Shown: positions 1-64,000 of the stretch, piece by piece
Position numbering within the stretch: the first letter of the stretch is position 1
How the letters are laid out: every line of letters begins with the position of its first letter
Source: a bacterium
GTDB taxonomy: Bacteria > Patescibacteriota > Minisyncoccia > Phycocordibacterales > UBA9973
Assembly (NCBI GenBank): GCA_037143195.1
Contig: JBAWZD010000002.1
Span: 3,206-67,205 of the forward strand
Length of the DNA stretch: 64,000 nucleotides
Reading direction: 5' to 3'
Translations under genes and position numbers: made by a program
Notes under the pieces: generated by a model
What the model saw: the letters and a program-made list of their open reading frames with translations, nothing else
Told to the model about the DNA's origin: nothing
Databases searched by the model: none

Positions 1-1265
1 TTTGTGAGCGGGAAATATTCCATTGCGAGGGTCTCGTTGTATCCATGCGGAGACATATCCCCCGGGAAAAATGTTCCATACGTTCCGTCAGCAATCATTG
101 ACGCAACAATTTTTTGTTTGAGTACGTCGTACTCTTCTTTTGTATATGCTTTGTTTAAAATAGAATACTTTGCTTGATTCAAACGAATGCACCCAAAACA
201 CGCAGTCGAATTGTAACAACTGTCAGAATATTCACATTCGTTTGAATACATAACGTAGATAGAATGTTTTGATTTGCTCGTCTGAAGAATCCCCATCATG
301 TCATAACACAATTCTGGTTTGTAGTAGACATTGTTGCAGTCCTGACAATCAATCGGCTGTTCGCTGTCTGCCATGTAGGAAGAATTCTTTGTGTCGGAGG
401 CATCAAAGAGACGCACGCCTTCGTGACAATTGAACATATAGTCCCCTGTCGCATTGTGACACTTGGTCGAAGTCGCATATTTTACGATTGATTGTGCCTT
501 CAATTTTGCATACTCTCGTTTGGCTTCTTCGATTGATTCATAACTACTCAAAATTTCAGCTTTTTTCTGTTCATATTCTTCCTTGGTACATTTCTGGTTG
601 AAGATCGAATAGTTCATGTGACGACCGTTCGTACAGAAAATACAATTTTGTGAATCACGCAAATCAAAACAAAAGAGCAAATCGGTCGAGCTCTGACACT
701 GTTCAGAATACAGACACTTGAAACATTGCCTGCAATCAATACATTCATAACAAAGTTCTGAATCATACACGAATGCACAATCACACACCTGCTTGCTCCG
801 CATGATGAGACGCGAATACATCGAGTCCTCGTTCTGCTCAGCTGCAAAAATGAGGTAGCAATCTTTGTTGTCGGCAGCGTTGTTTGTGTAATCACTGCGC
901 ACCGAATCAATCACGAGCAGCGCAATGCGTGGAACTCTAGATTGCAGTTCGCGGAATTGCTCGAGAAATGGTCGAGTCTCATCGAGGTCCATCGCATACT
1001 CGCGTGGGTCCCATTTGTCACTCCACCAACACGTGTGACAGTACACAGGAAAAGCAGTTCCGCTCGGATAGAGCGAAATACTGTCCTTTTGACACAAATC
1101 ACATACACGTTTGTAGAGCGTGCGTTCATTGCGATATGCGAGACGTCGCGCCATGCGACAGTCCGGACACAGTTTTGGAAGCGGAGCATTCACCTGCTCG
1201 TAAAACACCTGATCCTCAGGACGGATTACGAATTCTTTCGAGCACGTAGCGCAGGTTTTTGTCAT
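1..1265 (-). CDS. Cys-rich zinc-ribbon-repeat protein (partial, C-terminus beyond window start); paralog of 57086..58870
   Basis: Hand translation of the minus strand from the ATG at 1265..1263 gives MTKTCATCSKEFVIRPEDQVFYEQVNAPLPKLCPDCRMARRLAYRNERTLYKRVCDLCQKD...CYECIDCRQCFKC...MEYFPLT with no stop down to position 3. It is collinear with the 57086 protein (MDETKTCQNCSKQF...RRLAFRNERGLYKRKCDFSG...QEYFPLT). It is missing from the ORF track because no stop codon falls inside the window. The listed ORFs 296..478, 614..910 and 911..1189 are out-of-frame shadows. Confidence 0.6.
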   Translation of the reverse strand, partial: MTKTCATCSKEFVIRPEDQVFYEQVNAPLPKLCPDCRMARRLAYRNERTLYKRVCDLCQKDSISLYPSGTAFPVYCHTCWWSDKWDPREYAMDLDETRPFLEQFRELQSRVPRIALLVIDSVRSDYTNNAADNKDCYLIFAAEQNEDSMYSRLIMRSKQVCDCAFVYDSELCYECIDCRQCFKCLYSEQCQSSTDLLFCFDLRDSQNCIFCTNGRHMNYSIFNQKCTKEEYEQKKAEILSSYESIEEAKREYAKLKAQSIVKYATSTKCHNATGDYMFNCHEGVRLFDASDTKNSSYMADSEQPIDCQDCNNVYYKPELCYDMMGILQTSKSKHSIYVMYSNECEYSDSCYNSTACFGCIRLNQAKYSILNKAYTKEEYDVLKQKIVASMIADGTYGTFFPGDMSPHGYNETLAMEYFPLT

Positions 1266-1283
1266 ACTTTTCGAGTATACACC

Positions 1284-3692
1284 TTATTTCAACTCACCCC
1301 AATTGTCGCCTGCCGAGACATGCACTTCGAGTGGCACTGAGCGTCGGCCTTTGAGAAACTCCTTTGGGATTACATTTTTCATAGCATTCTCGACGAGGAC
1401 GGAAACTTTTGCGACATCGCTTTCTTTGACTTCGTACACGAGCTCGTCGTGGACTTGGAGGACGAGATGTGCGGAATCAATCAGATGCTCTGTGCGGAGC
1501 GCTTCATCTGCTGCGCGGATCGCAATCTTGATACAGTCGGCAGCCGTGCCTTGGAGCGGAGCGTTCCCTGCCTGACGCTCAGCACTCGCGCGAAGATATG
1601 GGAGCGGCGAACGGAGATCTTTGAAATTGCGTCTGCGTCCAAAAAGCGTTTCCGTATAATTGTGTTTCTTGGCAAACTCGACGACGCTGTCAGAATACTC
1701 ACGAATCTTTGGAAAACTTGCGAAATACGCATCGTGAAATTCCTGCGCTTCTTTGCGCGACGTGCCGAGATTTTGTTGGAGGGCAGTCACACCCATACCG
1801 TACAGAATGCCGAAGTTGATGACTTTGGCAGTGCGGCGCATGTCGTGTGTGACTTCATTTTCTGGTACATGAAAGACCCGACTCGCCACAGCCGAATGCA
1901 CGTCTTTGCCTGCTTCAAATGTGTCGATCAAATAGTCGTCACCCGACATGAGTGCGGCAACACGAAGTTCGATTTGTGAGTAATCAAATGCGACAAGTTT
2001 ATAGCCGTCCGCTGCGACAAACGCCTCGCGGATTTGCTTGGCGAGACCGTCGCTCCCTGGAATATTTTGCAGATTGGGATTTTGAGAATTGAATCGTCCG
2101 GTCGTCGTACCAGCTTGATTGAATGTGGCATGAATTCGTCCACCCTCATCTACCTGAGCCGGAAGCACATCAATATATGTGGAGAGCAATTTTGAGAGTT
2201 CACGATAGCGCAAAATCTCATCAATGATTGGGTGCATACCTTTCAATTTCTGAAGTTCACTTTCGCGTGTGGAGCGCGCACCACCTTCAGTCTTTTTGAG
2301 TTTGGTTCCTGTGCCTTCGCCAACTTTCAATTCATCAAAGAGGATTTCACCGAGCTGTTTGGGTGAATTGATATTAAAATCACGTCCAGCGAATGCTTTG
2401 ATACGTTTCTCGATACCATCGAGTTCGGTATGGCCAATCTCGGCGAGTTTTGCCATTTTTTTAACATCGAGCTTCACTCCATACTTCTCCATATTCTCGA
2501 TGACTGACATGATTGGAAGTTCAATATTTTCGTACACATATGTCAGCCCTTTGTCTCGGATATCTGCGAGGATTTTTGTTTCCGCTTCGGCGAGTTTTTT
2601 GGCTCCTCCGTAATACAAAATATCTTCTGGCGTCGGATTGTTGAGATCCGAATTCAGGAGCCACAATGCAAGACTGAGTTTTTTGAACTGTATCGGGTCA
2701 ATTGATTCCTTTTGTTCATTGACGCCAGTAGCACCGTCGGCGCCAGCATCACTCTTCGGACTCACCCCAAACAATGTGTGCACGCGAGGTGTAAGCGCGC
2801 GGAATTCGAGTTCACGAAACAGCGTCTCGACTTTTGCGAGATCGGCAGATTCTTGAAATGTTTTTTCTGGGACAACGAAATCAATCGGAGCATCTCGACG
2901 AATCGTCGCGAGCGTTTTTGAAAAGAGCGCCTCCTCTTCCCCGTTTTTCAAAAGTTCGACGATGCGTGGCTTCACGACCTTCGCGACTTCGGCTTCATCT
3001 TTCTGTAATTTTTTGTAGATTGATTCAATCGAGCCAAACTGCGTAATCAAATCTGTTGCGGTTTTTTCTCCAATGCCAGCGATACCAATAATATTGTCGG
3101 ATGGATCACCACGAAGTCCCTTATAGTCAGGCAACAATTTAGGACCAAACCCAAACCGCGCCTTCACGGCATCTTCGTCATACATGACAGTATCGTTGAG
3201 CCCTTTCTTGAGTGTAAAAACTTGAACCTTTGTGCTGTCGACAAGCTGAAGCGTATCCATATCGCCAGACGCAATCACGATTTCGATATTTTTGTCGGCC
3301 TGCATTTTCTCAACAATCGTCCCGAGAATGTCGTCAGCCTCAAAGCCCGGAGCATCGTACATCGGAATATTAAACGCTTCAAAAATTCGGCGGGAGCTAA
3401 TAATCTGAGCCACAAGTCCTTCATCAGCTTTCTGGCGAGTGCCTTTGTACGCTTCATACGCCTCATGACGAAATGTTTTCTGTGGGAGGTCGTAACAGGC
3501 AACGATATAGTCAGGTTTGAGATCAGTGGCAATCTTCATGAGCATGGCACTAATGCCATAGAGAGCGCCGGTGGGCTCACCTTTTGAGTTCGAGAAGTCA
3601 GGCATCGCGTGATATGCGCGGTGGATGATGGCGTGAGCGTCAAGGAGCACAAGGCGCTTTTTAGTGTTTTTGGATGCGGTTTTTGCGGACAT
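1284..3692 (-). CDS. polA: DNA polymerase I (5'-3' exonuclease + polymerase domains)
   Basis: The N-terminal 5'-nuclease motif is KRLVLLDAHAIIHRAYHAMP. Pol A family motifs RRTAKVINFGILYGMG and HVLQVHDELVYEV are present. The likely ATG start is at 3692 (MSAKTASK...); the ORF track extends to a TTG at 3719. Confidence 0.95.
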   Translation of the reverse strand: MSAKTASKNTKKRLVLLDAHAIIHRAYHAMPDFSNSKGEPTGALYGISAMLMKIATDLKPDYIVACYDLPQKTFRHEAYEAYKGTRQKADEGLVAQIISSRRIFEAFNIPMYDAPGFEADDILGTIVEKMQADKNIEIVIASGDMDTLQLVDSTKVQVFTLKKGLNDTVMYDEDAVKARFGFGPKLLPDYKGLRGDPSDNIIGIAGIGEKTATDLITQFGSIESIYKKLQKDEAEVAKVVKPRIVELLKNGEEEALFSKTLATIRRDAPIDFVVPEKTFQESADLAKVETLFRELEFRALTPRVHTLFGVSPKSDAGADGATGVNEQKESIDPIQFKKLSLALWLLNSDLNNPTPEDILYYGGAKKLAEAETKILADIRDKGLTYVYENIELPIMSVIENMEKYGVKLDVKKMAKLAEIGHTELDGIEKRIKAFAGRDFNINSPKQLGEILFDELKVGEGTGTKLKKTEGGARSTRESELQKLKGMHPIIDEILRYRELSKLLSTYIDVLPAQVDEGGRIHATFNQAGTTTGRFNSQNPNLQNIPGSDGLAKQIREAFVAADGYKLVAFDYSQIELRVAALMSGDDYLIDTFEAGKDVHSAVASRVFHVPENEVTHDMRRTAKVINFGILYGMGVTALQQNLGTSRKEAQEFHDAYFASFPKIREYSDSVVEFAKKHNYTETLFGRRRNFKDLRSPLPYLRASAERQAGNAPLQGTAADCIKIAIRAADEALRTEHLIDSAHLVLQVHDELVYEVKESDVAKVSVLVENAMKNVIPKEFLKGRRSVPLEVHVSAGDNWGELK

Positions 3693-3768
3693 GCCTGAAG
3701 TATACTCGGAGTCGCCCAAAAAGAGAAAAGGCTAATTCTAGTAGAGAGAATTAGCCTTAGTATTTTTT

Positions 3769-3969
3769 TTAGTGGTTGTATCCACTTTTATACTTTGACC
3801 CCTCATCATCGAGATAAATCTTTTTTGCGAGATATATCCACAGGAGGATGCTCGCCTTAACCTTGCCGCTACGGATGTCTTTCCCGTAGCGCCCAATGAT
3901 GCAAAAAATCAAAAGCCCCAAGAGAACCGCCCATTCGAGCGGTGCTTCTGGATCTAAAGAGAATCCCAT
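3769..3969 (-). CDS. small predicted membrane protein (hypothetical)
   Basis: A 66-76 aa ORF sits tightly between tsaE and polA on the same strand. It has one hydrophobic helix, AVLLGLLIFCIIG. No recognizable family. Confidence 0.3.
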   Translation of the reverse strand: MGFSLDPEAPLEWAVLLGLLIFCIIGRYGKDIRSGKVKASILLWIYLAKKIYLDDEGSKYKSGYNH

Positions 3970-4002
3970 TTGTTGTAATTCAAGCACAAAACGAATCACT
4001 AA

Positions 4003-4446
4003 TCAAAAAACAATGTGACGTTCATTCTCGTCGACATGTGACAATGCCACGTGGTGTACTTTTTGATGCATGAGTTCAGGAACTTTTTCGGGCCATTCGA
4101 TAATGATGAGATTGTTTGGATTCGCTGTTAGTTCAGCCCAACCGAGTCGTTCGAGCTCGCGCGATGATTCGAGACGATATGCATCGATGTGGATGAGCGC
4201 GGAAAATACTCCCCCACTTTTCAATTTTGGTATTTCATATTTTTTCATGATGACGAATGTCGGCGAGATGAGTTGATCTTTGATGCCGAGTTCGCGAGCG
4301 AGTGTTTGAGTGAGCGTGGTTTTGCCTGCGCCGAGGTCGCCGGAGAGCGCGACGATAGTCGCGCTCTCCTCACGACCACGCGAAAGAGCACCGAGTAATT
4401 CACGTGCCACAGTCGTAATTTCATCTTTTGAAAACGTTGTATTCAT
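4003..4446 (-). CDS. tsaE: tRNA threonylcarbamoyladenosine biosynthesis ATPase TsaE
   Basis: The P-loop is ALSGDLGAGKTTLTQTLARELGI, and the protein is about 148 aa. The ATG is at 4446..4444 (MNTTFSKDE). The N-terminal extension in the ORF track overlaps the upstream gene and is not coding. Confidence 0.85.
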   Translation of the reverse strand: MNTTFSKDEITTVARELLGALSRGREESATIVALSGDLGAGKTTLTQTLARELGIKDQLISPTFVIMKKYEIPKLKSGGVFSALIHIDAYRLESSRELERLGWAELTANPNNLIIIEWPEKVPELMHQKVHHVALSHVDENERHIVF

Positions 4447-4547
4447 TTGCTCCCGAAATACTAACACGGCGCGCTTCCTGTCGGAAGCGCGCCGTGTATA
4501 GTTTGGCATTATCGGATTTTGGACCCGAGTGAAAACAATCCTAAAGC

Positions 4548-7526
4548 TTAGTGAGGCAAATGATCGCCTTGGTAACCACCATTCTGCGGAGCCTGTTGCT
4601 GGCTTGGAGCCTGCGGTGCACCGTAGTACTGATGCACGACTGGCTGAGTAGCCATACGCTGTGCATTTGCACGGTGGTAGTAGTAGCGAGCAATGAGGAT
4701 CAAGAGAAGGATCAAACCGAGGAGCAAGACCCATCCGAGGAATGTTGTTGGGAAGAATCCTGCACCGAAGAATGCAAGGCCGGCAAGACCGACGCCATTC
4801 ATAACCGGAGTTCCAACATTGTTCAAGACATACGCGATCGCACTATCCTGCGCCTTCGAAGGAGCAGTAAATGCGAGCGTTGCTGTCGTAACAAGATTAT
4901 TGCCATTTGTTACGTTTGCATCAGCGACTGCCATGATAGTGATTGTTCCTTGTGCGTTTGGAGCAAGTGTTCCAAGAGCAGCTGCAACCGTATTATTGGT
5001 TGTGAGCATTCCCTGTGAAGCTTGCTTAAATGTTACGCCAGTTGGAAGGATCACGTTGAGCACTGCGTTCGAAAGTGTTGATTTCGAAATGTTCTGGTAC
5101 ATGACAGTGTAGGTAATCGCGTCGCCAGGAGCAACTGTCTGGAATTGATCAGTGATCGAAAGGGACACATATGATGAACCACCACCAGTTCCTGAAACAT
5201 ATTTCGTGACAACGACAGGGGTCGTATCGTTCAAATCTGGTGTTGTAAACGAGATGATTGAACCTGAGTACTGCATGCCTCCCGAGAGAGCGACGATGCG
5301 GTAGTAGTACGTCGTGTTTGGACTCGTTGTGATTGTGTCAAAGTAGTTTGTCGCAGTCACACTTGAGAGTGTCTGACCTGAAGTCTGACTTCCCAAAGCC
5401 TGTGATGTTCCGTATTCGAAGTGCACCGTTCCCGTTGCATATTGCTGTCCTGCAATCACGAGACCGTTCAAGCGGACTGAGTATGAAGCAACGTTTGTTG
5501 CAAGCGATGTGATCGCAGCGAACGATGTTGAGCCACCACCATTTGTTACAAACGAAAGTGTTGAACCGTAGTTTGTTCCGTACGAATTTGTTCCAACGAG
5601 CTGGAAGTAGTACGTCGTGTTTGGAAGAAGATTTGTGAGATATGCCGAGACAGCTCCTGATGTTGTCATCATTGACTGTGTCGGAGTCTGACTGTAGAGA
5701 TTGTACTGGTTCGTTCCGTAGAGGAAGTAATATGTTCCGTTCGTACATGAGTACGTCGAGTAGTAACAATTTGAACTGTTGTTTGAGATGTAGCCGTTCA
5801 ACGTAGCGCTTGTATTCGTTGTTGACGTTGCGCTGTTTGTTGTAACACTTGGAGAAGTGTTGGTCAGATTGTTGTACGAGTAGATTGTCGTTGTTTGGTT
5901 CAAATTGTTTGAGCCATAGGAACCATATCCGGTGAGGGTATATGTCGCAGAACTATTACTACCCCAGAGTGGAGCGGTTGTGATCGTTCCTGAGAGCTGT
6001 GAGGAAATAAATCCGTTTGGTCCCGAGACCGAAACTGAACTACATCCTGAGGTCCACCATGTGATCGTTGTCGTTGCACCATTTGAGACTTGCGGCTGTG
6101 TTGGTGTAATTGTCCCTGTACAGTAATTGTTGCTTGCTGTTGTGACAGTGATTTGCTGTGTTGGAGCAGTCATCGAACCATTTGAAGCAGTCATTGTGTA
6201 CTGGTTCAATCCATAGATTGCGCCAGTAACAGTTGAATATGACGAGACTTGTGAAGGGATTGACGTTGTGTAGTAAACGTTCGGTCCAGAAATCGAGACT
6301 GAAGTACAACCTTGTGTTGTCCAATAGAGTGTTGCTGTTGCTCCAGAAGAAACAGTTCCCGGTCCAGAAAAGTTTGTAATCTGACATGAAGCAACTGTTG
6401 GGATCGTGATTGAAACAGTCATTTGTACTGGTGTTCCATCAGCGCGGTATCCCTGTACAACGAAATTGTTCGAAGTATTCGTCAAAGCGCCAGTACTGAT
6501 AGAGCCAGATTGACCCCATCCGATAGTACCCTGTGGACCAGCGACCGTAACTCCGTTACAGCCAGAACTCGTCCAGCGCAACATTGTTGAACCGCCACTT
6601 GTGACAGTGTACTGATCAGCCGTCATGTTTACGGTACAGGTAGCATTATTTGTCACCGTCACAAACTGTGTTTGCGGAACAGCAGAAGTGTCTCCGTTCC
6701 CTCCGTTTATAGTAAATGTCGTGTTTTGTGTAAGCGGTCCACTCGACTGATTCCCGTTCAAAGCAGTTGAACTGAAGCCGTTTGTTCCTGTAACAGTGAC
6801 GTAGGTACACCCAACGCCGGAAGTCCAATTAAGCTGAGTTGCATTTCCACTCTGAACATTTGTTGGACTTGCAGTAAGACTCAAAGAACATGAAGGATTT
6901 GTTGTCTGACTCACGGTGAAGTTCACAAAAAGTCGTCCCTCGTGACACCATGCGTTTCGAACTGTTCCGGTTACAGGACAATCCATATACCCCGAAACAG
7001 ACCCGAGGTTCAAACCATTTCCAAAAAGTTCTGCACCGGTCTGACCATTTGGAAGTGGTGTTGTCATCATTCCTGTTGAGCCACCCTGATCTTTGTACCA
7101 AACAACTGATTGAAAGGTAAGATTCGATGGAACAGAAAAGCTTACGTTGCCAGTCGATGAGGCAGTCGCAGCATTTGATGCTGAGATAGAACCAGAGAAT
7201 GTCTGATTCGAAGTGTGCGTCGCTGTCTGTGGCGAAAGACGAATAACGACATTGTTTGCCGTGTCTGTGCCCGTATTGTGATAGTCAATGATTACATTGA
7301 CACTAGTATCTCCTGCACTTGAGACAGAAGTTGGATAACAGGTGTGTCCACTGTGTGAGGTCGACGGTGTTGCCACCATGACGACAGGACAGTCGGAACC
7401 AGCTCCCCCAATCGAGTTGTCGTTAAATGATGCAGCGCGCGCATTTGGCACGATCATCATAAAACCAACCACAGCGAGTGTAGCGAGCGTATACGAATAT
7501 ATTTTTTTCATACTAATTGAATTCAT
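4548..7526 (-). CDS. large cell-surface protein: signal peptide, 4 tandem Ig-like repeats, DUF11-like domain, C-terminal TM anchor and Q/P-rich tail
   Basis: The signal peptide is MKKIYSYTLATLAVVGFMMIVPNARA. Four divergent repeats of about 90 aa each begin C-x-(LTASPTNVQSGNATQLNWTSGVGC / TVNMTADQYTVTSGGSTMLRWTSSGC / QITNFSGPGTVSSGATATLYWTTQGC / TGTITPTQPQVSNGATTTITWWTSGC). The C-terminal hydrophobic segment is GLAGLAFFGAGFFPTTFLGWVLLLGLILLLILIA. The real start may be the inner ATG at 7511. Confidence 0.7.
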   Translation of the reverse strand: MNSISMKKIYSYTLATLAVVGFMMIVPNARAASFNDNSIGGAGSDCPVVMVATPSTSHSGHTCYPTSVSSAGDTSVNVIIDYHNTGTDTANNVVIRLSPQTATHTSNQTFSGSISASNAATASSTGNVSFSVPSNLTFQSVVWYKDQGGSTGMMTTPLPNGQTGAELFGNGLNLGSVSGYMDCPVTGTVRNAWCHEGRLFVNFTVSQTTNPSCSLSLTASPTNVQSGNATQLNWTSGVGCTYVTVTGTNGFSSTALNGNQSSGPLTQNTTFTINGGNGDTSAVPQTQFVTVTNNATCTVNMTADQYTVTSGGSTMLRWTSSGCNGVTVAGPQGTIGWGQSGSISTGALTNTSNNFVVQGYRADGTPVQMTVSITIPTVASCQITNFSGPGTVSSGATATLYWTTQGCTSVSISGPNVYYTTSIPSQVSSYSTVTGAIYGLNQYTMTASNGSMTAPTQQITVTTASNNYCTGTITPTQPQVSNGATTTITWWTSGCSSVSVSGPNGFISSQLSGTITTAPLWGSNSSATYTLTGYGSYGSNNLNQTTTIYSYNNLTNTSPSVTTNSATSTTNTSATLNGYISNNSSNCYYSTYSCTNGTYYFLYGTNQYNLYSQTPTQSMMTTSGAVSAYLTNLLPNTTYYFQLVGTNSYGTNYGSTLSFVTNGGGSTSFAAITSLATNVASYSVRLNGLVIAGQQYATGTVHFEYGTSQALGSQTSGQTLSSVTATNYFDTITTSPNTTYYYRIVALSGGMQYSGSIISFTTPDLNDTTPVVVTKYVSGTGGGSSYVSLSITDQFQTVAPGDAITYTVMYQNISKSTLSNAVLNVILPTGVTFKQASQGMLTTNNTVAAALGTLAPNAQGTITIMAVADANVTNGNNLVTTATLAFTAPSKAQDSAIAYVLNNVGTPVMNGVGLAGLAFFGAGFFPTTFLGWVLLLGLILLLILIARYYYHRANAQRMATQPVVHQYYGAPQAPSQQQAPQNGGYQGDHLPH

Positions 7527-7676
7527 GCTTCTAAAATCAAAACTAATAATCTTCTCGGTGTGTCATCTGACCGACGGCACCATCTCAATCTTTAACGTAT
7601 CCGTTCAAAACTGAGATTGTGCGACAAAGAGAATTGGATCCTCTTTGTCACATAAACATTTTTTAATTACCACTTT

Positions 7677-8438
7677 TTAATAACCACCGCCATTGGTGAT
7701 TCCGGAGCCACCGGCTCCATTGTTGTAGGTACCAAAATTATGGTACCCGTTTCCGACACCCCCACCATTCGTAATCGGGTATCGCACGTTGTGCGGTGCG
7801 GCCATACTGTGCCCACGGAAAGAATAATAGTTCCCATTGAAACGAGAATTATGATTCCTCGCAAGCGAGCCCATGTTGTGCACTTTCACTGCCCCACAAC
7901 TCAGAAATTCAATCACAAGAGATCCGATTGTCCCCACAGTATTGAGGACTGCATTGTAATTCTGCATGTGTCTGGTATGTTTATCCGACTGAATGCCGGA
8001 CTCCAACCATTGAATGTACTTATCCTCGGATATCGACCGAGTATTTCTGGGGACAAGCTCCGGATGGAGCTCCAGGAAGTTCGTTACGATAGCAACCGTG
8101 TCTGCCCAGTTACGAGCACCTACAAGAGCATCGATCTGAACTTTCTGTGATTTCACCTCTATTTTCATCTTGGCGAATTCCAACTCAAGGTCGCCCACCC
8201 TTTTGTCAAGGTCAGCGAAGTGCTCTTTGTCGTCTTTCTGCTGGGCTTCCAGCTTGTCGAGCCGTGCCAATATAATCTTGGTGGTCTTCGATAGGCCGCC
8301 ACTTTTTTTGTGGCACCCACACGCGCACGCCTTAGGCGGGCAATGGATCGTGCAGTGTTTGCATGTATCCTGAGCAAACGTCTTGTTTGCCCACATTCCT
8401 GCAATTACGAGCAGGAGAACTACTAGTATTCTTTTCAT
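7677..8438 (-). CDS. secreted protein: Cys/His cluster + coiled coil + Gly/Asn-rich tail (hypothetical)
   Basis: The signal peptide is MKRILVVLLLVIAGMWANKTFA, followed by CKHCTIHCPPKACACGCHKK. A coiled coil follows (LDKLEAQQKDDKEHFADLDKRVGDLELEFAKMKIEVKSQKVQIDAL). The C-terminus is NGGGVGNGYHNFGTYNNGAGGSGITNGGGY. The real ATG is at 8438; the longer ORF-track version overlaps pilB. Confidence 0.55.
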   Translation of the reverse strand: MKRILVVLLLVIAGMWANKTFAQDTCKHCTIHCPPKACACGCHKKSGGLSKTTKIILARLDKLEAQQKDDKEHFADLDKRVGDLELEFAKMKIEVKSQKVQIDALVGARNWADTVAIVTNFLELHPELVPRNTRSISEDKYIQWLESGIQSDKHTRHMQNYNAVLNTVGTIGSLVIEFLSCGAVKVHNMGSLARNHNSRFNGNYYSFRGHSMAAPHNVRYPITNGGGVGNGYHNFGTYNNGAGGSGITNGGGY

Positions 8439-8550
8439 AAATGAACATTTAGTTTTTTTACATTTGAATATATTATATATCATTTGTCTATAAAAGTCAA
8501 GGGCCTGTATCGCCTGAAGTTCCTTTGTGCGGTATACTATTTCTAGACCT

Positions 8551-10245
8551 ATGCCCCAAGACTTTGATGACAAAATCGACCGTAATATAGCGGAATTTCG
8601 CGCACAGGAAGAAGAGGCGCTCGCGAGCGTCCTTGCGACCTCAAAATACGACATTCCTTACGTCAATCTCTCAACGACGGCCGTCCAAAATGAGGCACTC
8701 CGCCTGGTTGCCGAAGAAGATGCTCGTCGAATCAAAGTCGCTCCATTCAAACTCTCTGGCAAAGAAGTTTCCGTCGCGATTCTCGACCCATCGAGTGACG
8801 ATGTGGTGACCTGCTTCGAAGAACTCGAACACAAAGGCTGGACTCCCCGCCCGTTTATGGCAAGTCATGCAAGTCTTGAACATGCGTGGGCTCGTTACAA
8901 AGAAATCTCTTTCGCCCAAGAATCTCGCCGTGGTGGTCTTGATGTCTCAAGCGCGACGCTTGAGGATCTCGCAAAAGAAATCAAAAATCTCGGCGATGTG
9001 AAGCGTATCGTCGACGAAATCACGACCGGCCACGAGACTCACGCGACGTCTCGACTGCTGGAGGTTATCCTCGCTGGAGCTATTTCGCTCCAATGTTCCG
9101 ACGTGCATATCGAGCCAGAAGAAAAGCAAGCTCGCGTGCGTTTTCGTCTCGACGGAGTTCTGCAAGATATTCTTTTTCTTGACCCAAAACTGTATCACCT
9201 CCTCAACTCACGCATCAAACTCATTGCCGGATTAAAGCTGACCATCGTCACCAAAGCGCAGGACGGACGTTTTAGTATCTTTGAAAACGGCGTCGAAATT
9301 TCGATGCGTACTTCGACGATTCCTGGCTCCTACGGCGAATCAATCGTGATGCGTATTCTCGACCCAAAATCGATTCAAGTTGATCTTGCGAACATGGGTA
9401 TTGAGCCAAAACTCTTCACCATCATCGATGCTGAAATCAAAAAACCAAACGGCCTCATTCTCATTACCGGTCCGACAGGAAGTGGAAAAACCACGACGCT
9501 GTATGCGTTTTTGCGCAAAATCTATAGTCCAGAAATCAAAATGATCACCATTGAAGATCCAGTGGAATATCACCTCGACGGCATCACGCAAACACAAGTT
9601 GAACCTGGATATACATTCCTCGATGGATTGCGCGCAGCACTTCGCCAAGACCCAGACGTGATAATGGTGGGAGAAATTCGTGACGGAGAAACAGCAAAAA
9701 TCGCAGTTGAATCTGCACTGACTGGACACATCGTGTTCTCAACACTGCACACCAACAATGCGGCCGGAGTCATCCCCCGCTTGATTGATCTTGATGTAAA
9801 TCCAAAAATTTTGGTCTCCGCACTTTCGCTCTCTATCGCTCAGCGTCTCGTGCGTAAACTCTGCACCGTATGTAAAGTCGAGCGCCCCGTAAAACCGGAA
9901 GAAGAAGCACTCCTCCGCAAACTTTTAAAACAAGCAGCAGACCAAAACAAAAATATCGGCGCGTATAATCTCACGGCCGACATGCCAATCAAACTCTTTA
10001 CCGCTCCCGGATGCGAAGCATGTCACAACACCGGATACAAAGGACGTATGGGTATTTTTGAAGCAATCAAAACAGACGAAGCAATTGAAAAAATAATCCC
10101 AACCAATCCAAGTGAGCGCGAAATCAAACGTGTCGCCGCCACCCAAGGGATCTTCAACATGCAAGAAGACGGCATGGTCAAAATCCTCTCCGGCATCACC
10201 TCTATCGAAGAAGTGCAAAGCGTCGTGGACTTAACGGAAGAATAA
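8551..10245 (+). CDS. pilB: type IV pilus / type II secretion assembly ATPase (GspE/PilB family)
   Basis: There is an N-terminal GSPII_E_N-like region. Walker A is ILITGPTGSGKTTTLYAFL. Other motifs are LRQDPDVIMVGEIRDGETAKIAVESALTGHIVFSTLHTNNAAG and the C-terminal tetra-Cys zinc site CTVCKV...CEACHNTGYKGR. A TATACT -10 lies at about 8531-8536, just before the ATG at 8551. Confidence 0.9.
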   Translation: MPQDFDDKIDRNIAEFRAQEEEALASVLATSKYDIPYVNLSTTAVQNEALRLVAEEDARRIKVAPFKLSGKEVSVAILDPSSDDVVTCFEELEHKGWTPRPFMASHASLEHAWARYKEISFAQESRRGGLDVSSATLEDLAKEIKNLGDVKRIVDEITTGHETHATSRLLEVILAGAISLQCSDVHIEPEEKQARVRFRLDGVLQDILFLDPKLYHLLNSRIKLIAGLKLTIVTKAQDGRFSIFENGVEISMRTSTIPGSYGESIVMRILDPKSIQVDLANMGIEPKLFTIIDAEIKKPNGLILITGPTGSGKTTTLYAFLRKIYSPEIKMITIEDPVEYHLDGITQTQVEPGYTFLDGLRAALRQDPDVIMVGEIRDGETAKIAVESALTGHIVFSTLHTNNAAGVIPRLIDLDVNPKILVSALSLSIAQRLVRKLCTVCKVERPVKPEEEALLRKLLKQAADQNKNIGAYNLTADMPIKLFTAPGCEACHNTGYKGRMGIFEAIKTDEAIEKIIPTNPSEREIKRVAATQGIFNMQEDGMVKILSGITSIEEVQSVVDLTEE

Positions 10246-10264
10246 TTTTTTGTTCAGTCGCGAA

Positions 10265-10379
10265 CAAAACCGAAAGACACTTCTTTGAAGAAGGCCTTTC
10301 GCAGGCGCTTGGCGCCGAGAAGCCCGCGAGCGAGCACGCGAGACGGGTTGCCTTTTCAAAGAAGCGTCTTTCGGTTTTG
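10265..10379. other. long imperfect hairpin (25-bp stem, ~65-nt GC-rich loop); candidate structured RNA/terminator
   Basis: The 5' arm caaaaccgaaagacacttctttgaa (10265-10289) pairs with ttcaaagaagcgtctttcggttttg (10355-10379). The single non-Watson-Crick position is A·C on the plus strand but G·U on the minus strand. The loop contains nested GC-rich hairpins (ggcgcttggcgcc). Confidence 0.4.
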
Positions 10380-10694
10380 CCCACGAGGCAACAAAAAAAG
10401 CATAAATCTCTAAATAATCCTTCAAACAGCTAGGTGTTAAAAGTAAGGAGACCGCGGAGGATGGCTGCAGCACTTCCGGAAACGAGCCCGGGAGCCAAAA
10501 CGTCCTTTACGAGATCCTATACGGCCCAAGAGCCTGATCACTTAGAGATTTATGCCTTCTTTAAAACGACAACCCATCTATCGTACTCCCTATCGCGCAT
10601 CGCGCAAAGGGAACAAATGGTATACTGTGTGTATACCCTGTGCAAAAGGTGGGTATTGATTCAATTACATGTAGTCTAGCATACGATGTTTTAA

Positions 10695-11711
10695 ATGTCA
10701 ACCCCCTATCCACACCCCATGAATGACCCAGAACAAAAAAAGGAATACGACTCATATCTCGATCACACACTCCGACCGAGCACTTTTAGTGATTACATCG
10801 GCCAAGAATCGATCAAAGAAAATCTCAAAATACTTTTGCAAGCAGCAAGTGAGCGCAACCATCCAGCAGAACATATTCTTTTTTATGGACCACCAGGACT
10901 CGGCAAAACAACACTCGCGCATTTGATCGCAAAAGAAACTGGTCGTTCACTCAAATCAACATCTGGTCCGGCGATTGAAAAAGTTGGAGACCTTGCATCA
11001 ATCCTCACCAACCTGCAACCAGGAGATATTTTGTTCGTGGACGAAATTCACCGCCTCAACAAAACGATTGAGGAAGTCCTCTACCCTGCAATGGAGAGTG
11101 GTGTGCTCGATATCATCATCGGCAAGGGTCCAAGTGCTCGTACGATCCAACTCGATCTTCCTGCATTCACTCTCATCGCAGCGACAACGCGCATCGCGCT
11201 CCTCTCTGCTCCACTGCGCTCACGTTTCTCAGGCGGAACATTTCGTCTTGAATTCTATACTGAAGAAGAAATCGCCAAAATCATTCGTCGCAGTGCAAAC
11301 GTACTCGGTGTAACAATCGACGATGAAGCGGTGATTGAAATTGCAAAACGTGCACGCTTCACTCCTCGCACTGCAAACTATTTCCTCAAGCGCTGTCGTG
11401 ACTATGCGCAGGTGCACAAAAAAGATCTCGACAAGAAAACTGTTTTTCTTGCACTTTCACTCCTCGGCATCGACGAGCAAGGACTTTCAGAAAGTGATCG
11501 CCAAGTCCTCACTGTCATCATCGAGAAATTTAATGGTGGACCAGTTGGCTTGAACACCATCGCCGCCGCAACAAGCGAAGAGGAAGCGACGATCGAAGAA
11601 GTCATCGAGCCATACCTCATTCAACGAGGACTGCTCGATCGCACAACACGCGGACGTATTGCCACAAAGAAAGCGTACGAACATCTTGGGTTTGAATATC
11701 CGGAGCAGTAG
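10695..11711 (+). CDS. ruvB: Holliday junction branch migration ATPase RuvB
   Basis: The AAA+ Walker A is LFYGPPGLGKTTLAHLIAKE. The region FVDEIHRLNKTIEEVLYPAMES and the winged-helix C-terminus fit RuvB. Confidence 0.95.
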   Translation: MSTPYPHPMNDPEQKKEYDSYLDHTLRPSTFSDYIGQESIKENLKILLQAASERNHPAEHILFYGPPGLGKTTLAHLIAKETGRSLKSTSGPAIEKVGDLASILTNLQPGDILFVDEIHRLNKTIEEVLYPAMESGVLDIIIGKGPSARTIQLDLPAFTLIAATTRIALLSAPLRSRFSGGTFRLEFYTEEEIAKIIRRSANVLGVTIDDEAVIEIAKRARFTPRTANYFLKRCRDYAQVHKKDLDKKTVFLALSLLGIDEQGLSESDRQVLTVIIEKFNGGPVGLNTIAAATSEEEATIEEVIEPYLIQRGLLDRTTRGRIATKKAYEHLGFEYPEQ

Positions 11712-11719
11712 ATATCAAA

Positions 11720-11743
11720 AACCGGACCTTACAGGGTCCGGTT
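11720..11743 (-). terminator. stem-loop with U-tract on minus strand only
   Basis: aaccggacc-ttacag-ggtccggtt is a 9-bp stem. On the minus strand it is followed by uuuuugauauc. On the plus strand (after ruvB) no U-run follows, so ruvB-yebC-ruvC read-through is likely. Confidence 0.35.
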
Positions 11744-11940
11744 ACATTACATAGTGGCCCGCCGACTGAGTGCTTCCAAAAATTGAAAGCTAAAAAGTAT
11801 GAACCTCGCGGTTCTGGGTGGAAGATGATGGATATTTTCCATCATCAAATAACAAATCAAAGTTATCAATTTATTTTGGTTTTGGGGCCAATGATAGCGC
11901 ATCTTCCCTTCAGAATCAAAAAGCTGTATGCTGATTTTGT

Positions 11941-12465
11941 ATGTCAGGACACAATAAATGGTCACAAATTATGCGCCAAAAGGGCGCGAGCGACTCCAAG
12001 CGAGCTCAACAATTCGGCAAACTTTCGCGTATGATTTCGGCTCAAGTGAAGGTTGCAAAAGGCGACCGCAGCGCAGTGCTTGTACGCCAAGCAATCGAAA
12101 AGGCGCGTTCGGCTGATATGCCACTAGACACCATCGAGAGAGCTATCTCCAAGGCTACGGAGCAGAAAGACCTCGAAACCATCGTCTACGAGGCGTATGG
12201 CCCCGGTGGAGCGGGTCTCATCATCGAAGCACTCACCGAAAACCGCAACAAGGCGGCTCAGGAGATTCGCCACATCCTTTCGAAAAACGGTTTTGCTCTT
12301 GCGGGCATCGGCAGTGTCATGTGGGCGTTCCAAAAAATCGAGGGTGAACTTACTCCGACCATGACCGTTCCCCTCTCTGAAGCAGACACAAGTCTCTTGA
12401 TGAAACTCGTCGAGGAACTCGAGGCGAACGAAGAAGTCCAAGAAGTAATCACCAACGCAGAATAA
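11941..12465 (+). CDS. yebC: YebC/PmpR family probable transcriptional regulator
   Basis: The N-terminus MSGHNKWSQIMRQKGASDSKRAQQFGKL is the family signature. It sits in the classic position between ruvB and ruvC. Confidence 0.85.
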   Translation: MSGHNKWSQIMRQKGASDSKRAQQFGKLSRMISAQVKVAKGDRSAVLVRQAIEKARSADMPLDTIERAISKATEQKDLETIVYEAYGPGGAGLIIEALTENRNKAAQEIRHILSKNGFALAGIGSVMWAFQKIEGELTPTMTVPLSEADTSLLMKLVEELEANEEVQEVITNAE

Positions 12466-12469
12466 CTAT

Positions 12470-12943
12470 ATGCGCATTCTTGGTATAGACCCTGGAATTG
12501 AACGCGTCGGCATCGCCATTGTCGAGCGCGTGAATGGTAAAGAGACGCATCTTTACTCGGCGTGTTTCAAGACGTCATCAAAACTCGCGCACGCGGAACG
12601 TCTTGCACTCATTGGTGAAGAGCTTGAACGGGTGATCGCCGAATGGTCTCCGAATGGAGTCGCGATTGAAAAATTGTATTTTGAGACAAATACAAAAACG
12701 GCTATGAGTGTGGCGGAGGCTCGTGGGGTGATGTTGTATTCGGGAGCGCGAGCGAAGCTCGCGCTCTATGAGTACACTCCGCTCCAAATCAAAGTCGCAG
12801 TCACCGGCTACGGCAAAAGCGACAAACACGCCATCATGGACATGGTCCCTCGACTCATAAAACTCCCCAACCGACCTATGATTGACGACGAAGTAGACGC
12901 GATTGCGATCGCACTCACCTGTTTCGCGTACGAAAAAATATAG
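12470..12943 (+). CDS. ruvC: Holliday junction resolvase RuvC
   Basis: MRILGIDPGIERVGIAIVE is the RNase H-fold N-terminus with a catalytic Asp. The protein is about 157 aa. Confidence 0.9.
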   Translation: MRILGIDPGIERVGIAIVERVNGKETHLYSACFKTSSKLAHAERLALIGEELERVIAEWSPNGVAIEKLYFETNTKTAMSVAEARGVMLYSGARAKLALYEYTPLQIKVAVTGYGKSDKHAIMDMVPRLIKLPNRPMIDDEVDAIAIALTCFAYEKI

Positions 12944-13044
12944 TTTTCCCCAACTCTCCTCGCAAAAAGGTTGCGAAGAAAAACTGCTTTTGATACAAAT
13001 GGATGCGTACAAGGTCGTTCGTAATAATAGTATTCATATAGTAT

Positions 13045-13227
13045 ATGCAATTTGAAGAAGATGAAGTTCGCCAGTCAGATGAAGATCCAGAATTCACGGG
13101 CACCGCGACAGACGACAGTGTAGACGATGAATTCATTGACGACGATGACATTCCAGTCGACGAGGAAGGAGAACTCCTCGACGAAGATGAGGACGAGGAA
13201 GACGACGAAGTCGCAGCAGACCTCTAG
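13045..13227 (+). CDS. 60-aa extremely acidic protein (hypothetical; DNA-mimic-like composition)
   Basis: The sequence is MQFEEDEVRQSDEDPEFTGTATDDSVDDEFIDDDDIPVDEEGELLDEDEDEEDDEVAADL, which is over 50 percent Asp/Glu. A clean intrinsic terminator follows directly. Confidence 0.4.
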   Translation: MQFEEDEVRQSDEDPEFTGTATDDSVDDEFIDDDDIPVDEEGELLDEDEDEEDDEVAADL

Positions 13228-13243
13228 TTTCCTTCGCAAAAAG

Positions 13244-13280
13244 AAAATGCCCAAGCGTACGCTTGGGCATTTTCTGTATT
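13244..13280. terminator. bidirectional rho-independent terminator between convergent genes
   Basis: The hairpin is aaaatgcccaagc-gtac-gcttgggcatttt, flanked by an A-run and a T-run. It serves the + acidic ORF and the - tyrS. Confidence 0.6.
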
Positions 13281-13288
13281 CGTTCTTA

Positions 13289-14677
13289 TTACTCGTAACG
13301 GAAGAATCTCATTTTACCAACACGGTATGTTCCTTTTTCTGGAGATGCTCCCACATCAGTCACTTTTTGGTCATTCTCAAGATGTGTGACCGCTCCTGCT
13401 TCGACAAGTCGACGTGCCTCCGTCTTTGAACTTGCCACCTCGGCACGCATCATCAAATCAATGATAGTCGCATACTCCCCTGTGACAACGGAAACATCTT
13501 CAGGGATTTTCTTTTCCGAAAATGTTTCTACCCAAGAATTCTCCGCAGTCTTTACGATCGCCTCTCCGTGGTATATTGCGACAATCTCACGGGCAAGTCG
13601 CATTTTGATATCACGTGGATTCGTCTTGCCATCGGTAAGCACTTGAGCAATCTCCTTGACCTCATCAAGCGGAGTGTATGTTGTGAGTTCGAAGTATCGA
13701 GGAATGAGCGTGTCAGGGAGCGACATGATTTTGCCGTACATATCGTTTGGCTCATCTGCGATACTGACATAGTTGTCGAGCGACTTGCTCATCTTCTCTT
13801 TCCCATCGAGCCCCTCGAGGATATCCATACTCATCACCGCTTGTTCTTTCTGCTTGTTCATCTTCATGACATCGCGGCCCATGAGCATGTTGAATGTCTG
13901 ATCTGTTCCCCCAATCTCAAGATCACACGACCCGTAGATATTTGCGAGTAGCGATGAATCGATCCCCTGAAGAACTGGATACAACATTTCGTGCATGTGA
14001 AGTTCCGCGCCACTTTGGATACGATCCTGAAACATATCACGCTCAATGAGTCGCGCATGGGTAATATGACGCAGTGTTCCCAAGATTCGCATGAATGACA
14101 CAGAGTGGATCTCTTTTGTATGGAGCATCGTCTTTTGCATGCGAGTACTGTCAAACAATACCGCCTTGCCCACAAACGATCGTGGGTCGAGCGTGTACTC
14201 CATCTTCTTGCCTTCAACCTCAACATTCATTGAGACCTTCGTATCAGGACTTGGCTCGATATCAGTCACATCCAAAAACCAATCTGAATTACAAATCCAA
14301 GAAAACACTTTTGGGTCGGTCGAAAGAATCTTTCCTACTTGATCAAGGTACGTCTGCATATTCGCTCGAATCTCGGCTTGGCTTATTTCCGGACGAGTTT
14401 TCGATTTTCCTGTCGGGTCACCGATGAGTGAGGTGTAGTCTCCAATCAAAAAGATCACCTTACAGCCAATATCTTGAAACGCGCGGAGTTTGCGCAAAAT
14501 AACAGCGTGGCCAAGGTGGATATCTGGTCGCGTAGGGTCAATACCAAGCTTTATCACAATATCACCCGCATGTTCACCGCGAGCTTTTTGTGCGACTTTC
14601 TCACGAAACGTATTTTCTGGGTCGATAAGCGTCGCAATCCCGCGAGAAAAAAGTTCATCAAGATTCACTGTATTCAT
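13289..14677 (-). CDS. tyrS: tyrosyl-tRNA synthetase (class I, with C-terminal S4 domain)
   Basis: The HIGH-type motif is PDIHLGHAVILRKL and the KMSKS motif is KMSKSLDNYVSI. The C-terminal S4-like region is ARRLVEAGAVTHLENDQKV. The ATG is at 14677 (MNTVNLDELF). Confidence 0.8.
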   Translation of the reverse strand: MNTVNLDELFSRGIATLIDPENTFREKVAQKARGEHAGDIVIKLGIDPTRPDIHLGHAVILRKLRAFQDIGCKVIFLIGDYTSLIGDPTGKSKTRPEISQAEIRANMQTYLDQVGKILSTDPKVFSWICNSDWFLDVTDIEPSPDTKVSMNVEVEGKKMEYTLDPRSFVGKAVLFDSTRMQKTMLHTKEIHSVSFMRILGTLRHITHARLIERDMFQDRIQSGAELHMHEMLYPVLQGIDSSLLANIYGSCDLEIGGTDQTFNMLMGRDVMKMNKQKEQAVMSMDILEGLDGKEKMSKSLDNYVSIADEPNDMYGKIMSLPDTLIPRYFELTTYTPLDEVKEIAQVLTDGKTNPRDIKMRLAREIVAIYHGEAIVKTAENSWVETFSEKKIPEDVSVVTGEYATIIDLMMRAEVASSKTEARRLVEAGAVTHLENDQKVTDVGASPEKGTYRVGKMRFFRYE

Positions 14678-14737
14678 ACGATGCACTTTACCACAAAAGG
14701 TTTTTTTTGTCCTCGGGCGCGTGATATGATTGTTTCC

Positions 14738-17254
14738 ATGAATAACCAAACAAAAACTCACCATATTCTCCGTAATATCGGATTCGCGTTTCTCGGAACT
14801 TGCGCACTGCTCAGTGGAATTCTGCTTGTTTGGATTAGTCTTATCAAGCTCCCTGATTTCAGTTCGTTTGATAGCCGAAAAGTAACCAACTCAACCAAAA
14901 TTTACGATCGTACTGGCACAATTGTCTTATATGACCTTGGCCAAAACGCTCACCGAACATCAATCCCCTACACTGAGATGGGGACAAGTATAAAAAATGC
15001 GACAGTCGCAATCGAAGACTCGAACTTCTATCAAAATTTTGGAATCGAACCAAAGGCGATGATCCGCGCGCTCATTGCTGACATCACCCACGCGGGTGCG
15101 GTGCAAGGTGGATCAACAATCACCCAACAAGTCATCAAAAAGAGTCTCCTCTCTGACGACAAAACGATTGTCCGAAAATTAAAAGAAGTCGTTCTTGCGC
15201 TCAAGCTTGAGCATGAATACACCAAAGACCAAATCCTTGGTGCGTATCTTAACGAAATTCCATATGGCGGAAATGTCTACGGTATCCAAGAAGCGTCTCA
15301 ATCATTCTTCGGTAAGAACCCAAGTGATCTTACACTCGCAGAGTCTGCCTACCTCGCCGCAATTCCAAACGCACCAACACACTATTCTCCGTACGGTTCA
15401 CACAAAAACGATCTTGATACACGAAAAAATTTCGTGCTTACTCGAGAACGTGACCTTGGGTTTATTACTGACACACAATTCACTCAAGCAAAAAACGAAC
15501 AAGTAGTATTTAAACCACAACAATCGAATGGAATTAAAGCTCCTCATTTTGTGTTTTTCATCAAGGATTATCTTGAACAGAAATACGGAGCAGACATGGT
15601 TGAATCCGGAGGACTGAAAGTCATCAGCACGCTTGATTACGATCTACAACAATCTGCTGAGAAGGCAGTCACTGAATATACACTTGGTGACAAGAAACAA
15701 ATCGACAAAGAAAATGCTGGACTTGTTGCAATAGACCCAAAGACAGGACAAGTGCTCGCAATGGTTGGCTCACGAAATTATTTTGATACAGAAATCGATG
15801 GTAATTTTAATGTCACCACAGCGCAACGCCAACCAGGATCTTCGTTTAAACCATTTATGTATGCAACAGCATTCGAAGGTGGATACACCGCTGAAACATC
15901 ACTCTTTGATGTTCCAACTGAATTTAACGCAAAATGTGATCCTTACGGGAAACCATACCCAGGTGTAACTCAAGACCAATGTTACATGCCACAAAACTAC
16001 GACCAGAAATACCATGGCCCAATGACTATTCGTGAGGCACTCGCTCGATCCATGAACGTGCCTGCAGTCAAAATGCTCTATATTGTGGGAGTTCAAAATG
16101 CAATCAAAACTGCCCAAGATATGGGAATCACAACACTCGCTGATTCGTCTCGATATGGTCTCGCGCTTGTGCTTGGAGGAGGTGAAGTAAAACTTCTTGA
16201 GATGGTGAGTGCGTATAGTGATTTTGCAGCCGAAGGTGTGCGTCATCCATATGCGAGTGTATTATCGGTCCAAGACAAAAACGGAAACACACTAGAATCA
16301 TGGCAGGATAATCCAGTCACCGTCCTTCCAAAAGATGTCACCCTCACCATGAGTGATATTCTTTCTGACAACACTGCTCGCACACCTACATTCGGGCCAA
16401 ACTCCTCACTCTATTTCCCAGACAGACAAGTCGCAGTAAAGACTGGAACAACAAATGATTACAAAGATTCATGGGCAATTGGATATACTCCATCACTCAC
16501 CGCTGGTGTGTGGGTTGGTAAAAACGATAATACGTCGATGCCAGTTGTTGTGACCGCGTCCCCTGTCTGGCACGCATTCATGCAAGAAGCACTCAAAAAA
16601 TACCCAAACGAAACGTTTGATAAACCCGCTATAAATCCAAACTATAATTCCCTTCCGCCAGTACTTCGTGGTTATTGGCAGGGAGGAAAAAGTTTTGTTG
16701 TTGACTCTGTGTCAGGAAAACTCGCAACAGATAAAACACCGCTCTCAACTCAAAAAGAATACGTAATCACTGACGTCCATGACATTTTACATTGGGTAAA
16801 TAAAACAAATCCAGCAAGTGGTGCTCCAACAAACCCAGAAAACGATCCTCTTTATAATAATTTTGAAACAGCTGTTCAAAATTGGTGGGCTCAAAATTAT
16901 ACAAAATACCCAATCGTTTCAGACACTCAAAAACCAACAGGGTATGATGATGTTCACACAACTAAAAATACACCGAGTATTATTATTGGTAGTCCAAAAA
17001 TGTCACAGCAGTTTAAACAAGATGATGTAGTCCCTGTTATTGTTAGTGAGACAGGTCAGTACCAACTCCAAAAAATTGATGTCTTTTTAAACAACTCTTT
17101 TGTTGGTTCAACAAAAAATGGTAATCCGCTTTTCACTTTCACCCCAAGCCAAGTCACCGGAGTACTTGTTGGAGAAAACAAACTTACCGTCACAGGTACT
17201 GATACCGCTGGTAATACAGTAACCGTGAGCGAACCAATTCAGATCACTGACTAA
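14738..17254 (+). CDS. class A penicillin-binding protein (PBP1A-type glycosyltransferase/transpeptidase)
   Basis: There is an N-terminal TM (ILRNIGFAFLGTCALLSGILLVWISL). GT51 motifs are AIEDSNFYQNFGIEPKAMIRAL and GGSTITQQVIKK. Transpeptidase motifs are SSFKPF (SxxK) and KTGTT. An extra Ig-like domain lies at the C-terminus. Confidence 0.9.
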   Translation: MNNQTKTHHILRNIGFAFLGTCALLSGILLVWISLIKLPDFSSFDSRKVTNSTKIYDRTGTIVLYDLGQNAHRTSIPYTEMGTSIKNATVAIEDSNFYQNFGIEPKAMIRALIADITHAGAVQGGSTITQQVIKKSLLSDDKTIVRKLKEVVLALKLEHEYTKDQILGAYLNEIPYGGNVYGIQEASQSFFGKNPSDLTLAESAYLAAIPNAPTHYSPYGSHKNDLDTRKNFVLTRERDLGFITDTQFTQAKNEQVVFKPQQSNGIKAPHFVFFIKDYLEQKYGADMVESGGLKVISTLDYDLQQSAEKAVTEYTLGDKKQIDKENAGLVAIDPKTGQVLAMVGSRNYFDTEIDGNFNVTTAQRQPGSSFKPFMYATAFEGGYTAETSLFDVPTEFNAKCDPYGKPYPGVTQDQCYMPQNYDQKYHGPMTIREALARSMNVPAVKMLYIVGVQNAIKTAQDMGITTLADSSRYGLALVLGGGEVKLLEMVSAYSDFAAEGVRHPYASVLSVQDKNGNTLESWQDNPVTVLPKDVTLTMSDILSDNTARTPTFGPNSSLYFPDRQVAVKTGTTNDYKDSWAIGYTPSLTAGVWVGKNDNTSMPVVVTASPVWHAFMQEALKKYPNETFDKPAINPNYNSLPPVLRGYWQGGKSFVVDSVSGKLATDKTPLSTQKEYVITDVHDILHWVNKTNPASGAPTNPENDPLYNNFETAVQNWWAQNYTKYPIVSDTQKPTGYDDVHTTKNTPSIIIGSPKMSQQFKQDDVVPVIVSETGQYQLQKIDVFLNNSFVGSTKNGNPLFTFTPSQVTGVLVGENKLTVTGTDTAGNTVTVSEPIQITD

Positions 17255-17508
17255 CCAACTCGGGTGATGTGTTTTGTGAGAGGACTCTCTTTGAGTGCGA
17301 GGAGTATTTTTTGTTGTTTTAAAAAAACTTCATTCTTTTGGAGTGCACTCATTTTAATTTGAACACTTGTTCCTTTTATAGATATCTTTGAGAGATCAGA
17401 AATAGTGATTGAATTCTTTTTAAGCACTAAAAGAACAGTATTCTTTGCATCATCACTTGATTGGGCAAGCTTCGCAAACCTCTCAAGAAAATCACCAATT
17501 CTCTTCAT
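17251..17508 (-). CDS. DUF721 (DciA-like) small protein downstream of dnaN
   Basis: The protein is 85 aa. IKGTSVQIKMSALQKNEVFLKQQKILLAL matches the DUF721 core pattern (..G.L.v.v.s..w..EL.f.k..il..l). It sits where such genes usually follow dnaN. Confidence 0.45.
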   Translation of the reverse strand: MKRIGDFLERFAKLAQSSDDAKNTVLLVLKKNSITISDLSKISIKGTSVQIKMSALQKNEVFLKQQKILLALKESPLTKHITRVG

Positions 17509-17514
17509 GAAATA

Positions 17515-18612
17515 TTATCGATTCATCGGCATAAGGAGGTAGGTAAACGAAGAATCAGATACACCCCGAATCACCAACGCCTTATTCCCTCCGTTTAACC
17601 CAATAGTAATACTATCTTGAGGGATCATAGATAAACACTCAATCAAATATCGTTGGTTGATTGAAATAGACACATCATCACCAGAAAGTGCTGCATTAAT
17701 CAGTCCTGAATACTCACCAACATCGCTATTTTTTGCAACACATTCAAACCTCTTTTTTGAAGGAGAAATCGAAAAAATAATTTGATTAAATTTATCGGAA
17801 AAAATATTCGCAGCTTTTAATGTATTAAGAAGATCTTGTTTTAACACAACAACTTCAGTTAAAAAATCTTTAGGGATAATCTGTTTGTAGTCAGGAAAAC
17901 TCCCTGAAACAATACGTGATGTTATATATACACCGGCGGTTGTTATCGCAACCTGATTCTCGTTAATAGTAAGTGTTATTTCGCTATCAAGTGGTTCAAG
18001 GATACGCGCCATCTCAATAATATTCTTGTAGGGGATTATGATTGCAGGAAATTCAACTTGTTTTTTGATTATTTCTTTTTTCTCCGCAAGTCGAAATGAA
18101 TCGGTCGCGACAAAGTAAAGAGTATTCTTATCAACAGTTAAGTACACACTCGCGATTTCGGGTTTAATATCAGAACTTGCTGCTGCAAAATATGTACTCT
18201 TGATACCTCGAATGAATTCATTTTTAGGAATCACAACTTCAACACCAGAAATAGTAGGGAGAGTTGGAAAATCTTCGTATGAGTGTGTTTTGATTGTTGT
18301 TTTATTGTTCCCCGCAACAACGTGGAGTGTTGTGTCGTTTTGTGAAAGGCGAACTTTTTCATTTTTGGGAAGTGTATTTAAGAAACTTGAAAGCGTTTTA
18401 CCATCGAGTGCTACGACTCCATCAGCCTCTGCTTTTACAGAGAGTTCAAATTCAACACCAAGACTTAAGTTGGTTGCTCGAATCTTTACTGTTTTGTTTG
18501 AAACAAGAATCAAGACTGTACTTAGTATTGGGAGTGATGCATTTCGTGCTGTCACACGATCCGCGTTCTCAATCGCGTTTACTAGTTTCTCAACAGTGGT
18601 TTCGAATATCAT
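17515..18612 (-). CDS. dnaN: DNA polymerase III beta sliding clamp
   Basis: The N-terminus is MIFETTVEKLVNAIENADRVTARNASLPILSTVLI, with three-domain length and organization. It lies immediately downstream of dnaA. Confidence 0.9.
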   Translation of the reverse strand: MIFETTVEKLVNAIENADRVTARNASLPILSTVLILVSNKTVKIRATNLSLGVEFELSVKAEADGVVALDGKTLSSFLNTLPKNEKVRLSQNDTTLHVVAGNNKTTIKTHSYEDFPTLPTISGVEVVIPKNEFIRGIKSTYFAAASSDIKPEIASVYLTVDKNTLYFVATDSFRLAEKKEIIKKQVEFPAIIIPYKNIIEMARILEPLDSEITLTINENQVAITTAGVYITSRIVSGSFPDYKQIIPKDFLTEVVVLKQDLLNTLKAANIFSDKFNQIIFSISPSKKRFECVAKNSDVGEYSGLINAALSGDDVSISINQRYLIECLSMIPQDSITIGLNGGNKALVIRGVSDSSFTYLLMPMNR

Positions 18613-18814
18613 ATATATAATAAATACTATTACTACTAACAGTGTGGATATGTGTATAAAGTATTTAAAACCTTATTCATCAATCCATAATCCCCTTCCC
18701 GACTGTGAATTTCTTCTGTGAATAAATCCACTTACCAACATCCCTTCTTTTTCCCCCTCTTTTTATTACCAGTTATTCAGTTTCTTTCCACACAATCCCA
18801 GTCGTTTTCCACAC
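18613..18814. promoter_or_regulatory. candidate oriC segment (dnaA-dnaN intergenic): AT-rich region with several DnaA-box-like 9-mers
   Basis: tgtggatat (rc ATATCCACA) lies at about 18643 and ctgtgaataa (rc TTATTCACAG) at about 18716. TTTCCACAC is at about 18785 and TTTTCCACA at about 18803. The AT-rich stretch atatatataataaatactattactac lies at the 5' end. Confidence 0.5.
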
Positions 18815-20176
18815 CTATTTAAACAATGCTCGTATCTGCTCCACTTCTTGAGCTACCAACATATCATTCTTCATATCGTTTTTAATCTTTAAACACGAGT
18901 GGATTACTGTTGTGTGGTCTTTTCCCCCAAGCTTTTGACCAATCAATGGGTACGACACATTGAAATCCTCTCGAAGAATATACATAACAATCTGACGAAC
19001 CTTCACAATCTCTTTTCGGCGGGTCTTTTCATAGATTGAACCCTCTTCAATACTATAGAAATCAGCGATTGTTTTGACAACCTCTTTTACTGAAGCAGTT
19101 TTCTTTTGTTTTATACTATTTTTAAGAAGATTTTTGGTTTCAAGGAGTGTTGGGAAGCGTCCTTTGAGTTGGGTTTGGAGCACGATAGCATTCAAACTAC
19201 CCTCAAGCTCTCGGACATTACCAACTATAACGCTCGCTATATACTCTACAAGCTCGTCAGGGAGGTTTATTCCTGAATCATGCATCTTTGCCTTAAGAAT
19301 AGCTAAACGCGACTCATATTCAGGCTCAGTGATATCCACAATCATTCCCTGTGCGAAGCGAGATCGCATACGATCTTCAAGTCCAGGGATGAAATTAGGG
19401 TGTTTATCGGACGAAAAGACGATTTGTTTCCCGTTTTCATAAAAACTATTAAACAAATGGAAGAGTTCCTCTTGGGTTTTCTCTGCTTTTCCAACTAATT
19501 GCACGTCGTCGATGATAATCGCATCGTATTTGCGATATTTTTCCTTAAAAAGGTTACCCGCTCCCCTATTTGCGGAGACAGAATTGATGTAATCAATCGT
19601 AAATTTCTCTTGCGTGATGTAATAAACCTTTTTGTCAGGGTGTTTTTCTTTGATTGCGTTTCCAACAGATTGAATCAGGTGGGTTTTTCCAAGACCCGAT
19701 GAACCATAGATAAACAAAGGGTTGTATTGTTTTCCAGGGCGAGCTACAGCTGCTTGAGTAGCTGCATATGCGAGTTCATTGAATGGTCCAACAATAAATG
19801 AATCGAATGTATAGCGAGGATTTAGGTTGTCGTCTTTATTTATGTAGAGATCTTTGAGTGGAAGCTCTGGATTCATTGCGAAATCAGGCTTTAGGTGGGT
19901 CATCACTTCTACCTTTTGGTTCTTCGCATCAGTCTTTATCACCATGTATTCCACACTGCGAGTATGTTCCCATGCGTTTCGAAGTACACGCATAATGAGT
20001 TTATGGAATTTGTTCGAAAGCCAATCCTTTACGAATTCATTTGGGACTCCAACGAATACAGTACCTGAATCCTCTTTAACGATTGAGGTGTTTTTAAACC
20101 AAGTACTAAAGTTTGCCTTCGATACTTCTACTTCGATCTCGACGAGGCAGTGATTCCATAACTCTTTTGTATCCAT
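18815..20176 (-). CDS. dnaA: chromosomal replication initiator DnaA
   Basis: AAA+ Walker A is GSSGLGKTHLIQSVGNAIKE. The C-terminal DNA-binding domain contains VKEVVKTIADFYSIEEGSIYEKTRRKEIVKVRQIVMYILRE. Confidence 0.95.
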   Translation of the reverse strand: MDTKELWNHCLVEIEVEVSKANFSTWFKNTSIVKEDSGTVFVGVPNEFVKDWLSNKFHKLIMRVLRNAWEHTRSVEYMVIKTDAKNQKVEVMTHLKPDFAMNPELPLKDLYINKDDNLNPRYTFDSFIVGPFNELAYAATQAAVARPGKQYNPLFIYGSSGLGKTHLIQSVGNAIKEKHPDKKVYYITQEKFTIDYINSVSANRGAGNLFKEKYRKYDAIIIDDVQLVGKAEKTQEELFHLFNSFYENGKQIVFSSDKHPNFIPGLEDRMRSRFAQGMIVDITEPEYESRLAILKAKMHDSGINLPDELVEYIASVIVGNVRELEGSLNAIVLQTQLKGRFPTLLETKNLLKNSIKQKKTASVKEVVKTIADFYSIEEGSIYEKTRRKEIVKVRQIVMYILREDFNVSYPLIGQKLGGKDHTTVIHSCLKIKNDMKNDMLVAQEVEQIRALFK

Positions 20177-20203
20177 AATTCAGATTATATATGTACTCGC
20201 GTG

Positions 20204-20212
20204 TGTGGATAA
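20204..20212. promoter_or_regulatory. perfect DnaA box (TTATCCACA, reverse orientation) upstream of dnaA / rpmH promoter region
   Basis: tgtggataa = rc TTATCCACA lies in the 163-bp dnaA-rpmH divergent intergenic region. Confidence 0.5.
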
Positions 20213-20339
20213 TAAATAAAACTGCATATCTCTGTTGAAAACCTGTGGAGAACCATCATACCATGAATCAACCCCGCCCCGCGCACAGATTTCGAAATTG
20301 TTGTTGCAAAATCAATCTTTTATGTTATATTGGCTCAGT

Positions 20340-20474
20340 ATGTCATTCACCTACCAGCCAAAGAAGCGCAAGCGCGCAAAGACCCACGGTTTCCTCGTCC
20401 GCTCAAAGAGCACATCTGGACGTAAGATTCTCGCCAAGAGACGTCAAAAAGGTCGCGCTAAGCTCGCTGTCTAA
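20340..20474 (+). CDS. rpmH: 50S ribosomal protein L34
   Basis: [44 protein letters not shown] matches the L34 consensus. It is embedded in the longer listed ORF 20235..20474. Confidence 0.9.
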
Positions 20475-20483
20475 ATTAAACCT

Positions 20484-20825
20484 ATGCTTCCGAAGCGTTC
20501 TCGCCTATCGAAGCAAACTATAGAAAAGCAGTTGATAAGAGCCCGAAGGATAAAAACTTCGCGGTTTCTTGTTATGTATGACAAAAAGGTTGGAGTAAAC
20601 GCCCCACAGGTATCATTTTCGGTCTCAAAAAAGGTTGCAAACACTGCGGTTTTACGGAACCGCCTACGTCGACGAGGATATTCGGCCGTAGAGGCACTTA
20701 TCCCCGACTTATCCCCAAGTTCCCTTATTTTGGTGTCATATCTCACCCCCGATACACAGACGCCAATCAAGGATTTAACTTTGGAAATTAAGGGTATTTT
20801 TGAAAAAGCCGGTCTTTTACGGTAA
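20484..20825 (+). CDS. rnpA: ribonuclease P protein component
   Basis: Position right after rpmH, a basic 113-aa protein, and the RNR-like motif (RNRLRRRG) support rnpA. Confidence 0.85.
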   Translation: MLPKRSRLSKQTIEKQLIRARRIKTSRFLVMYDKKVGVNAPQVSFSVSKKVANTAVLRNRLRRRGYSAVEALIPDLSPSSLILVSYLTPDTQTPIKDLTLEIKGIFEKAGLLR

Positions 20826-20828
20826 GCA

Positions 20829-21077
20829 ATGAAAAAAATCCTTATTTTTCTTATATTGGGGTATCAAAAGGTACTTTCACCTGATACTGGCTTCATCCCT
20901 ACCCTGTTTGGACGCAATAAACCAACCTGTATTTACTATCCGACCTGTTCCGAGTATGCCAAGGAGGCAATTATGGAGTATGGGGCCTTCAAAGGCGGCC
21001 GGATGGCGCTCGCTCGTATCGGAAGATGTACCCCATTTCATTCCCCAGGGGTTGATCCTGTACCCAAAAAGTCGTAA
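20829..21077 (+). CDS. yidD: membrane protein insertion efficiency factor YidD
   Basis: YYPTCSEYAKEAIMEYGAFKGGRMALARIGRCTPFHSPGVDP is the family signature. Confidence 0.85.
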   Translation: MKKILIFLILGYQKVLSPDTGFIPTLFGRNKPTCIYYPTCSEYAKEAIMEYGAFKGGRMALARIGRCTPFHSPGVDPVPKKS

Positions 21078-21115
21078 CGCTTTCATTTCAGGTGTGGCTA
21101 GGATAGAATAGCACC

Positions 21116-21835
21116 ATGCATACACTTTGGACTGCGATCTTCTATCGCCCTCTCTATAACGTTCTCTTGTTCTTTATTTCGGTTATCCCCCATGGCGATG
21201 TTGGTGTCGCTGTTATTGTGCTGACATTGCTCGTAAAGTTTATTCTCTTCCCGCTGACACAGAAATCAATCTACTCACAGCTTGAAATGAAGGCGCTTGA
21301 GCCTGAGATTGCGAAGATCAAGGAGACTGTTACCGACAAAGCAGAACAAAGTAAGCGAACCTATGCGCTCTACAAGGAAAAGAAGGTAAACCCATTCTCG
21401 AGTTGCCTTCTTGTGCTTATTCAGCTCCCTGTTATCATCGCGCTCTACTGGGTGTTTTTGAAGGGGCTTGGTACGGGAACAGTTCCTGCCTACTCATTCC
21501 TCCATGCTCCGGACGTGTTTAATATGAAGTTCCTTGGATTCTTTGATATCGCAAAGAGTAGTATCGTGCTCGCCGTTGTTGCTGGTATTACTCAGTATAT
21601 TCAAGGATATTTGGCCAAAGGCCGACAGGGTAAGCCCTCAGGAAGTGGTATGAGCAATCAGTTTGCCGAGACAATGCAGACCCAAATGTTGTATGTCCTT
21701 CCCGTGATGATTGTAATCATCGCATATCGCGTATCTGCTGCTGTTGCGCTTTATTGGATTACGAGTAATATCTTTACTATAGGTCAGGAGCTTTATACGA
21801 GAAACAAGATGAAAAAGGCAGGATTAATTGCCTAA
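21116..21835 (+). CDS. yidC: membrane protein insertase YidC/Oxa1 (short, monoderm-type)
   Basis: A TM core carries the conserved FPLTQKSIYSQLEMKALEPEIAKIKE... region. It is 239 aa and sits in the rnpA-yidD-yidC-jag context. Confidence 0.85.
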   Translation: MHTLWTAIFYRPLYNVLLFFISVIPHGDVGVAVIVLTLLVKFILFPLTQKSIYSQLEMKALEPEIAKIKETVTDKAEQSKRTYALYKEKKVNPFSSCLLVLIQLPVIIALYWVFLKGLGTGTVPAYSFLHAPDVFNMKFLGFFDIAKSSIVLAVVAGITQYIQGYLAKGRQGKPSGSGMSNQFAETMQTQMLYVLPVMIVIIAYRVSAAVALYWITSNIFTIGQELYTRNKMKKAGLIA

Positions 21836-21844
21836 TCTTCTCGG

Positions 21845-21875
21845 AAAAGCCCGCTATCGCGGGCTTTTCTTTTCT
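21845..21875 (+). terminator. rho-independent terminator after yidC
   Basis: The hairpin is aaaagcccgc-tatc-gcgggctttt, followed by cttttctc. Confidence 0.6.
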
Positions 21876-21885
21876 CAAAAATCAT

Positions 21886-22356
21886 ATGAACAACGAAAAG
21901 ATACATACACACATTAAAGGACTGCTCGAGAAAATCGGCTATGTCGAGAAGGATGTTGAGGTTTCGTATGATGAGAAGACGAATACCTATTGGTTTGCAA
22001 TCACCTCCCCGCACACACGTCTCCTTTTCAACCGCGATGGAGAGGCGCTGCAAGCCCTCAATCACGTTGCGACGAAGCTTGTGGAGCAACTGTTCCGTGA
22101 AGAGCAAACTCGCCCCCGAGTCGTTGTCGACGCAAACGGCCATGAGAAGAAAAAGATCGACAATCTCCGAGCTGTCGCGCACATGATGGCTGAGCGTGCG
22201 CGATATTTTAAATCGAGCATTGAGGTCGAGCCGATGGCTCCCCACGAACGTCGCATTGTGCACGAGTTCTTGTCTGAGATGTCCGATATTACGACGGAAT
22301 CGAAAGGAGAAGGCAAGAATCGTCACGTGGTCATCAAATATACAGGTGGAATGTAA
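21886..22356 (+). CDS. jag: Jag/KhpB RNA-binding protein (KH + R3H domains)
   Basis: The R3H motif region is EVEPMAPHERRIVHEFLSEMSDITTESKGEGKNRHVVI. Its position after yidC also fits. Confidence 0.8.
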   Translation: MNNEKIHTHIKGLLEKIGYVEKDVEVSYDEKTNTYWFAITSPHTRLLFNRDGEALQALNHVATKLVEQLFREEQTRPRVVVDANGHEKKKIDNLRAVAHMMAERARYFKSSIEVEPMAPHERRIVHEFLSEMSDITTESKGEGKNRHVVIKYTGGM

Positions 22357-22358
22357 AC

Positions 22359-22393
22359 AAAAAACCTCTTGGAATTCCAAGAGGTTTTTTGTT
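22359..22393. terminator. bidirectional intrinsic terminator
   Basis: aaaaaacctcttgg-aatt-ccaagaggtttttt is flanked by an A-run and a T-run. It lies between convergent jag (+) and the 22396 gene (-). Confidence 0.6.
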
Positions 22394-22395
22394 TG

Positions 22396-23733
22396 CTAAT
22401 TTATTGTAGGAGAAGGTGACGCTTGCCTCGAAGTGTCGTTCGGTGGTGTGAGGTTGAACGACCAGAGTGAGTCGTCGTTCTTGTTTGTGAAGAAAAGATA
22501 CCCCTCTTTCTGGTCAATTGCGAGGTTTGTAACATCGAGATTGTTTCCTTCCCCGTCGTCGAGAAGAGTCGTTCGGCCACTTTGCGGATTTATTTTCCAA
22601 AGAGAATCATTGAAGTGCGCAAGACCCTGATACCAATCATCCGGATATGTACCCGACGGTACGTCGGTGCTTGAGCCGCAGTAGATGGCAGTGCTTGTGC
22701 TATTCCAAACGCATTTTTCAGGAAGAGTAGAAAGCCCGGTATTAAATTCGAGTCCGTCCGATAGATGTTTTACGTAAAGGACAAGCGAATTGTTTTTTGA
22801 AACACTGTAAAGGACATTCTTTCCGTCGGGACTAATCTTTGTGGTGAGCCCATTAACGTCGCCAACAATTTTGCTAAATACTCCGTTTTTTAAGACAAAG
22901 TAAGCATTTCCCGCGACGTTTGCAGATGCCTTTGTTGTTACAATCGGATTTGTTGATGACCAATCAAGAAGCCATTCTGAGAACGGGCTTGAGAATAGTT
23001 GCGCCTTGGATGATCCGTCGGCTTTCATTGTCATTCCTGCCACGCCGGAGGTTGTCGGAAGGAGGAAGAAGAAGTTTTTTGAATCAAACGAGGGTACGAT
23101 TTCAGAAATATTGTCGGGAAGAAAATCTCCTCGGGTCGTACCGCTCGTCGTTGCATCAATTGCTGGGGTTATTTGGCCAAGGAACGAAGAGATTGTTTGA
23201 TTGTCGCTTCCAGCATATCGAAGAACGACCGCTGCGCCATTGTTCCCAAATACCGCCTCGACAGTATGGGCAATGATTGTCCCCGACTGCTTGATGAGCC
23301 CTTCTTTGTTTGCATTGATATCATAAATATATCCTGTTCCCTTTTCTGCGAACCGAATGACAGGGAGAGGCGCTGGCGCAAATTTTTGAGCTCCTGTGGG
23401 GTCGTTGATGTCAACAGTAGCAACAGGTTTTGTTACTACGGGCGGAAGAACGATGAGTCCCGCAGTGAGCTTTGTTGAAAGTTGAATAAGACGAGGGGCC
23501 GGTTTTGCTTGGTCTGTGTTTGAGGGTTCAGTATTTGTGTTTCCTGTTCCTACATTTGTGCTTCCTGTAGAGGCTGGCGTTGTCGTTTTGCTTGGTCCAA
23601 ACGGAAACAACGATCCGATGGATGTTGTCGGTGACCCAGGAGTAGACGATTTACTTTGAAGCGAAAAATAGAACCAAACTCCGAGAAGGAGTAAGAGTAA
23701 TGCGATGATAACAAGAAGTGTTCGTCGAGACAT
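22396..23733 (-). CDS. membrane-anchored protein with S/T/P-rich linker and PD40/TolB-like beta-propeller region (last gene of T4SS-like cluster)
   Basis: The N-terminal TM is MSRRTLLVIIALLLLLLGVWFYFSL. A low-complexity TTPASTGSTNVGTGNTNTEPS linker follows. Beta-rich repeats include ISPDGKNVLYSVSKNNSLVLYVK. Confidence 0.5.
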   Translation of the reverse strand: MSRRTLLVIIALLLLLLGVWFYFSLQSKSSTPGSPTTSIGSLFPFGPSKTTTPASTGSTNVGTGNTNTEPSNTDQAKPAPRLIQLSTKLTAGLIVLPPVVTKPVATVDINDPTGAQKFAPAPLPVIRFAEKGTGYIYDINANKEGLIKQSGTIIAHTVEAVFGNNGAAVVLRYAGSDNQTISSFLGQITPAIDATTSGTTRGDFLPDNISEIVPSFDSKNFFFLLPTTSGVAGMTMKADGSSKAQLFSSPFSEWLLDWSSTNPIVTTKASANVAGNAYFVLKNGVFSKIVGDVNGLTTKISPDGKNVLYSVSKNNSLVLYVKHLSDGLEFNTGLSTLPEKCVWNSTSTAIYCGSSTDVPSGTYPDDWYQGLAHFNDSLWKINPQSGRTTLLDDGEGNNLDVTNLAIDQKEGYLFFTNKNDDSLWSFNLTPPNDTSRQASPSPTIN

Positions 23734-23766
23734 TCGTATCTTTATTGTACCACGGAGGAATGAGCC

Positions 23767-25611
23767 CTACCACCCGCAGTGTACGTGGTTTTCGTGTTGG
23801 CTGTTTGTTCGGTACCCCGTTACTGGACAAGCGATAAAACTATTTTGTCCTTTTCCAAGCCCATTGCAGGGACCAAATATTTGTCGAGGATTTGCTCCGG
23901 CCGCTCTGCAGATGTCCATAATTTTTTTGGCTGTTGTTGTGCTATATGAAAACGAAGCTCCTCCGATATCAAACGCGAGACCTCGGTAGTGAGCTGATCC
24001 CTTTGTGTGTTGTCCGCCTAACAGTTCTGTGACATTAACTGAGCCAACATTATTTGCAACAACAAGGAGTCCTGCGAGCATTCTTGAATCAAGACTCGCC
24101 TGTATTTGCCCGCCTTGTCTGGAGGGGCTTGTCCACGCGGCGACTCCATTCGCTGTGTCGGTTATGTTTTGGATAACACTCGATTTCGCGTCTTGTGATC
24201 CCCATGCGGGACTCAAGGTGATATTTCGATTTTGAAGAATTTGTTTTGCAAGATCTTGGGCTGACCCCGTAGGCAAGGTTACTGTCATGTTAGATGGGCT
24301 ATCACCGGGGACACTAAGGCCTGAGTCGTCGCTCTCGAGTCCTTCTTCTCCTAAATCTATTTCTGCCTGCGGAGCCGAAACAGTAATATTCACCAAGTTA
24401 GGGTTAATGGTATTGAGTATGAGATATGAAGAGAGTGCAAGCACTACTCCCCCAAGAGCACCAATGATACGAGTCTTTGCCCCCTCCTTCTCTCCAACTT
24501 GTACACTCGACATATATTCAATACCACCAACGACAACCATGAAGACAGCAAATACCATGATGAGACCCATGATGAGCTTAATCATTCCTTTGAGGTAATC
24601 ACCAACACCAGTAGAGACATTTAGCTTCCCTGTTGGATCAATCTTACCCTGAGCATCCACAATGGGAAGTGGTGCAAGCATACAGTAGGTGTTGTTCTGT
24701 CCGTCTGTGGAACAACCGTAGGCGTTTGGGCCGAAGCCGGCGGTCGTACTTGTTCCACTTGTTGAGACGCTTGGGACGGTGAAGTCTTTGAAGGAGGTAA
24801 AAAACAAATCATTAAATTTGAGAGCAAAAACATACTGTCCTCCAGGGAGGAGTCCTGTAAGTGTTATTTTAAACGAGTGGGGATTGTTTGACGCGTCGAG
24901 TGCTGCTTGGTCAGGAATCTTTGTCTGCCATGAAATCGCTTGAGCATACGTGCCAGCCGATGAAGTCTGTGACTTTACGCCACTGTACCAAACTTTCACA
25001 TCGTTCCACTGACCGTTGTTTTTTATTTGATCAAGCGCTTCTTGGTTGAGGTCCCCCGTGATTGTTACTCCGTCAGCTGTCGGTGTTGTTACAAGATTTG
25101 TGACATCGGGGCCAGATTTTCCGAGCGGAACATCCATGATGTTAAAATACTCAATGTTCGTGAGGGGCCAGCTGTCACGTGTAAGCGCGCTCTGCAAGAA
25201 AATCTCATCTCCAAAAGTGCCGTAATCGGTGAATTGGGGAATCGTACACGTAAAGTTTGGGTCTGTGTCAGAGGAACTATCTTTGACACACTTTTTTCGA
25301 TACAAGAAAACTCCGTTGATGACGCCTGTTGCATGGGTTTCAAGATATGCTTGGTTGATACTTGGGTCTGTTATGAGAACATAGGCAAGTTCGACTTGGC
25401 GTGAAAGAGGAGCAAGGGAATAATAGTCAATGAGTGCCGGACCATCCAGCTTGACGTGCATTGTTCTTGAAAGCACTCCGTCTGTGCGCGCGGTTTCAGT
25501 CTGTCCAATGAAAGCTCTTCCTCCCCCGACGGTGTCTGCTCTAGTCGTTGGTGTGTTAAATAAAAAGGCAGACAAGAAAAGTGCACTAACAATGAGAATT
25601 TTTTTGTACAT
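23767..25611 (-). CDS. secreted multidomain protein: conserved N-domain + pilin-like TM hairpin + C-terminal peptidase M15-like (D-Ala-D-Ala carboxypeptidase/LAS) domain
   Basis: The signal peptide is MYKKILIVSALFLSAFLFNTPTTRA. The TM hairpin is GMIKLIMGLIMVFAVFMVVVGGIEYMSSVQVGEKEGAKTRIIGALGGVVLALSSYLIL. The C-terminus has the M15-type zinc motifs GSAHYRGLAFDI (SxHxxGxAxD) and ENHVHCGW. It is paralogous to 26659..28539 over the N-domain and TM segment. Confidence 0.65.
   Translation of the reverse strand: MYKKILIVSALFLSAFLFNTPTTRADTVGGGRAFIGQTETARTDGVLSRTMHVKLDGPALIDYYSLAPLSRQVELAYVLITDPSINQAYLETHATGVINGVFLYRKKCVKDSSSDTDPNFTCTIPQFTDYGTFGDEIFLQSALTRDSWPLTNIEYFNIMDVPLGKSGPDVTNLVTTPTADGVTITGDLNQEALDQIKNNGQWNDVKVWYSGVKSQTSSAGTYAQAISWQTKIPDQAALDASNNPHSFKITLTGLLPGGQYVFALKFNDLFFTSFKDFTVPSVSTSGTSTTAGFGPNAYGCSTDGQNNTYCMLAPLPIVDAQGKIDPTGKLNVSTGVGDYLKGMIKLIMGLIMVFAVFMVVVGGIEYMSSVQVGEKEGAKTRIIGALGGVVLALSSYLILNTINPNLVNITVSAPQAEIDLGEEGLESDDSGLSVPGDSPSNMTVTLPTGSAQDLAKQILQNRNITLSPAWGSQDAKSSVIQNITDTANGVAAWTSPSRQGGQIQASLDSRMLAGLLVVANNVGSVNVTELLGGQHTKGSAHYRGLAFDIGGASFSYSTTTAKKIMDICRAAGANPRQIFGPCNGLGKGQNSFIACPVTGYRTNSQHENHVHCGW
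24365..24743. repeat. 379-bp direct repeat copy 1 (identical to 27266..27644)
   Basis: By eye the nucleotide sequence is identical to copy 2 at offset +2901. It encodes the 126-aa segment AGFGPNAYGCSTDGQNNTYC...NITVSAPQA shared by the two hydrolase paralogs. The shadow ORFs 24287..24598 and 27308..27499 are identical. Confidence 0.8.
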
Positions 25612-25612
25612 A

Positions 25613-26608
25613 TTACTGCAAGTGAAGCGTTAGACTCGACTGGAGTTCTTGAAAAAGTTTTGTCGTGTTCAACATTGAAACATTCACGAGGGCGTCTCCT
25701 TTGTCGGAGTTACTTCTGTGGAGAAAGAGAGTGTTTGGGTTCGCTGGTGAGTTGAGTGTGTTCCCATTCAGCGACCACGTGTATGAAATCTGGCTTGAGG
25801 TTGGGTTGCCTGGGGAAAAAAAGTATGGAAACACGACGAGCGAGACATCACTATCCTTTACGGTGTAATCATCGGTAAGAGCATGATTGTAAAGCGTTCC
25901 GTAGAGAGGGCTCCCTGCGTACCACACAAGTTTTGGGTCAGACGGATCAAGCGCAATATCATTTGAAGCAGCGACTGTCCCGTCTCGTCCTGAGATATCT
26001 AATCCGATATGTCTGGTTGGATTTACATAGTCCATCGCAGTAGAAAATACATTTTTACCAAAACCAGAGTGTGCATCGTCCGGATTGTATTCGTCGCGCC
26101 ATTCATACAAGAAACCGCTCGTCGGAATGAGCGATCCTGCACCATCAAGCACTTGTGGAATTGCAACGAACTTCACTTTTGATTCAGAGGTGACCAGTGC
26201 TTTACCTCGATAAAATGGGGGCACGACTGAATCAGTTGCTTGCCAAAGGATGTCTACAGAGGAAGGAACGACGGTAATTGTTTGAACGATAGGAAGACTG
26301 CCAACGGGCGTGATTGTTACGGTTACAACTGTTGGGCTCCCAAGTTTTTTTGTTGTGATTGTGTATTTGTTGTATCCAATCCCGCCAACAGTTTTGCCTC
26401 CATCGACAGTCCAATCAATCTCGGCTGTTTGAAGTGAGAATGAATACGTGTTTACTGTCAGTGTTACTTGTTGATTTGGCCCAGGGCTTGTTGGGAAAAG
26501 GCTGACCGAGACACTCGCGCCCCCAAGTGCCTGAGCGTTCGTGATGTTTGCAAAAGAAACGACACATAGAACGATGAGAACAAAGATGGTGCATGCTCGA
26601 CGAATCAT
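25613..26608 (-). CDS. secreted beta-rich (Ig-like) hypothetical protein
   Basis: The signal peptide is MIRRACTIFVLIVLCVVSFANITNAQA, and the composition is T/S/V-rich beta-sandwich-like. It lies between the two hydrolase paralogs. Confidence 0.5.
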   Translation of the reverse strand: MIRRACTIFVLIVLCVVSFANITNAQALGGASVSVSLFPTSPGPNQQVTLTVNTYSFSLQTAEIDWTVDGGKTVGGIGYNKYTITTKKLGSPTVVTVTITPVGSLPIVQTITVVPSSVDILWQATDSVVPPFYRGKALVTSESKVKFVAIPQVLDGAGSLIPTSGFLYEWRDEYNPDDAHSGFGKNVFSTAMDYVNPTRHIGLDISGRDGTVAASNDIALDPSDPKLVWYAGSPLYGTLYNHALTDDYTVKDSDVSLVVFPYFFSPGNPTSSQISYTWSLNGNTLNSPANPNTLFLHRSNSDKGDALVNVSMLNTTKLFQELQSSLTLHLQ

Positions 26609-26658
26609 CTTTCAATTATACGACAGGAGCGCCGAGAACAAAAGGAATTATGTACGAT

Positions 26659-28539
26659 TTAACAACCCCACCCTTCCGATGTGAGTTTGTTGTAGTTGTT
26701 GAGGACGGTGTCTACGTATCGCTTTGTTTGACGGTAGCTCCCTGGGCGCGGTGTCCAGTTTACATAACACTCCCACAGCGTCGTTCCGGGGCAACTTGCG
26801 CTCGCTTTGTTTGCTTTTGGGCCACCGTTGTATGCCGCGGCGAGGTTTTTGAGAGAAGAAGCATCACAAATATTGCTTGCCGGTGCGTTATTGCAGGCCG
26901 TTGTTTTGAGAGTTTCAACATATTTTGCTGCTGCGTCTGCTGCCACGGACGGGTTTGACCATTGTGATTGATCAGTATATCCGAGTCCTCTCCATGTTGC
27001 TGGCATCATTTGCATTAATCCGTATGCCCCTACCGAGCTTGTTGCGGTAGGATTTCCATTCGATTCTCGATACATGATTGCTTTGAGGAATGTGCACGAA
27101 ACATTGTGTTTCGTTGCTGCTGCCGCGAGCACACTATTGTAATCAGTATTGTTTGACTTCACGTCCGTCGTTCCGGTTGGAGCGGATCCGCTTCCTGCCG
27201 TTTCTGGTGGCAGCGGCTGTCCAATATCTGCTGTCGGAGTGTAGTCATCATCCATTTTTATCACCGCCTGCGGAGCCGAAACAGTAATATTCACCAAGTT
27301 AGGGTTAATGGTATTGAGTATGAGATATGAAGAGAGTGCAAGCACTACTCCCCCAAGAGCACCAATGATACGAGTCTTTGCCCCCTCCTTCTCTCCAACT
27401 TGTACACTCGACATATATTCAATACCACCAACGACAACCATGAAGACAGCAAATACCATGATGAGACCCATGATGAGCTTAATCATTCCTTTGAGGTAAT
27501 CACCAACACCAGTAGAGACATTTAGCTTCCCTGTTGGATCAATCTTACCCTGAGCATCCACAATGGGAAGTGGTGCAAGCATACAGTAGGTGTTGTTCTG
27601 TCCGTCTGTGGAACAACCGTAGGCGTTTGGGCCGAAGCCGGCGGGGGTTGTGCTGGCAGCCACATCACTTGGGATGAGGAGGTCTTTATAGGAAGTAAAA
27701 AAAATATAATCGTTTGTGTTTCCTGGTCCGTATTCAAGAGCAAAAATATATGATCCATTTGGTTTCAGGCCCGTGAGTGACACTTTGAAAGACTGAGGGT
27801 TGTTGGTTGAATCAAGGCCGGCCTGGTCAGGTATCTTGCTTTGCCAATTGACAATTTTTGCGTATGTTCCTGCTTGTGATGTTGTTTTTTCTACTTCCGA
27901 ATAAAAAAACTTAAGATCATTCCACTGACCCTCTTTTTTTAATTCGTCGAGAGCCGCCTGGTTAAAATCTCCTGAAATGGTCGCTCCTTCTGTTGTTGGT
28001 GTAACTACGAGGTTTGTAATATCTGGACCAGATTTTCCATAGGGAACATCCATAACGTTAAAGTACTCAATGTTTGTGAGTGGCCAGCTGTCCCTTGTAA
28101 GAGGTTGTTGAATGAATATCTCATCAGCGAATGTTCCATAATTACCAATTTTGAGTGTAGTGCATGTGAAGTTCGGGTCGTCTTTAGCGGAGGTGTCATG
28201 CGTGCACTCTTTTCGATATACGAAAACCCCGTTGATGATTCCAAGAGCATGTGTTGTCAAGTAATCTTGATTGATTGACGGATCAGTAACTTGCGTGTAT
28301 GCAAGTTCAACTTGCACCCCTACTGAATGGTACAGGGTAAGTGCTTCAGGGTTTAATTTAACGTGAATTGTTCGAACGAGTTCTCCGTTTGTGCGAGAAA
28401 AATCGGTGCCTTCGATCGAAGCAGCTTCTTTCCCCGTTGCGAAGTCCGCATACGCTGGCTTCGTTGGTGCGAGGAAAGCAATAAGAAAGGCAATCGCTAA
28501 AAGTGCTAGTTGGGAGAAAACTTTTTTCGTGAATCGCAT
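26659..28539 (-). CDS. secreted multidomain protein: conserved N-domain + pilin-like TM hairpin + C-terminal lytic transglycosylase (SLT, VirB1-like) domain
   Basis: The same N-domain and the identical TM segment as 23767..25611 are present. The C-terminus has the SLT motif LKAIMYRESNGNPTATSSVGAYGLMQMMPATW. Confidence 0.7.
   Translation of the reverse strand: MRFTKKVFSQLALLAIAFLIAFLAPTKPAYADFATGKEAASIEGTDFSRTNGELVRTIHVKLNPEALTLYHSVGVQVELAYTQVTDPSINQDYLTTHALGIINGVFVYRKECTHDTSAKDDPNFTCTTLKIGNYGTFADEIFIQQPLTRDSWPLTNIEYFNVMDVPYGKSGPDITNLVVTPTTEGATISGDFNQAALDELKKEGQWNDLKFFYSEVEKTTSQAGTYAKIVNWQSKIPDQAGLDSTNNPQSFKVSLTGLKPNGSYIFALEYGPGNTNDYIFFTSYKDLLIPSDVAASTTPAGFGPNAYGCSTDGQNNTYCMLAPLPIVDAQGKIDPTGKLNVSTGVGDYLKGMIKLIMGLIMVFAVFMVVVGGIEYMSSVQVGEKEGAKTRIIGALGGVVLALSSYLILNTINPNLVNITVSAPQAVIKMDDDYTPTADIGQPLPPETAGSGSAPTGTTDVKSNNTDYNSVLAAAATKHNVSCTFLKAIMYRESNGNPTATSSVGAYGLMQMMPATWRGLGYTDQSQWSNPSVAADAAAKYVETLKTTACNNAPASNICDASSLKNLAAAYNGGPKANKASASCPGTTLWECYVNWTPRPGSYRQTKRYVDTVLNNYNKLTSEGWGC
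27266..27644. repeat. 379-bp direct repeat copy 2 (identical to 24365..24743)
   Basis: See copy 1. The sequence from gcctgcggagccgaaacagtaatattcaccaagttagg to gccgaagccggcgg is identical in both copies. Confidence 0.8.
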
Positions 28540-28552
28540 GTACTAAATAGTA

Positions 28553-30397
28553 CTACCCTTTTACTGCTTGGGCTAGGTCTGAACGTGATTTTTGAAGTGC
28601 GAGAATTTGTGAAGGGTCACTCGTAATGAGCTGGTCTTCTGTGTACGAGGCAATAATTTTGATGGCAACGTGCTTAAGGCCTGCGAAGAATATGCCCTCT
28701 CCTTTGTTACATTCAAGCAAAAGATATTTTTCTTCATCGGTGAGGTTGAATGTTTTTTGGAGTGTATCAACAGTTGACGGTGACTGCTTGAGGAGGAGTT
28801 GCAGTGAGGAGTTTGTAACAATCGGCACTCCGTAGGGGCTCTTCATAAAGTCGCCCACGTCTTGAGTGATTGTTGCAAGACCAAGGAAGTATTTACGTCC
28901 ACGTTTTGCAATCGAGAAAAGGAACGAAGCAGTATCTTCGGACTTCATCATCCACCACGCCTCATCCACGACAAGCAGGCGTTTCTTGATGTTTTTGCGA
29001 ACCTCGTTCCAGATGAAGTGCGTCACGATGTACATTGCTGCTGGCTTGAGATCGTCTTCCATGTCTCGCACTGAAAAGACAACGAATTTCTTGTTGATGT
29101 CGACGTTTGATGGCTGGTTGATGAATCCTGCCCATGAACCGTGCGTATATTTTGAAAGGCGTGAGACAAGTGACTCTGTTCCTTCCATTCCGGTGAGCAC
29201 CATTTCAAAGTCAGAGAGGAGTGGTGGCTCGACTTGTGAAAAATCAGATTCAGGTGTGATGTCTTTGATAGCGTACGTTTCCATGATTGCACGGTCGATA
29301 ACAGAATCTTCTTCTGGGGTGAGTCCTCCAAGCATGATACGGAAGAGTCCAACGAGATTGATGACGTTTCCGCGGAGAATATCGTTTGCAGTCTCCCCTT
29401 CGCCTGGGAGTGGAAGATCAAACGGGTTGATGTGTGAGCCAGAGTTGAGGGAGATATTGAAATAGCGTCCACCGAGTGCTTCAGCGAGGCGTTCATATTC
29501 ACGTTCTGGATCGATAACGATGACTTCGGTATCAAACATGAGTGTTCGGATGATCTCGAGTTTTGTCGCGTATGATTTTCCGGCTCCAGATGTCGCGAAA
29601 ATGATTGAGTTGTAGTTGTCGAGACTGAAGCGGTCGAAAATAATGAGTGAAGAATTGTGGCGGTTCACTCCATAGAGGATTCCTTTGTCTGCTGTCAGGT
29701 CAAATGAGACGAATGGAAAAAAGCTCGAAAGAGGTTCCGAGTTGAGCTTTTGGTATATCTGAAGGTGGTCGTCCTCGAGCGGAAGGACACTCTTAAAGCC
29801 GTCGTCTTGCTGGAAAAGTGCGGGCTTAAAATAAATCAGCTTTGATTCGAGCATCGACTTGATTTCGTTCTCTACCTTGTAGAGTTCAGTGTCGTTGTCT
29901 GCGTATATTGTTAGATAGAGACCAACATCAAACATTTTTTCCTGTGCTTGAGTAAGGCGGTCACGCAAGTCCTCAAGGTTGCGGTTGGCCATATCGAGCT
30001 GTGGGTCACGGACAAGACCTCTCGCCTCTCGAGTCATGATCTGACTTTGTACTTCAGCAACTTTCTTTTGGAAGTCTCGAAGAATCTGCGCGGTGTCTGC
30101 TGGGTGAATCGTAATCGAAATATCAAAAACTTTGTCGAGGTTGATGACTGGAGAGAGCCAATTGTCTGTAAGCGTGGAAGGATATGAAATGACGAAATAG
30201 GTTCGAGCTGTCTTGTCTCCAAGATTGATTGCTTTCGGTTCAATCTTAAGCGCCGAGGGAGCAATGATATCTTTGAGTTCAAGAGACGCCGCTTCGTAGA
30301 TTTCTTCAGGAAGTACCGGCATAGCATTCGCTTGGATTTTTCCATCACGAGCTGTGTCAGTAGTATTCTTTTTTTTGAAAAGGCCAAAGAAATCCAT
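28553..30397 (-). CDS. virB4: type IV secretion/conjugation ATPase VirB4 (TrbE/CagE family), ATPase portion
   Basis: Walker A is IIFATSGAGKSYATKLEII. Walker B is LLVVDEAWWMM (the VirB4-typical DEAW). GLATITQDVGDF is also present. The ATG is at 30397 (MDFFGLFKKK). Confidence 0.85.
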   Translation of the reverse strand: MDFFGLFKKKNTTDTARDGKIQANAMPVLPEEIYEAASLELKDIIAPSALKIEPKAINLGDKTARTYFVISYPSTLTDNWLSPVINLDKVFDISITIHPADTAQILRDFQKKVAEVQSQIMTREARGLVRDPQLDMANRNLEDLRDRLTQAQEKMFDVGLYLTIYADNDTELYKVENEIKSMLESKLIYFKPALFQQDDGFKSVLPLEDDHLQIYQKLNSEPLSSFFPFVSFDLTADKGILYGVNRHNSSLIIFDRFSLDNYNSIIFATSGAGKSYATKLEIIRTLMFDTEVIVIDPEREYERLAEALGGRYFNISLNSGSHINPFDLPLPGEGETANDILRGNVINLVGLFRIMLGGLTPEEDSVIDRAIMETYAIKDITPESDFSQVEPPLLSDFEMVLTGMEGTESLVSRLSKYTHGSWAGFINQPSNVDINKKFVVFSVRDMEDDLKPAAMYIVTHFIWNEVRKNIKKRLLVVDEAWWMMKSEDTASFLFSIAKRGRKYFLGLATITQDVGDFMKSPYGVPIVTNSSLQLLLKQSPSTVDTLQKTFNLTDEEKYLLLECNKGEGIFFAGLKHVAIKIIASYTEDQLITSDPSQILALQKSRSDLAQAVKG

Positions 30398-30401
30398 ATG
30401 A

Positions 30402-31067
30402 TTATTGTTGTACTGTGTCCCCCATTCCAAGTTTGATAGCCGGTTGTATATCTCCTGGATTAAATGTCTTATAAAAAAGTTCAATTACCGCTTCTGTCTC
30501 AAGTCTCTCTGTTCTTGCACCACACGATTCAAGACCACCAGAAATAACATTTACACGTTCGTCGAGCTGAGATCGCTTCTCCTCGAAGTTGATGTCTTCT
30601 GTTTTTTGCTTCGACGAACCCTCTGATTTCTTGTTTCCAAGGAGGCCTCCAAGAAAACCGCTACTTGTGGAAAGTGTTGCTTCGTCGTACGGGACGATAA
30701 CATAGAAATATTTTCGCATGATTGCAACCTGCTCGGTAAATTCGCGAATGAAACTAATATACCCTGCAGTTTGTAGCTTCAGTAGTGGCTCACGTTGATC
30801 TTTCATTTTTGAATCGAGGGTGAGGAGGTAAGGACGAATGTCGAGCCTGCGTGACTGCACGACAATTTGGATTGGAAAATCAAGTGAGTTCAAAAATGAT
30901 TGAAATTGATTGATTGTTGCGATTTGTTCCTGAGCTGATTTCAGGGAAAGGTTGACTGACGAGACTGCAACAATCGCTCGTAAGCCACCGTCTTTTAAAA
31001 CGATGACCCCTTCTCGCACCTGTTTAATCGGTACGAATTCTTGCGTTGCTTTTGCAGAGATTGCCAC
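30402..31067 (-). CDS. VirB4 N-terminal-domain-like protein (separate ORF, different frame, 4 nt upstream of virB4)
   Basis: VPIKQVREGVIVLKDGGLRAIVAVSSVNLSLKSAQEQIATINQFQSFLNSL matches the N-terminal pattern of conjugative VirB4/TraE ATPases (..v.tkDGsl..iiel.g.n..lks.eE.e.l...f..fl..l). The ORF has a GTG start. The combined length with 28553..30397 approximates a full-length VirB4. Confidence 0.45.
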   Translation of the reverse strand: MAISAKATQEFVPIKQVREGVIVLKDGGLRAIVAVSSVNLSLKSAQEQIATINQFQSFLNSLDFPIQIVVQSRRLDIRPYLLTLDSKMKDQREPLLKLQTAGYISFIREFTEQVAIMRKYFYVIVPYDEATLSTSSGFLGGLLGNKKSEGSSKQKTEDINFEEKRSQLDERVNVISGGLESCGARTERLETEAVIELFYKTFNPGDIQPAIKLGMGDTVQQ

Positions 31068-31109
31068 GAAATCATTATATCACCACTACTAGAAAACAAA
31101 GAACGCTTT

Positions 31110-31517
31110 TTATTTTGAATCAAGAACATCGAGGCCCCACGCAATATCATGAATTTTTGATTCTGAGATTTTTGGGAGGTATTGCTCACGGGCGGCGTGC
31201 ACCTCGTCTTGCTTGAGAGGTTCGTTTTTTTTCTGGGTGTTTTCATGCTTCCAAACATACAGTTTGTCATTGAGCGCGTACGTAAACGCTGATTCAACAA
31301 TATTGATAAATGGTTTTTCGTTTATTTTTACAAAAGCCAAAGCAATGGCAATCGCAACAAACGGAAGCGCTGCCAAAATACCAAAAAAACCCGGAACGAG
31401 TTTGTATGCAAGGAAAGCGAGCCCTCCGCCCCCAACAAGATAAATAAACTGACGAAATGTCAGTGGTCCAAATATTTTGTCTTCAACGTCGATGAATTGG
31501 GGAACGTTATATTTCAT
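31110..31517 (-). CDS. PrgI/VirB3-like small membrane protein
   Basis: The protein is 135 aa. LTFRQFIYLVGGGGLAFLAYKLVPGFFGILAALPFVAIAIALAF gives two TM helices, and the LT.RQ..gGG motif is typical of the PrgI family. It lies immediately upstream of the VirB4 ORFs. Confidence 0.5.
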   Translation of the reverse strand: MKYNVPQFIDVEDKIFGPLTFRQFIYLVGGGGLAFLAYKLVPGFFGILAALPFVAIAIALAFVKINEKPFINIVESAFTYALNDKLYVWKHENTQKKNEPLKQDEVHAAREQYLPKISESKIHDIAWGLDVLDSK

Positions 31518-31538
31518 GGGTATAGTATACCGCAGTGA

Positions 31539-32408
31539 TTAATTGAGAGGTTCTCGATACGGATCGGCGCTTGGCTTTGTGACGGGCATGGTCGCTGAAC
31601 TGTTTGGGGCGATTGGTTTAATGATTGAATAGTCTGTTACTTTTGAGGCGCTCATTGTAGGAGCCACAGCTGAAACGATTTTTGGGACAGCAGCTTCGGG
31701 GGCTTTTGCAGGTGGAATGTACGGAGTCTGTGCTATCGGAGCAGGAGGGGTTTGTTTTACTACTGTTGGTGTGTCGTGAATAACCACCCCTGTGCTCTCG
31801 AGAACAGTCTTTTCAGTTGCGGTGAGTCCTTGTTGTATTGGGGCAGCACTCGGAGGGGTAACTCGAATAGGAGCAGACACTACCACTGGCGTTGGTGCTG
31901 GTTGAGGTGGTACTGCCTGAGAAGGAGTAACTGGCGTTTGTTCGGGTACGGACACGCTATCCTTGATGTAATCAAGCGCCTCTTTTTTGTTGGTATAGAG
32001 TGATTCGATTGACGATCTGATTGGATTAAAAATCTGAGTGTTGATTTCTCGGACAATTACATCAATCTCCCCGTCATTTTTTTTGAGCTGGATTTGAACT
32101 TCATCACGAAAGTCTGCAGGCTTTGTCATCCCAAGAAGCACCATCATTGTTTCAAGTTCAATGATTCCAAGTTCGTCGTAGGTCAATTTGAGATCTTTGG
32201 CAATTGTAAAAAGTTTCATTGGATACGCATCATCCATGATCACTTTTTTTATTTCTTCGGGAAGAAGTTCATATCGAGATGCAATTTCTTTTTTTACATC
32301 GTCGAACGGGTCAGTTTCTCCGTCGCTTGGAGCTGTTTTTGCGTCCGTCATAGCCCCTGAAGTACTCGAGGAAACAACGGGAATTTTTTTCATCAAATCG
32401 TCTGCCAT
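31539..32408 (-). CDS. hypothetical protein with Pro-rich C-terminal half
   Basis: The protein is 289 aa. The C-terminal half is Pro-rich, e.g. TPVTPSQAVPPQPAPTPVVVSAPIRVTPPSAAPIQQ. No recognized domain. It lies within the T4SS-like cluster. Confidence 0.4.
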   Translation of the reverse strand: MADDLMKKIPVVSSSTSGAMTDAKTAPSDGETDPFDDVKKEIASRYELLPEEIKKVIMDDAYPMKLFTIAKDLKLTYDELGIIELETMMVLLGMTKPADFRDEVQIQLKKNDGEIDVIVREINTQIFNPIRSSIESLYTNKKEALDYIKDSVSVPEQTPVTPSQAVPPQPAPTPVVVSAPIRVTPPSAAPIQQGLTATEKTVLESTGVVIHDTPTVVKQTPPAPIAQTPYIPPAKAPEAAVPKIVSAVAPTMSASKVTDYSIIKPIAPNSSATMPVTKPSADPYREPLN

Positions 32409-32450
32409 ATAGATATAGTATAGTACGGCACGAACAAGAACGCTACTTTT

Positions 32451-35270
32451 TTAGTGGTGATCACCTGCGTGTCCACCTCCATGTCCTCCACCGTGAGCAT
32501 CGTGTCCACCTCCATGTCCTCCACCATCGCCACCACTGAGACTCTTGAGGAAATCAAGGATTCCTTTGCCTGGTGATTTGTACTTCGTATGAAATGTATG
32601 TATTTGATGGCTGAGGTCTGCAGCCACATTGATGGCTCGGCCTTCCATGCGTGCCTCAGTAAATCGTGCTGAAAACATAGGCTCTTGTTTTTGGGTTACA
32701 GGCAAGATCTTTGTGGCGTTGATGAAAACATCACGGAGTCGTTCGGTCATTCCGCCGCTAATGGCGTCAGCGATTCCCTCTCCGATACCTTTCACGACGT
32801 TGTTTTTGATATTCCTGACGAAGTTACCACCGAAAGCGCCTTTTACATCGTTGCGCCATGAACGAAGTGCGTCAGCGTTTTGCTTGCCTTGAACATTGTT
32901 GAAATCAAGGTGCCCCATTTGCGAGAGCTGACCATAATTGTCGTATGTTTGGCCATGTACCATGTATGGAGATTGGACCATTTGTTGGTGCATGAATGAC
33001 TTCGCGCGGTCTGTCTTTGCGCGCTCGAGAGCCTTTTTGAGATCGGTAAGACTCTGACTTTCTGTTCTAATTGCAGCACTTCGCACGTCCATCTCAGAGA
33101 CAGGGTCTCCGTTTGCTTTTTTCCTCTTTCCGACATCGTTACTCGTCCAAGTATTTTTACTTGTTCCAATATCGTTCTTTGTAACAGGCTTACCATTGCT
33201 CTTTAGTTTAGGAGGTTTGCCTGTGCTTGGATCACCTTCATCTCCTGGTTGCCAAGTGCCTTCGGAATCATCCCCCATGTTGTTGTCTTTTAATTTCTTT
33301 TCGAGCCTTAAAACATCAGCTCTCGCTTTTTTCCAAGCTGCCGATTTTTTGTCCGCTATTCCATTCGCGATACTGTTTGCCACTCGTAACTCGGCATTGA
33401 TTGCTTCAGCATTTTTGTCTCGAGCGGCGATGGTATTTTCAAGTTCAGTTATCTGTCCATGGTCAGCTTCAAGACTGTCGGTAAACGCGCGGAGTTTCGC
33501 TGCTTTGCGGGCGACGGCACCGTTGTATCCCCCAGCGGTATTTGCCGTCGAGAGACTACCAAAACTCTCCATGTTCATGCCAGTTGCACTCGAAAACGCA
33601 TTCCCAATGCCAGATTGACGGAAGTCGTACGAACTCGATGCGCTTTTCTGCCAGCGAGCGAGTTTGCGAGCCGACTCACGTTGGAGAGACTGAAATTCCG
33701 CGCTTTCTGCCAGCTCGGCGTAATCTAATTTTTCGAGATTCTTATATTCCGCAGAACCGGGCTTGTACTTGCTCAAAAGCACCTCTCGAGTTTTTGAATT
33801 GACGCGTCCAGCTGCGAGGTCGCGAGCTTCTTCCGTATCTCGGCTTTTGGCGTATGCGCCGAGCGTGCGACTGAGCAAGCCCGCACCCATTCCTGAGATA
33901 GCTCCGAGTGCTGTTCCTCCGAGCATTGCTGCACCTTTGAATACCATTGAGCCTATTTCTCCGGAAGCTTTCTTCACATAGGTCGTTGCTTTCAAAAGCA
34001 TCACGATGAAGAACATGAATGAGAGGAACATGATCGCAAGTGTTGCAAACGTCGCGCGATCGGAGGCTGTTGCCATGAGCGTTGAGGCTGCGAAGGAACT
34101 TCGGGTCATCAAGGCGATGAGATACAGGAAAAAGAAATAGATTGGTCCAGAGAACGCGAGTGTAAAGAGTGATTTCCACCAATCACTCCAGCCAAACCCT
34201 TCAATGTGCTGAGCTGACGGCATGATATATGATACGAATGCGAACGGCGCAAAAATAATCGCAATCCAGAGCCCGATGAGTCTTCCAAGGAAGGAGATTG
34301 CCGCAATAAAGAACGAATATGCTACAACGCAAAACATCGCTCCTGCGAGTATGAGAATACTGATGAGTACAGAATCAGGAACTTGGTTTTCTGAACCGGT
34401 CGTCGTGATGAAATATCCAAGTATTCCACCAACCGTACAGCCGATTGCGTTCCCGATGACAGGGACCACTGTTCCAGCGATGGCTCCCGTTATACAACCT
34501 GCCATCACGTGAGTGTTGTTACTCCTTGTGGGTTTTTCGAGGTTCTTCCAGAAATCCTCGTCGTTGAGCTGTTGTGGCTGGAATGCGGTTACAAGTGCGG
34601 CACTAATATCTTTTGGTGGGACTACGCCTGTTGGAATGTTGGCGGCATTTGGTGTTATCGGGCCATTCTTGTTCGTGATGGTGATTTGGTTATAGAAAAC
34701 AAGCGCGAGCGCATTCGACGTGTCGATCACCGCTTCCGTAATGAAGAAACTGAAGTTGACAATGAGCGCGATGAAGATGACAGAGGCGATCATCTTTTTT
34801 GGGTTTGCATGTCCGATTTCTATGTCGAGCACGAGAGAGAGCGCTGCCAAGAGCAACACAAGAATAAAGAAAATATTTCCGAAGTCTCGAGTAACTCTCC
34901 AGCCGTCGGCAATGAATGAAGATGAACTGTAGAGCGAACTCGAAAGCGTCAGTGAGGCAAGTGAGTCGAACGCCATCGCCGAAAACATCATCAGCCATCC
35001 ACCAACTTTGAATGGAATGAAATAGAGTACCCACTCGAGACACCCAGCAAGAGAACTATTGTCGCCGGAGGCGCCCACCCCACACTTGAAGTTTGAGGTG
35101 ATATCATATTCGTTTTTGACTGAAGGCGCTGCGCCTGCCGGCGTGTTTTGAGCGAACGCCGTTTGGGTGCTAACAGCGACTGTTCTATCTGCAGAAAGTG
35201 AAAGTGTTACCGGCAGAAAAATACCTGCACAGACGGCAACAGTAAGTATGGCGAGTACGATACGCTTCAT
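32451..35270 (-). CDS. VirB6/TrbL-like polytopic membrane protein with coiled-coil region and His/Gly-rich C-terminal tail
   Basis: A signal peptide is followed by at least 8 hydrophobic helices (residues ~70-480). The coiled-coil region includes HGQITELENTIAARDKNAEAINAELRVANS. The tail is GGDGGGHGGGHDAHGGGHGGGHAGDHH, encoded by a 24-bp tandem repeat at about 32455-32530. Confidence 0.45.
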   Translation of the reverse strand: MKRIVLAILTVAVCAGIFLPVTLSLSADRTVAVSTQTAFAQNTPAGAAPSVKNEYDITSNFKCGVGASGDNSSLAGCLEWVLYFIPFKVGGWLMMFSAMAFDSLASLTLSSSLYSSSSFIADGWRVTRDFGNIFFILVLLLAALSLVLDIEIGHANPKKMIASVIFIALIVNFSFFITEAVIDTSNALALVFYNQITITNKNGPITPNAANIPTGVVPPKDISAALVTAFQPQQLNDEDFWKNLEKPTRSNNTHVMAGCITGAIAGTVVPVIGNAIGCTVGGILGYFITTTGSENQVPDSVLISILILAGAMFCVVAYSFFIAAISFLGRLIGLWIAIIFAPFAFVSYIMPSAQHIEGFGWSDWWKSLFTLAFSGPIYFFFLYLIALMTRSSFAASTLMATASDRATFATLAIMFLSFMFFIVMLLKATTYVKKASGEIGSMVFKGAAMLGGTALGAISGMGAGLLSRTLGAYAKSRDTEEARDLAAGRVNSKTREVLLSKYKPGSAEYKNLEKLDYAELAESAEFQSLQRESARKLARWQKSASSSYDFRQSGIGNAFSSATGMNMESFGSLSTANTAGGYNGAVARKAAKLRAFTDSLEADHGQITELENTIAARDKNAEAINAELRVANSIANGIADKKSAAWKKARADVLRLEKKLKDNNMGDDSEGTWQPGDEGDPSTGKPPKLKSNGKPVTKNDIGTSKNTWTSNDVGKRKKANGDPVSEMDVRSAAIRTESQSLTDLKKALERAKTDRAKSFMHQQMVQSPYMVHGQTYDNYGQLSQMGHLDFNNVQGKQNADALRSWRNDVKGAFGGNFVRNIKNNVVKGIGEGIADAISGGMTERLRDVFINATKILPVTQKQEPMFSARFTEARMEGRAINVAADLSHQIHTFHTKYKSPGKGILDFLKSLSGGDGGGHGGGHDAHGGGHGGGHAGDHH

Positions 35271-35275
35271 ACCTA

Positions 35276-38200
35276 CTAGTATATCCCAATTATGTGCTCA
35301 AGACCTACTAATGCGTTGTTGATTGGCTGGATATTGATAGTTGAGACGTCGTGATTACGGATCAATTTGTTGTAATCCAATTTTACAGAGCCGACCGATT
35401 CGCTTGGTCCACTGAATCCTGGGGCATCAACCATCGGGCCTCCCCAGAAATTTGCGAAGAAGAAGGCTTGGTTTTTCTGGTCAGCTGGGTAATCTTGTTC
35501 ACCATCGTTCGGAAACGGATTCTTTCCAAAGAGTTTGATTCCATTGCCTTGTGCATAGTGCCAATCAGGCAAAAACGACTGTTGTGGTGGGAGTACTTTT
35601 AGTAATGCTTGAGGCAGATTTTCTATTGTCCCATCATTCGATGTGTAGAAAGAGAACGCGACACGATTTGTTGGTCCTCCGTCAGTGATGAAGCGAGGAA
35701 CAGTTCCATCCGGAGCGACGGCTGTTCGCTTGATGCAGTCTGCGAGCATTCCAGTTGCTGACTTCCTCATTCCGTCAATCGTTCCATCAGGGTCCTTTAT
35801 CGAACCGATTGCAAAATTCTTGTTGCTTATTTGGTCAAAGACGGCCTCTTCTTGTTTAAGATCATCCGGTCCATGAATATATGGTGCGATTTGTTGGAAC
35901 GAATTGCTAATTCTAAGGATTTCCGCTTCGTAGTCACTGAGACCTGATTGGCTAGATAGGCCTTTAAGGACTTGAAGGTCAGCATTGTAATCTCGAACTC
36001 CGTTCGTTTGAGTTGTAGTTGAATTGCTTTGGGTGGCGACTCCATTCACCGAAAGAATCGCGTTATTGAGCGACGTATTTATTTTTTCACTCACTGCATA
36101 GTTTGGAATAGTTGGAAGAGTGTTCCCTGCTGGGTCAAGAACCTGAACAGTACGAGTCACTTGGCTGGCTGAAATTCCGGCACTGTTTTTTACGTCATAA
36201 GTAACCGTGTATATACCCGGTGTCGTTGTGTCGACGTTTTGAATTGTGACGATACTATTTGTAATATTGCCATCTTTGTATGGGTCGTTTGCTGTTGCGC
36301 CAGGATCTACAAACTTCGTCCCCACAGCGATAGACATCGTTTGATTACCGAGGAGATTGATGGTTGGTATGAGATCAAGTTTACCGTTGACACCAGGGAA
36401 ACCTTTTTCGTTTGGAAGGTCTCGAACTCGGAGAAGGAGGTGGTAGAGTTGGGCGACTGTTGTAGCGCTCGTATCTTTGAGGACTTGGTTTTGAGACATT
36501 GAGTCTCTGTCACTTTGAATATTTGCGAACTCAGCAGTGTCGGCGGCTACTAGGTCTGGGATATCATTGTTAAAACCTTGATAACCACCATTCTCGATTT
36601 TTGCACGAGTATAACTTGATGTTGATAGGTCAGGAATGTCGGAAATTGTTTTTGGCGTCGCTCCAACGTCGTAGGTTGTTGGGGTATAAGGAACCGTTGG
36701 CTTGCTACCATCTTTTGGAAATTCGTGATCAGAAATGTCTTGCGAAATTACTGTGTCGCGGTATGTCGGAGCGTAAGTCATCAACATGGCTTTTTTGTAG
36801 CGCGAAGCAAGGGTTGTAACGATGCGCGATGAATGGTCGTGACCATTTAGGTCGGCACGGCCATCACCGTTTTGTTCAAATTCAACACCCATGATTGCAT
36901 TCATGAATGGGCCATAGATACTTTCCGCTTCGCGGTTTGTATCTGTTCCAATTGCATGGAGGATTGCTCCTACGACAAGGCCAACTACTGCTCCGATTGC
37001 TGTTCCAATCACTGGAGCTGTAGCGGTCCCCACTCCAGCTCCGAGTGCCACTGACGTAGCGACTACTCCCACAGTTAGCCCAATCACAGAACCAGCACTT
37101 TGCCCGTACGTTGTGAGGACCTTTTTGAGGTCGCTTTGGCTTGCGCTTGCAAGGAAGAGTGCGGGGTTTGCTACGAAATTTTGAGCATTTGTTTCAATTT
37201 CATTTTGCCAGCCTGGGTGTGGTCCTGGAATACAGTAATCAAGACTGTATATATTGGTAATAAGGCTGTGTTGAGCAGCGATTTCTTTTGCAAGAATTTG
37301 CTGGTATCCCTCTGGCAATGAGAGGTCGCCAACGCAAGGGTCTCCCGCGTTGTTGTATTCTTGGTCTGGTGTCGTACATCCAGGCACTGAAGATGAAGTG
37401 TCGGTTTGATTGTATTCGTAGCGAATAACTGAGGGGATATCTGTAAATACATTGAAGTTCGTGCCTGCATTCGCCCATGTTCCATTCGCTGTTACGCCAT
37501 TGTTTACGGTGACTGATGTTGTGATCGGGACACCAGGATTATTCTTTGTGAAATTACTATTTGATTGCGCGTTTGTTGAGTTTGAAAGTGATGAAAGTCC
37601 TTTGTTGATAAGTTGATTGGCGAGTGCGTTAAAAATCGCCGTTATATCAGTGCTCAAATCTTGGCCATTGATAAGCTGGTTTGAAGGGATGTTGATGGTT
37701 TGAGTTAGAGCATTTGCTACAACACTACCTGGTGTCTGAACTTTCCACTGATTACAAACCTTGCTAGCATTTACCGCTGCGTAAGCGTTATCGGCTGCGA
37801 GCAGGGCTGCGCTTGCAGCAGCACTCTGGTTGTCAGCAATATCAAGTGCTGCCTGAGCGCTTTTGATTGCCGCAGCATCTCCCGACTTTTGTGCGGCTGC
37901 GAGTGCGTCTGCTGCGAGTGCGTCTGCTTTGTTTGCTGCATCTGCTGCATCTGCTGCCGCTGCATCTGCCGCTTTGCTACTATCTGTGTCAGCGTCTGGG
38001 TTATATTTTGGATCGACACATGTTTTTATATCAAGAAAGCCCCCTGAGCGTTGCAAGGTATCTTTGATATCTTGCATTGGTGAGTAGGCTGTTTGAGCTA
38101 GACGCTTGGTTATCTCTTGAGTTGCACTCATACGGAATCCGAGCGGGTCGTTTCCGATATCAAACTGAGAGTTGAATGCAGACCATCCCCCATTCGTGAA

Positions 38201-38977
38201 ATTTACTGCAAAATCTTTGTCTGTTAGACCTGGGTATCTTTGAGCAATAACGGCGTTTAAGCTGTACTTTGAGCTTTTTTCAAACCCAGTTTGAAGTTCT
38301 TTTGCGAGGTGTAATACGAAATCTCGTCCAAACGGGTAATTTTTGTTATCAAAGGCAAATGTTGCATTGAAGTCTCTCAAAGCTTTGTCGCCAAGATTTT
38401 TAAGAATTGCCCCAGTGTTTGTACTATAGAGAGGACTTCCATTGAATCCATGGTTAATCCAGTTTACTGTTGCGAGTGTCAGTTGACGAAGAATAACCCC
38501 TGCCGCAGCCTTTTCCATTGCGTTTGTACAGGTTGTTTTCGTTACCTGCGCCTCAGTGTTTGTGGCAATATTTTGAAGCGCCTGGTTTGTTTTATCTGTA
38601 GAACTAAGATGAACGAGTTGGTCAGCCGGTGCTCCACTACCACCTGCTTCTTTCGCTGCAGCCGCTGCCGCAGTAGCGGCTGCTTGTTTTGCTGTATCTT
38701 CTGCTGCTGGTACAAGCAAATTTCGGATTCCGTTTTGAATTTTTGTTTTGTTACAGGCAATGGCTGCGGCTGCAACTGCCCCGACTGAGTCTTGAACGAT
38801 ACTTCCGAGCGATATTCCCGCTTGGCCTGTCGTTAATGTGCTACTCGAGGTCGAAACATTTCCACCTGCCGTGACCGTCGGAGCTGCAAAAACACTCGCA
38901 GGGATTGCCGCGCATGTTATTGCGAATATGAGTAAAATAGTTACAAACTTTCGAACGTCGAGCGCCGTAGATGTCAT
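35276..38977 (-). CDS. giant (1234 aa) surface protein: signal peptide, Ala-rich repeat region, glycine-zipper TM hairpin, Ig-like (DUF5011-type) domain
   Basis: The signal peptide is MTSTALDVRKFVTILLIFAITCAAIPASVFA. The Ala-rich repeat is AAAADAADAANKADALAADALAAAQKSGDAAAIKSAQAALDIA. The TM hairpin is LTVGVVATSVALGAGVGTATAPVIGTAIGAVVGLVVGAILHAIG. The Ig-like region is TPGIYTVTYDVKNSAGISASQVTRTVQV. Confidence 0.6.
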   Translation of the reverse strand: MTSTALDVRKFVTILLIFAITCAAIPASVFAAPTVTAGGNVSTSSSTLTTGQAGISLGSIVQDSVGAVAAAAIACNKTKIQNGIRNLLVPAAEDTAKQAAATAAAAAAKEAGGSGAPADQLVHLSSTDKTNQALQNIATNTEAQVTKTTCTNAMEKAAAGVILRQLTLATVNWINHGFNGSPLYSTNTGAILKNLGDKALRDFNATFAFDNKNYPFGRDFVLHLAKELQTGFEKSSKYSLNAVIAQRYPGLTDKDFAVNFTNGGWSAFNSQFDIGNDPLGFRMSATQEITKRLAQTAYSPMQDIKDTLQRSGGFLDIKTCVDPKYNPDADTDSSKAADAAAADAADAANKADALAADALAAAQKSGDAAAIKSAQAALDIADNQSAAASAALLAADNAYAAVNASKVCNQWKVQTPGSVVANALTQTINIPSNQLINGQDLSTDITAIFNALANQLINKGLSSLSNSTNAQSNSNFTKNNPGVPITTSVTVNNGVTANGTWANAGTNFNVFTDIPSVIRYEYNQTDTSSSVPGCTTPDQEYNNAGDPCVGDLSLPEGYQQILAKEIAAQHSLITNIYSLDYCIPGPHPGWQNEIETNAQNFVANPALFLASASQSDLKKVLTTYGQSAGSVIGLTVGVVATSVALGAGVGTATAPVIGTAIGAVVGLVVGAILHAIGTDTNREAESIYGPFMNAIMGVEFEQNGDGRADLNGHDHSSRIVTTLASRYKKAMLMTYAPTYRDTVISQDISDHEFPKDGSKPTVPYTPTTYDVGATPKTISDIPDLSTSSYTRAKIENGGYQGFNNDIPDLVAADTAEFANIQSDRDSMSQNQVLKDTSATTVAQLYHLLLRVRDLPNEKGFPGVNGKLDLIPTINLLGNQTMSIAVGTKFVDPGATANDPYKDGNITNSIVTIQNVDTTTPGIYTVTYDVKNSAGISASQVTRTVQVLDPAGNTLPTIPNYAVSEKINTSLNNAILSVNGVATQSNSTTTQTNGVRDYNADLQVLKGLSSQSGLSDYEAEILRISNSFQQIAPYIHGPDDLKQEEAVFDQISNKNFAIGSIKDPDGTIDGMRKSATGMLADCIKRTAVAPDGTVPRFITDGGPTNRVAFSFYTSNDGTIENLPQALLKVLPPQQSFLPDWHYAQGNGIKLFGKNPFPNDGEQDYPADQKNQAFFFANFWGGPMVDAPGFSGPSESVGSVKLDYNKLIRNHDVSTINIQPINNALVGLEHIIGIY

Positions 38978-39046
38978 CAAAGACTAGTATACTCCGGAGC
39001 CCTTGTTTATAAAAGCTTTCTGTGGAAACGTGGCGATGTTTTTTGC

Positions 39047-39952
39047 TTAGTTTGCGAAATAACTCGAAATTGTTGCCGTTGCTCTGTCAGCTTCGTCGCT
39101 TGCTTTTACGTAATCGTCGAGCGAGACCATTCCGTGGATCGTGTCAGTGTAGAGGTTTTCAATGTGGATAAGCGTTTGTCCCATTTCAGCGGTTGAGTTT
39201 GCAAGGGCGAGAGCACTTTGAGAAATCTCAATTGGTGTTTTGAGGGCAACCATTTTTTTAGCAAGGCTAATATATGCTTCAGCAATCGGCTGAAGCAATT
39301 TGAGTGAGCCTGAATTGTTTTGGTTGAGCGAGTCTGAAATGATATTGAGTTCTGAGCCTAAATCAACGTTGTTGTATTCCGAGATTAGATTTTTTAGGGC
39401 GTTTTGATATGCGGTTTTTTCTTTCTGGGTACCCGTGCTTACAACCGTAAGATCGCTCATCGAATACGTGACCGGATTTGCATGCTTATTGTCGACATCG
39501 TTTCCGATTGTCTGGGCGACTTTCGTGAGCGCGTCCGGAGTTAGGTTTCCTGATTGGCGAAGCGCGAGCACTGTGGACATAAATTCACGAGTAAATATAT
39601 CTGTCGGAGTTGGCAAATTGCTGTCGTCTGTCTTTATAGCATTTTGGGCCTTTTTTGATTCAATAATTTTCTTATTGGCCGCTCCGTCTCCTTTTGGGTC
39701 AAGTCCCCAGAGAGATTCCTCCCAGTCGGGGATCCCGTTATTGTTTGAATCTTGCGAAATCGCTTGATTGAGTGTTCCTGAATAACTCACAAGATTGAAT
39801 TCACCCGGATTTTTGTTAAAAGATGATTTTGAACCAAAATAACTTGTTGCTATAAAAATTGCCAGAATAACAACGATACAAGTCCCAATGATGATTGAAA
39901 ATTTTTTGCTGGGAAGATATTTGCCCCATTCGAGAACCTTTTCGAGTTGCAT
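39047..39952 (-). CDS. N-terminally membrane-anchored extracellular protein (hypothetical; first gene of cluster)
   Basis: The TM helix is FSIIIGTCIVVILAIFIATSYF. A Ca-binding-like DWEESLWGLDPKGDG segment follows. No family assignment. Confidence 0.45.
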   Translation of the reverse strand: MQLEKVLEWGKYLPSKKFSIIIGTCIVVILAIFIATSYFGSKSSFNKNPGEFNLVSYSGTLNQAISQDSNNNGIPDWEESLWGLDPKGDGAANKKIIESKKAQNAIKTDDSNLPTPTDIFTREFMSTVLALRQSGNLTPDALTKVAQTIGNDVDNKHANPVTYSMSDLTVVSTGTQKEKTAYQNALKNLISEYNNVDLGSELNIISDSLNQNNSGSLKLLQPIAEAYISLAKKMVALKTPIEISQSALALANSTAEMGQTLIHIENLYTDTIHGMVSLDDYVKASDEADRATATISSYFAN

Positions 39953-39970
39953 ATTAAAGAGTATAGCACT

Positions 39971-40789
39971 TCATCTTTCAGTCAGGAAAGTTTTGGCGAG
40001 CACAACCCACGTTGAGAGCTGGAGGTCCTCTGCGCGCGTGTTTGGTGAAAGGTCGAGTGCAAGGAACGATTTTTGAATCTGAGCTTTTTCGGCAACTGCT
40101 TCGAGGTTACGAGCGAGGAGTTTTCGTTTGTGAGCAAAGCCTGCGCGAACAACTTTGAAAAAAAGATGAATGGCTTCCGTTTCAGGTACGTCCCAATGTG
40201 TAAATGCATGTTGGGATATGTCGTACACTGCGAGCACTGCAGAATCTACTTTTGGGGCAGGACGAAATGCGCTTGCGGGAACTTTTGCGGTGAGTTTTGG
40301 TGTACCGAATGCTTTTACCGAAATTGAAAGAATACTTTCTTTGTTGTCACGAGCGACGATGCGCGTCGCGACTTCTTTTTGGATGAGCACCACCATGCAT
40401 GAGGGTGAGCACTTCTCTGACAGGAATTTTTCAAAGATTGCACCAGTAATATAGTATGGGATATTGGCGACGAGTTTGTACTCCCCTTTTTTGAGTCCGT
40501 GTTTCTCTGGGTCGAAATCCAGAATATCTGCTTCGATGAGTGTGAGTTGTTTGGATTTGATTTGCTCCGCAAATCGCTCTTCGAGAATTGGGATGAGATC
40601 GCGGTCTTTCTCGACGGCGACGACGTGTGCGTTTGTGGCGAGGAGGGCGTCCGTGAGGACGCCCTCCCCTGGGCCAATCTCAAGCACGGTATCACCCGCG
40701 ACGACATTCCCTGCACTCACAATCGCATAAATCGCCGACTTGCTTCGGAGAAAATGTTGTCCAAGAGATTTTTTTGCGCGATGTACCAT
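39971..40789 (-). CDS. rsmA: 16S rRNA (adenine1518/1519-N6)-dimethyltransferase RsmA/KsgA
   Basis: KKSLGQHFLRSKSAIYAIVSAGNVVAGDTVLEIGPGEGVLTDALL is the SAM-binding motif I. The NIPY motif is ANIPYYI. Confidence 0.9.
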   Translation of the reverse strand: MVHRAKKSLGQHFLRSKSAIYAIVSAGNVVAGDTVLEIGPGEGVLTDALLATNAHVVAVEKDRDLIPILEERFAEQIKSKQLTLIEADILDFDPEKHGLKKGEYKLVANIPYYITGAIFEKFLSEKCSPSCMVVLIQKEVATRIVARDNKESILSISVKAFGTPKLTAKVPASAFRPAPKVDSAVLAVYDISQHAFTHWDVPETEAIHLFFKVVRAGFAHKRKLLARNLEAVAEKAQIQKSFLALDLSPNTRAEDLQLSTWVVLAKTFLTER

Positions 40790-40821
40790 ACGGCTACTCT
40801 AGCATACTGCGCGCCCCTTCT

Positions 40822-42756
40822 CTACTCAAAGAATATGGAAGGCAACGACTGCGGAATATCAGAATGGAGTTGAACGAGCTCGTGTGGAATATCAAACAAG
40901 AATTGCGACGGCGTCGAGATGTTGCGTGACCCAAAAATCATGCGACTTTGCGCGTGTGTGAGATAGACGCGCTCTTTTGCTCGAGTGAGCGCGACATAAA
41001 AGAGTCGGCGCTCTTCTTCGGCATCTTCGATTTTTGCTGAGCGCGAAGCGCGTTCATGAGGGAAGAGTCCTTCCTCAAGACCAACGATAAAAACAACACG
41101 AAATTCAAGACCTTTGGAAGCATGCACCGTCAGCAAACGCACTCCTTCTGGTGAGTCACGAAGCGCATCTGAATCACTACGGAGCGCGGCGTCTTCGAGG
41201 AACTTCATCACACCGTCACCAAGTGGAAGTGTGTCGTATATCGAGGCAAGCGTTGCAAGTTCACCAACGTTTTCAATTCGTTCGATCCCCTGCTCTCCTT
41301 CACTTTCATATTCTTCGCGGAGGCCCGAGAGATCGAGTACTTTGCGCACGAGAGCAGATGGATATTCTGTGTCACTCGCCACTTTGATGAGGTCCAAAAT
41401 ATGCTCGTAATTTGCGAGCGATGCTTTTGCTCGTGGCGAAAGCGAGTCACGCATTCCAGCAAATAATTTTGCAACGGAACTATCGCCAATGCCACGAGTC
41501 GGCTTATTGATTGTGCGCTTCATGTCGGCAAGGCTGTCGCGATTCATAGCTGCGCGGATGTAAGAAATGATATCTTTCACTTCAGCACGTTCAAAGAATT
41601 GTGTACCGATGACGCGGTATGGAACATCTGAAAAAAGAAACGCCTCTTCAAGCACGCGTGATTGGAAGTTTGCACGAAAGAGTACGGCGATTTCCTCTGG
41701 TGGAATCCCCTCTGCTATAAGTTGCTGACATTCGCGTGCAATAAATGCAGCTTCATCTGTTTCACTAAATCCCTCGTAGCGTACGAGCTTCTCCCCCGTG
41801 CCGAGTTCGGTAAACAAATTTTTTGGGAGACGTACCGTATTTTTGATTATGACAGCATTCGCGGCCTCGAGAATACGGGAAGTAGATCGATAATTTTGTT
41901 CAAGGAATACCGTATGTGCACCAGGAAAATCTTTTTCGAAGTGAAGCATGTTTTTAATTTTTGCTCCACGCCACGAATAAATATTTTGGTCAGTATCTCC
42001 GACCACACAAATATTTTTCTTTTCACCGGCGAGCAGTTTCACCATACGATATTCCATTTCGTTTGTATCTTGGTATTCATCCACATGTATGTACTGCCAT
42101 TTGTGTTGATACTCCGCACGGATAGTCGGTTCTTTTTCGAGTAGACGAACAGCCTTCACAATGAGATCATCGAAGTCGACGGCTTTTGATTTCTTAAGTT
42201 TCTCTTCGTAGCTTCGCCAGATACGCACCGCATCACTCTCCGCTTGGCTTGCGATTTTGTCCGCCATGGATTCCGGGGTATCTCCGGCCATTTTCGATGT
42301 CGAGATGATGTGCTTCACTCGCTTTGGGTCGAGGAGTTTTGGATCAATACCAAATTCACGCATGCTTTCTTTGATCAAACCCTTGGCGTCATCTTCGTCA
42401 AAAATACTGAAATACTTTGTTAGGCCAAAATAGCCCGCGTGGTCACGAATGATGGAACCTCCGAGACGGTGAAAAGTCGTGACTGTCGGTGCTCCGTCGA
42501 TACGATGCTTTAGTATCGCCTTTTCAACACGCTCGCGCATTTCACCCGAAGCCTTGTTTGTGAACGTCACCGCAAGAATACGCTCAGGGGCGATTCCTCC
42601 GAGAATAATGTGCACGATGCGTTCAGTGAGGGTTTTGGTCTTGCCTGCTCCCGCCCCCGCAACAATCAAGAGAGGTCCTTCTGTATGAAGAACGGCTTCC
42701 CGTTGGGCAGGGTTCAAGTGGGAAAGATCGTTTGAGTCGTTTTTTTTCGTATCCAT
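40822..42756 (-). CDS. pcrA: ATP-dependent DNA helicase PcrA/UvrD family
   Basis: Motif I is LLIVAGAGAGKTKTLTERI. VDEYQDTN and the C-terminal helicase motifs (TVHASKGLEFRVVFIVGLEEG) are present. The ATG is at 42756. Confidence 0.9.
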   Translation of the reverse strand: MDTKKNDSNDLSHLNPAQREAVLHTEGPLLIVAGAGAGKTKTLTERIVHIILGGIAPERILAVTFTNKASGEMRERVEKAILKHRIDGAPTVTTFHRLGGSIIRDHAGYFGLTKYFSIFDEDDAKGLIKESMREFGIDPKLLDPKRVKHIISTSKMAGDTPESMADKIASQAESDAVRIWRSYEEKLKKSKAVDFDDLIVKAVRLLEKEPTIRAEYQHKWQYIHVDEYQDTNEMEYRMVKLLAGEKKNICVVGDTDQNIYSWRGAKIKNMLHFEKDFPGAHTVFLEQNYRSTSRILEAANAVIIKNTVRLPKNLFTELGTGEKLVRYEGFSETDEAAFIARECQQLIAEGIPPEEIAVLFRANFQSRVLEEAFLFSDVPYRVIGTQFFERAEVKDIISYIRAAMNRDSLADMKRTINKPTRGIGDSSVAKLFAGMRDSLSPRAKASLANYEHILDLIKVASDTEYPSALVRKVLDLSGLREEYESEGEQGIERIENVGELATLASIYDTLPLGDGVMKFLEDAALRSDSDALRDSPEGVRLLTVHASKGLEFRVVFIVGLEEGLFPHERASRSAKIEDAEEERRLFYVALTRAKERVYLTHAQSRMIFGSRNISTPSQFLFDIPHELVQLHSDIPQSLPSIFFE

Positions 42757-42797
42757 GAGTGGACACACTATACCTTTTTTCTCACCACTTTGTCTCC

Positions 42798-45620
42798 TTA
42801 GTGATAGAGGTATACTTCAAACTTTTCCTTCTCTTTTTTGGTTTTGCGAAGAAATGTCCGCTTTTTAGGCGTCTGCACTCCCTTTGCAGTAGTTTGGTTT
42901 GAAGACTGGCCGCGCTTCACGGTTCGATTTTTTGCTTTTGGAGTATTCTTTTTGAATTCACGAATCTCTGTTTTTTTACTCAGTGTCGCTATCTCGCGGG
43001 TTGGGCGAGTTGGATAATCACGAGTCCAAACGTTTTGTTGACGAGCTACACCTGTTGTGTGGTCTTCAACATAGCGGAGTTTTTCTGTTACGAGTTCTGT
43101 GTTTCGAACGAAGTCGATCATTGATTGGATTTCCTTCTTGATTGTTTCAGGTTGAGCATTTATCAACGCATAGTTTTGGCCACGGTTCAGGTCAAACTTC
43201 TGAACGGTTCCGTCGGGGTTGATTGTGGTATTAATTGAATAGTTTGTGTATTCTCTGCTACCATTTGATCCACAAACCAGAGCAAGCATATCTTTGTCCT
43301 TATTGCTGAGTGCTTCGTATTGGCTAATGTCAGCTCCATTGATACGAAGATTTTTTCCGTTACGCGTATCTTCGATCGAAACTTGGAAACGTCCAAACAG
43401 CGCCTCGTTTGCTCGAGAGCGTTTTTGCGGAGCAGCTGCGAGCATGTTGTTTCCCGCTACAAGGTATTCTGTTCCAGTGGTGTCATTCCACAACGTGATG
43501 GTGTATGGGTCGTGATTGTTTCCGAATCGACTATGCTCTACATATATCTCGAGTGCTGCAGGACAAGATTCGAGTGCCTCAACGATAGACAGGTCCATAC
43601 GTTCCCAAAGCATGTGATGAAATACGAGACCCGTGCGTGTAGTGATTGTTTCAGGATCCTTCATTTTAAATTCTCGACTACCGTTTCCCCACTGTGCTTC
43701 TGTAGGAGTTTCAATTGGAGTGAGGTTGTATCCTGGCGTAGCGTGCATTCTATTCCAGTTCCAGCCGTATGAAGTGTCTTCAATTGCTGCTGTTGTTGTC
43801 ACCGTATCAATCGAAATTTCTGGTTGACGGAATGCTGAGATTGATTGTTGTGGATAGCTGGTGATACCACTCGTCTCAATGATTGTGTCCATAGCAGGCA
43901 CCACGTTTGTTGAAAAAGTCGTGTCAGGTGTCGCTTCTATTCGTGTATTCTTTTTTACCTCTGGATCAACGGTTTGCTTTTTGGGCATTGGGGTATACAC
44001 AATCTTTTGTTCATTGCGGATAGCTGCCGTATCAAGCGACTCCCCGTTTTCATCCATGTAGGCAACCTTTATTTTCCCAGCACTTTCTTGCTTTTGTTTG
44101 GTAGATGATTCAGACGCTTTTGTATATGCAGGTGCACTATATACACCCATTGGCATTGGAGCGATTGCTGATGATTCCGGTCTATTCGGTGATTGATCTG
44201 GCGACACTGGTGCTGTCGGAAGTGGCGCATACTCAGGAGTAGTGCGCACTGTTTCGGTTTGAGTGATTGGTGTTGTGAAGATTGACTCGGTATCAATTTT
44301 TCGTTCGCCAAGCATTTCTTGTCGTGCAGAATCTCTGACTTCGCGAAGTGGCGCGAAGTCAATTTTTTTCATCGGGGATTGTGCTCGATTCGATGGCGAG
44401 ATGGTTGCTTGTGTCGCTTCTGCTGGAGTAGTGTGGGTCGTTTCAATCGAATGTTTTTGTTTGTAAACATGGTGATTTTTGTGCTCAGTATTTTTTGGGG
44501 TCACATTTTCTGCGATCACCGCATTCGATGACGGCGCGGCAGCTTCTGTTTTTGCCAAAGTAGTTTCTCTTGGTTGGCTCTGGTCAGCTGTTTTTATCGG
44601 AGTGCTTGTTGCTGCAAGTGTAAATAGTCCCGTCGTGACATACTTACGGAGCTTTCCTTTGATGCGGTCAAAGAAAGATTGTTTTGCTACTGAAAAATCT
44701 TTCTCGTCTTTTCCTTGCGTTGCTTCGATTGGGAGTGGCACGGTTTCAGGTTTTTCACCTTTGTCTTCGAGAAATTGTGCGAGTTTACCAAGGAGTTGAG
44801 GGTCGCGGTCTTCTGGTTTTAGTCGAGCGAAACTACTCAGGGCTTCAGCTTTTATTTTTTGAAGGGAGGGAAGAAGTTCTCGCGCGATTTCTGTTCCGCC
44901 AGAATTTTTAATAAAATGCTCAACTTCAAAATAGTGCTCGACTGCTCTTCCAAGTGCTACCGCGATTTGGGTTTTTTCTTTTTCGTACTGTTCTTGTTCT
45001 TTCTCCTTTTTACTTTTTATACCAAAAAGCTTTTTAAAAAAACCACGCTGGTCCTTTGACTGTTTGTACTCGGTGTCATTTTTTTGCTCGCTTGTCTGCG
45101 GTATTATCTCTCCTTCTTTTGGTTCTTCGGTTTGAATAGCGTCAAATTCAGCAGGTACGATAAGGTCTCGGATATGGTTTTCCTCGAGGCCGTATTTTTT
45201 TGCGATACCGCGTGCCCGATGTTCAAACTCGTAAAATTTATTTCGGCTCGCGGGTTCTCCGTACAGGGCATCAAGTTCATGGATTGATTTGAGTTCTCGG
45301 AGTTTATCGAGCTCGATCATCCCCTCCTTTTTGAGGTCCTCGGGTGTTTTTTCCTGCAATCGAGCAAAGACCTCGGCAGGTTTCTCGAGGTTGTTTTTCT
45401 CAGCAATTTCTATTATTTGATTTTCAATATGGGCAAGATTCGATTTTAGGTGCTCTCGGCCGTATGGGTCGGGATTGCGAAGTATGGCCAGTCGCGTGTT
45501 CTTGTACTGGTTTTCGAGGTATGACATTTCTGTCTGCGCTTGCTGTAGCGCTTTCTCTTCTTTGTTTGGTCGCTTTTGCTCGTTTGAACGAGGACCGCTA
45601 TCTCGATTAAGTGAATCCAT
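42798..45620 (-). CDS. large (940 aa) cytoplasmic low-complexity hypothetical protein, co-directional with pcrA
   Basis: There is no signal peptide. Coiled-coil and Lys/Glu-rich N-terminal regions are present. The central region is Thr/Pro-rich. The C-terminus is Lys-rich (KKRTFLRKTKKEKEKFEVYLYH). No confident domain was found. Confidence 0.45.
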   Translation of the reverse strand: MDSLNRDSGPRSNEQKRPNKEEKALQQAQTEMSYLENQYKNTRLAILRNPDPYGREHLKSNLAHIENQIIEIAEKNNLEKPAEVFARLQEKTPEDLKKEGMIELDKLRELKSIHELDALYGEPASRNKFYEFEHRARGIAKKYGLEENHIRDLIVPAEFDAIQTEEPKEGEIIPQTSEQKNDTEYKQSKDQRGFFKKLFGIKSKKEKEQEQYEKEKTQIAVALGRAVEHYFEVEHFIKNSGGTEIARELLPSLQKIKAEALSSFARLKPEDRDPQLLGKLAQFLEDKGEKPETVPLPIEATQGKDEKDFSVAKQSFFDRIKGKLRKYVTTGLFTLAATSTPIKTADQSQPRETTLAKTEAAAPSSNAVIAENVTPKNTEHKNHHVYKQKHSIETTHTTPAEATQATISPSNRAQSPMKKIDFAPLREVRDSARQEMLGERKIDTESIFTTPITQTETVRTTPEYAPLPTAPVSPDQSPNRPESSAIAPMPMGVYSAPAYTKASESSTKQKQESAGKIKVAYMDENGESLDTAAIRNEQKIVYTPMPKKQTVDPEVKKNTRIEATPDTTFSTNVVPAMDTIIETSGITSYPQQSISAFRQPEISIDTVTTTAAIEDTSYGWNWNRMHATPGYNLTPIETPTEAQWGNGSREFKMKDPETITTRTGLVFHHMLWERMDLSIVEALESCPAALEIYVEHSRFGNNHDPYTITLWNDTTGTEYLVAGNNMLAAAPQKRSRANEALFGRFQVSIEDTRNGKNLRINGADISQYEALSNKDKDMLALVCGSNGSREYTNYSINTTINPDGTVQKFDLNRGQNYALINAQPETIKKEIQSMIDFVRNTELVTEKLRYVEDHTTGVARQQNVWTRDYPTRPTREIATLSKKTEIREFKKNTPKAKNRTVKRGQSSNQTTAKGVQTPKKRTFLRKTKKEKEKFEVYLYH

Positions 45621-45967
45621 GGGTATAGTATTTATTTGAACACAAAGATATACAAAGTGTCAATAGTATGCTCTTTTATAAAAAGCGTGTTGACTCCTCT
45701 TCCCCCTATGTTAGCATTTTAGAGCAACGTACTATATATAGTATAGTACGCTCGCTTCCGAAAGGCTATTGTTCATAAACCCTTATTTCATAAGGAAATA
45801 TGAACCTCCCGAATGATTGTAACGGCGTTCTCAGTCTTGTGGTTAACCAACTCGGCTAGCTCAAGATTAGAGGCCCACTCGTAAAAGCTATTACACACAA
45901 CCAAAAAGGATTTCTACCTTCTAAAATAAAGGTTTTAGAGGTAGAAGGACATAGTTTGTTCACGCGG

Positions 45968-47137
45968 ATGAGTATTCCGCTCGTCGTTGCAAGCTTCGTT
46001 GCAACAACGCTAGTACTCCCCCTCACGGCCTCTGCGAGTGTCTTTTCAGTGCTTGGGGCGCGATCGGTTCAAGCTGATACGGAGGGTATAGATTCGAATG
46101 TGCCGTTGAGCCCTCAATCTATGTCTGTCGTTAGCGCTTCGAATATCGGTCCGAATACTCTTTCGATGGGTAGTTCAAAGGCGGTTGATACGAGCACTTT
46201 GGTGAATGACAACGCTCTGACGCCTGATATGGGTCCTGTTGGTAACCCGAGTGACGTTGCCGATCTGCAGGATGCTGTGGGTTCAATTAGTTTTTATACC
46301 GTCCGAGCGGGCGACACGGCTAGCTCTGTTGCAACACTTTTTAATATTACAAAGGGTACGTTGCTCTCAGCCAATGGTCTGCAATCAGGTCAAGCATTGA
46401 AGCCAGGACAGGTTCTGGTCATTTTGCCGGTATCAGGGACCCAGTATCTCGTGAAGGCGGGAGATACGATTGCCGGAATCGTGAAAAAAAATAAAATCGA
46501 ACAGCAGGGTGATTTTCTCTTTTATAACAACCTTACGACAGATGCCGACCTTATTGCGGGCGATACGCTGATTATCCCCGATTCAAATTTTGACGGTACG
46601 GCTGATACTGTCGCGGTCAAAAAAACAACCAAGGTATCGACCAAGACAAAAGCTGGAACGGTTGACCTTCGAAACGATCCAAACGCTGCTCCGATCAATG
46701 TTCACCCAATTCATCTTTATTCAAAACCTGATCTTGGGAACGCAATTCATCGACCAGTTGCTGCTGCTTTGAGTACGATTTCTCAAATGGCACACGGATT
46801 TAATGGTGACGCAGTGGACATCGCGGCGCACGATGGAACACCAGTCATGGCCGCACTCGACGGAACAGTGCTTCTTGCTCGTGATGTTGGGTACAACGAC
46901 GGGTACGGCGAATATGTAATCATCATGTCGAATGTCGGCGGTTTTCCGGTTGAAACAATTTACGCGCACCAGCAACAATTGTATGTCCATGCTGGTATGC
47001 AGGTTTCGCAAGGTCAAATGATCGGACGAGTTGGACACAGTGGTCACGCGACAGGACCACACCTTCACTTTGAAGTACGTGGCGGATTAAATCCATGGAC
47101 GCTTGAAAAGAATCGTTACTCAGATATTCCACAATAA
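45968..47137 (+). CDS. secreted LysM-LysM-M23 peptidase (peptidoglycan endopeptidase)
   Basis: The signal peptide is MSIPLVVASFVATTLVLPLTASA. The two LysM motifs are YTVRAGDTASSVATLFNITKGTLLSANGL and YLVKAGDTIAGIVKKNKI. The M23 motifs are HDGTPVMAALDGTV and GHSGHATGPHLHFEV. Confidence 0.85.
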   Translation: MSIPLVVASFVATTLVLPLTASASVFSVLGARSVQADTEGIDSNVPLSPQSMSVVSASNIGPNTLSMGSSKAVDTSTLVNDNALTPDMGPVGNPSDVADLQDAVGSISFYTVRAGDTASSVATLFNITKGTLLSANGLQSGQALKPGQVLVILPVSGTQYLVKAGDTIAGIVKKNKIEQQGDFLFYNNLTTDADLIAGDTLIIPDSNFDGTADTVAVKKTTKVSTKTKAGTVDLRNDPNAAPINVHPIHLYSKPDLGNAIHRPVAAALSTISQMAHGFNGDAVDIAAHDGTPVMAALDGTVLLARDVGYNDGYGEYVIIMSNVGGFPVETIYAHQQQLYVHAGMQVSQGQMIGRVGHSGHATGPHLHFEVRGGLNPWTLEKNRYSDIPQ

Positions 47138-47144
47138 GTATTTG

Positions 47145-48695
47145 TTAGTCGAAGTGTGGACGATAGCTGATCGCTTCAAGAATATGTTTTGGCAAAATCA
47201 ATTCAGATTCATCAATATCTGCAATTGTTCTCGCGACGCGCATGACACGATGGTATGCGCGTATTGATAGCTGAAGACGGTCGGCACTTTCTTTGAGGAG
47301 TTGTTTTGAATCATCGGAAAGATTTGCGATGTTCATGATTTCTTTTCCGGAAAGAATCCCGTTTTCTTTTTCAATCATGTTGTGTGCCCGGGCGCGGGCG
47401 TACGCCCGCGCCCGGGCCTTTTTTATTTGTTCACAAAGTAGTTTTGATTCACCACGTACGGGAGTATTGTGCAACTGATCGTATTCAATGTGTCCAACAA
47501 AAAGCGCGATATCGATTCGATCCAAAATCGGACCTGATAATTTTCGTTTATATTTTTGCAAATCATTTGCCGTGCATGTGCATGTTTTTATTTTTGAACC
47601 TTTCCATCCGCACGGACATGGATTCATCGCGCCAACAAAAATAAATTCTGCGGGGAATACAGCAGTTCCTTTTTGTCGTGAAATAGTCACCGAATGTTCT
47701 TCGAGTGGTTGGCGCAAACCTTCAATCACACGTCGATCGATTTCAGGAAATTCGTCCAAAAATAAAACGCCTTTGTGTGCGAGCGTTATTTCTCCGGGCT
47801 TCAAATGTGGTCCTCCACCAATAATTGATACGTATGACGATGTGTGATGTGGCGCACGAAATGGCGGGTGCGTTATGAATTTTGTTTTCATTGAAGTGCT
47901 TGCAATTGATTGTATCTGAGTAACGGTGAGTGCTTCGTCGTGTGAAAGCGGCGGGAGAATTCCTGCGAGTGCTCGCGCGAGCATCGTCTTTCCTGTTCCG
48001 GGTGGTCCGTGAAGTATGACGGCGTGTTTGCCGACCGCTGCAATGTGAAGTCCTCGCTTGGCACTTTCTTGTCCAACGATTTCGTCGAAACTCAGTTGAC
48101 TATTTTCTCTGTCGGGACTCAATTGGCGTGCATGGATTCTTTTAATTTTTGTATCTTCACAATGTTCGAAGTCGATATCATTCCTAAAGTGGCTAACAAG
48201 CTGTCGTAGTGTCGCGACCGGATAGATTGAAATTGATGCAACCATACTTACCTCCTCTGCGTTTTCAGTCGGCACAAACAATGATTGAAATTCTAATTGA
48301 GCAGCATGTATCGCGATCGGAAGTGCTCCTCGGACTGGTCGGACTGATCCATCTAATCCAAGTTCACCAAGAAAAAGTGAGGTGCTGAGATCTGTCGTTA
48401 TGATGCCTTCAGTGACAAGAAAACCAATGGCAATCGACAGGTCGAAATGAGCGCCTTCTTTTTTGTGGTCGGCGGGTGAAAGCGACACGACCGTTTTTTG
48501 ATTCTTTGTTTTGGGAGATTCGAAACATGCGTTTTTGAGTGCTGAGCTCACGCGGTCACGTGCCTCTTCGACTGATCGGTCGCCAAGCCCAACGATGGCA
48601 AAGTTGTTGAGACCTTTAGATGTGTCGACTTCGACCGTTACAATCTGTCCTTGAAGAAGCTCCGTTTGTGCTGAATATACTCGTGCAAAAGCCAT
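47145..48695 (-). CDS. comM: Mg-chelatase-like AAA+ protein YifB/ComM (competence-associated helicase)
   Basis: There is an N-terminal Lon-like domain. Walker A is ILHGPPGTGKTMLARALAGILPPLS. The HTSSYVSIIGGG motif and the C-terminal Mg_chelatase-C region (SIRAYHRVMRVARTIADID) are present. Confidence 0.9.
   Translation of the reverse strand: MAFARVYSAQTELLQGQIVTVEVDTSKGLNNFAIVGLGDRSVEEARDRVSSALKNACFESPKTKNQKTVVSLSPADHKKEGAHFDLSIAIGFLVTEGIITTDLSTSLFLGELGLDGSVRPVRGALPIAIHAAQLEFQSLFVPTENAEEVSMVASISIYPVATLRQLVSHFRNDIDFEHCEDTKIKRIHARQLSPDRENSQLSFDEIVGQESAKRGLHIAAVGKHAVILHGPPGTGKTMLARALAGILPPLSHDEALTVTQIQSIASTSMKTKFITHPPFRAPHHTSSYVSIIGGGPHLKPGEITLAHKGVLFLDEFPEIDRRVIEGLRQPLEEHSVTISRQKGTAVFPAEFIFVGAMNPCPCGWKGSKIKTCTCTANDLQKYKRKLSGPILDRIDIALFVGHIEYDQLHNTPVRGESKLLCEQIKKARARAYARARAHNMIEKENGILSGKEIMNIANLSDDSKQLLKESADRLQLSIRAYHRVMRVARTIADIDESELILPKHILEAISYRPHFD
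47386..47417. repeat. perfect 32-bp GC-rich palindrome inside comM coding sequence
   Basis: gcccgggcgcgggcgtacgcccgcgcccgggc equals its own reverse complement. It encodes ARARAYARARA in frame. It is strongly GC-rich relative to its surroundings. Confidence 0.8.
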
Positions 48696-48828
48696 ACCAG
48701 AATAGTTTCACACAACGCAAGTCAAGAAAAAGTAAAGAAAAGTTAAACGAAATCTAAACTAGTTATGAAACTTTTCTAAACTCTGATTCAGTGGTTGTCC
48801 CCACTCGGTGGCATGCTATAGTATTGTC

Positions 48829-49173
48829 ATGAATACAGACTACAAAGCAAAATTACTTGAAGAACAGAAGACACTGGTCGCAGAATTGTCTCGCCTTGGA
48901 AAGAAGGACGGAGCGATGTGGGAAGCGACGGCACAAGGTGGAAGTGAGATTGAAGCCGATCCAAATACATCGGCGAGTCGGTTTGAGGAGTTCGAAGAAA
49001 ACAGTGCAGTCATTGTCCCCCTTGAAGAACGTTTGAAGCAGGTCGTTGCTGCGCTTTCAAAAGTTGAGACTGGAAAATATGGCAAATGTCGTGTGTGTAA
49101 CAATCCGATCGAAGAAGAGCGTCTTGCTGTGAACCCTGCGGCTGAGACTTGTATGACTCATATCGAGAATTAA
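48829..49173 (+). CDS. DksA/TraR-family C4-type zinc-finger-like protein
   Basis: There is a coiled-coil N-terminal half. The C-terminus is GKCRVCNNPIEEERLAVNPAAETCMTHIE, where only 3 Cys are evident. The listed ORF starts at a GTG at 48808; the ATG is at 48829. Confidence 0.45.
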   Translation: MNTDYKAKLLEEQKTLVAELSRLGKKDGAMWEATAQGGSEIEADPNTSASRFEEFEENSAVIVPLEERLKQVVAALSKVETGKYGKCRVCNNPIEEERLAVNPAAETCMTHIEN

Positions 49174-49180
49174 GTTCCAT

Positions 49181-49222
49181 GAAACAGAAAAACCCCCGAG
49201 AAATCGGGGGTTTTTCTGTTTC
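49181..49222. terminator. long stem-loop terminator between convergent genes
   Basis: gaaacagaaaaacccccg-agaaat-cgggggtttttctgtttc is an 18-bp stem. Confidence 0.55.
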
Positions 49223-49235
49223 ATGATGATTTCGT

Positions 49236-50135
49236 TTAGTGGAAACGGCTGACTACTTCAGTCATGATTGTTGTGTCTTTTGCGAAAAGGACAGTATTGG
49301 TATCAAGGAATGTGTAGTAAAAGAGGGGCTTTTGGTTTACATCAAGGACAGCTCGCGCTTCCCTGTTTTCGATTAATGTATCTTGGAACGGGAGACTTTC
49401 GAGTTGAGCTGTGGTAAACGTACTTTGGTCGAGGGCGAACAGTGCTTTCATGTCATTAAACAAGTATGGTTCCCATGACAGCATACCCGAAAGAAGGTAA
49501 TCATGAGCTGTTCCATGGATGACGAGAAACAGACTTCCGTGGTCTGAAAAAACACTTCCCACCATGTAGTCAGGAAGGAGTGATTGGAGAAAGCTTGTTG
49601 GGGCATGAGTTCCAATCAGAGAGAGAAAAGCACTTGCCGGTACTCGAGTATTTGGGTTTGCTGTCCCGTCGTTTGAGAGAATAATATTGTCTACTTGCCC
49701 CGATTGAATTTTGGGGTTAACTGCGATGTGCTGTATTTTCGCAACGACATCCTGAGTTTGAATCCCTGAAACTGAAATGATATCAGCATTCTCGCTTGTG
49801 ATGAGTGACGAGGGTATTGTTGGTTGTGTTACCGTTGGAGCGACGATGGCAGCTTTCTTGTTTGAGTAAATGAGGGAAAAAAGAATTATCGCGCTAATTA
49901 CAACTATGAATCCCCCGACTACAAATAGCATATTTGAGCGTGAACGTATCGACATGTCTTCGACTTCTTGTTTGTGTTTTTCTTCTTCTTCGATCGCAAC
50001 TCGAACAACTGATCCTCCGTGTTCACGTACGGCTTCTGCGAGGTCTGAACTGAATGTTCGGATTGGTGCTATATGGCCATTGTGAGAGGACGTGTAATTT
50101 TCATCCATGATTGGTTTTTTTTCGGTCGGTTCCAT
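49236..50135 (-). CDS. hypothetical single-pass membrane protein
   Basis: A cytoplasmic acidic N-terminus (EEEEKHKQEVED) is followed by the TM helix MLFVVGGFIVVISAIILFSLIY and an extracytoplasmic beta-rich domain. The start is uncertain: GTG at 50162, ATG at 50135 or at 50108. Confidence 0.4.
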   Translation of the reverse strand: MEPTEKKPIMDENYTSSHNGHIAPIRTFSSDLAEAVREHGGSVVRVAIEEEEKHKQEVEDMSIRSRSNMLFVVGGFIVVISAIILFSLIYSNKKAAIVAPTVTQPTIPSSLITSENADIISVSGIQTQDVVAKIQHIAVNPKIQSGQVDNIILSNDGTANPNTRVPASAFLSLIGTHAPTSFLQSLLPDYMVGSVFSDHGSLFLVIHGTAHDYLLSGMLSWEPYLFNDMKALFALDQSTFTTAQLESLPFQDTLIENREARAVLDVNQKPLFYYTFLDTNTVLFAKDTTIMTEVVSRFH

Positions 50136-50171
50136 ATGTGACAATAATAGCACGGCGAGCACTGAGACGAA

Positions 50172-50206
50172 AAAAGCCCGCGCCGTTGGCGCGGGCTTTT
50201 TAGCGT
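50172..50206 (-). terminator. rho-independent terminator of pnp
   Basis: aaaagcccgcgcc-gttg-gcgcgggctttt; on the minus strand it is followed by uuuuuucgu. Confidence 0.65.
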
Positions 50207-52360
50207 TTACACTTTTGGAACCTCAACAGGCTTCGGAAAGAAATCAGGTTTGATTGCCTTGATCGAAAGTGAGATACGTCCACGCTCAGCATCGACGGCG
50301 ACAACTTTGACTGGAACTTTCATTCCCTCTTTTACAAGATCAGTAACTTTGTTTACGCGCCACGGAGCAAGTTCTGAAATATGAACGAGTCCGTCAGTCG
50401 TTGAACTTATTTTCACAATCGCACCAACTTCAATTATTTTTACAACTTCACCTTCCATCGTTTCTCCAACTTTATATTCGTGGGTCATTTCCTGAACGAT
50501 GACGAGGGCTTTGTCGGCTGCTCCATTTTTTCCGGTGACATACACAGTTCCGTCATCTTCGATTGTAATTTCTGCGCCCGTTTTTTCGCGAATAGCGTTG
50601 ATTGTTTTTCCGCCACTTCCAATCACTCCACCAATTTGGTCGGGACGAATTTTTGTAACCAAAATTTTTGGAGCACTTGGGGAGATGTCACTTCTTGGAG
50701 CACTAATTTCTTTTTCAATAACATCAAGAATTTCGAGTCGTGCTTTGCGAGCTTGGGTCATCGCTTCTTTCAAAGCTTGTACTGGTACTCCACCAACTTT
50801 GATATCGAGTTGAATCGCAGTGATGCCTTCGCGAGTTCCCGCAACTTTGAAATCCATATCACCGTAGTGATCTTCTGGTCCTTGAATGTCAGTCAAGATT
50901 TTGTACTCACTCTGATTTCCTACATTTAAAATGAGACCCATCGCGATTCCGGCAACCGGTCGAAGAATCGGTACTCCACCATCCATAAGTGCAAGTGATG
51001 ATGCACAGATAGATGCTTGTGATGTTGATCCATTTGAAGCCATTGATTCAGACACGATGCGAATCGTGTACGGGAATGTCATCTTGTCGGGAATGATTGG
51101 TACGAGCGCTTTCTCAGCAAGAAATCCGTGCCCCATTTCACGACGATTGATTCCGCCGACACGGCCAGTCTCTCCTGCAGAATATGGTGGAAAATTGTAG
51201 TGATGCGTGAAGCGCTTCGTTCCGCGAATCTCCATGCCTTCGATGACCGTTGCGTCTTCTGGTCCACCAAGTGTGAGTACAGAGAGCACGTGTGTTTCTC
51301 CGCGGTAGAAAATTCCCGTGCCGTGAAGAACGGTTGAGAAATTACCTGCTTGTGCAAAGAGTGGACGGACTTGGTCGAAGGCACGTCCATCAGCGCGACG
51401 GTTTTCTTTGAGCGCCTTCTCATGTACGAGATCGTCGAGTGCTGATTCGAGATAATCCTTCGCCATTGAAATCGTCTCTTCGTTTTCAGCAAATTTTTCT
51501 GCAATGAGTGCGTTCCACTCGTCTTCAAGTTCGTGAAATCGCGCCTTCCCCATTTCAGGCTTGTCTCCTGCATTCAAAAAAATGGCATCTGTTTTTTTGC
51601 CAACAGTCTCGTTGAAAAGCGCGATGACTTCAGCTGGCATTGCGGGCGCAGGCATATTCATTTTTTGTTTGCCAATCTCTGAAACGATACTTTTCTGCCA
51701 TGCTTCGAGCGTCGCGATTGCAGGCATTGCCATATCGAGTGCTCCGCCCATTTTGGCTTCGTCGTATTCATACGACATTGCTTCGATCATCACGACGTTG
51801 CCATCTTTGCCACACACAGTGAGATCAAGTTCGTAATTCGACTCACCCGTGTTTGGAATGTATTGATCAAGACCAATCGATCCACCAGTTTTGTTGCGAC
51901 CAACGTGCACTGCACCAACGGGGCCACCCCATGGAATATCAGATGTGGCGAGTGCGAGCGAGGCAGCGTTGACTCCAAGTACCCCTGGGTCAGCTTGTCC
52001 GACGGCGAGTACGGTCACGATGACTTGCACAGCATTTTTGATGTGATGTGCGAAGAGTGGACGAATCGTGCGGTCGATAATACGCGCGGAGAGGATAGCC
52101 TCATCACTTGGGCGACCTTCGCGTTTGTTGTACTGACCTCCAAGAATGAGACCTGAGGCATAAAACTTCTCCATGTACTCGACAGTGAGATTGAAGAACC
52201 CACGATTGTCTTTCCCGTCTTTTGAAATACACGCAGTGGCAAGAACGATTGTTCCATCACATTTCAAAATGACGGATCCATTGGCCTGATCGACGAGGTC
52301 TGAAAAAACAGCGGTAATAGTTTTACCACCGACGACGACTGAATATTCTTTCGAATGCAT
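50207..52360 (-). CDS. pnp: polynucleotide phosphorylase
   Basis: Two RNase PH domains are present (GPEDHYGDMDFKVAGT), followed by KH and S1 (GEVVKIIEVGAIVKI...GLVHISEL). The protein is 717 aa. Confidence 0.95.
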   Translation of the reverse strand: MHSKEYSVVVGGKTITAVFSDLVDQANGSVILKCDGTIVLATACISKDGKDNRGFFNLTVEYMEKFYASGLILGGQYNKREGRPSDEAILSARIIDRTIRPLFAHHIKNAVQVIVTVLAVGQADPGVLGVNAASLALATSDIPWGGPVGAVHVGRNKTGGSIGLDQYIPNTGESNYELDLTVCGKDGNVVMIEAMSYEYDEAKMGGALDMAMPAIATLEAWQKSIVSEIGKQKMNMPAPAMPAEVIALFNETVGKKTDAIFLNAGDKPEMGKARFHELEDEWNALIAEKFAENEETISMAKDYLESALDDLVHEKALKENRRADGRAFDQVRPLFAQAGNFSTVLHGTGIFYRGETHVLSVLTLGGPEDATVIEGMEIRGTKRFTHHYNFPPYSAGETGRVGGINRREMGHGFLAEKALVPIIPDKMTFPYTIRIVSESMASNGSTSQASICASSLALMDGGVPILRPVAGIAMGLILNVGNQSEYKILTDIQGPEDHYGDMDFKVAGTREGITAIQLDIKVGGVPVQALKEAMTQARKARLEILDVIEKEISAPRSDISPSAPKILVTKIRPDQIGGVIGSGGKTINAIREKTGAEITIEDDGTVYVTGKNGAADKALVIVQEMTHEYKVGETMEGEVVKIIEVGAIVKISSTTDGLVHISELAPWRVNKVTDLVKEGMKVPVKVVAVDAERGRISLSIKAIKPDFFPKPVEVPKV

Positions 52361-52503
52361 ACTATATATAGGTGCCAGTACCGAGACCGTAAAATTGCCA
52401 ATTATGCATGCAATTCTATACGTCTCGGGGCTCGCAATTAATGATTAATACTCCAAATGCGATTCTACTCTTTTGTGGCAAAAAGAAAAGTCCGTTTGTG
52501 TGC

Positions 52504-52629
52504 GGAAGGAACCCTCCTTTTTGCAGTCGAGGACTGACCGAGCGAGCGGTTCGGGAGCGTAGTGCATACACCACAAAAATCAATTACGCGAGCAAGATTT
52601 CGCAGACAAGAAAAGGAGGCGTTACTTCC
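52504..52629. repeat. structured element copy A: ~88-nt conserved core closed by an 18-bp stem; homologous to, and inverted relative to, 53593..53750
   Basis: The core gcagtcgaggactgaccgagcgagcggttcgggagcgtagtgcatacaccacaaaaatcaattacgcgagcaagatttcgcagacaag (52523-52610) is about 90 percent identical to the reverse complement of 53629-53715. The closing arms are ggaaggaaccctcctttt and aaaaggaggcgttacttcc. The flanks also show weaker homology to copy B. Confidence 0.6.
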
Positions 52630-52643
52630 GTACACAGGGTTAC

Positions 52644-53165
52644 TTATCTTCGTCCACCACTGCGCATGAGGTATTTGTTTGGATTTTCGGAGAGATCGAG
52701 GAAATCGTCACAGACCTCTTTGAGTTTCATTGAGGAGGATTTTCCGAATGCGACGACTTCGACTTGCGTTCCACCATTCATCTGAAGATATTCGACGAGT
52801 GGAATGAAGTCTCCATCCCCTGAGGCAATGATAACAGTATCGACTTTGTGTGCCATCTTGATTGCATCAACGGCCAGACCGACGTCCCAGTCAGCTTTTT
52901 TCGCTCCACTTGAAAACACCTGAAGATCTTTAGTCTTGGTTTCGATACCGATTTTGGTGAGTGCATCAAAGAATGCTTTTTCATCCCCTGCCTCACTTGT
53001 GATGACGTACGCGATTGCGCGGATGAGTTTGCGACCGGCAAGTGCGTCTTTCAAAACTCCGGCGAAATTAACATATGATTTATACAGATTGCGGGCACTA
53101 TGATACAAATTCTGCGTGTCGATAAAAATGGCGACGCGCTGGTCTGGGTGTTTTACGATACTCAT
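52644..53165 (-). CDS. NYN-domain (LabA/PIN-like) putative nuclease, inserted between rpsO and pnp
   Basis: VAIFIDTQNLYHSARNL...VDTVIIASGDGDFIPLVEYLQMNGGTQVEVVAFGKSSS is the NYN (PF01936) pattern. The protein is 173 aa. Confidence 0.7.
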   Translation of the reverse strand: MSIVKHPDQRVAIFIDTQNLYHSARNLYKSYVNFAGVLKDALAGRKLIRAIAYVITSEAGDEKAFFDALTKIGIETKTKDLQVFSSGAKKADWDVGLAVDAIKMAHKVDTVIIASGDGDFIPLVEYLQMNGGTQVEVVAFGKSSSMKLKEVCDDFLDLSENPNKYLMRSGGRR

Positions 53166-53283
53166 ACAAAATACTTCCTGCTTATTATTAAAAAATACAA
53201 ACGACTTTTAAAAAGGTGAACGTGCTTAGTGTAACACAAAAAATGAGCACCCAAACAAAAATCCGGCGCGAGCCGGATTTTTG

Positions 53284-53547
53284 TTACTTAAGTTCGAGTT
53301 TCTTTACGACAGTTTCGTAACGAGACTTGTTCTTTCGTTCGAGGTATTTAAGGTGTGTTCGGCGATCTGCAACCATCTTGAGGAGGCCACGGCGGGAATG
53401 ATTATCCTTTTTGTGTTCCTTGAGGTGTTTTGCAAGTTCGTCAATGCGTGTGGACAAAATCGCGACCTGAACCTCTGGTGAACCAGTGTCCTTATCGTGA
53501 ATTTGGTGCTTTTTGACGACCGCCTGCTTCTTTTTTGTCTTTAACAT
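53284..53547 (-). CDS. rpsO: 30S ribosomal protein S15
   Basis: [73 protein letters not shown] fits S15. The ATG is at 53547; the ORF track is extended upstream. Confidence 0.9.
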
Positions 53548-53592
53548 AGCTAGGGCAATAGTAGCATAGATTCTAAAATGATGCAAGTACCC

Positions 53593-53750
53593 CTCGTGTG
53601 GGGCGCGCAAGCAGGCATGTTCCCTGCCTTGTCTGCGAAATCTTGCTCGCGTAATTGATTTTTGTGGTATACACGCTACGCTTCCGAACCGCTCGCTCGG
53701 TCAGTCCTCGACTGCGGCAGGGAAATACCTGCTTGCACACCCCACACGAG
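53593..53750. repeat. structured element copy B: same core (inverted) closed by a 35-bp imperfect stem, in rpsO 5' region, adjacent to xerC promoter
   Basis: The arm ctcgtgtggggcgcgcaagcaggcatgttccctgcc (53593-53628) pairs with ggcagggaaatacctgcttgcacaccccacacgag (53716-53750). The interior 87 nt is the reverse complement of the copy A core. It is GC-rich relative to the genome. Confidence 0.6.
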
Positions 53751-53795
53751 TGAGACTTATTATTTTGCGACATATGTTTGGTATACTATATATAC

Positions 53796-54746
53796 ATGAG
53801 TAACGAGATTGAACGACTGAAACGAGAATTTCTCGAATACATGGAGATCGAACGAGGTTCAAGCCTCAAGACTGTTGGTAATTACGACCGATATCTTACT
53901 CGTCTGATTACTTTTTCGAAACTTACTTCTCCAAAAGATATTACCGATGACGCTCTCCGTGAATTTCGTCTCCACCTCAATCGCTCCCCTGGTGTTGCAG
54001 TCAAAGGACAGTCGCGTAGCACGATGAAAAAAAATAGCCAAAACTATCATCTCATCGCCACACGCAGATTTTTGAAATATCTCATGAAGCGCGGAATTAC
54101 TGCGCTCTCCCCTGACCGCATCGAGCTCGCAAAAGTTGGAGGGAGACAGCTCGACCTCATGTCGAGTACAGAGTTGAAACGTTTGCTCGATGCCCCGCTC
54201 CAAGAAACGGATTCCCAAAAGAATGTTTCTGCGCTTCGTGACAAGGCGATACTAGAACTATTTTTTTCGACGGGACTTCGTCTTGCGGAATTGTGCTCAC
54301 TCAATCGCGATCTTGATTTGTCAAAAGACGAATTCTCAATTCGTGGAAAGGGAGAAAAGGTACGTGTCGTTTTTTTGTCTGAGAGCGCAAAGAGTGCGAT
54401 CAAGGCATATCTCGCCTTGCGCAAAGATATGGATGAACCAATGTTCGTACAGTTTTCTCGAAACAAGAGTGCGTCTGAAGGAAATCGCAATGAATCCGCG
54501 CGGCTAACGCCGCGCTCCATCGAGCGCCTCGTCAAAAAATATTCCATCATCGCTGGTATCTCACGCAAAGTCACTCCGCACATCTTGCGTCACAGTTTTG
54601 CGACCGATCTTCTCGAAAATGGTGCAGACATTCGCAGTGTCCAAGTGATGCTTGGTCATGCGAACATTCAGACGACACAAATATATACGCACGTGACCGA
54701 CAAACAACTCAAGGAGATTCACAAGAAATTCCACAGCAATAAGTAG
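53796..54746 (+). CDS. xerC: tyrosine site-specific recombinase XerC/XerD family
   Basis: The N-terminal SAM-like domain is LEYMEIERGSSLKTVGNYDRYL. The catalytic region is HILRHSFATDLLENGADIRSVQVMLGHANIQTTQIYTHV (RHRY motif). The ATG is at 53796; the listed ORF starts at a TTG at 53778. Confidence 0.85.
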   Translation: MSNEIERLKREFLEYMEIERGSSLKTVGNYDRYLTRLITFSKLTSPKDITDDALREFRLHLNRSPGVAVKGQSRSTMKKNSQNYHLIATRRFLKYLMKRGITALSPDRIELAKVGGRQLDLMSSTELKRLLDAPLQETDSQKNVSALRDKAILELFFSTGLRLAELCSLNRDLDLSKDEFSIRGKGEKVRVVFLSESAKSAIKAYLALRKDMDEPMFVQFSRNKSASEGNRNESARLTPRSIERLVKKYSIIAGISRKVTPHILRHSFATDLLENGADIRSVQVMLGHANIQTTQIYTHVTDKQLKEIHKKFHSNK

Positions 54747-54768
54747 CGAGGTGTAGTAAACTAGAAGC

Positions 54769-55416
54769 ATGGATTATCAGGATCAGAATACGTACTTCGC
54801 ACGCGCATACCGCACCGGTACCGATCACTGGACGCATATCCCATTTACGCGTCGTGCACACGAAATAACAGAACATATTCCAAAGGGCTCATTGATTCTT
54901 GATTTGGGTACAGGACGAGGCAAGATTATGTTTGACCTCGCGAGTCTCGGTTATCGTGTGATTGGTTTGGAAAATAATCCAGAACTCGTTGCTCGGGGCA
55001 ATAACGCAATCTTGCTTCGAGGGCAAGAAAAAGAGCTTCGTTTCTTCGAAGGTGACGCACTCGATATTCCCCTTGCGAATGATAGTTTCGACGGGCTCAT
55101 CGACATGGGACTTCTGCATCACATTTCTCCTGAAGATTATATGAAGTATGTGGATGAAACAACGCGCGTTTTAAAAACAGGCGGATATTTTTTCCTTGCA
55201 GTGCTATCAAAAAATACCCCTGCGTTTTACTCATGGCGCCCTGTCGCGGACACAAAAAGTGATTATGAATTTGAAGGAGTAAAATATCATTTCTTTTCCG
55301 ATGAGGAATTGAAAGGTCTTTTTGAAAAGAATTTTGAAATTGTCGATTTCGCGCACGATTTGCCGTACGGACCAAAAGATGCAATATATAGTGTATTGCT
55401 TCTCAAAAAACGATGA
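54769..55416 (+). CDS. class I SAM-dependent methyltransferase
   Basis: Motif I is LILDLGTGRGKIMFDLASLGYRVIGLE. Motifs ALDIPLANDSFDGLIDMGLLHHI and VLKTGGYFFLAV are present. A 4-bp overlap (ATGA) couples it to xth. Confidence 0.75.
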   Translation: MDYQDQNTYFARAYRTGTDHWTHIPFTRRAHEITEHIPKGSLILDLGTGRGKIMFDLASLGYRVIGLENNPELVARGNNAILLRGQEKELRFFEGDALDIPLANDSFDGLIDMGLLHHISPEDYMKYVDETTRVLKTGGYFFLAVLSKNTPAFYSWRPVADTKSDYEFEGVKYHFFSDEELKGLFEKNFEIVDFAHDLPYGPKDAIYSVLLLKKR

Positions 55417-56180
55417 AAATACTTTCTTGGAATACAAACGGACTTCGCGCTACATTGCGGGACAATCTCTTTTTTCCTCTGTTTGAAAAAGAACAACCAG
55501 ATATTCTTGCCCTTCAAGAGACGAAGTGTGACCCATCGCAACTACCAATCGAGGCCGTGAATGTGAGCGGGTATCATTCATATTTTGCAGTTTCAACATA
55601 CAAAAAGGGTTATAGTGGTGTCGCTGTATATACAAAAGAAGAGCCACTCAAAGTAGAGTACGGTCTCGGTATCCCTCGCTTCGACGAACAAGGTCGCACG
55701 CTCGTACTTCATTTTAAAGATTTCGTTTTTATCAATTGTTATTTTCCGAACGGCGGAGGGGCTCCAGAAAAATTACAGTATAAACTCGATTTTTATGATG
55801 CATTTTTGAGTTTTACGCAGGAGCTCGCAAAGAAAATGCCCGTGCTTGTGACGGGTGATGTGAATGTTGCACATGAAGAGATTGATCTCGCTCGACCAAA
55901 AGAAAATAGCACGCACGTCGGCTTCTTGCCGGTCGAGCGCGCATGGCTCGACGAATTCCTTGCTCAAGGATTCACGGATGTCTTTCGTCACTTCTACCCG
56001 ACCAAAACGGATGCGTATACATATTGGGATCAATTCACCCATGCGCGCGAACGCAACGTCGGTTGGCGTATCGACTACTTTCTCGCCTCTCAAAAACTTA
56101 TGCCCCGCGTGCAATCAACCAGCATTCTGTCCGATTGGTACGGCTCCGACCACTGTCCGATAGCAATCGTCTTAAAATAA
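55413..56180 (+). CDS. xth: exodeoxyribonuclease III (AP endonuclease)
   Basis: MKILSWNTNGLRA is the N-terminus. Other motifs are LQETK, WRIDYFLAS and GSDHCPIAI. Confidence 0.9.
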   Translation: MKILSWNTNGLRATLRDNLFFPLFEKEQPDILALQETKCDPSQLPIEAVNVSGYHSYFAVSTYKKGYSGVAVYTKEEPLKVEYGLGIPRFDEQGRTLVLHFKDFVFINCYFPNGGGAPEKLQYKLDFYDAFLSFTQELAKKMPVLVTGDVNVAHEEIDLARPKENSTHVGFLPVERAWLDEFLAQGFTDVFRHFYPTKTDAYTYWDQFTHARERNVGWRIDYFLASQKLMPRVQSTSILSDWYGSDHCPIAIVLK

Positions 56181-56182
56181 GA

Positions 56183-56950
56183 TTATTCTTTTTGTGTTTT
56201 CCAGAGTGTACGAAATACTTCGCGCATATTATGTGCAAGTACTGCATCTCTGATTTCAACGAGATAAAATGGTCGCTCCGATGTTTGAATCATCGTAATA
56301 TAATCCCCCGTTATCCAGAGTGTGCCGGTGAACTCATTGTCACCGTTCCAAAATCGAATTTGTCTTCGGTCTATATTTTGCGCGATCATATGTTTTTCAA
56401 TCGTTGAATCGTTTGAAAAAAGTTTTAAGTCGATTTCTTTGGGTGCGTGTTTCCAATACCAGACAATCCATTTTTTGTAGTGTTCAACAAACGTGTGGTC
56501 TTGAAATCCCCACCATGTTGTTTCATTCGTTGCCGTGAGACTCTCGTTCCATCTCGGCACTGCTTCCTTGAGATATGATTCAAGTTCTTCCTCGTCAATG
56601 TATCGGATTTTGGGAATTGAAAATGTTTTCGAACCTGGAATATTCTTGAGTGCCTCCTTCAATGAGAGAATTGTTTCCTCTTTTTTTACAAATGTCTCGC
56701 GTTCTCGTGCAATCAGTCGATCAAGCTCACTTCCCTCCCGTGGTATCCAATACGTAATTTTTTCTCCTGTACTTTCGTGGATGAGCCCCATTTTCTTCAA
56801 TTCACTACAAACACTATATACCGTTGTGCGGTTGATATGCGTGAGTCGGCTCGCGCGGGCAGTAGAAATTTTGCCCGCTTCAACGATCACTCGGTATATT
56901 TTGCTTTCCTTGTCATTGAGCTCGAGTTTCTTGAGAAGTTCATCAAACAT
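56183..56950 (-). CDS. TrmB-family transcriptional regulator (wHTH + C-terminal domain)
   Basis: The N-terminal wHTH is ESKIYRVIVEAGKISTARASRLTHINRTTVYSVCSELKKMGLIHE. It is divergent from the Cys-rich protein gene. The ATG is at 56950. Confidence 0.6.
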   Translation of the reverse strand: MFDELLKKLELNDKESKIYRVIVEAGKISTARASRLTHINRTTVYSVCSELKKMGLIHESTGEKITYWIPREGSELDRLIARERETFVKKEETILSLKEALKNIPGSKTFSIPKIRYIDEEELESYLKEAVPRWNESLTATNETTWWGFQDHTFVEHYKKWIVWYWKHAPKEIDLKLFSNDSTIEKHMIAQNIDRRQIRFWNGDNEFTGTLWITGDYITMIQTSERPFYLVEIRDAVLAHNMREVFRTLWKTQKE

Positions 56951-57046
56951 ACTCAAAGTGTAGCTTTTGTCGAAAATTTGTCAACACATTATATATTTAT
57001 TTTGTAAGCATATATATTACTCCGTATGGAATTTGTTGCGAATAGT

Positions 57047-57076
57047 TTGACGTATTGAGTATAAATTCAGTATAAT
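57047..57076 (+). promoter_or_regulatory. sigma70-like promoter for the Cys-rich protein gene
   Basis: TTGACG (57047-57052), an 18-bp spacer, then TATAAT (57071-57076). The ATG at 57086 implies a very short leader. Confidence 0.45.
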
Positions 57077-57085
57077 GGTATCACT

Positions 57086-58870
57086 ATGGATGAAACAAAG
57101 ACGTGCCAGAATTGTTCGAAGCAGTTTATTGTTGATTCAGCCGACCACTCTTTTTATGAAAAAATGAAGGTTCCCTCGCCCACGTTTTGCGCTTTGTGTC
57201 GCGCGCAGCGTCGTCTCGCATTCCGCAATGAACGAGGATTGTATAAACGTAAGTGTGACTTTTCTGGCAAAGATATATTTTCAATGTACGCATCGGACTC
57301 CCCTGTCAAAGTGTATGAACGTGATGTTTGGCTTTCGGACCAATGGGACGCACTTGATTATGGCCGTGATATCGATTGGTCTCGTCCTTTTCTTGCTCAG
57401 ATCCGCGAGCTTATGCTAGAAGTTCCGTTTAAATCGAACAATGTCATTCGTGGATCAAAGAGTGATTATTCGAACAATGCGACTGATCCGAAAAATTGCT
57501 ACCTCGTATTTAATACGACGAGTCCAGAAGATTCAATGTACGCAAATGGTGTGAACTATATTCGCGATTGTGTCGACGTCTCGCACATTTCTCGTTCAGA
57601 AACATGCTATGAAAGTTTTTGGTTACAGTCGTGTTACCGCACGCACTATTCGTCGCAGTGTGCCGATTCGTCTGACCTTTGGTTTAGCCGTGACTGCCAA
57701 GGGTGTATGAATTGTTTTGGATGCGTGAATCTTCGTAAGCAGAATTATTGTTTCTTCAACGAACAACTCTCAAAAGAAGAATACGAGCAAAAAGTCAGAG
57801 AATACCAATTGCATACTCGTGATGGACTACTTCGCGCAAAGAGCGATGCGACAGAATTTTGGAGCAAATTCCCTCTCAAGGAACATCAGGGACTCAAGAA
57901 TACTGACTGCTCTGGATCATACGTGACGAATTCAAAAAATTGTCGCGATTGTTTCCTTGTTCGCGAAGGAGAAAACCTCCGCTACTGTCAGTACCAACAA
58001 GAAACTCCAGGGACAAAAGATTGTTATGATTATAGCAACTGGGGTGACAGTGCTGAATTATTATACGAAGCGGCAAGCTGCGGGTCAGGAGTACAAAATT
58101 GTAAATTTGTGTGGCAAAACATGGAAAATACTCATGACACAGAATATTGTTTGGCCTGCACACAAGGATGTGCAGATTTGTTTGGTTGTGTTGGTTTACG
58201 CAAAAAGCAATATTGTATTTTGAACAAACAATATACCAAAGAAGAATATGAAGCACTCGTGCCCAGAATTCGTGAACACATGATGACGATGCCGTATCTC
58301 GATGCAAAGGGACGTATTTATAAGTATGGAGAATTCTTTCCAAATGAATTCAGTCCATGGGCGTACAATGAAACAGTTGCTCAAGAATATTTTCCACTTA
58401 CCAAAGAGCAAGCACTTGCCGAGGGATATCGATGGCGCGAGGCAGAAGATCGCGGGTATGTTCCAACACTCACCATTTTAAATATTCCGAACGATATTAC
58501 AGAGACCCCTGATACAGTTACAAAGGAAATCATCGAATGTGCACACAAAGGTACTTGCAATCAAAACTGCACGAAAGCATTCCGCGTTATTCCCGACGAG
58601 CTGGCCTTCTATCGCAAGATAGGAGTACCTGTTCCAACTCTCTGCCCTGCATGTCGAACGATGGAGCGTCTCAAAATGCGTCTACCAATGAGTCTCTATA
58701 AGCGAAAGTGTTCCTGCGCCGGCACTCATTCAGACAACGGCATCTATGAAAACTCCATAGCGCATAGCCACGGAGGTGTTTCATGTGAAAACCAGTTTGA
58801 GACAGGGTATGAACCGGAATTAGGAGATATTGTCTATTGTGAGTCGTGTTACCAACAGGAATCTGCCTAG
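57086..58870 (+). CDS. Cys-rich protein with homologous N- and C-terminal zinc-ribbon modules and Cx2Cx2Cx2C clusters (uncharacterized family)
   Basis: The N-terminal module is CQNCSKQF..FYEKMKVPSPTFCALCRAQRRLAFRNERGLYKRKC. The C-terminal module is CTKAFRVIPDELAFYRKIGVPVPTLCPACRTMERLKMRLPMSLYKRKC. The middle contains CQGCMNCFGC and many CxxC pairs. A paralog lies at 1..1265. Confidence 0.6.
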   Translation: MDETKTCQNCSKQFIVDSADHSFYEKMKVPSPTFCALCRAQRRLAFRNERGLYKRKCDFSGKDIFSMYASDSPVKVYERDVWLSDQWDALDYGRDIDWSRPFLAQIRELMLEVPFKSNNVIRGSKSDYSNNATDPKNCYLVFNTTSPEDSMYANGVNYIRDCVDVSHISRSETCYESFWLQSCYRTHYSSQCADSSDLWFSRDCQGCMNCFGCVNLRKQNYCFFNEQLSKEEYEQKVREYQLHTRDGLLRAKSDATEFWSKFPLKEHQGLKNTDCSGSYVTNSKNCRDCFLVREGENLRYCQYQQETPGTKDCYDYSNWGDSAELLYEAASCGSGVQNCKFVWQNMENTHDTEYCLACTQGCADLFGCVGLRKKQYCILNKQYTKEEYEALVPRIREHMMTMPYLDAKGRIYKYGEFFPNEFSPWAYNETVAQEYFPLTKEQALAEGYRWREAEDRGYVPTLTILNIPNDITETPDTVTKEIIECAHKGTCNQNCTKAFRVIPDELAFYRKIGVPVPTLCPACRTMERLKMRLPMSLYKRKCSCAGTHSDNGIYENSIAHSHGGVSCENQFETGYEPELGDIVYCESCYQQESA

Positions 58871-58871
58871 A

Positions 58872-60398
58872 TTACTTCGTTACGCCATGTTTCGCGTGTA
58901 ACTTGGCGACTTCCTCTTCCTCGAGCTCTTCCTTGGCCTCTTTGGCTTTTTCGCCGAGCGATCGGAGGTCGCTATCGGACAAAAGGTCCAATTCCCCTAC
59001 TCTTTTATCAAGATATTCGCGATTGTTCTTCTTGGGTTCATCCAAAACCTCCTCAAGGAGGGCGTGAAGCATCCAGCCCATGCGAGGTCCCGGTTTCATG
59101 TGTAACTCACTCATGAGCGTATTTCCGTCTATAGCCAGCTGTCCAACAGAGATTGGGTCACGGAGGACCTCTTCGATCATAGCGTGATACTTACGGAGTC
59201 TATATGGAGCCTCCTTTTTTTTCATGCCCACACGGTCACATTCGCGGATTTCCATAAGGGTCCAGATGTTCTCCTTCCCTACCTTGGCGACGACTCGGCG
59301 CACGGCACTGAGTGAAATGGTCTCGGTGTCTGAGAAGAACATATGCTGGCGGACAAGCTTTACCACCAAATCCGTTGTTTTCTTTGGGAATTTCATGCGC
59401 TCAAAGATCTTTTGAGTCATTCTGGCCCCGACAACCTCGTGTCCGTAAAAGGTGTACTTCCCCTTCCCTCCTGCCTTCGTCCCGTCCCATCGACGGGTTC
59501 GAGGTTTGCCAATGTCATGAAACAAGGCCGCAAGGCGTACTTCCAGAGTCCAACCCTTCTCGGCTGCGTGCTGCAAAGCATGCAAAAGGTGCTCGTACAC
59601 ATCGTATATATGCTCCCCCTTCTGCTCGCACTTAATTCCCTCCTCAAGCTCAGGGACAAAAAGCTTTAAAAGACCGAGCTTTTGAAGCATTCCAACTCCG
59701 ACAGCCGGCTCAGGTGAAAGGATAATCTTCTCGAATTCATCTCGGATGCGCTCCGACGAGACCATTTTGAGCTTTTCTGCGTTGCCTGCTATGGCCAAAA
59801 GTGTTTCATGTGAAATGGAAAAGCCGAGTTGCACGGAGAATCGCACCGCTCGTAACATACGGAGAGCATCTTCAGTCAGGCGTTCAACAGGATCTCCTAC
59901 CGTTCGGATGACTTTGTCCTTTAAATCAGACTGTCCTTTATACAAATCGATCAGGTTTTCACGTGAAATGCTATATGCCATAGCGTTTATTGTGAAATCA
60001 CGGCGCATAAGGTCGTCCTCGATACGTCTACTGAATTTTACCTCATCTGGATGGCGGGAGTCACTATATGTTGACTCAGTGCGGTACGGGGTCACTTCAA
60101 CGGTGTGTGTTTCTTCTGAAGTTACATGTGTAACCTCAGTAATTGTTTCACGTGAAACAATTACTGCAACTGTCCCGAATTTGTTCTCGTATACAGTCTT
60201 TTCAAACAGAGGCATGATTTCCTCGGGCGTTGCATTTGTAGTTACATCCCAGTCCTTTGGTTCACGCGAAATTAGAAGGTCGCGTACGCAACCTCCGACA
60301 ATATATGCTTCGTAACCTGCCTTTTCGAGAGTCTCTGTTACATGTGTAACATAGGAGGGGATTAGGCTCCTTTGGATTAATTCAGTTGTGTGTTTCAT
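58872..60398 (-). CDS. cca: CCA-adding tRNA nucleotidyltransferase with HD domain
   Basis: The polymerase-beta head is LEKAGYEAYIVGGCVRDLL...DWDVTT...RRDFTINAMAY. The HD motif is LAALFHDIGK. The ATG at 60398 lies 14 nt downstream of the tRNA-Arg 3' end; the listed GTG start would overlap the tRNA. Confidence 0.85.
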   Translation of the reverse strand: MKHTTELIQRSLIPSYVTHVTETLEKAGYEAYIVGGCVRDLLISREPKDWDVTTNATPEEIMPLFEKTVYENKFGTVAVIVSRETITEVTHVTSEETHTVEVTPYRTESTYSDSRHPDEVKFSRRIEDDLMRRDFTINAMAYSISRENLIDLYKGQSDLKDKVIRTVGDPVERLTEDALRMLRAVRFSVQLGFSISHETLLAIAGNAEKLKMVSSERIRDEFEKIILSPEPAVGVGMLQKLGLLKLFVPELEEGIKCEQKGEHIYDVYEHLLHALQHAAEKGWTLEVRLAALFHDIGKPRTRRWDGTKAGGKGKYTFYGHEVVGARMTQKIFERMKFPKKTTDLVVKLVRQHMFFSDTETISLSAVRRVVAKVGKENIWTLMEIRECDRVGMKKKEAPYRLRKYHAMIEEVLRDPISVGQLAIDGNTLMSELHMKPGPRMGWMLHALLEEVLDEPKKNNREYLDKRVGELDLLSDSDLRSLGEKAKEAKEELEEEEVAKLHAKHGVTK

Positions 60399-60411
60399 TT
60401 GAAACGTTTTG

Positions 60412-60483
60412 TGCACCTGCCAGGATTCGAACCTGGAATAACGGTTTCGAAGACCGTTGTGATATCCATTTCACTACGGGTGC
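60412..60483 (-). tRNA. tRNA-Arg (anticodon UCG), CCA not encoded
   Basis: GCACCCG-UA-GUGA-AAUGGAUA-UCAC-A-ACGGU-CUUCGAA-ACCGU-UAUU-CCAGG-UUCGAAU-CCUGG-CAGGUGC-A gives a canonical cloverleaf with a canonical T-loop. There is one acceptor mismatch (C6·A67). Confidence 0.7.
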
Positions 60484-60508
60484 AGAAATTAATTAATAAT
60501 TCTTTGCG

Positions 60509-60537
60509 ATTATACGCTATTTTCGTCAATGTGCCAA
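60509..60537 (-). promoter_or_regulatory. sigma70-like promoter for tRNA-Arg/cca (minus strand)
   Basis: On the minus strand, TTGGCA, a 17-bp spacer and TATAAT lie about 25 nt upstream of the tRNA 5' end. Confidence 0.4.
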
Positions 60538-60569
60538 ATATTCTTTGAGAAATAAGGGTAGATATATAA

Positions 60570-60598
60570 TTGCAAAATTTAGACAAAAAGGGTAGAAT
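60570..60598 (+). promoter_or_regulatory. sigma70-like promoter for tRNA-Gly(GCC)
   Basis: TTGCAA, a 17-bp spacer and TAGAAT lie about 16 nt upstream of the tRNA start. Confidence 0.4.
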
Positions 60599-60614
60599 TG
60601 CTCGGTAGATTTTT

Positions 60615-60685
60615 GCGGCCATGGTTTAGTGGTAGAACACGTCCTTGCCAAGGATGAGACGGGAGTCCGATTCTCCCTGGCCGCA
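60615..60685 (+). tRNA. tRNA-Gly (anticodon GCC), CCA not encoded
   Basis: The acceptor stem GCGGCCA/UGGCCGC is 7 bp. The anticodon arm is CGUCC-UUGCCAA-GGAUG. The T-arm is GGGAG-UCCGAUU-CUCCC, which has the unusual C55. The discriminator is A. Confidence 0.7.
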
Positions 60686-60890
60686 CAAAGAATTTGTATT
60701 GGAACTATTTTGGTTTGAAAAAGACACAGTTTCATTCTATCGGAACAATTGTGCAAAACTGTGGATAAAGGTGGGGACTGTGTGCATAAAGGACACTTTT
60801 GCAAAGTGTCAGTATAAAAAATACGTTGATAAATAAGGATTTTATAAAGTACAGACTTTATAAACACCAATGTGAATAAGTCACACATAT

Positions 60891-61289
60891 ATGCCGAAGG
60901 TCTTTACATCAAAGTCACAAAGGACGGGGGAGTTTGGAGAGCAAATTGCTGTCCGATACTTGCAACGTAAGGGTTTTGTCGTTATTGAACGCAATTACAC
61001 GCGACCGTGTGGTGAAATCGATATTATTGCCCAATTTGGGGGTATCCGTCACTTTGTCGAGGTCAAAGCAATGACGGGAGCTCTCTCAAGCGTACAGTCA
61101 CGCGAAGGTATTTACCGTCCTGAAGACGGCATGCATTTTGAGAAGGTCCGAAGATTGCGTCGGACAGTAGCATCTTACCTCTCTGAAGGACACTGGAAGG
61201 GGGAATGGCAGTTTGATCTCGTTACTATTTGGCTGAATCCAACCACTCGGCAAGCGCAAGTGAAACACCTCGATAACATTATTTTATAA
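60891..61289 (+). CDS. yraN: YraN/UPF0102 family endonuclease
   Basis: GEFGEQIAVRYLQRKGFVVIERNYTRPCGEIDIIAQFGGIRHFVEVKA is the family signature. Confidence 0.8.
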   Translation: MPKVFTSKSQRTGEFGEQIAVRYLQRKGFVVIERNYTRPCGEIDIIAQFGGIRHFVEVKAMTGALSSVQSREGIYRPEDGMHFEKVRRLRRTVASYLSEGHWKGEWQFDLVTIWLNPTTRQAQVKHLDNIIL

Positions 61290-61339
61290 GCAAAAAAATT
61301 GTATTTCTTTCAAAGTACTGCTATAGTGTCTCGGTGCTA

Positions 61340-61410
61340 CGGGGCGTAGTATATCGGTAGTATGCGTGTTTTGGGAACACGAGGGCCGAGTTCGATTCTC
61401 GGCGCCCCGA
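61340..61410 (+). tRNA. tRNA-Pro (anticodon UGG), CCA not encoded
   Basis: The acceptor CGGGGCG/CGCCCCG has the Pro-specific C1:G72. The anticodon arm is CGUGU-UUUGGGA-ACACG. The T-loop is UUCGAUU. The discriminator is A. Confidence 0.7.
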
Positions 61411-61438
61411 CACTCTTTTGCTCAATTCTGAGTAAATA

Positions 61439-61470
61439 CAAAAATACCAAGCAATTGCTTGGTATTTTTG
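61439..61470. terminator. bidirectional terminator between convergent tRNAs
   Basis: caaaaataccaagc-aatt-gcttggtatttttg. Confidence 0.5.
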
Positions 61471-61480
61471 TATTTCGCTG

Positions 61481-61551
61481 TGCGGGATAGGAGAGTCGAA
61501 CTCCTCACCACAGTTTGGAAAACTGTTGTTTTACCGATAAACTAATCCCGC
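61481..61551 (-). tRNA. tRNA-Gly (anticodon UCC), CCA not encoded
   Basis: GCGGGAU-UA-GUUU-AUCGGUA-AAAC-A-ACAGU-UUUCCAA-ACUGU-GGUG-AGGAG-UUCGACU-CUCCU-AUCCCGC-A. Anticodon loop positions 34-36 are UCC. Confidence 0.7.
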
Positions 61552-61701
61552 GCTTCCGCTTAGCGGTTGCGGAGAGAAATCTTCTTTCCAGCTACCTTCT
61601 TTGCGTGCTTCTTGTGTGCCTGCTTTTTCTTTTTGTTCATACCTGTAAGAGATTAGCAAAATATAGACAAATAGTCGAGCCCCTATGCTACTATTGTGTA
61701 T

Positions 61702-62115
61702 ATGAATACGAAATTAAGCCTAGGGATACTTGTTTCGCTCTTGGTTGTAGCGGGAGTACTTACCTATAGAAATCGTGAAATTATTGTAAAAAATGCGCCC
61801 GTTGTTTCAATTTTAGAATCAGGAAATGGTAAAGTTGAAGCACTCGCAGTTGGTCAAAAATTTACTTTGACACTACCGAATCCAGGGGACGGCGGGTATC
61901 AGTTTGATAACCCGGAGTATGATACTTCTCTCGTCCACCTCGACAATCACACGCATCTTGCTCCTCAGGCGAACGCCCCACTTGGTAATTTTGGCACTGA
62001 TATCTGGGAATTTACTTCACTCGCTAAGGGTTCGACAGATCTTACTATATCTGCGAGTCGTTCGTGGAATGGCGAGAAGGGAAACACCTTCAAGACCTCA
62101 ATCTTCATCAGGTAG
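61702..62115 (+). CDS. secreted chagasin-family peptidase inhibitor (I42)
   Basis: The signal/anchor is MNTKLSLGILVSLLVVAGVLTY. NPGDGGYQF matches the chagasin NPTTGY(S/E)W motif. The following GNFGTDIWEFTSLAKGSTDLTISASRSW matches the second conserved loop. Confidence 0.65.
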   Translation: MNTKLSLGILVSLLVVAGVLTYRNREIIVKNAPVVSILESGNGKVEALAVGQKFTLTLPNPGDGGYQFDNPEYDTSLVHLDNHTHLAPQANAPLGNFGTDIWEFTSLAKGSTDLTISASRSWNGEKGNTFKTSIFIR

Positions 62116-62144
62116 TCACAGGCATGTATATCACAAAATTGGCA

Positions 62145-62183
62145 ACAAAAAAGCCCGGCTGATAGGCAACCGGACTTTTTTGA
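62145..62183. terminator. probable bidirectional terminator between chagasin-like gene and hup
   Basis: aaaaaagcccgg-ctgataggcaa-ccggacttttttg is a 7-bp stem with one mismatch, flanked by an A-run and a T-run. Confidence 0.35.
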
Positions 62184-62207
62184 TTTTTGGAGTCGCTCCG
62201 AGTTAAT

Positions 62208-62480
62208 TTACTTAACTGCGTCCTTGAGCGCCTTGGCTGCGCGGAACTTTGGTACTTTCATCGCTGCTACCTTGACCTGCTCTCCAGTTTTTGGATTGCG
62301 AGCCATTCGAGCTGCGCGCTGTTTGACTGAGAAGATTCCGAGACCTGCGATTGAAACTTCACCGCCCTTTTTGAGGGTGCCGGTGATCGCTTCGATCATT
62401 CCGTCTACGACTTCCTCAGCCTGTACCTTTGTACCGCCAATCTTTCCATGAACCCAGTCAACAAGTGCTGCTTTATTCAT
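62208..62480 (-). CDS. hup: DNA-binding protein HU
   Basis: MNKAALVDWVHGKIGGTKVQAEEVVDGMIEAITGTLKKGGEVSIAGLGIFSVKQRAARMARNPKTGEQVKVAAMKVPKFRAAKALKDAV fits HU. The ATG is at 62480. Confidence 0.9.
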   Translation of the reverse strand: MNKAALVDWVHGKIGGTKVQAEEVVDGMIEAITGTLKKGGEVSIAGLGIFSVKQRAARMARNPKTGEQVKVAAMKVPKFRAAKALKDAVK

Positions 62481-62717
62481 ATGATTGACTTGTACACGCA
62501 TGGGCGAGCCCACACGGGCACAAAGCTAAGTCGACTTTGCTAGTAATACTCTCTGAGCTTTAAGCAAAGTGCTTAAAACTATGGGTATTATAGCCTCTAT
62601 AACGATTTTGACCATAGTTTACAAGGGTCATACGGCATTTTGCGTGAATTAGCCTTATTTTGCAATGGATTTTACAAAAATATGAATTTGTGTTAGTTTG
62701 AGTTTAACCAAAATTTC

Positions 62718-63335
62718 ATGATGATGAAAAAGATTCTTTGTTTTTGCTGCGTGCTTATGTATAGCTCGCAAATTTTTGCGCAACTCCGCGCTTTGCCGGA
62801 GGTTTACAATTTTTTTAACAAGGGAGGCGGAGGAACTTTGGTTTCTGACGTCTTTCTGTACGTTCCCGTAAGAGAGAAACCATCGCGTTTCTCTGTGGGT
62901 ATTTATGTCTATGGCGAGCGTGCCATAGATGACGTACCGTTCTATCAATCTATGGTAGGACCAACCTATGTATTCGTGGAGAAGAAAAATCTCCACTGGG
63001 AACTTGGTTTCCTTGCCGGGATTGAATCCGGCAAAGAAATGTGGCGCGTTAGCCCTTGGACGCTGGTTTCAGCGTTCAAAGATCGAATTTCAATGCTTGC
63101 TGTATACGAGACCGGAGCCTCTGGCCCCGGGTATCGTGTACAGGCTTATTCCGTCCTCAACAAAATTGAGGCGAAGAATAAGCTGATGGCAGGGTGGGTC
63201 CTGTACGGACCATTGACCGGCCCCTCGGTTCAATTTAAGAGGAAAAAATTCGCGATATTCATCGCTCCATACGTGTTCAGTATAGAGCAAAAGAATATTG
63301 CGTCACTCGTCACCGGAATCAGTGGTGACTTGTGA
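62718..63335 (+). CDS. secreted beta-rich hypothetical protein
   Basis: The signal peptide is MMMKKILCFCCVLMYSSQIFAQ. Alternating hydrophobic beta-strand-like segments follow. No family assignment. Confidence 0.4.
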   Translation: MMMKKILCFCCVLMYSSQIFAQLRALPEVYNFFNKGGGGTLVSDVFLYVPVREKPSRFSVGIYVYGERAIDDVPFYQSMVGPTYVFVEKKNLHWELGFLAGIESGKEMWRVSPWTLVSAFKDRISMLAVYETGASGPGYRVQAYSVLNKIEAKNKLMAGWVLYGPLTGPSVQFKRKKFAIFIAPYVFSIEQKNIASLVTGISGDL

Positions 63336-63385
63336 AAAATGAAGATGAATGTCGTCGAAACCCGCTATACAAATGGCGGGTTTCT

Positions 63386-64000
63386 TCAATTTTGGATTGA
63401 TTTCCAAATGATTTCAAACATTTCTTTGTGGAGCGAGACGATACTTTTGTTCTCAATGACGACTGTCATGTACGGCGGAGTGAGTTCGAGTGTGATTAAT
63501 TTTTCAGGAAGCAGGACTGTATCGACGTTGAGAGCGTTCGTCGTTGGCAGAATTTTGATCTCTTCATTGAAATTGCGCTCGAGTTTTTTGTGTTCGCGCG
63601 CGAGCGGAGAGTCTTGAAACAGCATACGCGTCTTGATTGGAAGCTTTGCACGTTCTTCGATATATGAGAGGGCGAAATTGGGATCGAGGTTGTACCACTT
63701 TTCTTGATTGGTGATGACGAGATAGTCTTCGTGCGGGCGGATTTCCTTGAGTGTATCTCGGTAGATGTCCTGCATTACTGACAGTCCCGTGTAATACTTG
63801 ATGACACTTTCGCCACCTTTGAGATTGTAGAGTGCTTGGAATTCGGGCAGGATTTTTGAAAATGCATTTTTGCGACGCTCGAGCATGATTTCGAGGCGCT
63901 CTGGATTTTCGGCTACATAGAATTGCTTGAGGCCTTTGAGCTCCACACGCATGAGGCCTTTTTCTTTGAGTGAATCAATGATGCCATAGATAGTCGTTCG
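63386..64000 (-). CDS. TrmB-family regulator paralog (partial; N-terminus beyond window end)
   Basis: The reading frame stays open to position 64000 (…TTIYGIIDSLKEKGLMRVELKG…), so the HTH portion lies outside the window. The C-terminal domain organization resembles that of 56183..56950. Confidence 0.45.
   Translation of the reverse strand, partial: RTTIYGIIDSLKEKGLMRVELKGLKQFYVAENPERLEIMLERRKNAFSKILPEFQALYNLKGGESVIKYYTGLSVMQDIYRDTLKEIRPHEDYLVITNQEKWYNLDPNFALSYIEERAKLPIKTRMLFQDSPLAREHKKLERNFNEEIKILPTTNALNVDTVLLPEKLITLELTPPYMTVVIENKSIVSLHKEMFEIIWKSIQN

What the first reader, a model, noticed from the sequence alone, without database searches (positions are those of the whole stretch)
1..1265. 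Paralogous, extremely Cys-rich proteins with duplicated terminal zinc-ribbon modules and Cx2Cx2Cx2C(x2C) clusters
Two genes, 1..1265 (partial) and 57086..58870, encode collinear proteins of about 600 aa with dozens of cysteines. Each has an N-terminal module CxxC...FYE...P.PT.C..CR..RRLA.RNER.LYKR.C. In the complete copy the module is repeated almost verbatim at the C-terminus. The centre contains ferredoxin-like clusters such as CQGCMNCFGC and CYECIDCRQCFKC. I do not recognise the family. The metal-binding potential (zinc or Fe-S) is high. Two copies within 64 kb, one divergent from a TrmB-like regulator, suggests a lineage-expanded family of unknown function.
Basis: seen in the sequence. Interest (0 to 1): 0.6.

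Follow-up and report, generated by a model that had tools for sequence, protein, structure and literature searches.

The report
Cysteine-ladder zinc-finger protein family, Parcubacteria
The two cysteine-rich genes are real members of a very large, unannotated and unstudied multi-copy protein family of the uncultivated Parcubacteria: zinc fingers at both ends flank two unusually thin beta-helices whose interior is lined with cysteine and serine, so the central cysteines look like packing residues, not iron-sulfur sites.

Summary
Copy A (57086..58870, +, 594 aa, 37 Cys) and copy B (1..1265, -, first 421 of 558 aa) are 39% identical paralogues. They carry about ten times the cysteine content of other ORFs in the window.

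The terminal modules belong to a known Pfam domain, the treble-clef zinc finger zf_Tbcl, each followed by a small zinc ribbon. Their cysteines are 99-100% conserved.

The centre is not ferredoxin-like. It is an internal duplication of a module with no Pfam, NCBIfam or PDB match. Sequence periodicity and AlphaFold2 both indicate a beta-helix of 12-13 residues per turn. Every third residue is small and buried, Cys swaps freely with Ser, and only 2-3 central Cys are near-invariant.

The family is huge: about 1,500 clusters at 50% identity with full-length-level scores (E <= 1e-30). Named records are all Patescibacteria/Parcubacteria, and all are labelled hypothetical. Its ancient paralogues sit in tandem arrays of up to 7 genes, with at least 9 per genome.

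The usual home is a conserved cluster, dnaK, VirD4-like ATPase, 0-3 family genes, VirD4-like ATPase, dnaJ. The window's two copies lie elsewhere.

Function is unknown. My best guess, at low confidence, is zinc-finger adaptor proteins serving those ATPases.

The parts
57086..58870 (+). Copy A, complete gene (594 aa; MEI8130355.1, WCG55_02505).
   Evidence: ORF list. 100% identical to P0001. AF2 mean pLDDT 81, pTM 0.84.
57086..57259 (+). A residues 1-58: basic N-terminal treble-clef zinc finger. Ligands C7, C10, C35, C38, followed by an Arg-rich helix.
   Evidence: PF13451, 20.1 bits. These Cys are 100% conserved in 311 sequences. Median net charge +4. AF2 shows a hairpin knuckle and then a helix starting at the second CxxC.
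57260..57355 (+). A residues 59-90: degenerate second zinc ribbon. Its cysteines are lost in subfamily A and intact in B. It ends in the conserved W-x-S-D-x-W-D motif.
   Evidence: Columns 57, 60, 78 and 81 are Cys in 37-60% of the family and in 100% of subfamily B.
57452..57766 (+). A residues 123-227: beta-helix module 1, with a period-3 Cys/Ser lattice and a 12-residue turn. It contains CQGCMNCFGC at 57695..57724.
   Evidence: Small or aliphatic residues fill 90% of lattice positions and 36% and 21% of the two off-lattice phases. The period-3 power was reached by 0 of 2000 shuffles. Profile self-similarity peaks at lag 12.
57767..57871 (+). A residues 228-262: helical hairpin between the two modules. 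It begins with the conserved KEEYE cap.
   Evidence: AF2 helices 230-239 and 245-259.
57872..58234 (+). A residues 263-383: beta-helix module 2, an internal duplicate of module 1.
   Evidence: HHalign of residues 123-240 against 274-395: probability 99.7%, E 1.7e-25. The equivalent region of the B model has pLDDT 86-97 and a repeating 12-13-residue strand pattern.
58235..58531 (+). A residues 384-482: long helix plus a conserved acidic alpha/beta region (motif YGEFFP..SP..YNET.AQEYFPLTKEEA).
   Evidence: pLDDT around 90. Net charge -6. No match in any family library.
58532..58720 (+). A residues 483-545: basic C-terminal treble-clef finger, homologous to the N-terminal one.
   Evidence: HHalign probability 99.4%. 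C485 99%, C495 81%, C520 67% (otherwise His or Asp), C523 80%. Net charge +7.
58721..58867 (+). A residues 546-594: C-terminal zinc ribbon (C567, C585, C588, with C542 from the preceding segment) ending in YCExCYQQE.
   Evidence: Weak PF23477 zf_Tbcl_2 match, 13.2 bits, seen in 16 of 64 members. These Cys are 99-100% conserved.
1..1265 (-). Copy B, 5' part of the gene. Residues 1-421 of 558 are encoded by bases 3..1265; the rest lies beyond the left edge of the window.
   Evidence: Six-frame translation. 100% identical to P0121. Start codon position read from the sequence.
1098..1265 (-). B residues 1-56: N-terminal treble-clef zinc finger (C5, C8, C33, C36).
   Evidence: PF13451, 27.3 bits, above the gathering score of 24.
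1026..1103 (-). B residues 55-80: intact second zinc ribbon (C55, C58, C76, C79).
   Evidence: Cys positions. 100% conserved within subfamily B.
588..905 (-). B residues 121-226: beta-helix module 1, including CYECIDCRQCFKC at 714..752.
   Evidence: In a 12-residue register, C/S/V/L fall at positions 1, 4, 7 and 10. The AF2 model is of low confidence here (pLDDT 55-77).
141..491 (-). B residues 259-375: beta-helix module 2.
   Evidence: AF2 pLDDT 86-97 over most of it, with the DSSP repeat EEEEE--E--E-.
57047..57076 (+). Promoter-like site for copy A (TTGACG, 18 nt, TATAAT). The -10 hexamer ends 9 nt before the ATG, which suggests a leaderless or nearly leaderless mRNA.
   Evidence: 11 of 12 consensus matches. 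Sequence read.
56183..56956 (-). TrmB-family regulator, divergent from copy A.
   Evidence: PF01978, 37.1 bits. The same gene order is seen in L084 and L004.
1284..3719 (-). polA, directly upstream of copy B on the same strand with an 18-nt spacer. The two genes are probably co-transcribed.
   Evidence: ORF list, sequence, gene order in L083.
63386..64000 (-). Second TrmB-like gene, cut by the window edge. In the syntenic relative L004 it is followed 1.3 kb further on by a third family member in divergent orientation.
   Evidence: Synteny at 83-92% nucleotide identity. In L004 the TrmB match scores 50.9 bits and the third copy hits zf_Tbcl.

Best explanation
SHOWN.
- Both genes belong to a very large, unannotated multigene family. 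Every named record is Patescibacteria, and the finer labels are Parcubacteria lineages.
- The proteins have no signal peptide and no transmembrane segment, so they are predicted to be cytoplasmic.
- Each protein contains two homologous thin beta-helices of 12-13 residues per turn.
- In these helices every third residue is a small buried residue, mostly Cys or Ser.
- A basic Cys4 treble-clef finger plus a small ribbon caps each end. The conservation pattern fits structural zinc sites.
- The central cysteines behave as packing residues, not as Fe-S or obligate metal ligands.
- The paralogues are ancient, are kept as separate orthologous lines, and are conserved on their surfaces as well as in their cores.

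INFERRED, low confidence.
- The proteins are non-enzymatic adaptors or scaffolds.
- Their two basic fingers grip a polyanion (DNA, RNA or an acidic protein tail), and the beta-helical body offers paralogue-specific binding faces.
- They work with a pair of soluble VirD4/TraD-like hexameric ATPases, here called T1 and T2. In most relatives the family genes are wedged between T1 and T2 inside the dnaK-dnaJ operon.
- In that setting they would be substrate adaptors, or substrates, of a chaperone-linked translocation or remodelling machine.

The window's own copies have moved out of that cluster. Copy A has its own strong promoter opposite a TrmB-type regulator. Copy B rides on the polA transcript.
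For: Family size and distribution:
- Searching with A gave at least 7,995 hits, all labelled hypothetical.
- The exhaustive phmmer search found 3,767 clusters at 50% identity, 1,493 of them at E <= 1e-30.
- 566 confirmed stretches were found in species-representative genomes. Every name with any detail is Patescibacteria or Parcubacteria.

Architecture:
- Pfam matches only zf_Tbcl and zf_Tbcl_2.
- Both the central module and the terminal module are internally duplicated.
- Terminal Cys are invariant, while central Cys exchange with Ser.
- The period-3 lattice is highly significant, and profile self-similarity peaks at lag 12.
- AF2 gave pTM 0.84 and 0.85 and a repeating 12-13-residue strand pattern.
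- The only fold-level hits, all weak, are beta-helix proteins.
- There is no transmembrane segment or signal peptide.

Paralogy:
- 218 members lie in 83 loci, up to 7 in tandem.
- At least 9 occur in one assembly (L045 plus L071 of MHLB01).
- 157 of 164 members are closer to a gene in another genome than to their own array neighbours.
- Surface positions are as conserved as core positions within subfamilies.

Link to the ATPases:
- T1 or T2 is present in 31 of 83 family-anchored loci, and 26 of the 44 ATPase genes are directly adjacent to a family gene on the same strand.
- Reciprocally, 55 of 66 T2-anchored metagenome loci have a family gene immediately upstream of T2.
- In loci holding both ATPases, 0, 1, 2 or 3 family genes lie between them in 11, 17, 11 and 4 loci respectively, inside dnaK..dnaJ.
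- T1 and T2 match VirD4/TraD/DUF87 models.
- T1 carries a CxxC-x17-CxxC ribbon of the same kind as the family's C-terminus.
- The two finger modules are basic, +4 and +7.
Against: - The function is inferred from gene neighbourhood only.
- The loci are phylogenetically related, so conserved synteny partly reflects shared ancestry.
- In the window itself neither copy is next to T1, T2 or dnaK. Orthologues of copy A occur in many other contexts: a ribosomal protein operon, next to TrmB, next to an ABC ATPase.
- 11 of 43 T1-T2 clusters have no family gene between the ATPases.
- Nucleic-acid binding rests only on charge and on the domain type.
- AF2 confidence for module 1 is modest (pLDDT 55-77), and I could not inspect coordinates. 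Handedness, cross-section and Cys-Cys distances are therefore unverified.
- The block C204, C207, C210, C213 is 73-98% conserved. It could still bind one metal ion.
Confidence: 0.35

Rival explanations
1. RNA-directed housekeeping factors that work independently of the ATPases. The two basic zinc fingers would bind tRNA or rRNA, and the proteins would act in ribosome or tRNA biogenesis.
For: - Copy A sits between a TrmB regulator and the CCA-adding enzyme, close to four tRNA genes.
- In L002 three copies lie inside the ribosomal protein operon, between L2 and S19.
- From my own knowledge, the CxxC-x17-CxxC ribbon type also occurs on RNA helicases.
- Orthologues are highly conserved, as expected for housekeeping genes.
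Against: - These contexts are single cases. The ATPase cluster recurs in dozens of loci.
- No known RNA-binding or modification domain was found.
Confidence: 0.15
2. Translocated cargo (effectors). The proteins would be unfolded with help from DnaK/DnaJ and exported by a type IV secretion-like machine through the T1/T2 coupling ATPases, then act in the host cell of the episymbiont.
For: - Tandem arrays are flanked by VirD4-like ATPases inside the chaperone operon.
- The window genome encodes a VirB4-like ATPase and an SLT lytic transglycosylase among large surface proteins.
- From my own knowledge, Arg-rich C-terminal regions serve as signals in some type IV secretion substrates. This family's C-terminal finger has net charge +7.
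Against: - Orthologues are 55-90% identical across genera, and their surfaces are under purifying selection. That is unlike arms-race effectors.
- Stable zinc fingers at both ends would hinder unfolding.
- T1 and T2 have no membrane anchor that I could see, and they lie far from the VirB4-like cluster in the window.
Confidence: 0.12
3. Redox- or stress-sensing chaperone partners, analogous to Hsp33. Oxidation of the cysteine ladder and release of zinc would switch the protein into an active holdase that cooperates with DnaK, DnaJ and GrpE.
For: - Family genes are embedded in grpE-dnaK-dnaJ (subfamily C directly follows grpE).
- Each chain carries 26-42 thiols plus zinc sites.
Against: - Central Cys are individually dispensable (Cys/Ser exchange), and partner positions are anti-correlated. 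That does not fit a defined disulfide switch.
- There is no similarity to Hsp33 beyond a chance-level Foldseek hit (E 9.7).
Confidence: 0.1
4. One reading: Fe-S (ferredoxin-like) or metal-storage proteins that use the central CxxCxxCxxC clusters.
For: - The Cys density is very high.
- The block C204, C207, C210, C213 is 73-98% conserved.
Against: - There is no CxxCxxCxxxCP motif.
- There is no Fer4, radical-SAM or SPASM match.
- Most central Cys are replaced by Ser, Val or Leu in other members.
- Only 2-3 central Cys are near-invariant across the three subfamilies.
- All central Cys of module 1 fall on one structural period-3 lattice shared with Ser, Ala, Val, Ile and Leu.
Confidence: 0.06
5. 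Structural or cytoskeletal polymer. Beta-helical bodies of different paralogues would stack into filaments, as bactofilins do.
For: - The architecture is beta-solenoid.
- Several conserved paralogues are co-expressed from arrays.
Against: - Both helices carry conserved capping motifs (FGCVGLRKK.YCILN.QY.KEEY followed by a helix) and are flanked by globular domains. That blocks end-to-end stacking.
Confidence: 0.05

Closest known systems
Pfam PF13451 zf_Tbcl ('probable treble clef domain') proteins, usually annotated 'zinc-ribbon domain containing protein'
   Same: - The N- and C-terminal modules (CxxC .. FY .. P.P..CxxCR..R) are this domain.
- B scores above the gathering threshold.
- Phage 'putative zinc-ribbon domain proteins' superpose at 0.7 A over 43 columns.
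   Different: - From my own knowledge, known members are mostly short proteins made of one to three such fingers.
- Here two fingers bracket about 430 residues of unmatched sequence.
- As far as I could find, the domain itself has no experimentally established function.
CxxC-x17-CxxC ribbon (TIGR04272 / Pfam PF23477 zf_Tbcl_2)
   Same: - The C-terminal ..C..FET.Y.P......VYCExCY ribbon resembles it.
- The neighbouring T1 ATPase carries a bona fide copy (51 bits).
   Different: - The family's own ribbon scores below threshold (13 bits against 27).
- Only 16 of 64 members give even a weak hit.
Tenebrio/Dendroides insect antifreeze protein beta-helix (Pfam PF02420; 12-residue repeat TCTxSxxCxxAx)
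   Same: - 12 residues per turn.
- Every third residue is buried and is Cys, Ser or Ala.
- There is essentially no room for large core residues. The AFP repeat pattern is from my own knowledge.
   Different: - There is no sequence homology: 1 of 64 members hit at E 0.074.
- There is no TCT ice-binding face.
- The i/i+6 Cys pairs that form the AFP disulfides are anti-correlated here.
- The protein is bacterial and has no signal peptide.
- The resemblance is most likely convergent.
Left-handed beta-helix (hexapeptide-repeat) proteins: gamma-carbonic anhydrase, LpxA/LpxD, GlmU
   Same: They are the only structures Foldseek retrieves for the centre, which supports a solenoid.
   Different: - The hits are weak: best E 9e-3, TM at most 0.22, rmsd 10-15 A.
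- Those proteins have 18-residue turns and a hexapeptide signature, which are absent here.
- No Hexapep Pfam hit was found.
Type IV coupling proteins (VirD4/TraD/TrwB) with their adaptor or substrate proteins
   Same: Family genes are flanked by two VirD4/TraD-like ATPases in a conserved cluster.
   Different: - The ATPases score far below family cut-offs.
- I saw no membrane anchor.
- They sit in the dnaK operon, not in a conjugation module.
- No relaxase is present.
- No interaction has been tested.

Membership tests
Pfam PF13451 zf_Tbcl (treble-clef zinc finger) | Profile score at or above the gathering threshold (24 bits). | tested here: met
   B scores 27.3 bits. A scores 20.1 bits, below threshold. 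36 of 64 family members hit at E <= 1 (best 1.1e-7). The N- and C-terminal modules are homologous (HHalign 99.4%).
Pfam PF13451 zf_Tbcl (treble-clef zinc finger) | Two CxxC pairs, the first on a beta-hairpin knuckle and the second at the start of a helix. | tested here: met
   C7, C10, C35 and C38 are 100% conserved in 311 sequences. AF2 shows strands 3-6 and 13-16 and a helix at 36-44.
CxxC-x17-CxxC ribbon (PF23477 / TIGR04272) | Profile score at or above threshold. | tested here: not met
   A scores 13.2 bits against a cut-off of 27. There is no TIGR04272 hit. 16 of 64 members give weak hits. It is similar in kind but not a scoring member.
4Fe-4S ferredoxin-type cluster domain | CxxCxxCxxxCP motif with all four ligands conserved. 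| tested here: not met
   The motif is absent. The central Cys are variable and exchange with Ser. Only C210 and C368 reach 95% or more. There are no Fer4 hits.
Radical SAM / SPASM maturases | CxxxCxxC cluster motif and a Radical_SAM or SPASM profile match. | tested here: not met
   No such Pfam or NCBIfam hit in either copy or in 64 relatives.
Insect antifreeze beta-helix (PF02420) | 12-residue turn with small residues buried at every third position. | tested here: met
   Period-3 lattice. Lag-12 maximum of profile self-similarity. AF2 strand repeat.
Insect antifreeze beta-helix (PF02420) | Conserved intra-turn Cys pair (i, i+6) forming disulfides, a TCT face, and a profile match. | tested here: not met
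   Cys presence at i and i+6 is anti-correlated: mean phi is -0.2 and 9 of 10 pairs are negative. One of 64 members hit at E 0.074. There is no signal peptide.
Left-handed beta-helix hexapeptide transferases / gamma-carbonic anhydrase | Hexapeptide repeat, 18-residue turn, significant fold match. | tested here: not met
   Best Foldseek E is 9e-3 with TM at most 0.22. The period here is 12-13. There is no Hexapep hit.
Adhesin or surface repeat proteins | Signal peptide or anchor, and a known repeat-domain match. | tested here: not met
   The maximum 19-residue hydropathy is 0.96 and the N-terminus is polar. No repeat-domain hits were found.
Anti-phage defence systems (PADLOC) and phage families (PHROGs) | A profile match. 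| tested here: not met
   PADLOC gave no match. PHROGs gave only a weak hit to a family of unknown function (E 3.5e-4). No IMG/VR relatives were found.
Substrate or adaptor of a VirD4-type coupling ATPase | Physical recognition by the ATPase. | not testable with these tools
   Only gene adjacency is available.

The most novel reading that the evidence does not exclude
The family and the two soluble VirD4/TraD-like ATPases wedged between dnaK and dnaJ could form a previously undescribed, Parcubacteria-specific, chaperone-coupled translocation or remodelling system. In it, a set of ancient paralogous 'cysteine-ladder' beta-helix proteins would act as cargo adaptors or as cargo. Separately, the central module would be a new cytoplasmic class of ultra-thin beta-helix with 12 residues per turn. 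To my knowledge that geometry is otherwise known only from disulfide-bonded insect antifreeze proteins.
Probability: 0.2. Interest if true: 0.8.

Novelty: new variant of a known kind. Interest (0 to 1): 0.62.

Why it matters
- Parcubacteria have genomes of roughly a megabase (my own knowledge), yet some keep at least 9 of these 1.7-kb genes. That would be more than 1% of such a genome.
- The paralogues have been held as separate conserved lines since before the genera split.
- A family this abundant and this conserved, with no annotation, no Pfam model for two-thirds of its length, no solved relative and no paper that I could find, is a clear gap in understanding this large uncultivated lineage.
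- Its tight linkage to two equally uncharacterised, extremely conserved VirD4-like ATPases inside the Hsp70 operon gives a concrete, testable entry point.
- Structurally, it offers a natural cytoplasmic thin beta-helix whose core is built from Cys/Ser ladders.

Tried and rejected
- Inteins or introns. Several tblastn matches spanned 2.0-2.5 kb, but these were adjacent tandem paralogues.
- Viral origin. No IMG/VR relatives were found. BFVD matches only the small zinc finger.
- Defence system. PADLOC gave no match.
- Mobile element or transposase:
  - There is no transposase or integrase domain.
  - There is no room for element ends: A's stop codon lies 1 nt from the end of the convergent CCA-enzyme gene, and the upstream spacer is only 129 bp.
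  - No inverted repeats were found.
- Recent tandem amplification. Array neighbours are about 43% identical, while the best match in another locus is about 57%.
- Fe-S protein, radical SAM or adhesin. See the membership tests.
- Sequence and profile searches of the PDB found nothing. Foldseek of model A against the PDB found nothing.
- Seven literature searches gave no paper on this family (paper text checked). They covered the Pfam names, treble clef plus Patescibacteria, cysteine-rich plus CPR or Parcubacteria, VirD4 plus DnaK, and Paceibacteria plus zinc finger.
- TrmB as a general partner. It appears in only about 6 of 83 loci.
Full report
**1. The observation**

Copy A is the ORF 57086..58870 on the + strand (594 aa). 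The other copy is on the minus strand. Its ATG is at 1265..1263, 18 nt after the polA stop codon, and the reading frame runs off the left edge of the window after 421 residues.

Database look-ups identify the two proteins as MEI8130355.1 ('hypothetical protein WCG55_02505') and MEI8130310.1 ('zinc-ribbon domain containing protein', 558 aa). Both lie on one 272-kb MAG contig.

A and B are 39% identical over 436 residues (E 4e-94). A has 37 Cys (6.2%) and full-length B has 38. Other window ORFs of at least 150 aa have a median of 0.55% Cys.

The N-terminal module recurs at the C-terminus of A at 51% identity (HHalign probability 99.4%). It is homologous, not verbatim. The quoted Cys strings are present. 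The divergent neighbour of A is a TrmB-family regulator.

**2. Known and unknown parts**

Pfam recognises only the ends:
- zf_Tbcl (PF13451, 'probable treble clef domain') scores 27.3 bits in B, above threshold, and 20.1 bits in A. It hits 36 of 64 relatives.
- zf_Tbcl_2 hits the extreme C-terminus only weakly.

Nothing explains the central ~430 residues. NCBIfam, PADLOC, and sequence and profile searches of the PDB all came back empty, and PHROGs gave only one weak hit to a family of unknown function.

HHalign shows that the centre is itself a duplication. Residues 123-240 match 274-395 with probability 99.7% and E 1.7e-25. The layout is therefore:
- finger, ribbon, helices
- module 1
- helical hairpin
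- module 2
- helix plus an acidic alpha/beta region
- finger, ribbon

**3. What the cysteines do**

I aligned 311 family members.

| Position | Conservation |
|---|---|
| C7, C10, C35, C38 (N-terminal finger) | 100% |
| C542, C567, C585, C588 (C-terminal ribbon) | 99-100% |
| C485, C495, C520, C523 (C-terminal finger) | 99%, 81%, 67%, 80% |
| N-terminal second ribbon | intact in subfamily B, lost in A |

C520 is otherwise His or Asp, which are alternative zinc ligands. This is the signature of structural zinc sites.

The centre behaves differently:
- Cys occupancy per column is mostly 25-80%.
- The replacement is chiefly Ser, then Val, Leu or Thr.
- Only C210 (98%) and C368 (95%) approach invariance.
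- With three subfamilies aligned, no central Cys is strictly invariant.
- All module-1 Cys lie on a single uninterrupted three-residue lattice from residue 126 to 225.
- Small or aliphatic residues fill 90% of lattice positions, against 36% and 21% of the other two phases.
- The period-3 power was not reached by any of 2000 shuffles.
- Column-profile self-similarity peaks at lag 12 in module 1 and at lag 13 at the end of module 2.
- Cys presence at i and i+6, the cross-turn partners, is anti-correlated (mean phi -0.2). This gives Cys-Ser pairs more often than Cys-Cys pairs.

These data argue against ferredoxin-type clusters and against obligate disulfide or metal pairs. They fit small residues packing the interior of a very thin solenoid.

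**4. Structure prediction**

| Model | Alignment | Mean pLDDT | pTM |
|---|---|---|---|
| A | 64 sequences | 81 | 0.84 |
| B | 120 sequences, three subfamilies | 86 | 0.85 |

In the B model, module 2 has pLDDT 86-97 and a repeating EEEEE--E--E- pattern every 12-13 residues. Module 1 is less confident, at pLDDT 55-77.

Foldseek against the PDB found nothing for model A. For model B it found only weak hits (best E 9e-3, TM at most 0.22). Every hit in the top ranks is a left-handed beta-helix protein: gamma-carbonic anhydrases, LpxA/LpxD, GlmU. BFVD gave the same picture, plus confident small matches of the terminal finger to phage 'putative zinc-ribbon domain' proteins.

**5. The family**

- Three searches seeded with subfamilies A, B and C each returned thousands of full-length relatives of nearly constant length. 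The lengths are about 594, 559 and 553 aa, and the relatives are 54-90% identical within a subfamily. All are unnamed or labelled 'hypothetical'.
- The exhaustive search counts 3,767 clusters at 50% identity, 1,493 of them at E <= 1e-30.
- Named records are all Patescibacteria. Those with finer labels are Paceibacteria, Nomurabacteria, Staskawiczbacteria, Liptonbacteria, Jorgensenbacteria or Parcubacteria.
- Many MAGs carry the generic label 'uncultured Candidatus Saccharibacteria', which I could not verify.
- One 2.6-kb 'Aenigmatarchaeota' contig is probably mis-binned.
- In 83 loci of at most 18 kb I found 218 members in co-oriented tandem arrays of up to 7. One assembly has at least 9 (L045 plus L071).
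- 157 of 164 arrayed genes are closer to a gene in another genome (median 57%) than to their nearest array neighbour (median 43%).
- Surface positions of module 1 are as conserved within subfamilies as core positions.

The paralogues are therefore ancient, individually maintained, and constrained on their surfaces.

**6. Genomic context**

The commonest neighbour is a soluble VirD4/TraD/HerA-like ATPase (DUF87, TrwB_AAD_bind, TraG-D_C). It is present in 31 of 83 loci, and 26 of the 44 ATPase genes are directly adjacent to a family gene on the same strand. There are two types:
- T1 is about 700 aa. It carries a genuine CxxC-x17-CxxC ribbon and ends in ...EVPEDVLRKILE.
- T2 is about 490 aa. It is 64-90% identical across genera and ends in ...EAEPMI.

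The recurrent order is grpE, (subfamily C), dnaK, T1, family genes, T2, dnaJ.

I then tested the link in the other direction, starting from T2 in metagenome contigs:
- 55 of 66 informative loci have a family gene immediately upstream of T2.
- Among 43 loci that hold both ATPases, 11, 17, 11 and 4 have 0, 1, 2 and 3 family genes between them.

These loci are closely related (T2 at least 84% identical), so they are not independent observations.

Other contexts exist. Three copies lie inside the ribosomal protein operon between L2 and S19 (L002). Other family genes sit next to TrmB (about 6 loci) or follow a set of membrane-protein genes and T2.

**7. The window's own copies**

Neither copy is beside T1, T2 or dnaK.

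Copy A:
- It has an 11-of-12 sigma-70-type promoter whose -10 hexamer ends 9 nt before the ATG, which suggests a leaderless transcript.
- It lies opposite the TrmB gene.
- It converges on the CCA-adding enzyme gene.

Copy B:
- It follows polA.
- It is followed by PEMT-like, holA-like and DsbB genes.
- It has no TrmB partner.

The window is syntenic with L004 at 83-92% nucleotide identity. In L004 the counterpart of the truncated TrmB-like gene at 63386..64000 is followed 1.3 kb further on by a third family member. A third copy therefore probably lies just outside the right edge of the window.

**8. Interpretation**

Shown:
- A new, very large family carried, wherever the records are named, by Patescibacteria/Parcubacteria.
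- Predicted cytoplasmic location, because there is no signal peptide and no transmembrane segment.
- Conserved Cys4 sites at both ends that fit structural zinc.
- Two thin Cys/Ser-ladder beta-helices in the middle.
- Basic fingers, with net charge +4 and +7.
- No catalytic motif that I could recognise. The invariant polar residues in the centre recur at apparently equivalent positions of the two modules.

Inferred:
- The proteins are non-enzymatic adaptors or scaffolds.
- Their fingers bind a polyanion, and their paralogue-specific surfaces bind distinct partners.
- They serve the T1/T2 ATPases in a chaperone-linked process.

I put about 0.8 on the architecture and about 0.25-0.3 on the functional link. 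The single confidence value of 0.35 reflects both. The rivals are listed separately: RNA housekeeping factors, secreted cargo, a redox switch, Fe-S or metal storage, and filaments.

**9. Novelty**

The finger domains are a known kind, and the centre is a new family within the broad solenoid class. The function and the associated ATPase cluster are undescribed in anything I could search.

I rate the finding 'new variant of a known kind'. There is a real chance, about 0.2, that it marks a categorically new system.

Noticed in passing
L001, L006, L010, L017, L035, L068 and L085-L164 (not in the window): Two extremely conserved soluble VirD4/TraD-like ATPases sit between dnaK and dnaJ in many Parcubacteria. 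T1 is about 700 aa, carries a CxxC-x17-CxxC ribbon and ends in ...EVPEDVLRKILE. T2 is about 490 aa, is 64-90% identical across genera and ends in ...EAEPMI. They appear to be uncharacterised in their own right.
   Followed up: partly
window 23767..45620 (- strand): A type IV secretion-like cluster. It contains a VirB4-like ATPase (28553..30484; P-loop_TraG, AAA_10, DUF87), an SLT lytic transglycosylase (26659..28539), large proteins with no Pfam match (32451..35270 and 42798..45620), one Ig-like surface protein (35276..38980) and a UvrD helicase (40822..42768).
   Followed up: no
window 57047..57086 and 56956..56984: Both divergent genes, copy A and the TrmB gene, have promoter-like -10 hexamers ending 9 nt and 1 nt before their start codons. 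This suggests leaderless mRNAs.
   Followed up: partly
window 63386..64000 (-); L004 10903..14247: A second TrmB-like gene is cut by the window edge. In the syntenic relative L004 a third family paralogue lies 1.3 kb beyond it, so a third copy is expected about 1.4 kb outside the window.
   Followed up: yes
L002 2244..7779: In a Nomurabacteria contig, three family paralogues and a small GIY-YIG ORF are inserted inside the ribosomal protein operon, between the genes for L2 and S19.
   Followed up: partly
L055, L056, L066, L079, L075, L044: A second recurrent context for the family. A sigma70-r4/HARE-HTH protein and two membrane proteins without any Pfam match (about 458 aa and 172 aa) precede T2 and the family genes.
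   Followed up: no
window 60411..61551: Four tRNA genes (Arg-TCG, Gly-GCC, Pro-TGG, Gly-TCC) lie just downstream of the CCA-adding enzyme gene that converges on copy A. No other Rfam family was found in the window.
   Followed up: no
window 8527..10245 (+) and 14474..17254 (+): A PilB-like type II/IV secretion ATPase (T2SSE, MshEN) and a class A penicillin-binding protein. Both are ordinary for this lineage.
   Followed up: no
L083 4967..5503: A DsbB-like gene lies 1.6 kb downstream of copy B, just outside the window. The organism can probably form extracytoplasmic disulfides, although the family itself has no export signal.
   Followed up: no

Follow-up and report, generated by a model that had tools for sequence, protein, structure and literature searches.

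A T4SS locus beside dnaA in a Paceibacteria genome carries VirB2-like pilin modules fused to predicted cell wall-cleaving domains

We analyzed a 64,000-nt stretch of DNA (the window) from a genome of the Paceibacteria (Parcubacteria/Nomurabacteria-like), in which the locus described here lies beside the replication origin. Eleven minus-strand open reading frames (ORFs), g1 to g11, span exactly positions 22396 to 39952 with intergenic gaps of 1 to 66 nt (Table 1); this agrees with an earlier sequence-only reading, which had recognized eleven co-directional genes in the same span. Upstream of g1, the co-directional run goes on with ksgA, 18 nt from the cluster, pcrA, and a 940-aa ORF (gaps of 18 to 32 nt); thus, the operon may begin upstream of g1. 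dnaA lies 2.2 kb past the last gene. Both flanks consist of housekeeping genes (ksgA and pcrA; jag, yidC, dnaA, and dnaN), and the GC content of the cluster is the same as that of its surroundings, uniform at 0.44 to 0.48. The hairpin listed in Table 1 likely acts as a bidirectional terminator closing the cluster. A 182-aa minus-strand ORF (21832 to 22380) was considered as a twelfth cluster gene and rejected as an antisense shadow of the jag/khpB-like gene. A promoter scan was uninformative, with fewer sigma-70-like sites than in shuffled sequence.

TABLE 1 Features of the cluster and their positions in the window
Feature	Positions	Strand	Basis
g1, bitopic membrane protein, 301 aa	39047..39952	-	TM aa 18-36, DWEExLWGxDP motif
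g2, secreted/surface protein, 1234 aa	35276..38980	-	PF16403, signal peptide
g3, polytopic membrane protein, VirB6-like candidate, 939 aa	32451..35270	-	Topology, gene position, weak fold match
g4, soluble Pro-rich protein, 289 aa	31539..32408	-	Composition, no TM segment
g5, PrgI family (VirB3 equivalent), 135 aa	31110..31517	-	PF12666
g6, TrsD/TraD family, 221 aa	30402..31067	-	NCBIfam NF041427, 3.2e-7
g7, VirB4 ATPase, monoderm (FATA) type, 614 aa from ATG 30397	28553..30397	-	NCBIfam, PDB, Walker motifs
g8, pilin-SLT fusion, 626 aa	26659..28539	-	Pfam, paralogy, module HMM
g8 pilin-module DNA, 386-nt block including an exact 379-nt run	27259..27644	-	Common to g10
g9, secreted protein, 331 aa	25613..26608	-	Signal peptide
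g10, pilin-LAS/M15-like fusion, 614 aa	23767..25611	-	Motif, profiles, fold search
g10 pilin-module DNA, second copy of the 386-nt block	24358..24743	-	Common to g8
g11, membrane-anchored or secreted protein, 445 aa	22396..23733	-	Homologs with PD40
20-bp perfect hairpin, then T-runs	22353..22396	.	Between g11 and the jag/khpB-like gene, whose ends converge

The core of the locus is formed by g5, g6, and g7. g5 matched the PrgI family at 45.5 bits (E = 1.1e-11), exceeding the curated cut-off of 27, which bears out its description as a PrgI/VirB3-like protein. The VirB4 assignment of g7 was confirmed by the CD1110 family of NCBIfam (1e-114; 384 bits; cut-off, 325), by Thermoanaerobacter VirB4 (PDB 4ag5; 1e-40), and by intact Walker motifs (A, GAGKS; B, VVDEAW). 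At least 593 contigs matched, nearly all labelled as Patescibacteria MAGs, and VirB4 in the best 80 of them is 72 to 88% identical to g7. g6, previously read as a VirB4 N-terminal domain, matches both TrsD/TraD and the N-terminal part of VirB4 profiles: in the Mbov_0397 VirB4 profile, it aligns to positions 102 to 232 and g7 to positions 285 to 893. By alignment, then, g6 is homologous to the N-terminal part of VirB4. The split was thought to be unusual; however, a TrsD/TraD gene of this kind is standard in pGO1/pIP501-like systems. TrsD has an ORF of its own in 76 of the 80 loci compared, measures 212 to 238 aa in the 30 related loci with listed ORF lengths, and is the commonest T4SS component in Patescibacteria (PMC12102498). 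Although the mechanical ORF of g7 reaches TTG 30484, virB4 most likely starts at ATG 30397, 4 nt past the TrsD stop codon, so that the apparent ORF overlap would not reflect a frameshift. A frameshifted or pseudogenized VirB4 was rejected on this ground and because the split is kept in 76 related loci.

g3 carries a signal peptide, about seven TM segments (aa 74 to 435), a large, hydrophilic, coiled-coil C-terminal half, and the Gly/His tail that had been pointed out before. Its assignment to VirB6 fared less well: failure of profile searches had been set beforehand as a possible refutation, and neither Pfam nor NCBIfam gave a VirB6/TrbL match. Among 39 g3 homologs searched with Pfam, a single one matched TrbL, weakly (E = 0.027); the g3 family profile found no match among PDB sequences, and tblastn of g3 against 72,556 plasmids found no homolog. 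For an AF2 model of g3 (mean pLDDT, 74.6), the best PDB fold matches were 8rtd_L, 7o3v_J, and 7o3v_G, chains of the R388 T4SS that we take to be TrwI/VirB6, and these matches were weak (E = 0.23; probability, 0.85; TM, 0.38). We retain g3 as a VirB6-like candidate, as suggested by its topology, its gene position, and this weak fold match.

The other genes encode surface, membrane, and soluble proteins. The TM segment of g1 is its only one and is N-terminal, and the motif given in Table 1 is conserved; an ortholog occupies the same position in 28 of the 40 full-length related loci, and there was no match in Pfam, NCBIfam, or PDB sequences, the last searched with the g1 profile as well. g2, correctly read as a large surface protein, possesses a signal peptide, an Ala-rich region, a Gly-zipper-like hydrophobic hairpin (aa 632 to 674), and a Bact_surface_Ig-like domain (aa 874 to 947; 2.4e-20); it occurs in 33/40 loci at ~27% identity, with a highly variable length of 356 to 1094 aa. 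Proline makes up 12% of g4, in keeping with its earlier label; the sequence is low-complexity and divergent, is detectable in 14/40 loci, and matched no Pfam or NCBIfam family. The same two collections gave no family match for g9. g11 itself had no match in Pfam, nor did its profile among PDB sequences. Homologs of g11, on the other hand, bear PD40 repeats, and some bear PG_binding_1, so g11 is probably the PD40/TolB-like beta-propeller that it had been taken for. No VirB8-like (NTF2/VirB8-like) protein was recognized in the cluster.

The most original part of the sequence-only reading was that g8 and g10 are paralogous hydrolases fused to a pilin-like TM hairpin and a large N-terminal domain. 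This fusion is real. The two proteins are 67% identical across 445 aa. g8 consists of a signal peptide, a beta-sandwich N-terminal ectodomain, a VirB2-like pilin hairpin (aa 355 to 409), and an SLT lytic transglycosylase domain (aa 472 to 578), and g10 of a signal peptide, a tandem FN3-like N-terminal ectodomain, a VirB2-like pilin hairpin (aa 346 to 400), and a C-terminal LAS/M15-like domain. The PF18895 pilin family scored 21 to 22 bits on g8 and g10, below its cut-off of 26.6, and is clear in most of their homologs (33/38, 86/105, and 60/75 in separate sets); a few homologs match PF04956 (TrbC/VirB2). An HMM of the pilin module scored 121 bits on both proteins, and the module's representative relatives number 10,434. 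The window has no free pilin gene; wherever a pilin module occurs in it, the module is joined to an ectodomain and a predicted cell-wall enzyme. In related loci, the 75 pilin proteins that occupy the corresponding slot gave at least 51 matches to peptidoglycan-enzyme domains. Relatives mostly have a single pilin fusion, located after g9; compared with most related loci, g8 is thus an additional copy.

The SLT domain claimed for g8 was readily verified (PF01464; 1.3e-18), with the catalytic Glu in YRESNG (E-S motif). The M15 claim for g10 stands in part. On the one hand, the C-terminal domain has a zinc-binding signature, H-x6-D ... H-x-H, in which S539, H541, G544, D548, H609, and H611 are at least 90% conserved across 38 homologs; on the other hand, it gave no Pfam match even at an E value of 10, and as a single sequence it had no PDB match. 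The g10 family profile matched the Sonic hedgehog N-domain (LAS fold) at 7e-4 across the zinc motif, and 1lbu (0.26) and 8q2g (0.44) weakly. Peptidase_M15_4 was found by Pfam in 3 and M15_3 in 2 of the 38 homologs. Fold searches with the whole g10 model returned only FN3 matches, for the N-terminal domain.

At the DNA level, g8 and g10 have the 386-nt block of Table 1 in common, flanked by sequence that is ~60% identical on the 5' side and unrelated on the 3' side. We read the exact 379-nt pilin core within it as a sign of gene conversion. A second genome has the same within-genome identity of the pilin core, with a core sequence of its own; since that genome was assembled independently, an assembly artefact behind the repeat was rejected. 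Two features of this architecture are apparently undescribed: in this clade, a pilin module that has a beta-sandwich ectodomain before it and a swappable cell-wall enzyme after it, and, in the window, two copies with an exact 379-nt pilin core in common.

To judge whole-block conservation, we compared the cluster with 40 full-length related Paceibacteria loci. g3, g5 (45% identity), g6, g7, g9 (directly after virB4), a pilin fusion, and g11 were present in 40/40, yidC was present in 38/40, and dnaA was present in 37/40, and nine loci mapped in detail have a single common gene order. Flanks and order kept beside dnaA across 40 genomes are the pattern of a vertically inherited core locus rather than of a mobile element.

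Judged by its components, the cluster is of the MPF-FATA-related T4SS type described for Patescibacteria in 2023 to 2025; contrary to the suggestion that it might be an undescribed subtype, it matches the Patescibacteria clade of PMC10633639, PMC12102498, and PMC12857230. The same components, a missing relaxase, a distant T4CP, and the dnaA/ksgA neighborhood have all been described (PMC12102498, Quinonero-Coronel et al. 2025). In Southlakia epibionticum, the T4SS is encoded by SEML1_0006-0019 (PMC10633639, Wang et al. 2023); the Saccharibacteria locus runs in the order VirB6-like protein, PrgI, 293-aa protein, TraC/VirB4-like ATPase, and lysozyme, and Tn-seq of S. epibionticum showed most of its genes to be essential for epibiotic growth (PMC10633639). 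T4SS-pilin proteins are also among the top-expressed genes of unknown function in cultured methanogen-parasitising Paceibacteria (PMC10936435).

The sequence-only reading had seen no VirD4 or relaxase in the window. In agreement, a Pfam scan of the window ORFs of at least 120 aa, except a 157-aa ORF at 12470 to 12943, found no T4CP or relaxase domain, and the intergenic gaps of at most 66 nt leave no room for an oriT in the cluster. The sole other secretion ATPase found in the window is a PilB-type T2SSE protein (8527 to 10245). The locus does not show the boundaries of a mobile element: the housekeeping neighbors recur in up to 40/40 related loci, GC content is uniform, and the closest tyrosine recombinase is 14 kb away. 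An ordinary ICE was rejected on the basis of housekeeping flanks, synteny, and composition. A functional conjugation system, whether an ICE or a chromosomal transfer apparatus, might still draw on a T4CP and a relaxase encoded elsewhere in the genome: the core parts all derive from monoderm conjugation machinery, and VirD4-like genes are frequent in Patescibacteria genomes, usually far from virB4 (PMC12102498). Nonetheless, a 64-kb window without a relaxase, a T4CP, or an adjacent integrase, the flanks and gene order kept beside dnaA across 40 genomes, and the uniform GC content all speak against it. Furthermore, the whole published Patescibacteria dataset holds only 109 relaxases, 15 of them near virB4, and Southlakia can do without its T4CP but not without its T4SS (PMC12102498). 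We hold such a system to be very improbable; the cluster is probably not used for conjugation.

The reading that we favor, with considerable confidence, is that the cluster is a chromosomal, vertically inherited Patescibacteria T4SS that moves macromolecules at host contact and does not conjugate. It agrees with the published specialist reading and with the earlier proposal of a host-attachment, DNA-uptake, or effector-delivery machine rather than a conjugation system. The further description as a minimal monoderm T4SS with VirB1, VirB3, VirB4, and VirB6 equivalents plus surface proteins holds for all parts except VirB6, for which there is a candidate only. From gene content, homologies, synteny, and the lack of a relaxase or T4CP nearby, we infer how such a machine could be assembled and what it might transport, in which direction. 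VirB4 and the separately encoded TrsD would dock at the membrane via PrgI/VirB3 and the large VirB6-like polytopic protein, and together these would constitute the cytoplasmic-membrane translocon. The pilin hairpins of g8 and g10 might serve as membrane anchors or polymerize, and each protein would present, outside the cell, a tandem FN3-like domain together with a peptidoglycan-cleaving head, namely a lytic transglycosylase in g8 and a LAS/M15-like peptidase in g10. These heads may open the cell wall, either the bacterium's own or that of the host. The large Ig-domain and propeller proteins would complete the surface part, and the machine would move macromolecules across the envelope where a host cell is contacted. 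A pilin that has ~300 aa attached at one end and ~200 aa at the other may not be able to assemble into a VirB2-type fiber.

A machine importing DNA or nucleotides, like Helicobacter ComB or archaeal Ced, would need no T4CP or relaxase, and a T4SS with VirB4 and neither of these nearby is what the window holds. The organism presumably lacks nucleotide synthesis, as Patescibacteria generally do, which also speaks for import, and uptake of DNA or other macromolecules has been proposed (PMC12102498). The CedB and CedD profiles match the P-loop region of VirB4 weakly; however, these matches are far under the cut-offs and reflect the shared ATPase core only, the ComB/VirB7, VirB9, and VirB10 parts are absent, and sequence cannot give the direction of transport. 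Moreover, loss of comEC in Southlakia ends competence with viability unaffected, while the T4SS is essential; thus, the essential role of the T4SS is not ComEC-linked DNA uptake. On balance, import seems unlikely. The fusions invite another alternative, in which the locus is mainly a VirB4-driven assembly system for a surface organelle rather than a translocation channel, and inserts and displays pilin-anchored cell-wall enzymes and adhesins that would attach to the host wall and open it. The constant association of pilin modules with an ectodomain and an enzyme in the window, the peptidoglycan-enzyme domains found in the equivalent slot elsewhere, the identity of pilin cores within a genome, and the peptidoglycan-binding domain sometimes found in the neighboring propeller family are in its favor. 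Yet the VirB3/VirB4/VirB6-type translocon, with g3 as its VirB6 candidate, is fully retained, and to our knowledge it forms a channel in all T4SSs studied. VirB1-type hydrolases normally do no more than clear space for the apparatus within the wall of their own cell. We therefore rate this display system as quite improbable.

This kind of system has already been catalogued in thousands of Patescibacteria genomes, and as a T4SS locus the cluster adds no more than another Paceibacteria example; what it contributes is detail. In a large, almost uncultured class, single proteins combine VirB2-like and VirB1-like functions, with the enzyme head swapped between species and the pilin core homogenized within a genome. 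We offer a speculative proposal, itself rather doubtful, that the Paceibacteria T4SS pilin is a carrier module, rather than a plain fiber subunit, with an FN3-like binding domain on one side and an exchangeable wall-cleaving head (SLT, NlpC/P60, VanY/M15, YkuD, or amidase) on the other; several such proteins with identical, gene-converted cores would co-assemble, a host-specific enzyme set would breach the host wall, and host range would be set by head swapping, making the machine a T4SS that pierces cell walls. The organism is a probable ultra-small episymbiont. Should the host wall be the target of these enzymes, they would provide the first concrete candidates for the way in which these episymbionts open their hosts, as well as candidates for a determinant of host specificity.

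Among known systems, the closest agreement is with the Patescibacteria-clade T4SS, which likewise has VirB4 plus TrsD, PrgI/VirB3, PF18895 pilins, and cell-wall hydrolases, includes a large VirB6-like protein for which g3 is the candidate here, lacks a relaxase or T4CP nearby, and is chromosomal beside dnaA, dnaN, and ksgA. The gene order around virB4 is also that of Southlakia; there, however, six small pilin genes are free-standing and the lysozyme is separate, whereas here each pilin module lies within a longer protein, preceded by an FN3-like ectodomain and followed by a hydrolase. The MPF-FATA plasmids pGO1/pSK41 (Trs) and pIP501 (Tra) similarly encode TrsD/TraD separately, immediately ahead of their VirB4 gene (TrsE/TraE), together with a PrgI/TrsC-type VirB3 and VirB1-type hydrolases with transglycosylase and peptidase activities, the latter having a putative counterpart in g10, and have no outer-membrane core. 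Unlike the cluster, they possess a relaxase, a T4CP, an oriT, and mobility, are without a VirB2-like pilin, and combine both hydrolase activities in one hairpin-less VirB1-like protein. With diderm VirB2/TrbC pilins, the modules share a two-helix hydrophobic hairpin after a secretion signal, and some homologs match PF04956; canonical pilins, though, are ~70 to 120 aa and often trimmed or cyclised, whereas the hairpin here lies inside 600-aa proteins and is flanked at either end by folded domains. Finally, Bordetella Ptl, Brucella VirB, and Helicobacter ComB resemble the cluster in having no dedicated coupling protein and in not conjugating, but theirs are diderm machines built on a VirB7/9/10 core, with parts that show no specific relationship to those of the cluster.

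The ORF calls bore out the eleven minus-strand genes at 22396-39952 described in the sequence-only reading; in transcription order (g1 to g11), they encode 301, 1234, 939, 289, 135, 221, 643, 626, 331, 614, and 445 aa, with 1 to 66 nt between neighbors (g7, the VirB4 gene, encodes 614 aa if counted from its likely ATG). Because the same-strand run goes on upstream, with 18 to 32 nt between genes, through ksgA, a PcrA/UvrD helicase gene, and a 940-aa ORF, the 5' limit of the cluster's transcription unit is undefined. The 940-aa protein is Glu/Lys/Thr-rich, contains no TM segment, and had no family match; its ORF points the same way as pcrA, ksgA, and the cluster and is only 29 nt from its neighbor in the run. 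A 20-bp perfect hairpin separates the 3' end of the cluster from a convergent jag/khpB-like gene, 45% identical to its ortholog in L004, a related Paceibacteria locus. The 182-aa ORF beyond the cluster was rejected as an antisense shadow of this real gene.

Coordinates of features in and around the T4SS cluster
Feature	Position	Strand	Remark
DUF11 surface protein	4548-7526	-	992 aa
PilB-type T2SSE ATPase	8527-10245	+	E 5e-113
182-aa ORF	21832-22380	-	rejected
jag/khpB-like gene	21886-22356	+	
Perfect hairpin	22353-22396		20 bp
Pilin-module DNA of g10	24358-24743	-	386-nt block in common with g8
Pilin-module DNA of g8	27259-27644	-	386-nt block in common with g10
Gly/His-rich tail of g3	32451-32530	-	C terminus
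g2, double hydrophobic segment	35276-38980	-	aa 632-674
g1, D-x7-DWEE-x-LWG-x-DP motif	39047-39952	-	aa 68-85
940-aa ORF	42798-45620	-	
LysM and Peptidase_M23 hydrolase	45956-47137	+	

The cluster is a T4SS of Patescibacteria. Its proposed VirB4 and PrgI components both passed profile searches above the cutoff: g7 is a Gram-positive-type VirB4 (NCBIfam CD1110 family, 1e-114) with intact Walker A and Walker B motifs and a match to the Thermoanaerobacter VirB4 structure 4ag5 (1e-40), and g5 belongs to the PrgI family of Pfam (1.1e-11). The 221-aa g6, which had been read as the N-terminal part of VirB4, matched the TrsD/TraD family (3e-7) and also aligned with several VirB4 profiles at their N-terminal end, whereas g7 covers only the remainder of these profiles. 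Thus, g6 and g7 match complementary parts of the same profiles and together tile a full-length VirB4. A broken VirB4 gene was ruled out by an ATG 4 nt past the TrsD stop and by a separate TrsD-type ORF upstream of virB4 in 76 of 80 related loci (212 to 238 aa in the 30 loci with listed lengths).

The VirB6 call for g3 was confirmed by none of the profile searches. The protein has a signal peptide, approximately 7 TM segments, a coiled-coil C-terminal half, and a conserved Gly/His tail, and, of all folds in the PDB, those of R388 T4SS chains (entries 8rtd and 7o3v) matched it best, albeit weakly (E 0.23, probability 0.85, TM 0.38); we take these chains to be TrwI/VirB6. Since the gene lies directly upstream of the PrgI gene, as in Southlakia epibionticum, and has an equivalent in 40/40 related loci with full flanks, the assignment is reasonable but unproven. 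The tail, GGDGGGHGGGHDAHGGGHGGGHAGDHH, remains G/H-rich in homologs and may bind metal.

The two hydrolases, g8 and g10, are paralogs as proposed, with 67% identity across the first 445 residues, and the SLT domain of g8 was recovered at 1.3e-18 with its catalytic E-S motif. The "M15" domain of g10 fared less clearly: as a single sequence, this C-domain had no match in Pfam or among PDB sequences, but S-x-H-x2-G-x3-D ... H-x-H, the zinc-site pattern of LAS/M15 enzymes, is ≥90% conserved in its family. A profile of that family matched the LAS-fold Hedgehog N-domain precisely across this motif (7e-4), followed by a weak match (0.26) to the zinc D-Ala-D-Ala carboxypeptidase 1lbu, and a few g10 homologs match Peptidase_M15_4 or M15_3. 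The C-domain was modeled by AF2 with pLDDT >90; when the whole model was used for fold searches, the only matches were tandem FN3/cytokine-receptor-like ones to the N-terminal ectodomain. We read the C-domain as a probable M15-like peptidase, although this is not proven.

Both g8 and g10 hold a two-helix hydrophobic hairpin scoring slightly under the PF18895 (T4SS_pilin) threshold. Homologs removed the doubt that it is a T4SS pilin, fused to peptidoglycan hydrolases as the sequence-only reading had suggested: PF18895 matched 33/38, 86/105, and 60/75 related proteins, and TrbC/VirB2 matched a few. An exhaustive search retrieved 10,434 representative relatives, mostly via the pilin module. A pilin-module HMM run on the six-frame translation of the window found only the two fusion genes and no free-standing pilin gene. 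The set of 75 comprises all pilin-module ORFs surveyed, namely, the window's two and 73 others, mostly at the position following virB4, from 69 related loci. In these ORFs, cell-wall enzyme families were matched at least 51 times (NlpC/P60, 16; VanY, 10; SLT-type, 7; YkuD, 5; Amidase_5, 4; M15_4, 3; and others). Across the related Paceibacteria loci (L001-L080), Amidase_2 and 3D domains are also pilin fused, and the N-domains are variable beta-sandwich types (TIG, Big_1, and Filamin); alignment between these proteins is confined to the pilin core. The positional ortholog in L004 (L004:12851-14506) combines a pilin with VanY and aligns with the window's family in the pilin core alone. The survey and this alignment define the fusion order as signal peptide, variable beta-sandwich ectodomain, conserved pilin hairpin, and swappable enzyme head.

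At the DNA level, g8 and g10 share an exact 379-nt run (386 nt at ≤3 mismatches) confined to the pilin module; identity falls to ~60% in the 5' flanks, and the sequences on the 3' side are unrelated. The two paralogs of a related genome that was assembled independently (P0081 and P0087) likewise have near-identical cores (133/138), which differ from the window's core. Near-identity within each genome and divergence between the two point to concerted evolution by gene conversion, which suggests that the two enzyme carriers need to share one core, e.g., for coassembly.

No profile search assigned g1, g4, or g9 to a family. Among the surface proteins, g2 carries a signal peptide and a Bact_surface_Ig-like domain, and the propeller call for g11 agrees with PD40 repeats in its homologs, some of which also have a peptidoglycan-binding domain. 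The Gly/Ala/Val-rich, Gly-zipper-like double hydrophobic segment inside g2 had no match to the pilin HMM; it would divide g2 into two ectodomains, in the N-domain/hairpin/C-domain manner of the pilin fusions. Just outside its membrane anchor, g1 has a near-invariant motif that presumably resembles calcium-binding repeats. A DUF11 surface protein and a LysM/Peptidase_M23 cell-wall hydrolase are encoded nearby, and the gene for a PilB-type ATPase of type IV pili is found 12 kb past the cluster, on its dnaA side. Besides the T4SS, such pili are the envelope machine known to be required when Saccharibacteria grow as epibionts.

A mobile element was ruled out. The cluster is flanked by core genes (ksgA and pcrA on one side; jag, yidC, dnaA, and dnaN on the other), GC content is uniform, and, as anticipated, the scanned ORFs of the 64-kb window contain no relaxase or coupling-protein (VirD4) domain. 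With VirB4 as the query, a scan of the genome collection found at least 593 relatives; identity is 72 to 88% in the 80 best, and nearly all of these are titled Patescibacteria or Paceibacteria MAGs. The block proved conserved in these relatives: the VirB6-like, PrgI, TrsD, VirB4, 331-aa, pilin-fusion, and propeller genes each occur in all 40 loci with full 10-kb flanks, yidC in 38/40, and dnaA in 37/40, and gene order is identical in all nine loci mapped in detail. Given these flanks, uniform GC, and conserved content and order, the locus is chromosomal and vertically inherited.

A role in conjugation is unlikely. The parts list, homologies, and conserved chromosomal context were observed directly; from what is known of T4SSs, VirB4 and TrsD, held by PrgI/VirB3 and the VirB6-like protein, would act as the translocon in the membrane, the pilin hairpins would insert into the membrane or polymerize, the SLT and peptidase heads would cleave peptidoglycan, and the FN3, Ig, and propeller proteins would make up the surface part. 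Such a machine may import host macromolecules or export effectors; ComEC-linked DNA uptake as the essential function is disfavored by the Southlakia data. Among genes of unknown function in cultured Paceibacteria parasitizing methanogens, those for T4SS-pilin proteins belong to the most strongly expressed (PMC10936435), which supports deployment of such proteins during host contact.

The functional part of the sequence-only reading, a possible host-directed machine rather than a conjugation system, coincides with the literature (PMC10633639, PMC12102498). For growth as an epibiont, Southlakia requires most genes of its homologous locus, SEML1_0006-0019 (Wang et al. 2023, PMC10633639), and that locus was likened to Gram-positive conjugative systems, with pilins and without recognizable coupling and relaxase proteins (PMC10633639). 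In the phylum survey of Quinonero-Coronel et al. 2025 (PMC12102498), VirB4, TrsD, PrgI/VirB3, VirB6, and PF18895 pilins are widespread, TrsD being the most abundant component; relaxases are almost absent, T4CP genes are usually distant, VirB1 homologs accompany virB4 mainly in Paceibacteria, and the locus often lies near dnaA, dnaN, and ksgA, notably in Paceibacteria. A 2025 review treats the Patescibacteria T4SS as a recognized newcomer of the superfamily (PMC12857230). With matching systems already published (PMC10633639, PMC12102498, PMC12857230), the idea of an undescribed subtype fails; the earlier observation is confirmed, and its interpretation is largely right but not novel. Southlakia has six small pilins, whereas the window locus has pilin modules in two fusion genes only, and the pilin-enzyme fusion, with its swapped heads and homogenized core, is the one subfeature apparently undescribed in these papers and deserves modest follow-up.

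Follow-up and report, generated by a model that had tools for sequence, protein, structure and literature searches.

Introduction

VirB1, the lytic transglycosylase of type IV secretion systems (T4SSs), is a soluble periplasmic protein. The T4SS of Patescibacteria (CPR) is related to the MPF-FATA systems and is encoded close to dnaA (Quinonero-Coronel et al. 2025, PMC12102498; Wang et al. 2023, PMC10633639). In Southlakia epibionticum its wall hydrolases are unfused: SEML1_0006 (lysozyme x2 plus Cys peptidase) and SEML1_0007 (M15B-like) lie next to SEML1_0008 (VirB4), the pilins are separate (SEML1_0014-0019), and all of these genes are essential (PMC10633639). A published survey lists VirB1 and VirB2 as separate components, finds the pilin arrays highly divergent (mean 25%, maximum 54% amino-acid identity), and reports neither fusion nor conversion (PMC12102498). 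PrgK (pCF10), TraG (pIP501), CwlT (ICEBs1) and TcpG (pCW3) are membrane-anchored, T4SS-encoded proteins with glycan- and peptide-cleaving domains (PMC12102498).

Here we describe two genes, A and B, in a 64-kb stretch of DNA (the window, part of a 272-kb contig), in which a pilin-like core is fused to two different hydrolases. We found no description of such a pilin-hydrolase fusion pair with homogenised hairpins in the searchable literature.

Genomic setting

Genes A and B belong to a dnaA-proximal Patescibacteria T4SS operon of an ultra-small bacterium (Table 1). The product of A is the NCBI MAG protein WCG55_02385; that of B is P0002, which NCBI annotates as 'lytic transglycosylase domain-containing protein'. 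The operon's VirB4 shares 96-98% amino-acid identity with its orthologues, and its true start is probably near 30397, because these orthologues are 613 aa long and align from residue 30. The position of g939 suggests that it takes the VirB6 role. It had no family match, nor did g445, and g331 matched no Pfam or NCBIfam family. The presence of a PBP1-type synthase and RuvB in the window points to an organism with peptidoglycan and recombination machinery.

Table 1. Coordinates of genes and protein features in the window.
Feature	Position	Strand	Evidence or remark
RuvB	10695-11711		
PBP1-type synthase	14474-17254		
g445, 445 aa: N-terminal TM, Ser/Thr-rich linker; last operon gene	22396..23733	(-)	after pilin-fusion gene in nearly all related loci
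Gene A, 614 aa: signal peptide, tandem beta-sandwich N-domain, VirB2-like pilin core, linker, LAS-type zinc peptidase	23767..25611	(-)	ORF
A linker and LAS (Hedgehog/DD-peptidase fold, M15-like) zinc peptidase domain	23770..24363	(-)	fold and motifs
A peptidase motif H-x-x-H-x-H	23779-23796	(-)	invariant
A peptidase motif S-x-H-Y-x-G-x-A-x-D	23968-23997	(-)	invariant
Exact direct repeat, copy 1 (whole pilin unit of A)	24365..24743	(-)	maximal extension; includes Cys loop C300/C310 and NTINPNLVN motif
A core TM2	24406-24468	(-)	
A core cytoplasmic loop	24469-24510	(-)	
A core TM1	24511-24597	(-)	
A N-terminal extracellular domain, aa 26-290, two modelled beta-sandwiches	24742..25536	(-)	AF2 model and Foldseek
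A signal peptide, aa 1-25, putative ...TRA/DT cleavage	25537..25611	(-)	hydrophobic segment aa 5-23
g331, 331 aa, secreted, between A and B	25613..26608	(-)	directly after VirB4 in nearly all related operons
Gene B, 626 aa: signal peptide, N-domain, pilin core, linker, SLT lytic transglycosylase	26659..28539	(-)	ORF
B linker and SLT domain	26662..27264	(-)	PF01464, 67.1 bits, E 1.3e-18, cut-off 21.3
B SLT motif AYNGG	26821-26835	(-)	
B SLT motif GLMQ	27010-27021	(-)	
B SLT motif YRES	27055-27072	(-)	
Exact direct repeat, copy 2 (pilin unit of B)	27266..27644	(-)	maximal extension
B core TM2	27307-27369	(-)	
B core loop	27370-27411	(-)	
B core TM1	27412-27498	(-)	
B N-domain	27643-28446	(-)	
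B signal peptide	28447-28539	(-)	
VirB4-type T4SS ATPase	28553..30484	(-)	PF19044 TraG P-loop, 9.9e-26
TrsD / VirB4 N-terminal-like protein	30402..31067	(-)	NCBIfam TrsD 3e-7 and VirB4_plasma 4.7e-10, both below cut-offs; orthologue Pfam TraC-like
PrgI (VirB3-like)	31110..31517	(-)	PF12666, 1.1e-11
g939, large conserved membrane protein, VirB6 position	32451..35270	(-)	conserved upstream of PrgI in related operons

Domain architecture of A and B

The initial annotation had placed an SLT lytic transglycosylase in B and an M15-type peptidase in A. The former was confirmed by the PF01464 match, together with the ES, GLMQ and AYNGG motifs. The latter stands at the superfamily level, as shown by the LAS fold and motifs, but the domain scored below threshold for every Pfam M15 model. 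Its best sequence-profile match was the Hedgehog N-domain, and Foldseek matches to the PDB had weak E-values (at least 0.01). The motif originally read as ExHxH is actually HxxHxH, and the Glu is not conserved.

The two N-domains (~265 aa), initially described as divergent yet homologous, share 62% amino-acid identity with saturated synonymous sites; no sequence homologues were found beyond immediate relatives. In the full-length AF2 model of A (overall pLDDT 66, low to moderate confidence), the N-domain has a pLDDT of 50-80 and its best structural matches by Foldseek were tandem FN3 pairs (EpoR, E 2.6e-6; Ihog FN3 1-2). It is thus modelled as a tandem FN3-like domain. The protein has three hydrophobic segments, and the Cys residues are paired within every predicted extracytoplasmic domain.

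The segment shared by A and B had been likened to a VirB2/TrbC pilin hairpin, and this was borne out by family-level matches and by two helices in the AF2 model (337-368 and 372-402). The window sequence itself scored 21-25.5 bits against PF18895, just under the gathering cut-off of 26.6, while 12 of 12 family members matched this model (best E 4e-9) and three matched TrbC/VirB2. Pilin-like conjugal-transfer models of NCBIfam also matched the core. The repeat closely corresponds to a complete stand-alone pilin, starting with the Cys loop, which in short pilins comes immediately after the signal peptide, and ending a few residues past NTINPxLV. Judged by its sequence, it is a complete VirB2-like T4SS pilin unit, consisting of a Cys loop and a two-helix hairpin.

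Concerted evolution of the pilin core

The identical direct repeat reported initially was confirmed: its two copies match over 379 bp with 0 mismatches at an offset of 2901, and no other direct repeat of 40 nt or more occurs in the window. BLASTP aligned A and B at 67% identity across 445 aa and no further, in agreement with the complete divergence described beyond the core. In codon-aligned windows of 20 codons, nucleotide identity was ~0.55-0.8 in the N-domain (0.2-0.65 at third positions), rose to 1.00 in the core, and then dropped to 0.2-0.5 downstream. The identity plot, which the initial annotation had suggested as a check, therefore has sharp edges, with no mismatches inside the tract. 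By NG86, the N-domains had a pS of 0.78 (saturated) and a dN of 0.31, compared with zero differences in the tract. Even with amino acids fully conserved, ~126 identical codons would be expected by chance with P <1e-20, assuming ~60% third-position identity.

We compared 164 related loci, a sample biased to this pilin subfamily by the search patterns. Three congeneric species (the window, L001 and L082) have the same two-gene layout around g331. Within each genome the paralogous cores are 100% (window, 379 bp), 100% (L001, 393 bp) and 98.4% (L082, 446 bp) identical, whereas between genomes core nucleotide identity is 0.76-0.82. Similarly, core dS is ~1.0 between species and 0-0.057 within a genome; the former equals the genomic background (DnaA 0.7, VirB4 1.4). 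The LAS module is orthologous in all three species (66-76% nucleotide identity). The SLT module is 73% identical between the window and L001, and that of L082 is not alignable (43-45%). The tract ends also differ by lineage: APQA in the window, APQAVLEL in L001 and APEAVLTLGD in L082.

The paired architecture occurs again in four more distant lineages, with cores that are 97-100% identical. L021 combines pilin+YkuD with pilin+SLT (313 bp at 100%), L112 has paired cores (322 bp at 100%), and both L028 (97.4%) and L048 (97.3%) combine pilin+SLT with pilin+unknown module. The high identity within genomes, the lower identity between them and the lineage-specific tract ends support the earlier proposal of concerted evolution, and we consider it very likely that gene conversion keeps the hairpin segments of A and B identical.

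Modular shuffling of VirB1-like enzymes, also proposed at the outset, is evident across the related loci. Elsewhere the pilin scaffold carries LAS, SLT, YkuD, LAS plus a second lysozyme-like module (in a single ORF in L003, L011, P0008 and P0010) or an uncharacterised module, and the N-terminal domains of the pilin-scaffold proteins are swapped or absent in other genomes. The deletion chimera foreseen from recombination between the repeats (B N-domain with A M15 module) was found in none of the 164 loci and remains hypothetical. As g331 is kept in nearly every operon-carrying locus, its loss by deletion is probably counter-selected.

Proposed role and alternative readings

What are these fusions for? 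We think it probable that A and B are pilin-scaffolded wall hydrolases of the VirB1/PrgK type, with SLT acting on glycan and LAS on peptide, whose shared hairpin is docked at the T4SS and evolves in concert. They would be the cell-wall-remodelling parts of a Paceibacteria-type T4SS adjoining dnaA, built on the operon's VirB2-like pilin. After Sec export, the FN3-like N-domain would lie outside the cell, the hairpin would cross the membrane with its short K/R-containing loop in the cytoplasm, and the C-terminal enzyme would be outside again. B would cut glycan strands and A peptides, making a glycosidase and peptidase pair comparable to PrgK, CwlT and TraG in Gram-positive T4SSs and to the unfused hydrolases of S. 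epibionticum. The hairpin would be the anchor of either enzyme, and most likely brings A and B to one common docking site of the machine or lets them assemble with each other. Its coding repeats, 2.9 kb apart, would be made alike time and again by homologous gene conversion. The hairpin would be under strong purifying selection, which would hold the copies alike enough for conversion to continue, and since the flanks are unrelated (enzymes) or have escaped from conversion (N-domains), the tract ends would be sharp. Homogenisation may bring a selective benefit, or it may arise neutrally because the copies lie close together and diverge slowly.

It is possible, if rather unlikely, that A and B are true subunits of a pilus or conduit. 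Their identical hairpins would then co-polymerise in one VirB2-type helical lattice with FN3-like domains and hydrolases outside, giving a filament that binds and bores through the host's or its own wall, and homogenisation would be selected since A and B must fit one lattice. The fusions hold the operon slot that a short stand-alone pilin occupies in, for example, L012, L018, L046, L051 and L069. In F-type and T-type pili the two ends of a VirB2-type pilin both point to the outside of the pilus, where domains at the termini could be exposed. The pilin family has very many members (9,345 cluster representatives at E<=1e-10), and most of the best 150 are at least 300 aa long. S. epibionticum cannot do without its pilin genes (PMC10633639). 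Neither the operon nor the rest of the window yielded a stand-alone pilin gene, so any pilus would have to come from the fusions, which argues that the hairpin does more than anchor; however, the search covered 64 kb of a 272-kb contig, and a separate pilin could lie elsewhere. A VirB2 lattice could accommodate two domains of 200-300 aa on each subunit only with difficulty, and the sequence fits polymerisation and simple anchoring alike.

We regard it as improbable that A and B are polyprotein precursors, cut on both sides of the hairpin into identical mature pilins and free FN3-like and hydrolase domains in the wall. Identity would be needed here because both genes feed a single pilin pool. 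Canonical VirB2, TrbC and TraA pilins do mature by N- and C-terminal proteolysis, the homogenised tract is almost exactly a stand-alone pilin, and linkers modelled with low confidence lie at aa 280-296 and 406-423. However, inspection of the operon revealed no dedicated protease of the TraF or LepB kind, and the junction motifs belong to the stand-alone pilin itself and so are no evidence of cleavage sites.

The identity of the cores is very unlikely to reflect a recent, independent duplication or insertion of the pilin module in each genome instead of recurrent conversion of old paralogues. In the distant lineages the second copy does lie elsewhere, after g445 (L021, L028) or adjacent (L048, L112), so some duplications are independent and could be young. 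In the window, L001 and L082, however, synteny around g331 and orthology of the C-terminal modules, which have diverged by ~25-35% in nucleotide sequence beside species-specific cores, contradict a separate origin of the two-gene state. The N-domains of A and B in the window are likewise old paralogues, with saturated dS, next to an identical core.

Finally, an assembly error, whether a repeat that was collapsed or duplicated or a chimeric metagenome join, is scarcely credible. The source is a short-read metagenome-assembled genome, assemblers struggle here (public contigs L007, L010, L020, L086, L103 and L164 break inside the pilin core), and a few genuine mismatches between such similar copies could have been lost in assembly. 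However, the two copies both keep the reading frame, and each of their four flanks is unique orthologous sequence. At least seven lineages, assembled independently in different projects, show this architecture (the L082 type on 14 contigs from different samples), and pairs with 4-7 mismatches (L028, L048, L082) indicate that assemblers do resolve two copies.

Comparison with known systems

The operon resembles other Patescibacteria/CPR T4SSs in having VirB4, TrsD, PrgI/VirB3, a VirB6-like protein and PF18895 VirB2-like pilins by dnaA/yidC/rnpA, with wall hydrolases adjoining virB4. It differs from those published in that pilin and hydrolase are one polypeptide, in two fusions with identical pilin DNA. 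The hairpin is tied by its family-level HMM matches to the VirB2/TrbC/TraA pilins (PF04956, PF18895), with which A and B share a signal sequence, two hydrophobic helices, a short basic loop and a virB4 operon. These pilins are ~70-130 aa long, whereas A and B have 614-626 aa and folded domains at both termini.

Like VirB1-type lytic transglycosylases, B has an SLT family-1 domain with a catalytic Glu-Ser motif and is encoded in a T4SS operon; unlike VirB1, it is predicted to be integral to the membrane, with pilin and FN3-like modules fused to the enzyme. The nearest known group for the A peptidase is the LAS zinc peptidases (MEROPS M15/M74), which include the Hedgehog N-domain, Streptomyces DD-peptidase (1lbu), MepA, VanX and phage L-Ala-D-Glu endolysins. 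Besides scoring below threshold for the Pfam M15 models and coming closest to the Hedgehog profile, the A domain is set off from known members by four conserved Cys and by a helical subdomain of ~100 aa at its N-terminus.

Sister lineages of the window hold both enzymes in one protein, as do PrgK, TraG, CwlT and TcpG. In contrast to these four proteins, the two activities are split over the paralogues A and B, with an extra FN3-like N-domain. A and B are anchored by a VirB2-like two-helix hairpin in place of a single N-terminal TM, and the peptidase is LAS-type in A (YkuD in L021) rather than CHAP or NlpC/P60.

Concerted evolution by conversion in linked bacterial paralogues is known from tufA/tufB and from Neisseria pilE/pilS and opa. 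As in those cases, the A and B cores of one genome resemble each other more than they resemble their orthologues in other genomes, with identical synonymous sites and sharp, lineage-specific ends. Here, however, the tract is a single internal domain between non-homologous or diverged modules. Thus, conversion would homogenise a conserved scaffold, rather than shuffle variable cassettes.

An identical core in two diverged genes

A and B, two genes of the window that each encode an N-terminal domain, a pilin hairpin and a wall enzyme, are both present as open reading frames. Extending the match base by base showed that they share an exact direct repeat of 379 bp (the core); the 64-kb window has no other direct repeat of 40 nt or more. 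BLASTP aligned the two proteins at 67% identity over 445 residues, with no alignment beyond. The initial annotation had described two proteins with a divergent N-domain, an identical 379-bp core and unrelated enzymes, and this description was borne out. The nucleotide alignment of the two genes, looked at for sharp edges, had them: in codon-aligned 20-codon windows identity was ~0.55-0.8 in the N-terminal domain, 1.00 in the core and 0.2-0.5 after it.

The N-domains, which on their sequences are old paralogues, share 62% amino-acid identity and 39% third-position identity, with a pS of 0.78 (saturated) and a dN of 0.31. The core shows zero differences between A and B. Set against the divergence of the adjoining N-domains, this argues that the identity cannot be due to chance or to ordinary purifying selection. 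Within the N-domains there is also an island of raised A/B similarity (90% amino-acid identity, 82% nucleotide identity, third-position identity 0.65), which may mark either a motif under constraint or the remains of an earlier conversion.

Features of the window, with coordinates
Feature	Coordinates	Strand	Remarks
Perfect 40-bp palindrome	22355-22394		AAACAAAAAACCTCTTGGAA/TTCCAAGAGGTTTTTTGTTT; in the gap where jag and g445 converge
A	23767-25611	-	C-terminal LAS module
Core copy in A	24365-24743		
Island of A/B similarity	25135-25194		A aa 144-163, TRDSWPLTNIEYFNIMDVP...
B	26659-28539	-	C-terminal SLT module
Core copy in B	27266-27644		
VirB4, mechanical ORF	28553-30484		TTG at 30484
TrsD-like gene	30402-31067		
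1234-aa surface protein (g1234)	35276-38980	-	Bact_surface_Ig-like domain; operon head; position kept in relatives
LysM x2 + M23 peptidase gene	45956-47137	+	near the T4SS operon
pnp	50207-52360		
Inverted repeat, first arm	52523-52617		95 nt
NYN/LabA-like ORF	52644-53165	-	
rpsO	53284-53610	-	
Inverted repeat, second arm	53621-53715		95 nt
XerC/D-like recombinase gene	53778-54746		

The core as a predicted VirB2-like pilin unit

The core is predicted to encode a complete VirB2-like pilin unit, which runs from a Cys loop (C300/C310) through a hydrophobic helix, a 14-residue loop containing K/R and a second helix to a conserved NTINPNLVN motif. Hydropathy analysis gave the leader and two-helix layout of a pilin, with a signal peptide and hydrophobic segments at aa 339-370 and 380-402, and the full-length AF2 model (pLDDT 66) has a helix hairpin at 337-368 / 372-402. 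PF18895 (T4SS_pilin) has a cut-off of 26.6 bits; the core alone scored 25.5 bits and the full proteins 21-22 bits. Aligned relatives matched this family in 12 of 12 cases at E<=0.01 (best 4.2e-9), three of them matching PF04956 (TrbC/VirB2) too; several homologues have precomputed PF18895 matches, and NCBIfam models of pilin-like conjugal-transfer proteins match the core weakly. A pilin would be encoded with VirB4, VirB3 and VirB6 homologues, and the genes do have PrgI, TrsD and VirB4 immediately upstream. In size, neither protein is a small mature pilin: A has 614 aa and B 626 aa, and the hairpin of each lies between folded domains.

Enzyme modules and outer domains

The C-terminus of B is predicted to be an SLT lytic transglycosylase. 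It matched PF01464 (SLT, family 1) with 67.1 bits (cut-off 21.3) and contains the motifs YRES, with the catalytic Glu-Ser (aa 490-495), GLMQ (aa 507-510) and AYNGG (aa 569-573). The C-terminus of A had no Pfam match and did not reach the threshold of any M15 HMM. Peptidase_M15_3 was matched in two of eight relatives, and only at E 0.0044; a distant relative, P0015, has a precomputed PF13539 match. A profile built from eight relatives hit the N-domain of Sonic hedgehog (E 0.003), and the match covered both motifs of the zinc site. The family alignment shows no variation at the residues of S-x-H-Y-x-G-x-A-x-D and H-x-x-H-x-H, nor at H541, D548, H609 and H611 (A numbering), which cover the zinc-ligand pattern H-x(3-6)-D plus the second His of H-x-H and line up with the zinc-site motifs of Sonic hedgehog. 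With conserved zinc ligands and a Hedgehog/DD-peptidase fold, this module is a predicted LAS superfamily zinc peptidase with putative peptidoglycan peptidase activity. The label 'M15-type' given to it earlier holds at the superfamily level but not for the Pfam M15 families, where no match reached threshold, and the motif then read as ExHxH is really HxxHxH.

The N-domains of A and B were modelled with moderate confidence as two beta-sandwiches resembling tandem FN3 pairs, and may thus be FN3-like. Searching by word index with A aa 26-290 gave a single weak fragment, and no homologues beyond close relatives; the domain is lineage-specific. Among congeneric species it is replaced outright, with FN3 x2 in A of locus L001 and no N-domain in locus L082. 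Cys residues are evenly paired within each outer domain, which together with the hydropathy profile suggests that the chain runs out-in-out and that its two terminal domains are extracellular.

The operon and its surroundings

On the minus strand, the operon runs g1234 (surface Ig-like), g939, g289, PrgI, TrsD, VirB4, B, g331, A and g445, where g-numbers give protein length in amino acids. It is convergent with jag/yidC/yidD/rnpA/rpmH, adjoins dnaA and dnaN, and is a dnaA-proximal, relaxase-less T4SS of the type known from Patescibacteria (PMC12102498). The nearest public records are Paceibacteria/Nomurabacteria-type MAGs. No separate pilin gene was found in the operon or the 64-kb window, and Pfam and NCBIfam gave no match for g331, g445, g289, g939 or g301. 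A class A PBP and RuvB are also encoded in the window.

The last 83 nt of the TrsD-like gene lie within the mechanical ORF of VirB4. Since the alignment of VirB4 orthologues (613 aa) starts at residue 30, the true start is probably near 30397. The 40-bp palindrome looks like a bidirectional terminator. The 95-nt inverted repeat, with arms 92% complementary and 1003 nt apart, brackets the NYN/LabA-like ORF and rpsO, and lies between pnp and the XerC/D-like recombinase gene.

Probable homogenisation of the cores within congeneric species

L001, a syntenic locus in another assembly, has the same order as the window, VirB4-[pilin+SLT]-g331-[pilin+LAS]-g445, and its two pilin genes share an exact repeat of 393 bp. 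L082, a third species represented by 14 contigs from various samples, shows the window layout without the N-domains. Its cores are 98.4% identical over 446 bp, with seven mismatches (six of them synonymous) that lie towards both tract ends, and none between positions 64 and 350.

Genome-wide nucleotide identity between these species is ~82-84%. Cytoplasmic and housekeeping proteins are near-invariant among them (amino-acid identity 99.5% for DnaA, with a dS of 0.7; 96-98% for VirB4, with a dS of 1.4; 95-99% for YidC), and exported operon proteins diverge fast (g331 64-67%, g445 60-73%, PrgI 70-74%). Orthologous LAS modules of A are 66-76% identical in nucleotide sequence between genomes, and the SLT modules of B 73% between the window and L001 and 43-45% to L082. 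Core nucleotide identity is 0.984-1.0 within a genome and 0.76-0.82 between genomes, and core dS is 0-0.057 within a genome and ~1.0 between species. The C-terminal end of the tract falls, depending on the lineage, after APQA, after APQAVLEL or after APEAVLTLGD. The paralogues are thus closer within than between genomes, synonymous sites included, and their tract ends are sharp and lineage-specific. This argues that the two-gene state is older than the three species, and that the cores were homogenised independently and recently in each. The proposal of gene conversion or concerted evolution of the membrane segment is therefore strongly supported.

An assembly artefact is very unlikely as the source of the repeat, because the cores appear to have been homogenised independently in each of the three species. 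Both core copies probably lie on one molecule, for which independent assemblies give indirect support. In other MAGs and metagenomes, the ends of several public contigs (L007, L010, L020, L086, L103 and L164) fall within the pilin core. A real repeat would behave in this way if those genomes also carry the core more than once, and the repeat interrupts assemblies at the T4SS operon. The contig of L020, a fourth species of the genus with ~82% identity to the window, begins at the equivalent of window position 24493.

Constraint at the nucleotide level, from an embedded RNA or an overlapping gene, was rejected as the cause of the identity, given the synonymous divergence of the core between species and the lack of any Rfam match. 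Programmed recombination was rejected since no recombinase adjoins the A/B pair and the XerC/D-like gene is 25 kb off. GC bias was not seen in the tract (core GC 0.46, flanks 0.43-0.50).

The initial annotation had also envisaged a chimera formed by deletion between the repeats. None was recognisable among the related loci, and such a deletion would remove g331, which is kept in nearly every operon-bearing locus. Lineages with a single pilin gene retain g331 and carry LAS, SLT or both, which rules them out as simple repeat-mediated deletions.

Pilin fusions in related loci

Core-alignment scans of species-representative genomes and JGI metagenomes gave 160 further loci, a biased sample; a JGI metagenome scan with the core and peptidase of A returned no close relatives. 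Most related loci share the order VirB4-g331-[pilin gene]-g445. In some lineages the pilin gene encodes a short stand-alone pilin, and in others a pilin with N- and/or C-terminal modules. C-terminal extensions of >100 aa occurred in 126 of 155 complete pilin-domain ORFs, and N-terminal extensions of >130 aa in 47, in this biased sample. The enzyme module at this position was LAS, SLT, YkuD, LAS plus a second lysozyme-like module (within one ORF in L003, L011, P0008 and P0010), or a module without a family match. Pfam and NCBIfam gave no match for the C-terminal module of the P0012 type or for the second lysozyme-like module of P0008/P0013. An exhaustive profile search found 31,245 cluster representatives (9,345 at E<=1e-10), and most of the best 150 of the 31,245 library matches had at least 300 aa. 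The fused architecture is common in the biased sample of 155 ORFs and among these best 150 of 31,245.

Some ORFs are 'polypilins', with two to four tandem pilin hairpin domains (L153 1137-3008, +; L150 7765-8709, +). Library polypilins (P0060, P0104, P0131 and P0134) have up to 17 matched stretches, as in P0060, of 1775 aa.

At least two pilin-domain ORFs were present in 13 independent loci, with core tracts at least 97% identical in seven. In the other six the cores ranged from 87% identity to unalignable. A 112-bp '100%' match in L012 was discarded as the overlap of two stop-to-stop ORFs. The pairs in L021, L028 and L048 combine an SLT copy with a copy that bears another module. The second copy lies after g445 in L021 and L028, and not before g331, which argues that the paired state arose more than once.

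Core tracts in loci with near-identical pilin pairs
Locus	Tract (bp)	Identity (%)
Window	379	100
L001	393	100
L082	446	98.4
L021	313	100
L112	322	100
L028	266	97.4
L048	370	97.3

Discussion

Most likely, B would cut glycan and A peptide, the activities that T4SSs of walled monoderms need, with both enzymes tethered via the T4SS's own pilin hairpin. Conversion between direct repeats 2.9 kb apart would be sustained by strong purifying selection on the hairpin, in view of its 89% amino-acid identity between species (62-81% in the flanks), and a conversion tract would stop where homology ends. Either homogeneity is itself selected, through a shared docking site or co-polymerisation, or it is a neutral by-product. 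That the hairpins of the glycosidase and peptidase fusions are identical in several lineages suggests that both fusions face a common constraint on assembly or docking.

As no separate pilin was found in the operon or window, the fusions could form an enzyme-decorated pilus or undergo polyprotein processing. We consider it unlikely that the A and B hairpins co-assemble into one pilus or conduit lattice, a modular scaffold displaying hydrolases and FN3-like domains, with conversion selectively maintained. If they did, the 'pilins' of many Patescibacteria T4SSs would not be simple filament subunits. The lattice would be an enzymatic organelle with which epibiotic cells breach a wall, the host's or their own, and conversion would be kept since every subunit has to fit into that lattice.

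The T4SS, its pilins and the neighbouring hydrolases are already known. In the only species tested, epibiotic growth cannot proceed without the Patescibacteria T4SS, whose oddest feature is considered to be that a monoderm system has VirB2-like pilins (PMC10633639, PMC12857230). The main survey treated VirB1 and VirB2 apart and reported divergent pilin arrays, with at most 54% amino-acid identity (PMC12102498). Whole-protein identity between A and B is ~48%, below that maximum, so the signal of concerted evolution is masked at this level. The literature searched made no mention of pilin-hydrolase fusion or of concerted evolution of paired fusions.

In Southlakia epibionticum, a lysozyme/Cys-peptidase protein, an M15B-like peptidase and separate pilins flank virB4, and all are essential (PMC10633639). 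The parts list matches that of the window, but there the parts are separate, whereas here pilin and hydrolases are fused, which argues that they act together, at the same place. Each protein of the PrgK/CwlT/TraG type is anchored by an N-terminal TM segment and unites a muramidase or LT domain with a CHAP or NlpC/P60 peptidase in one chain. In the window, by contrast, each activity has its own protein, a pilin hairpin serves as the anchor, and the peptidase is of the LAS type. By analogy, A and B may work like the PrgK/CwlT/TraG class, yet they are not members of it.
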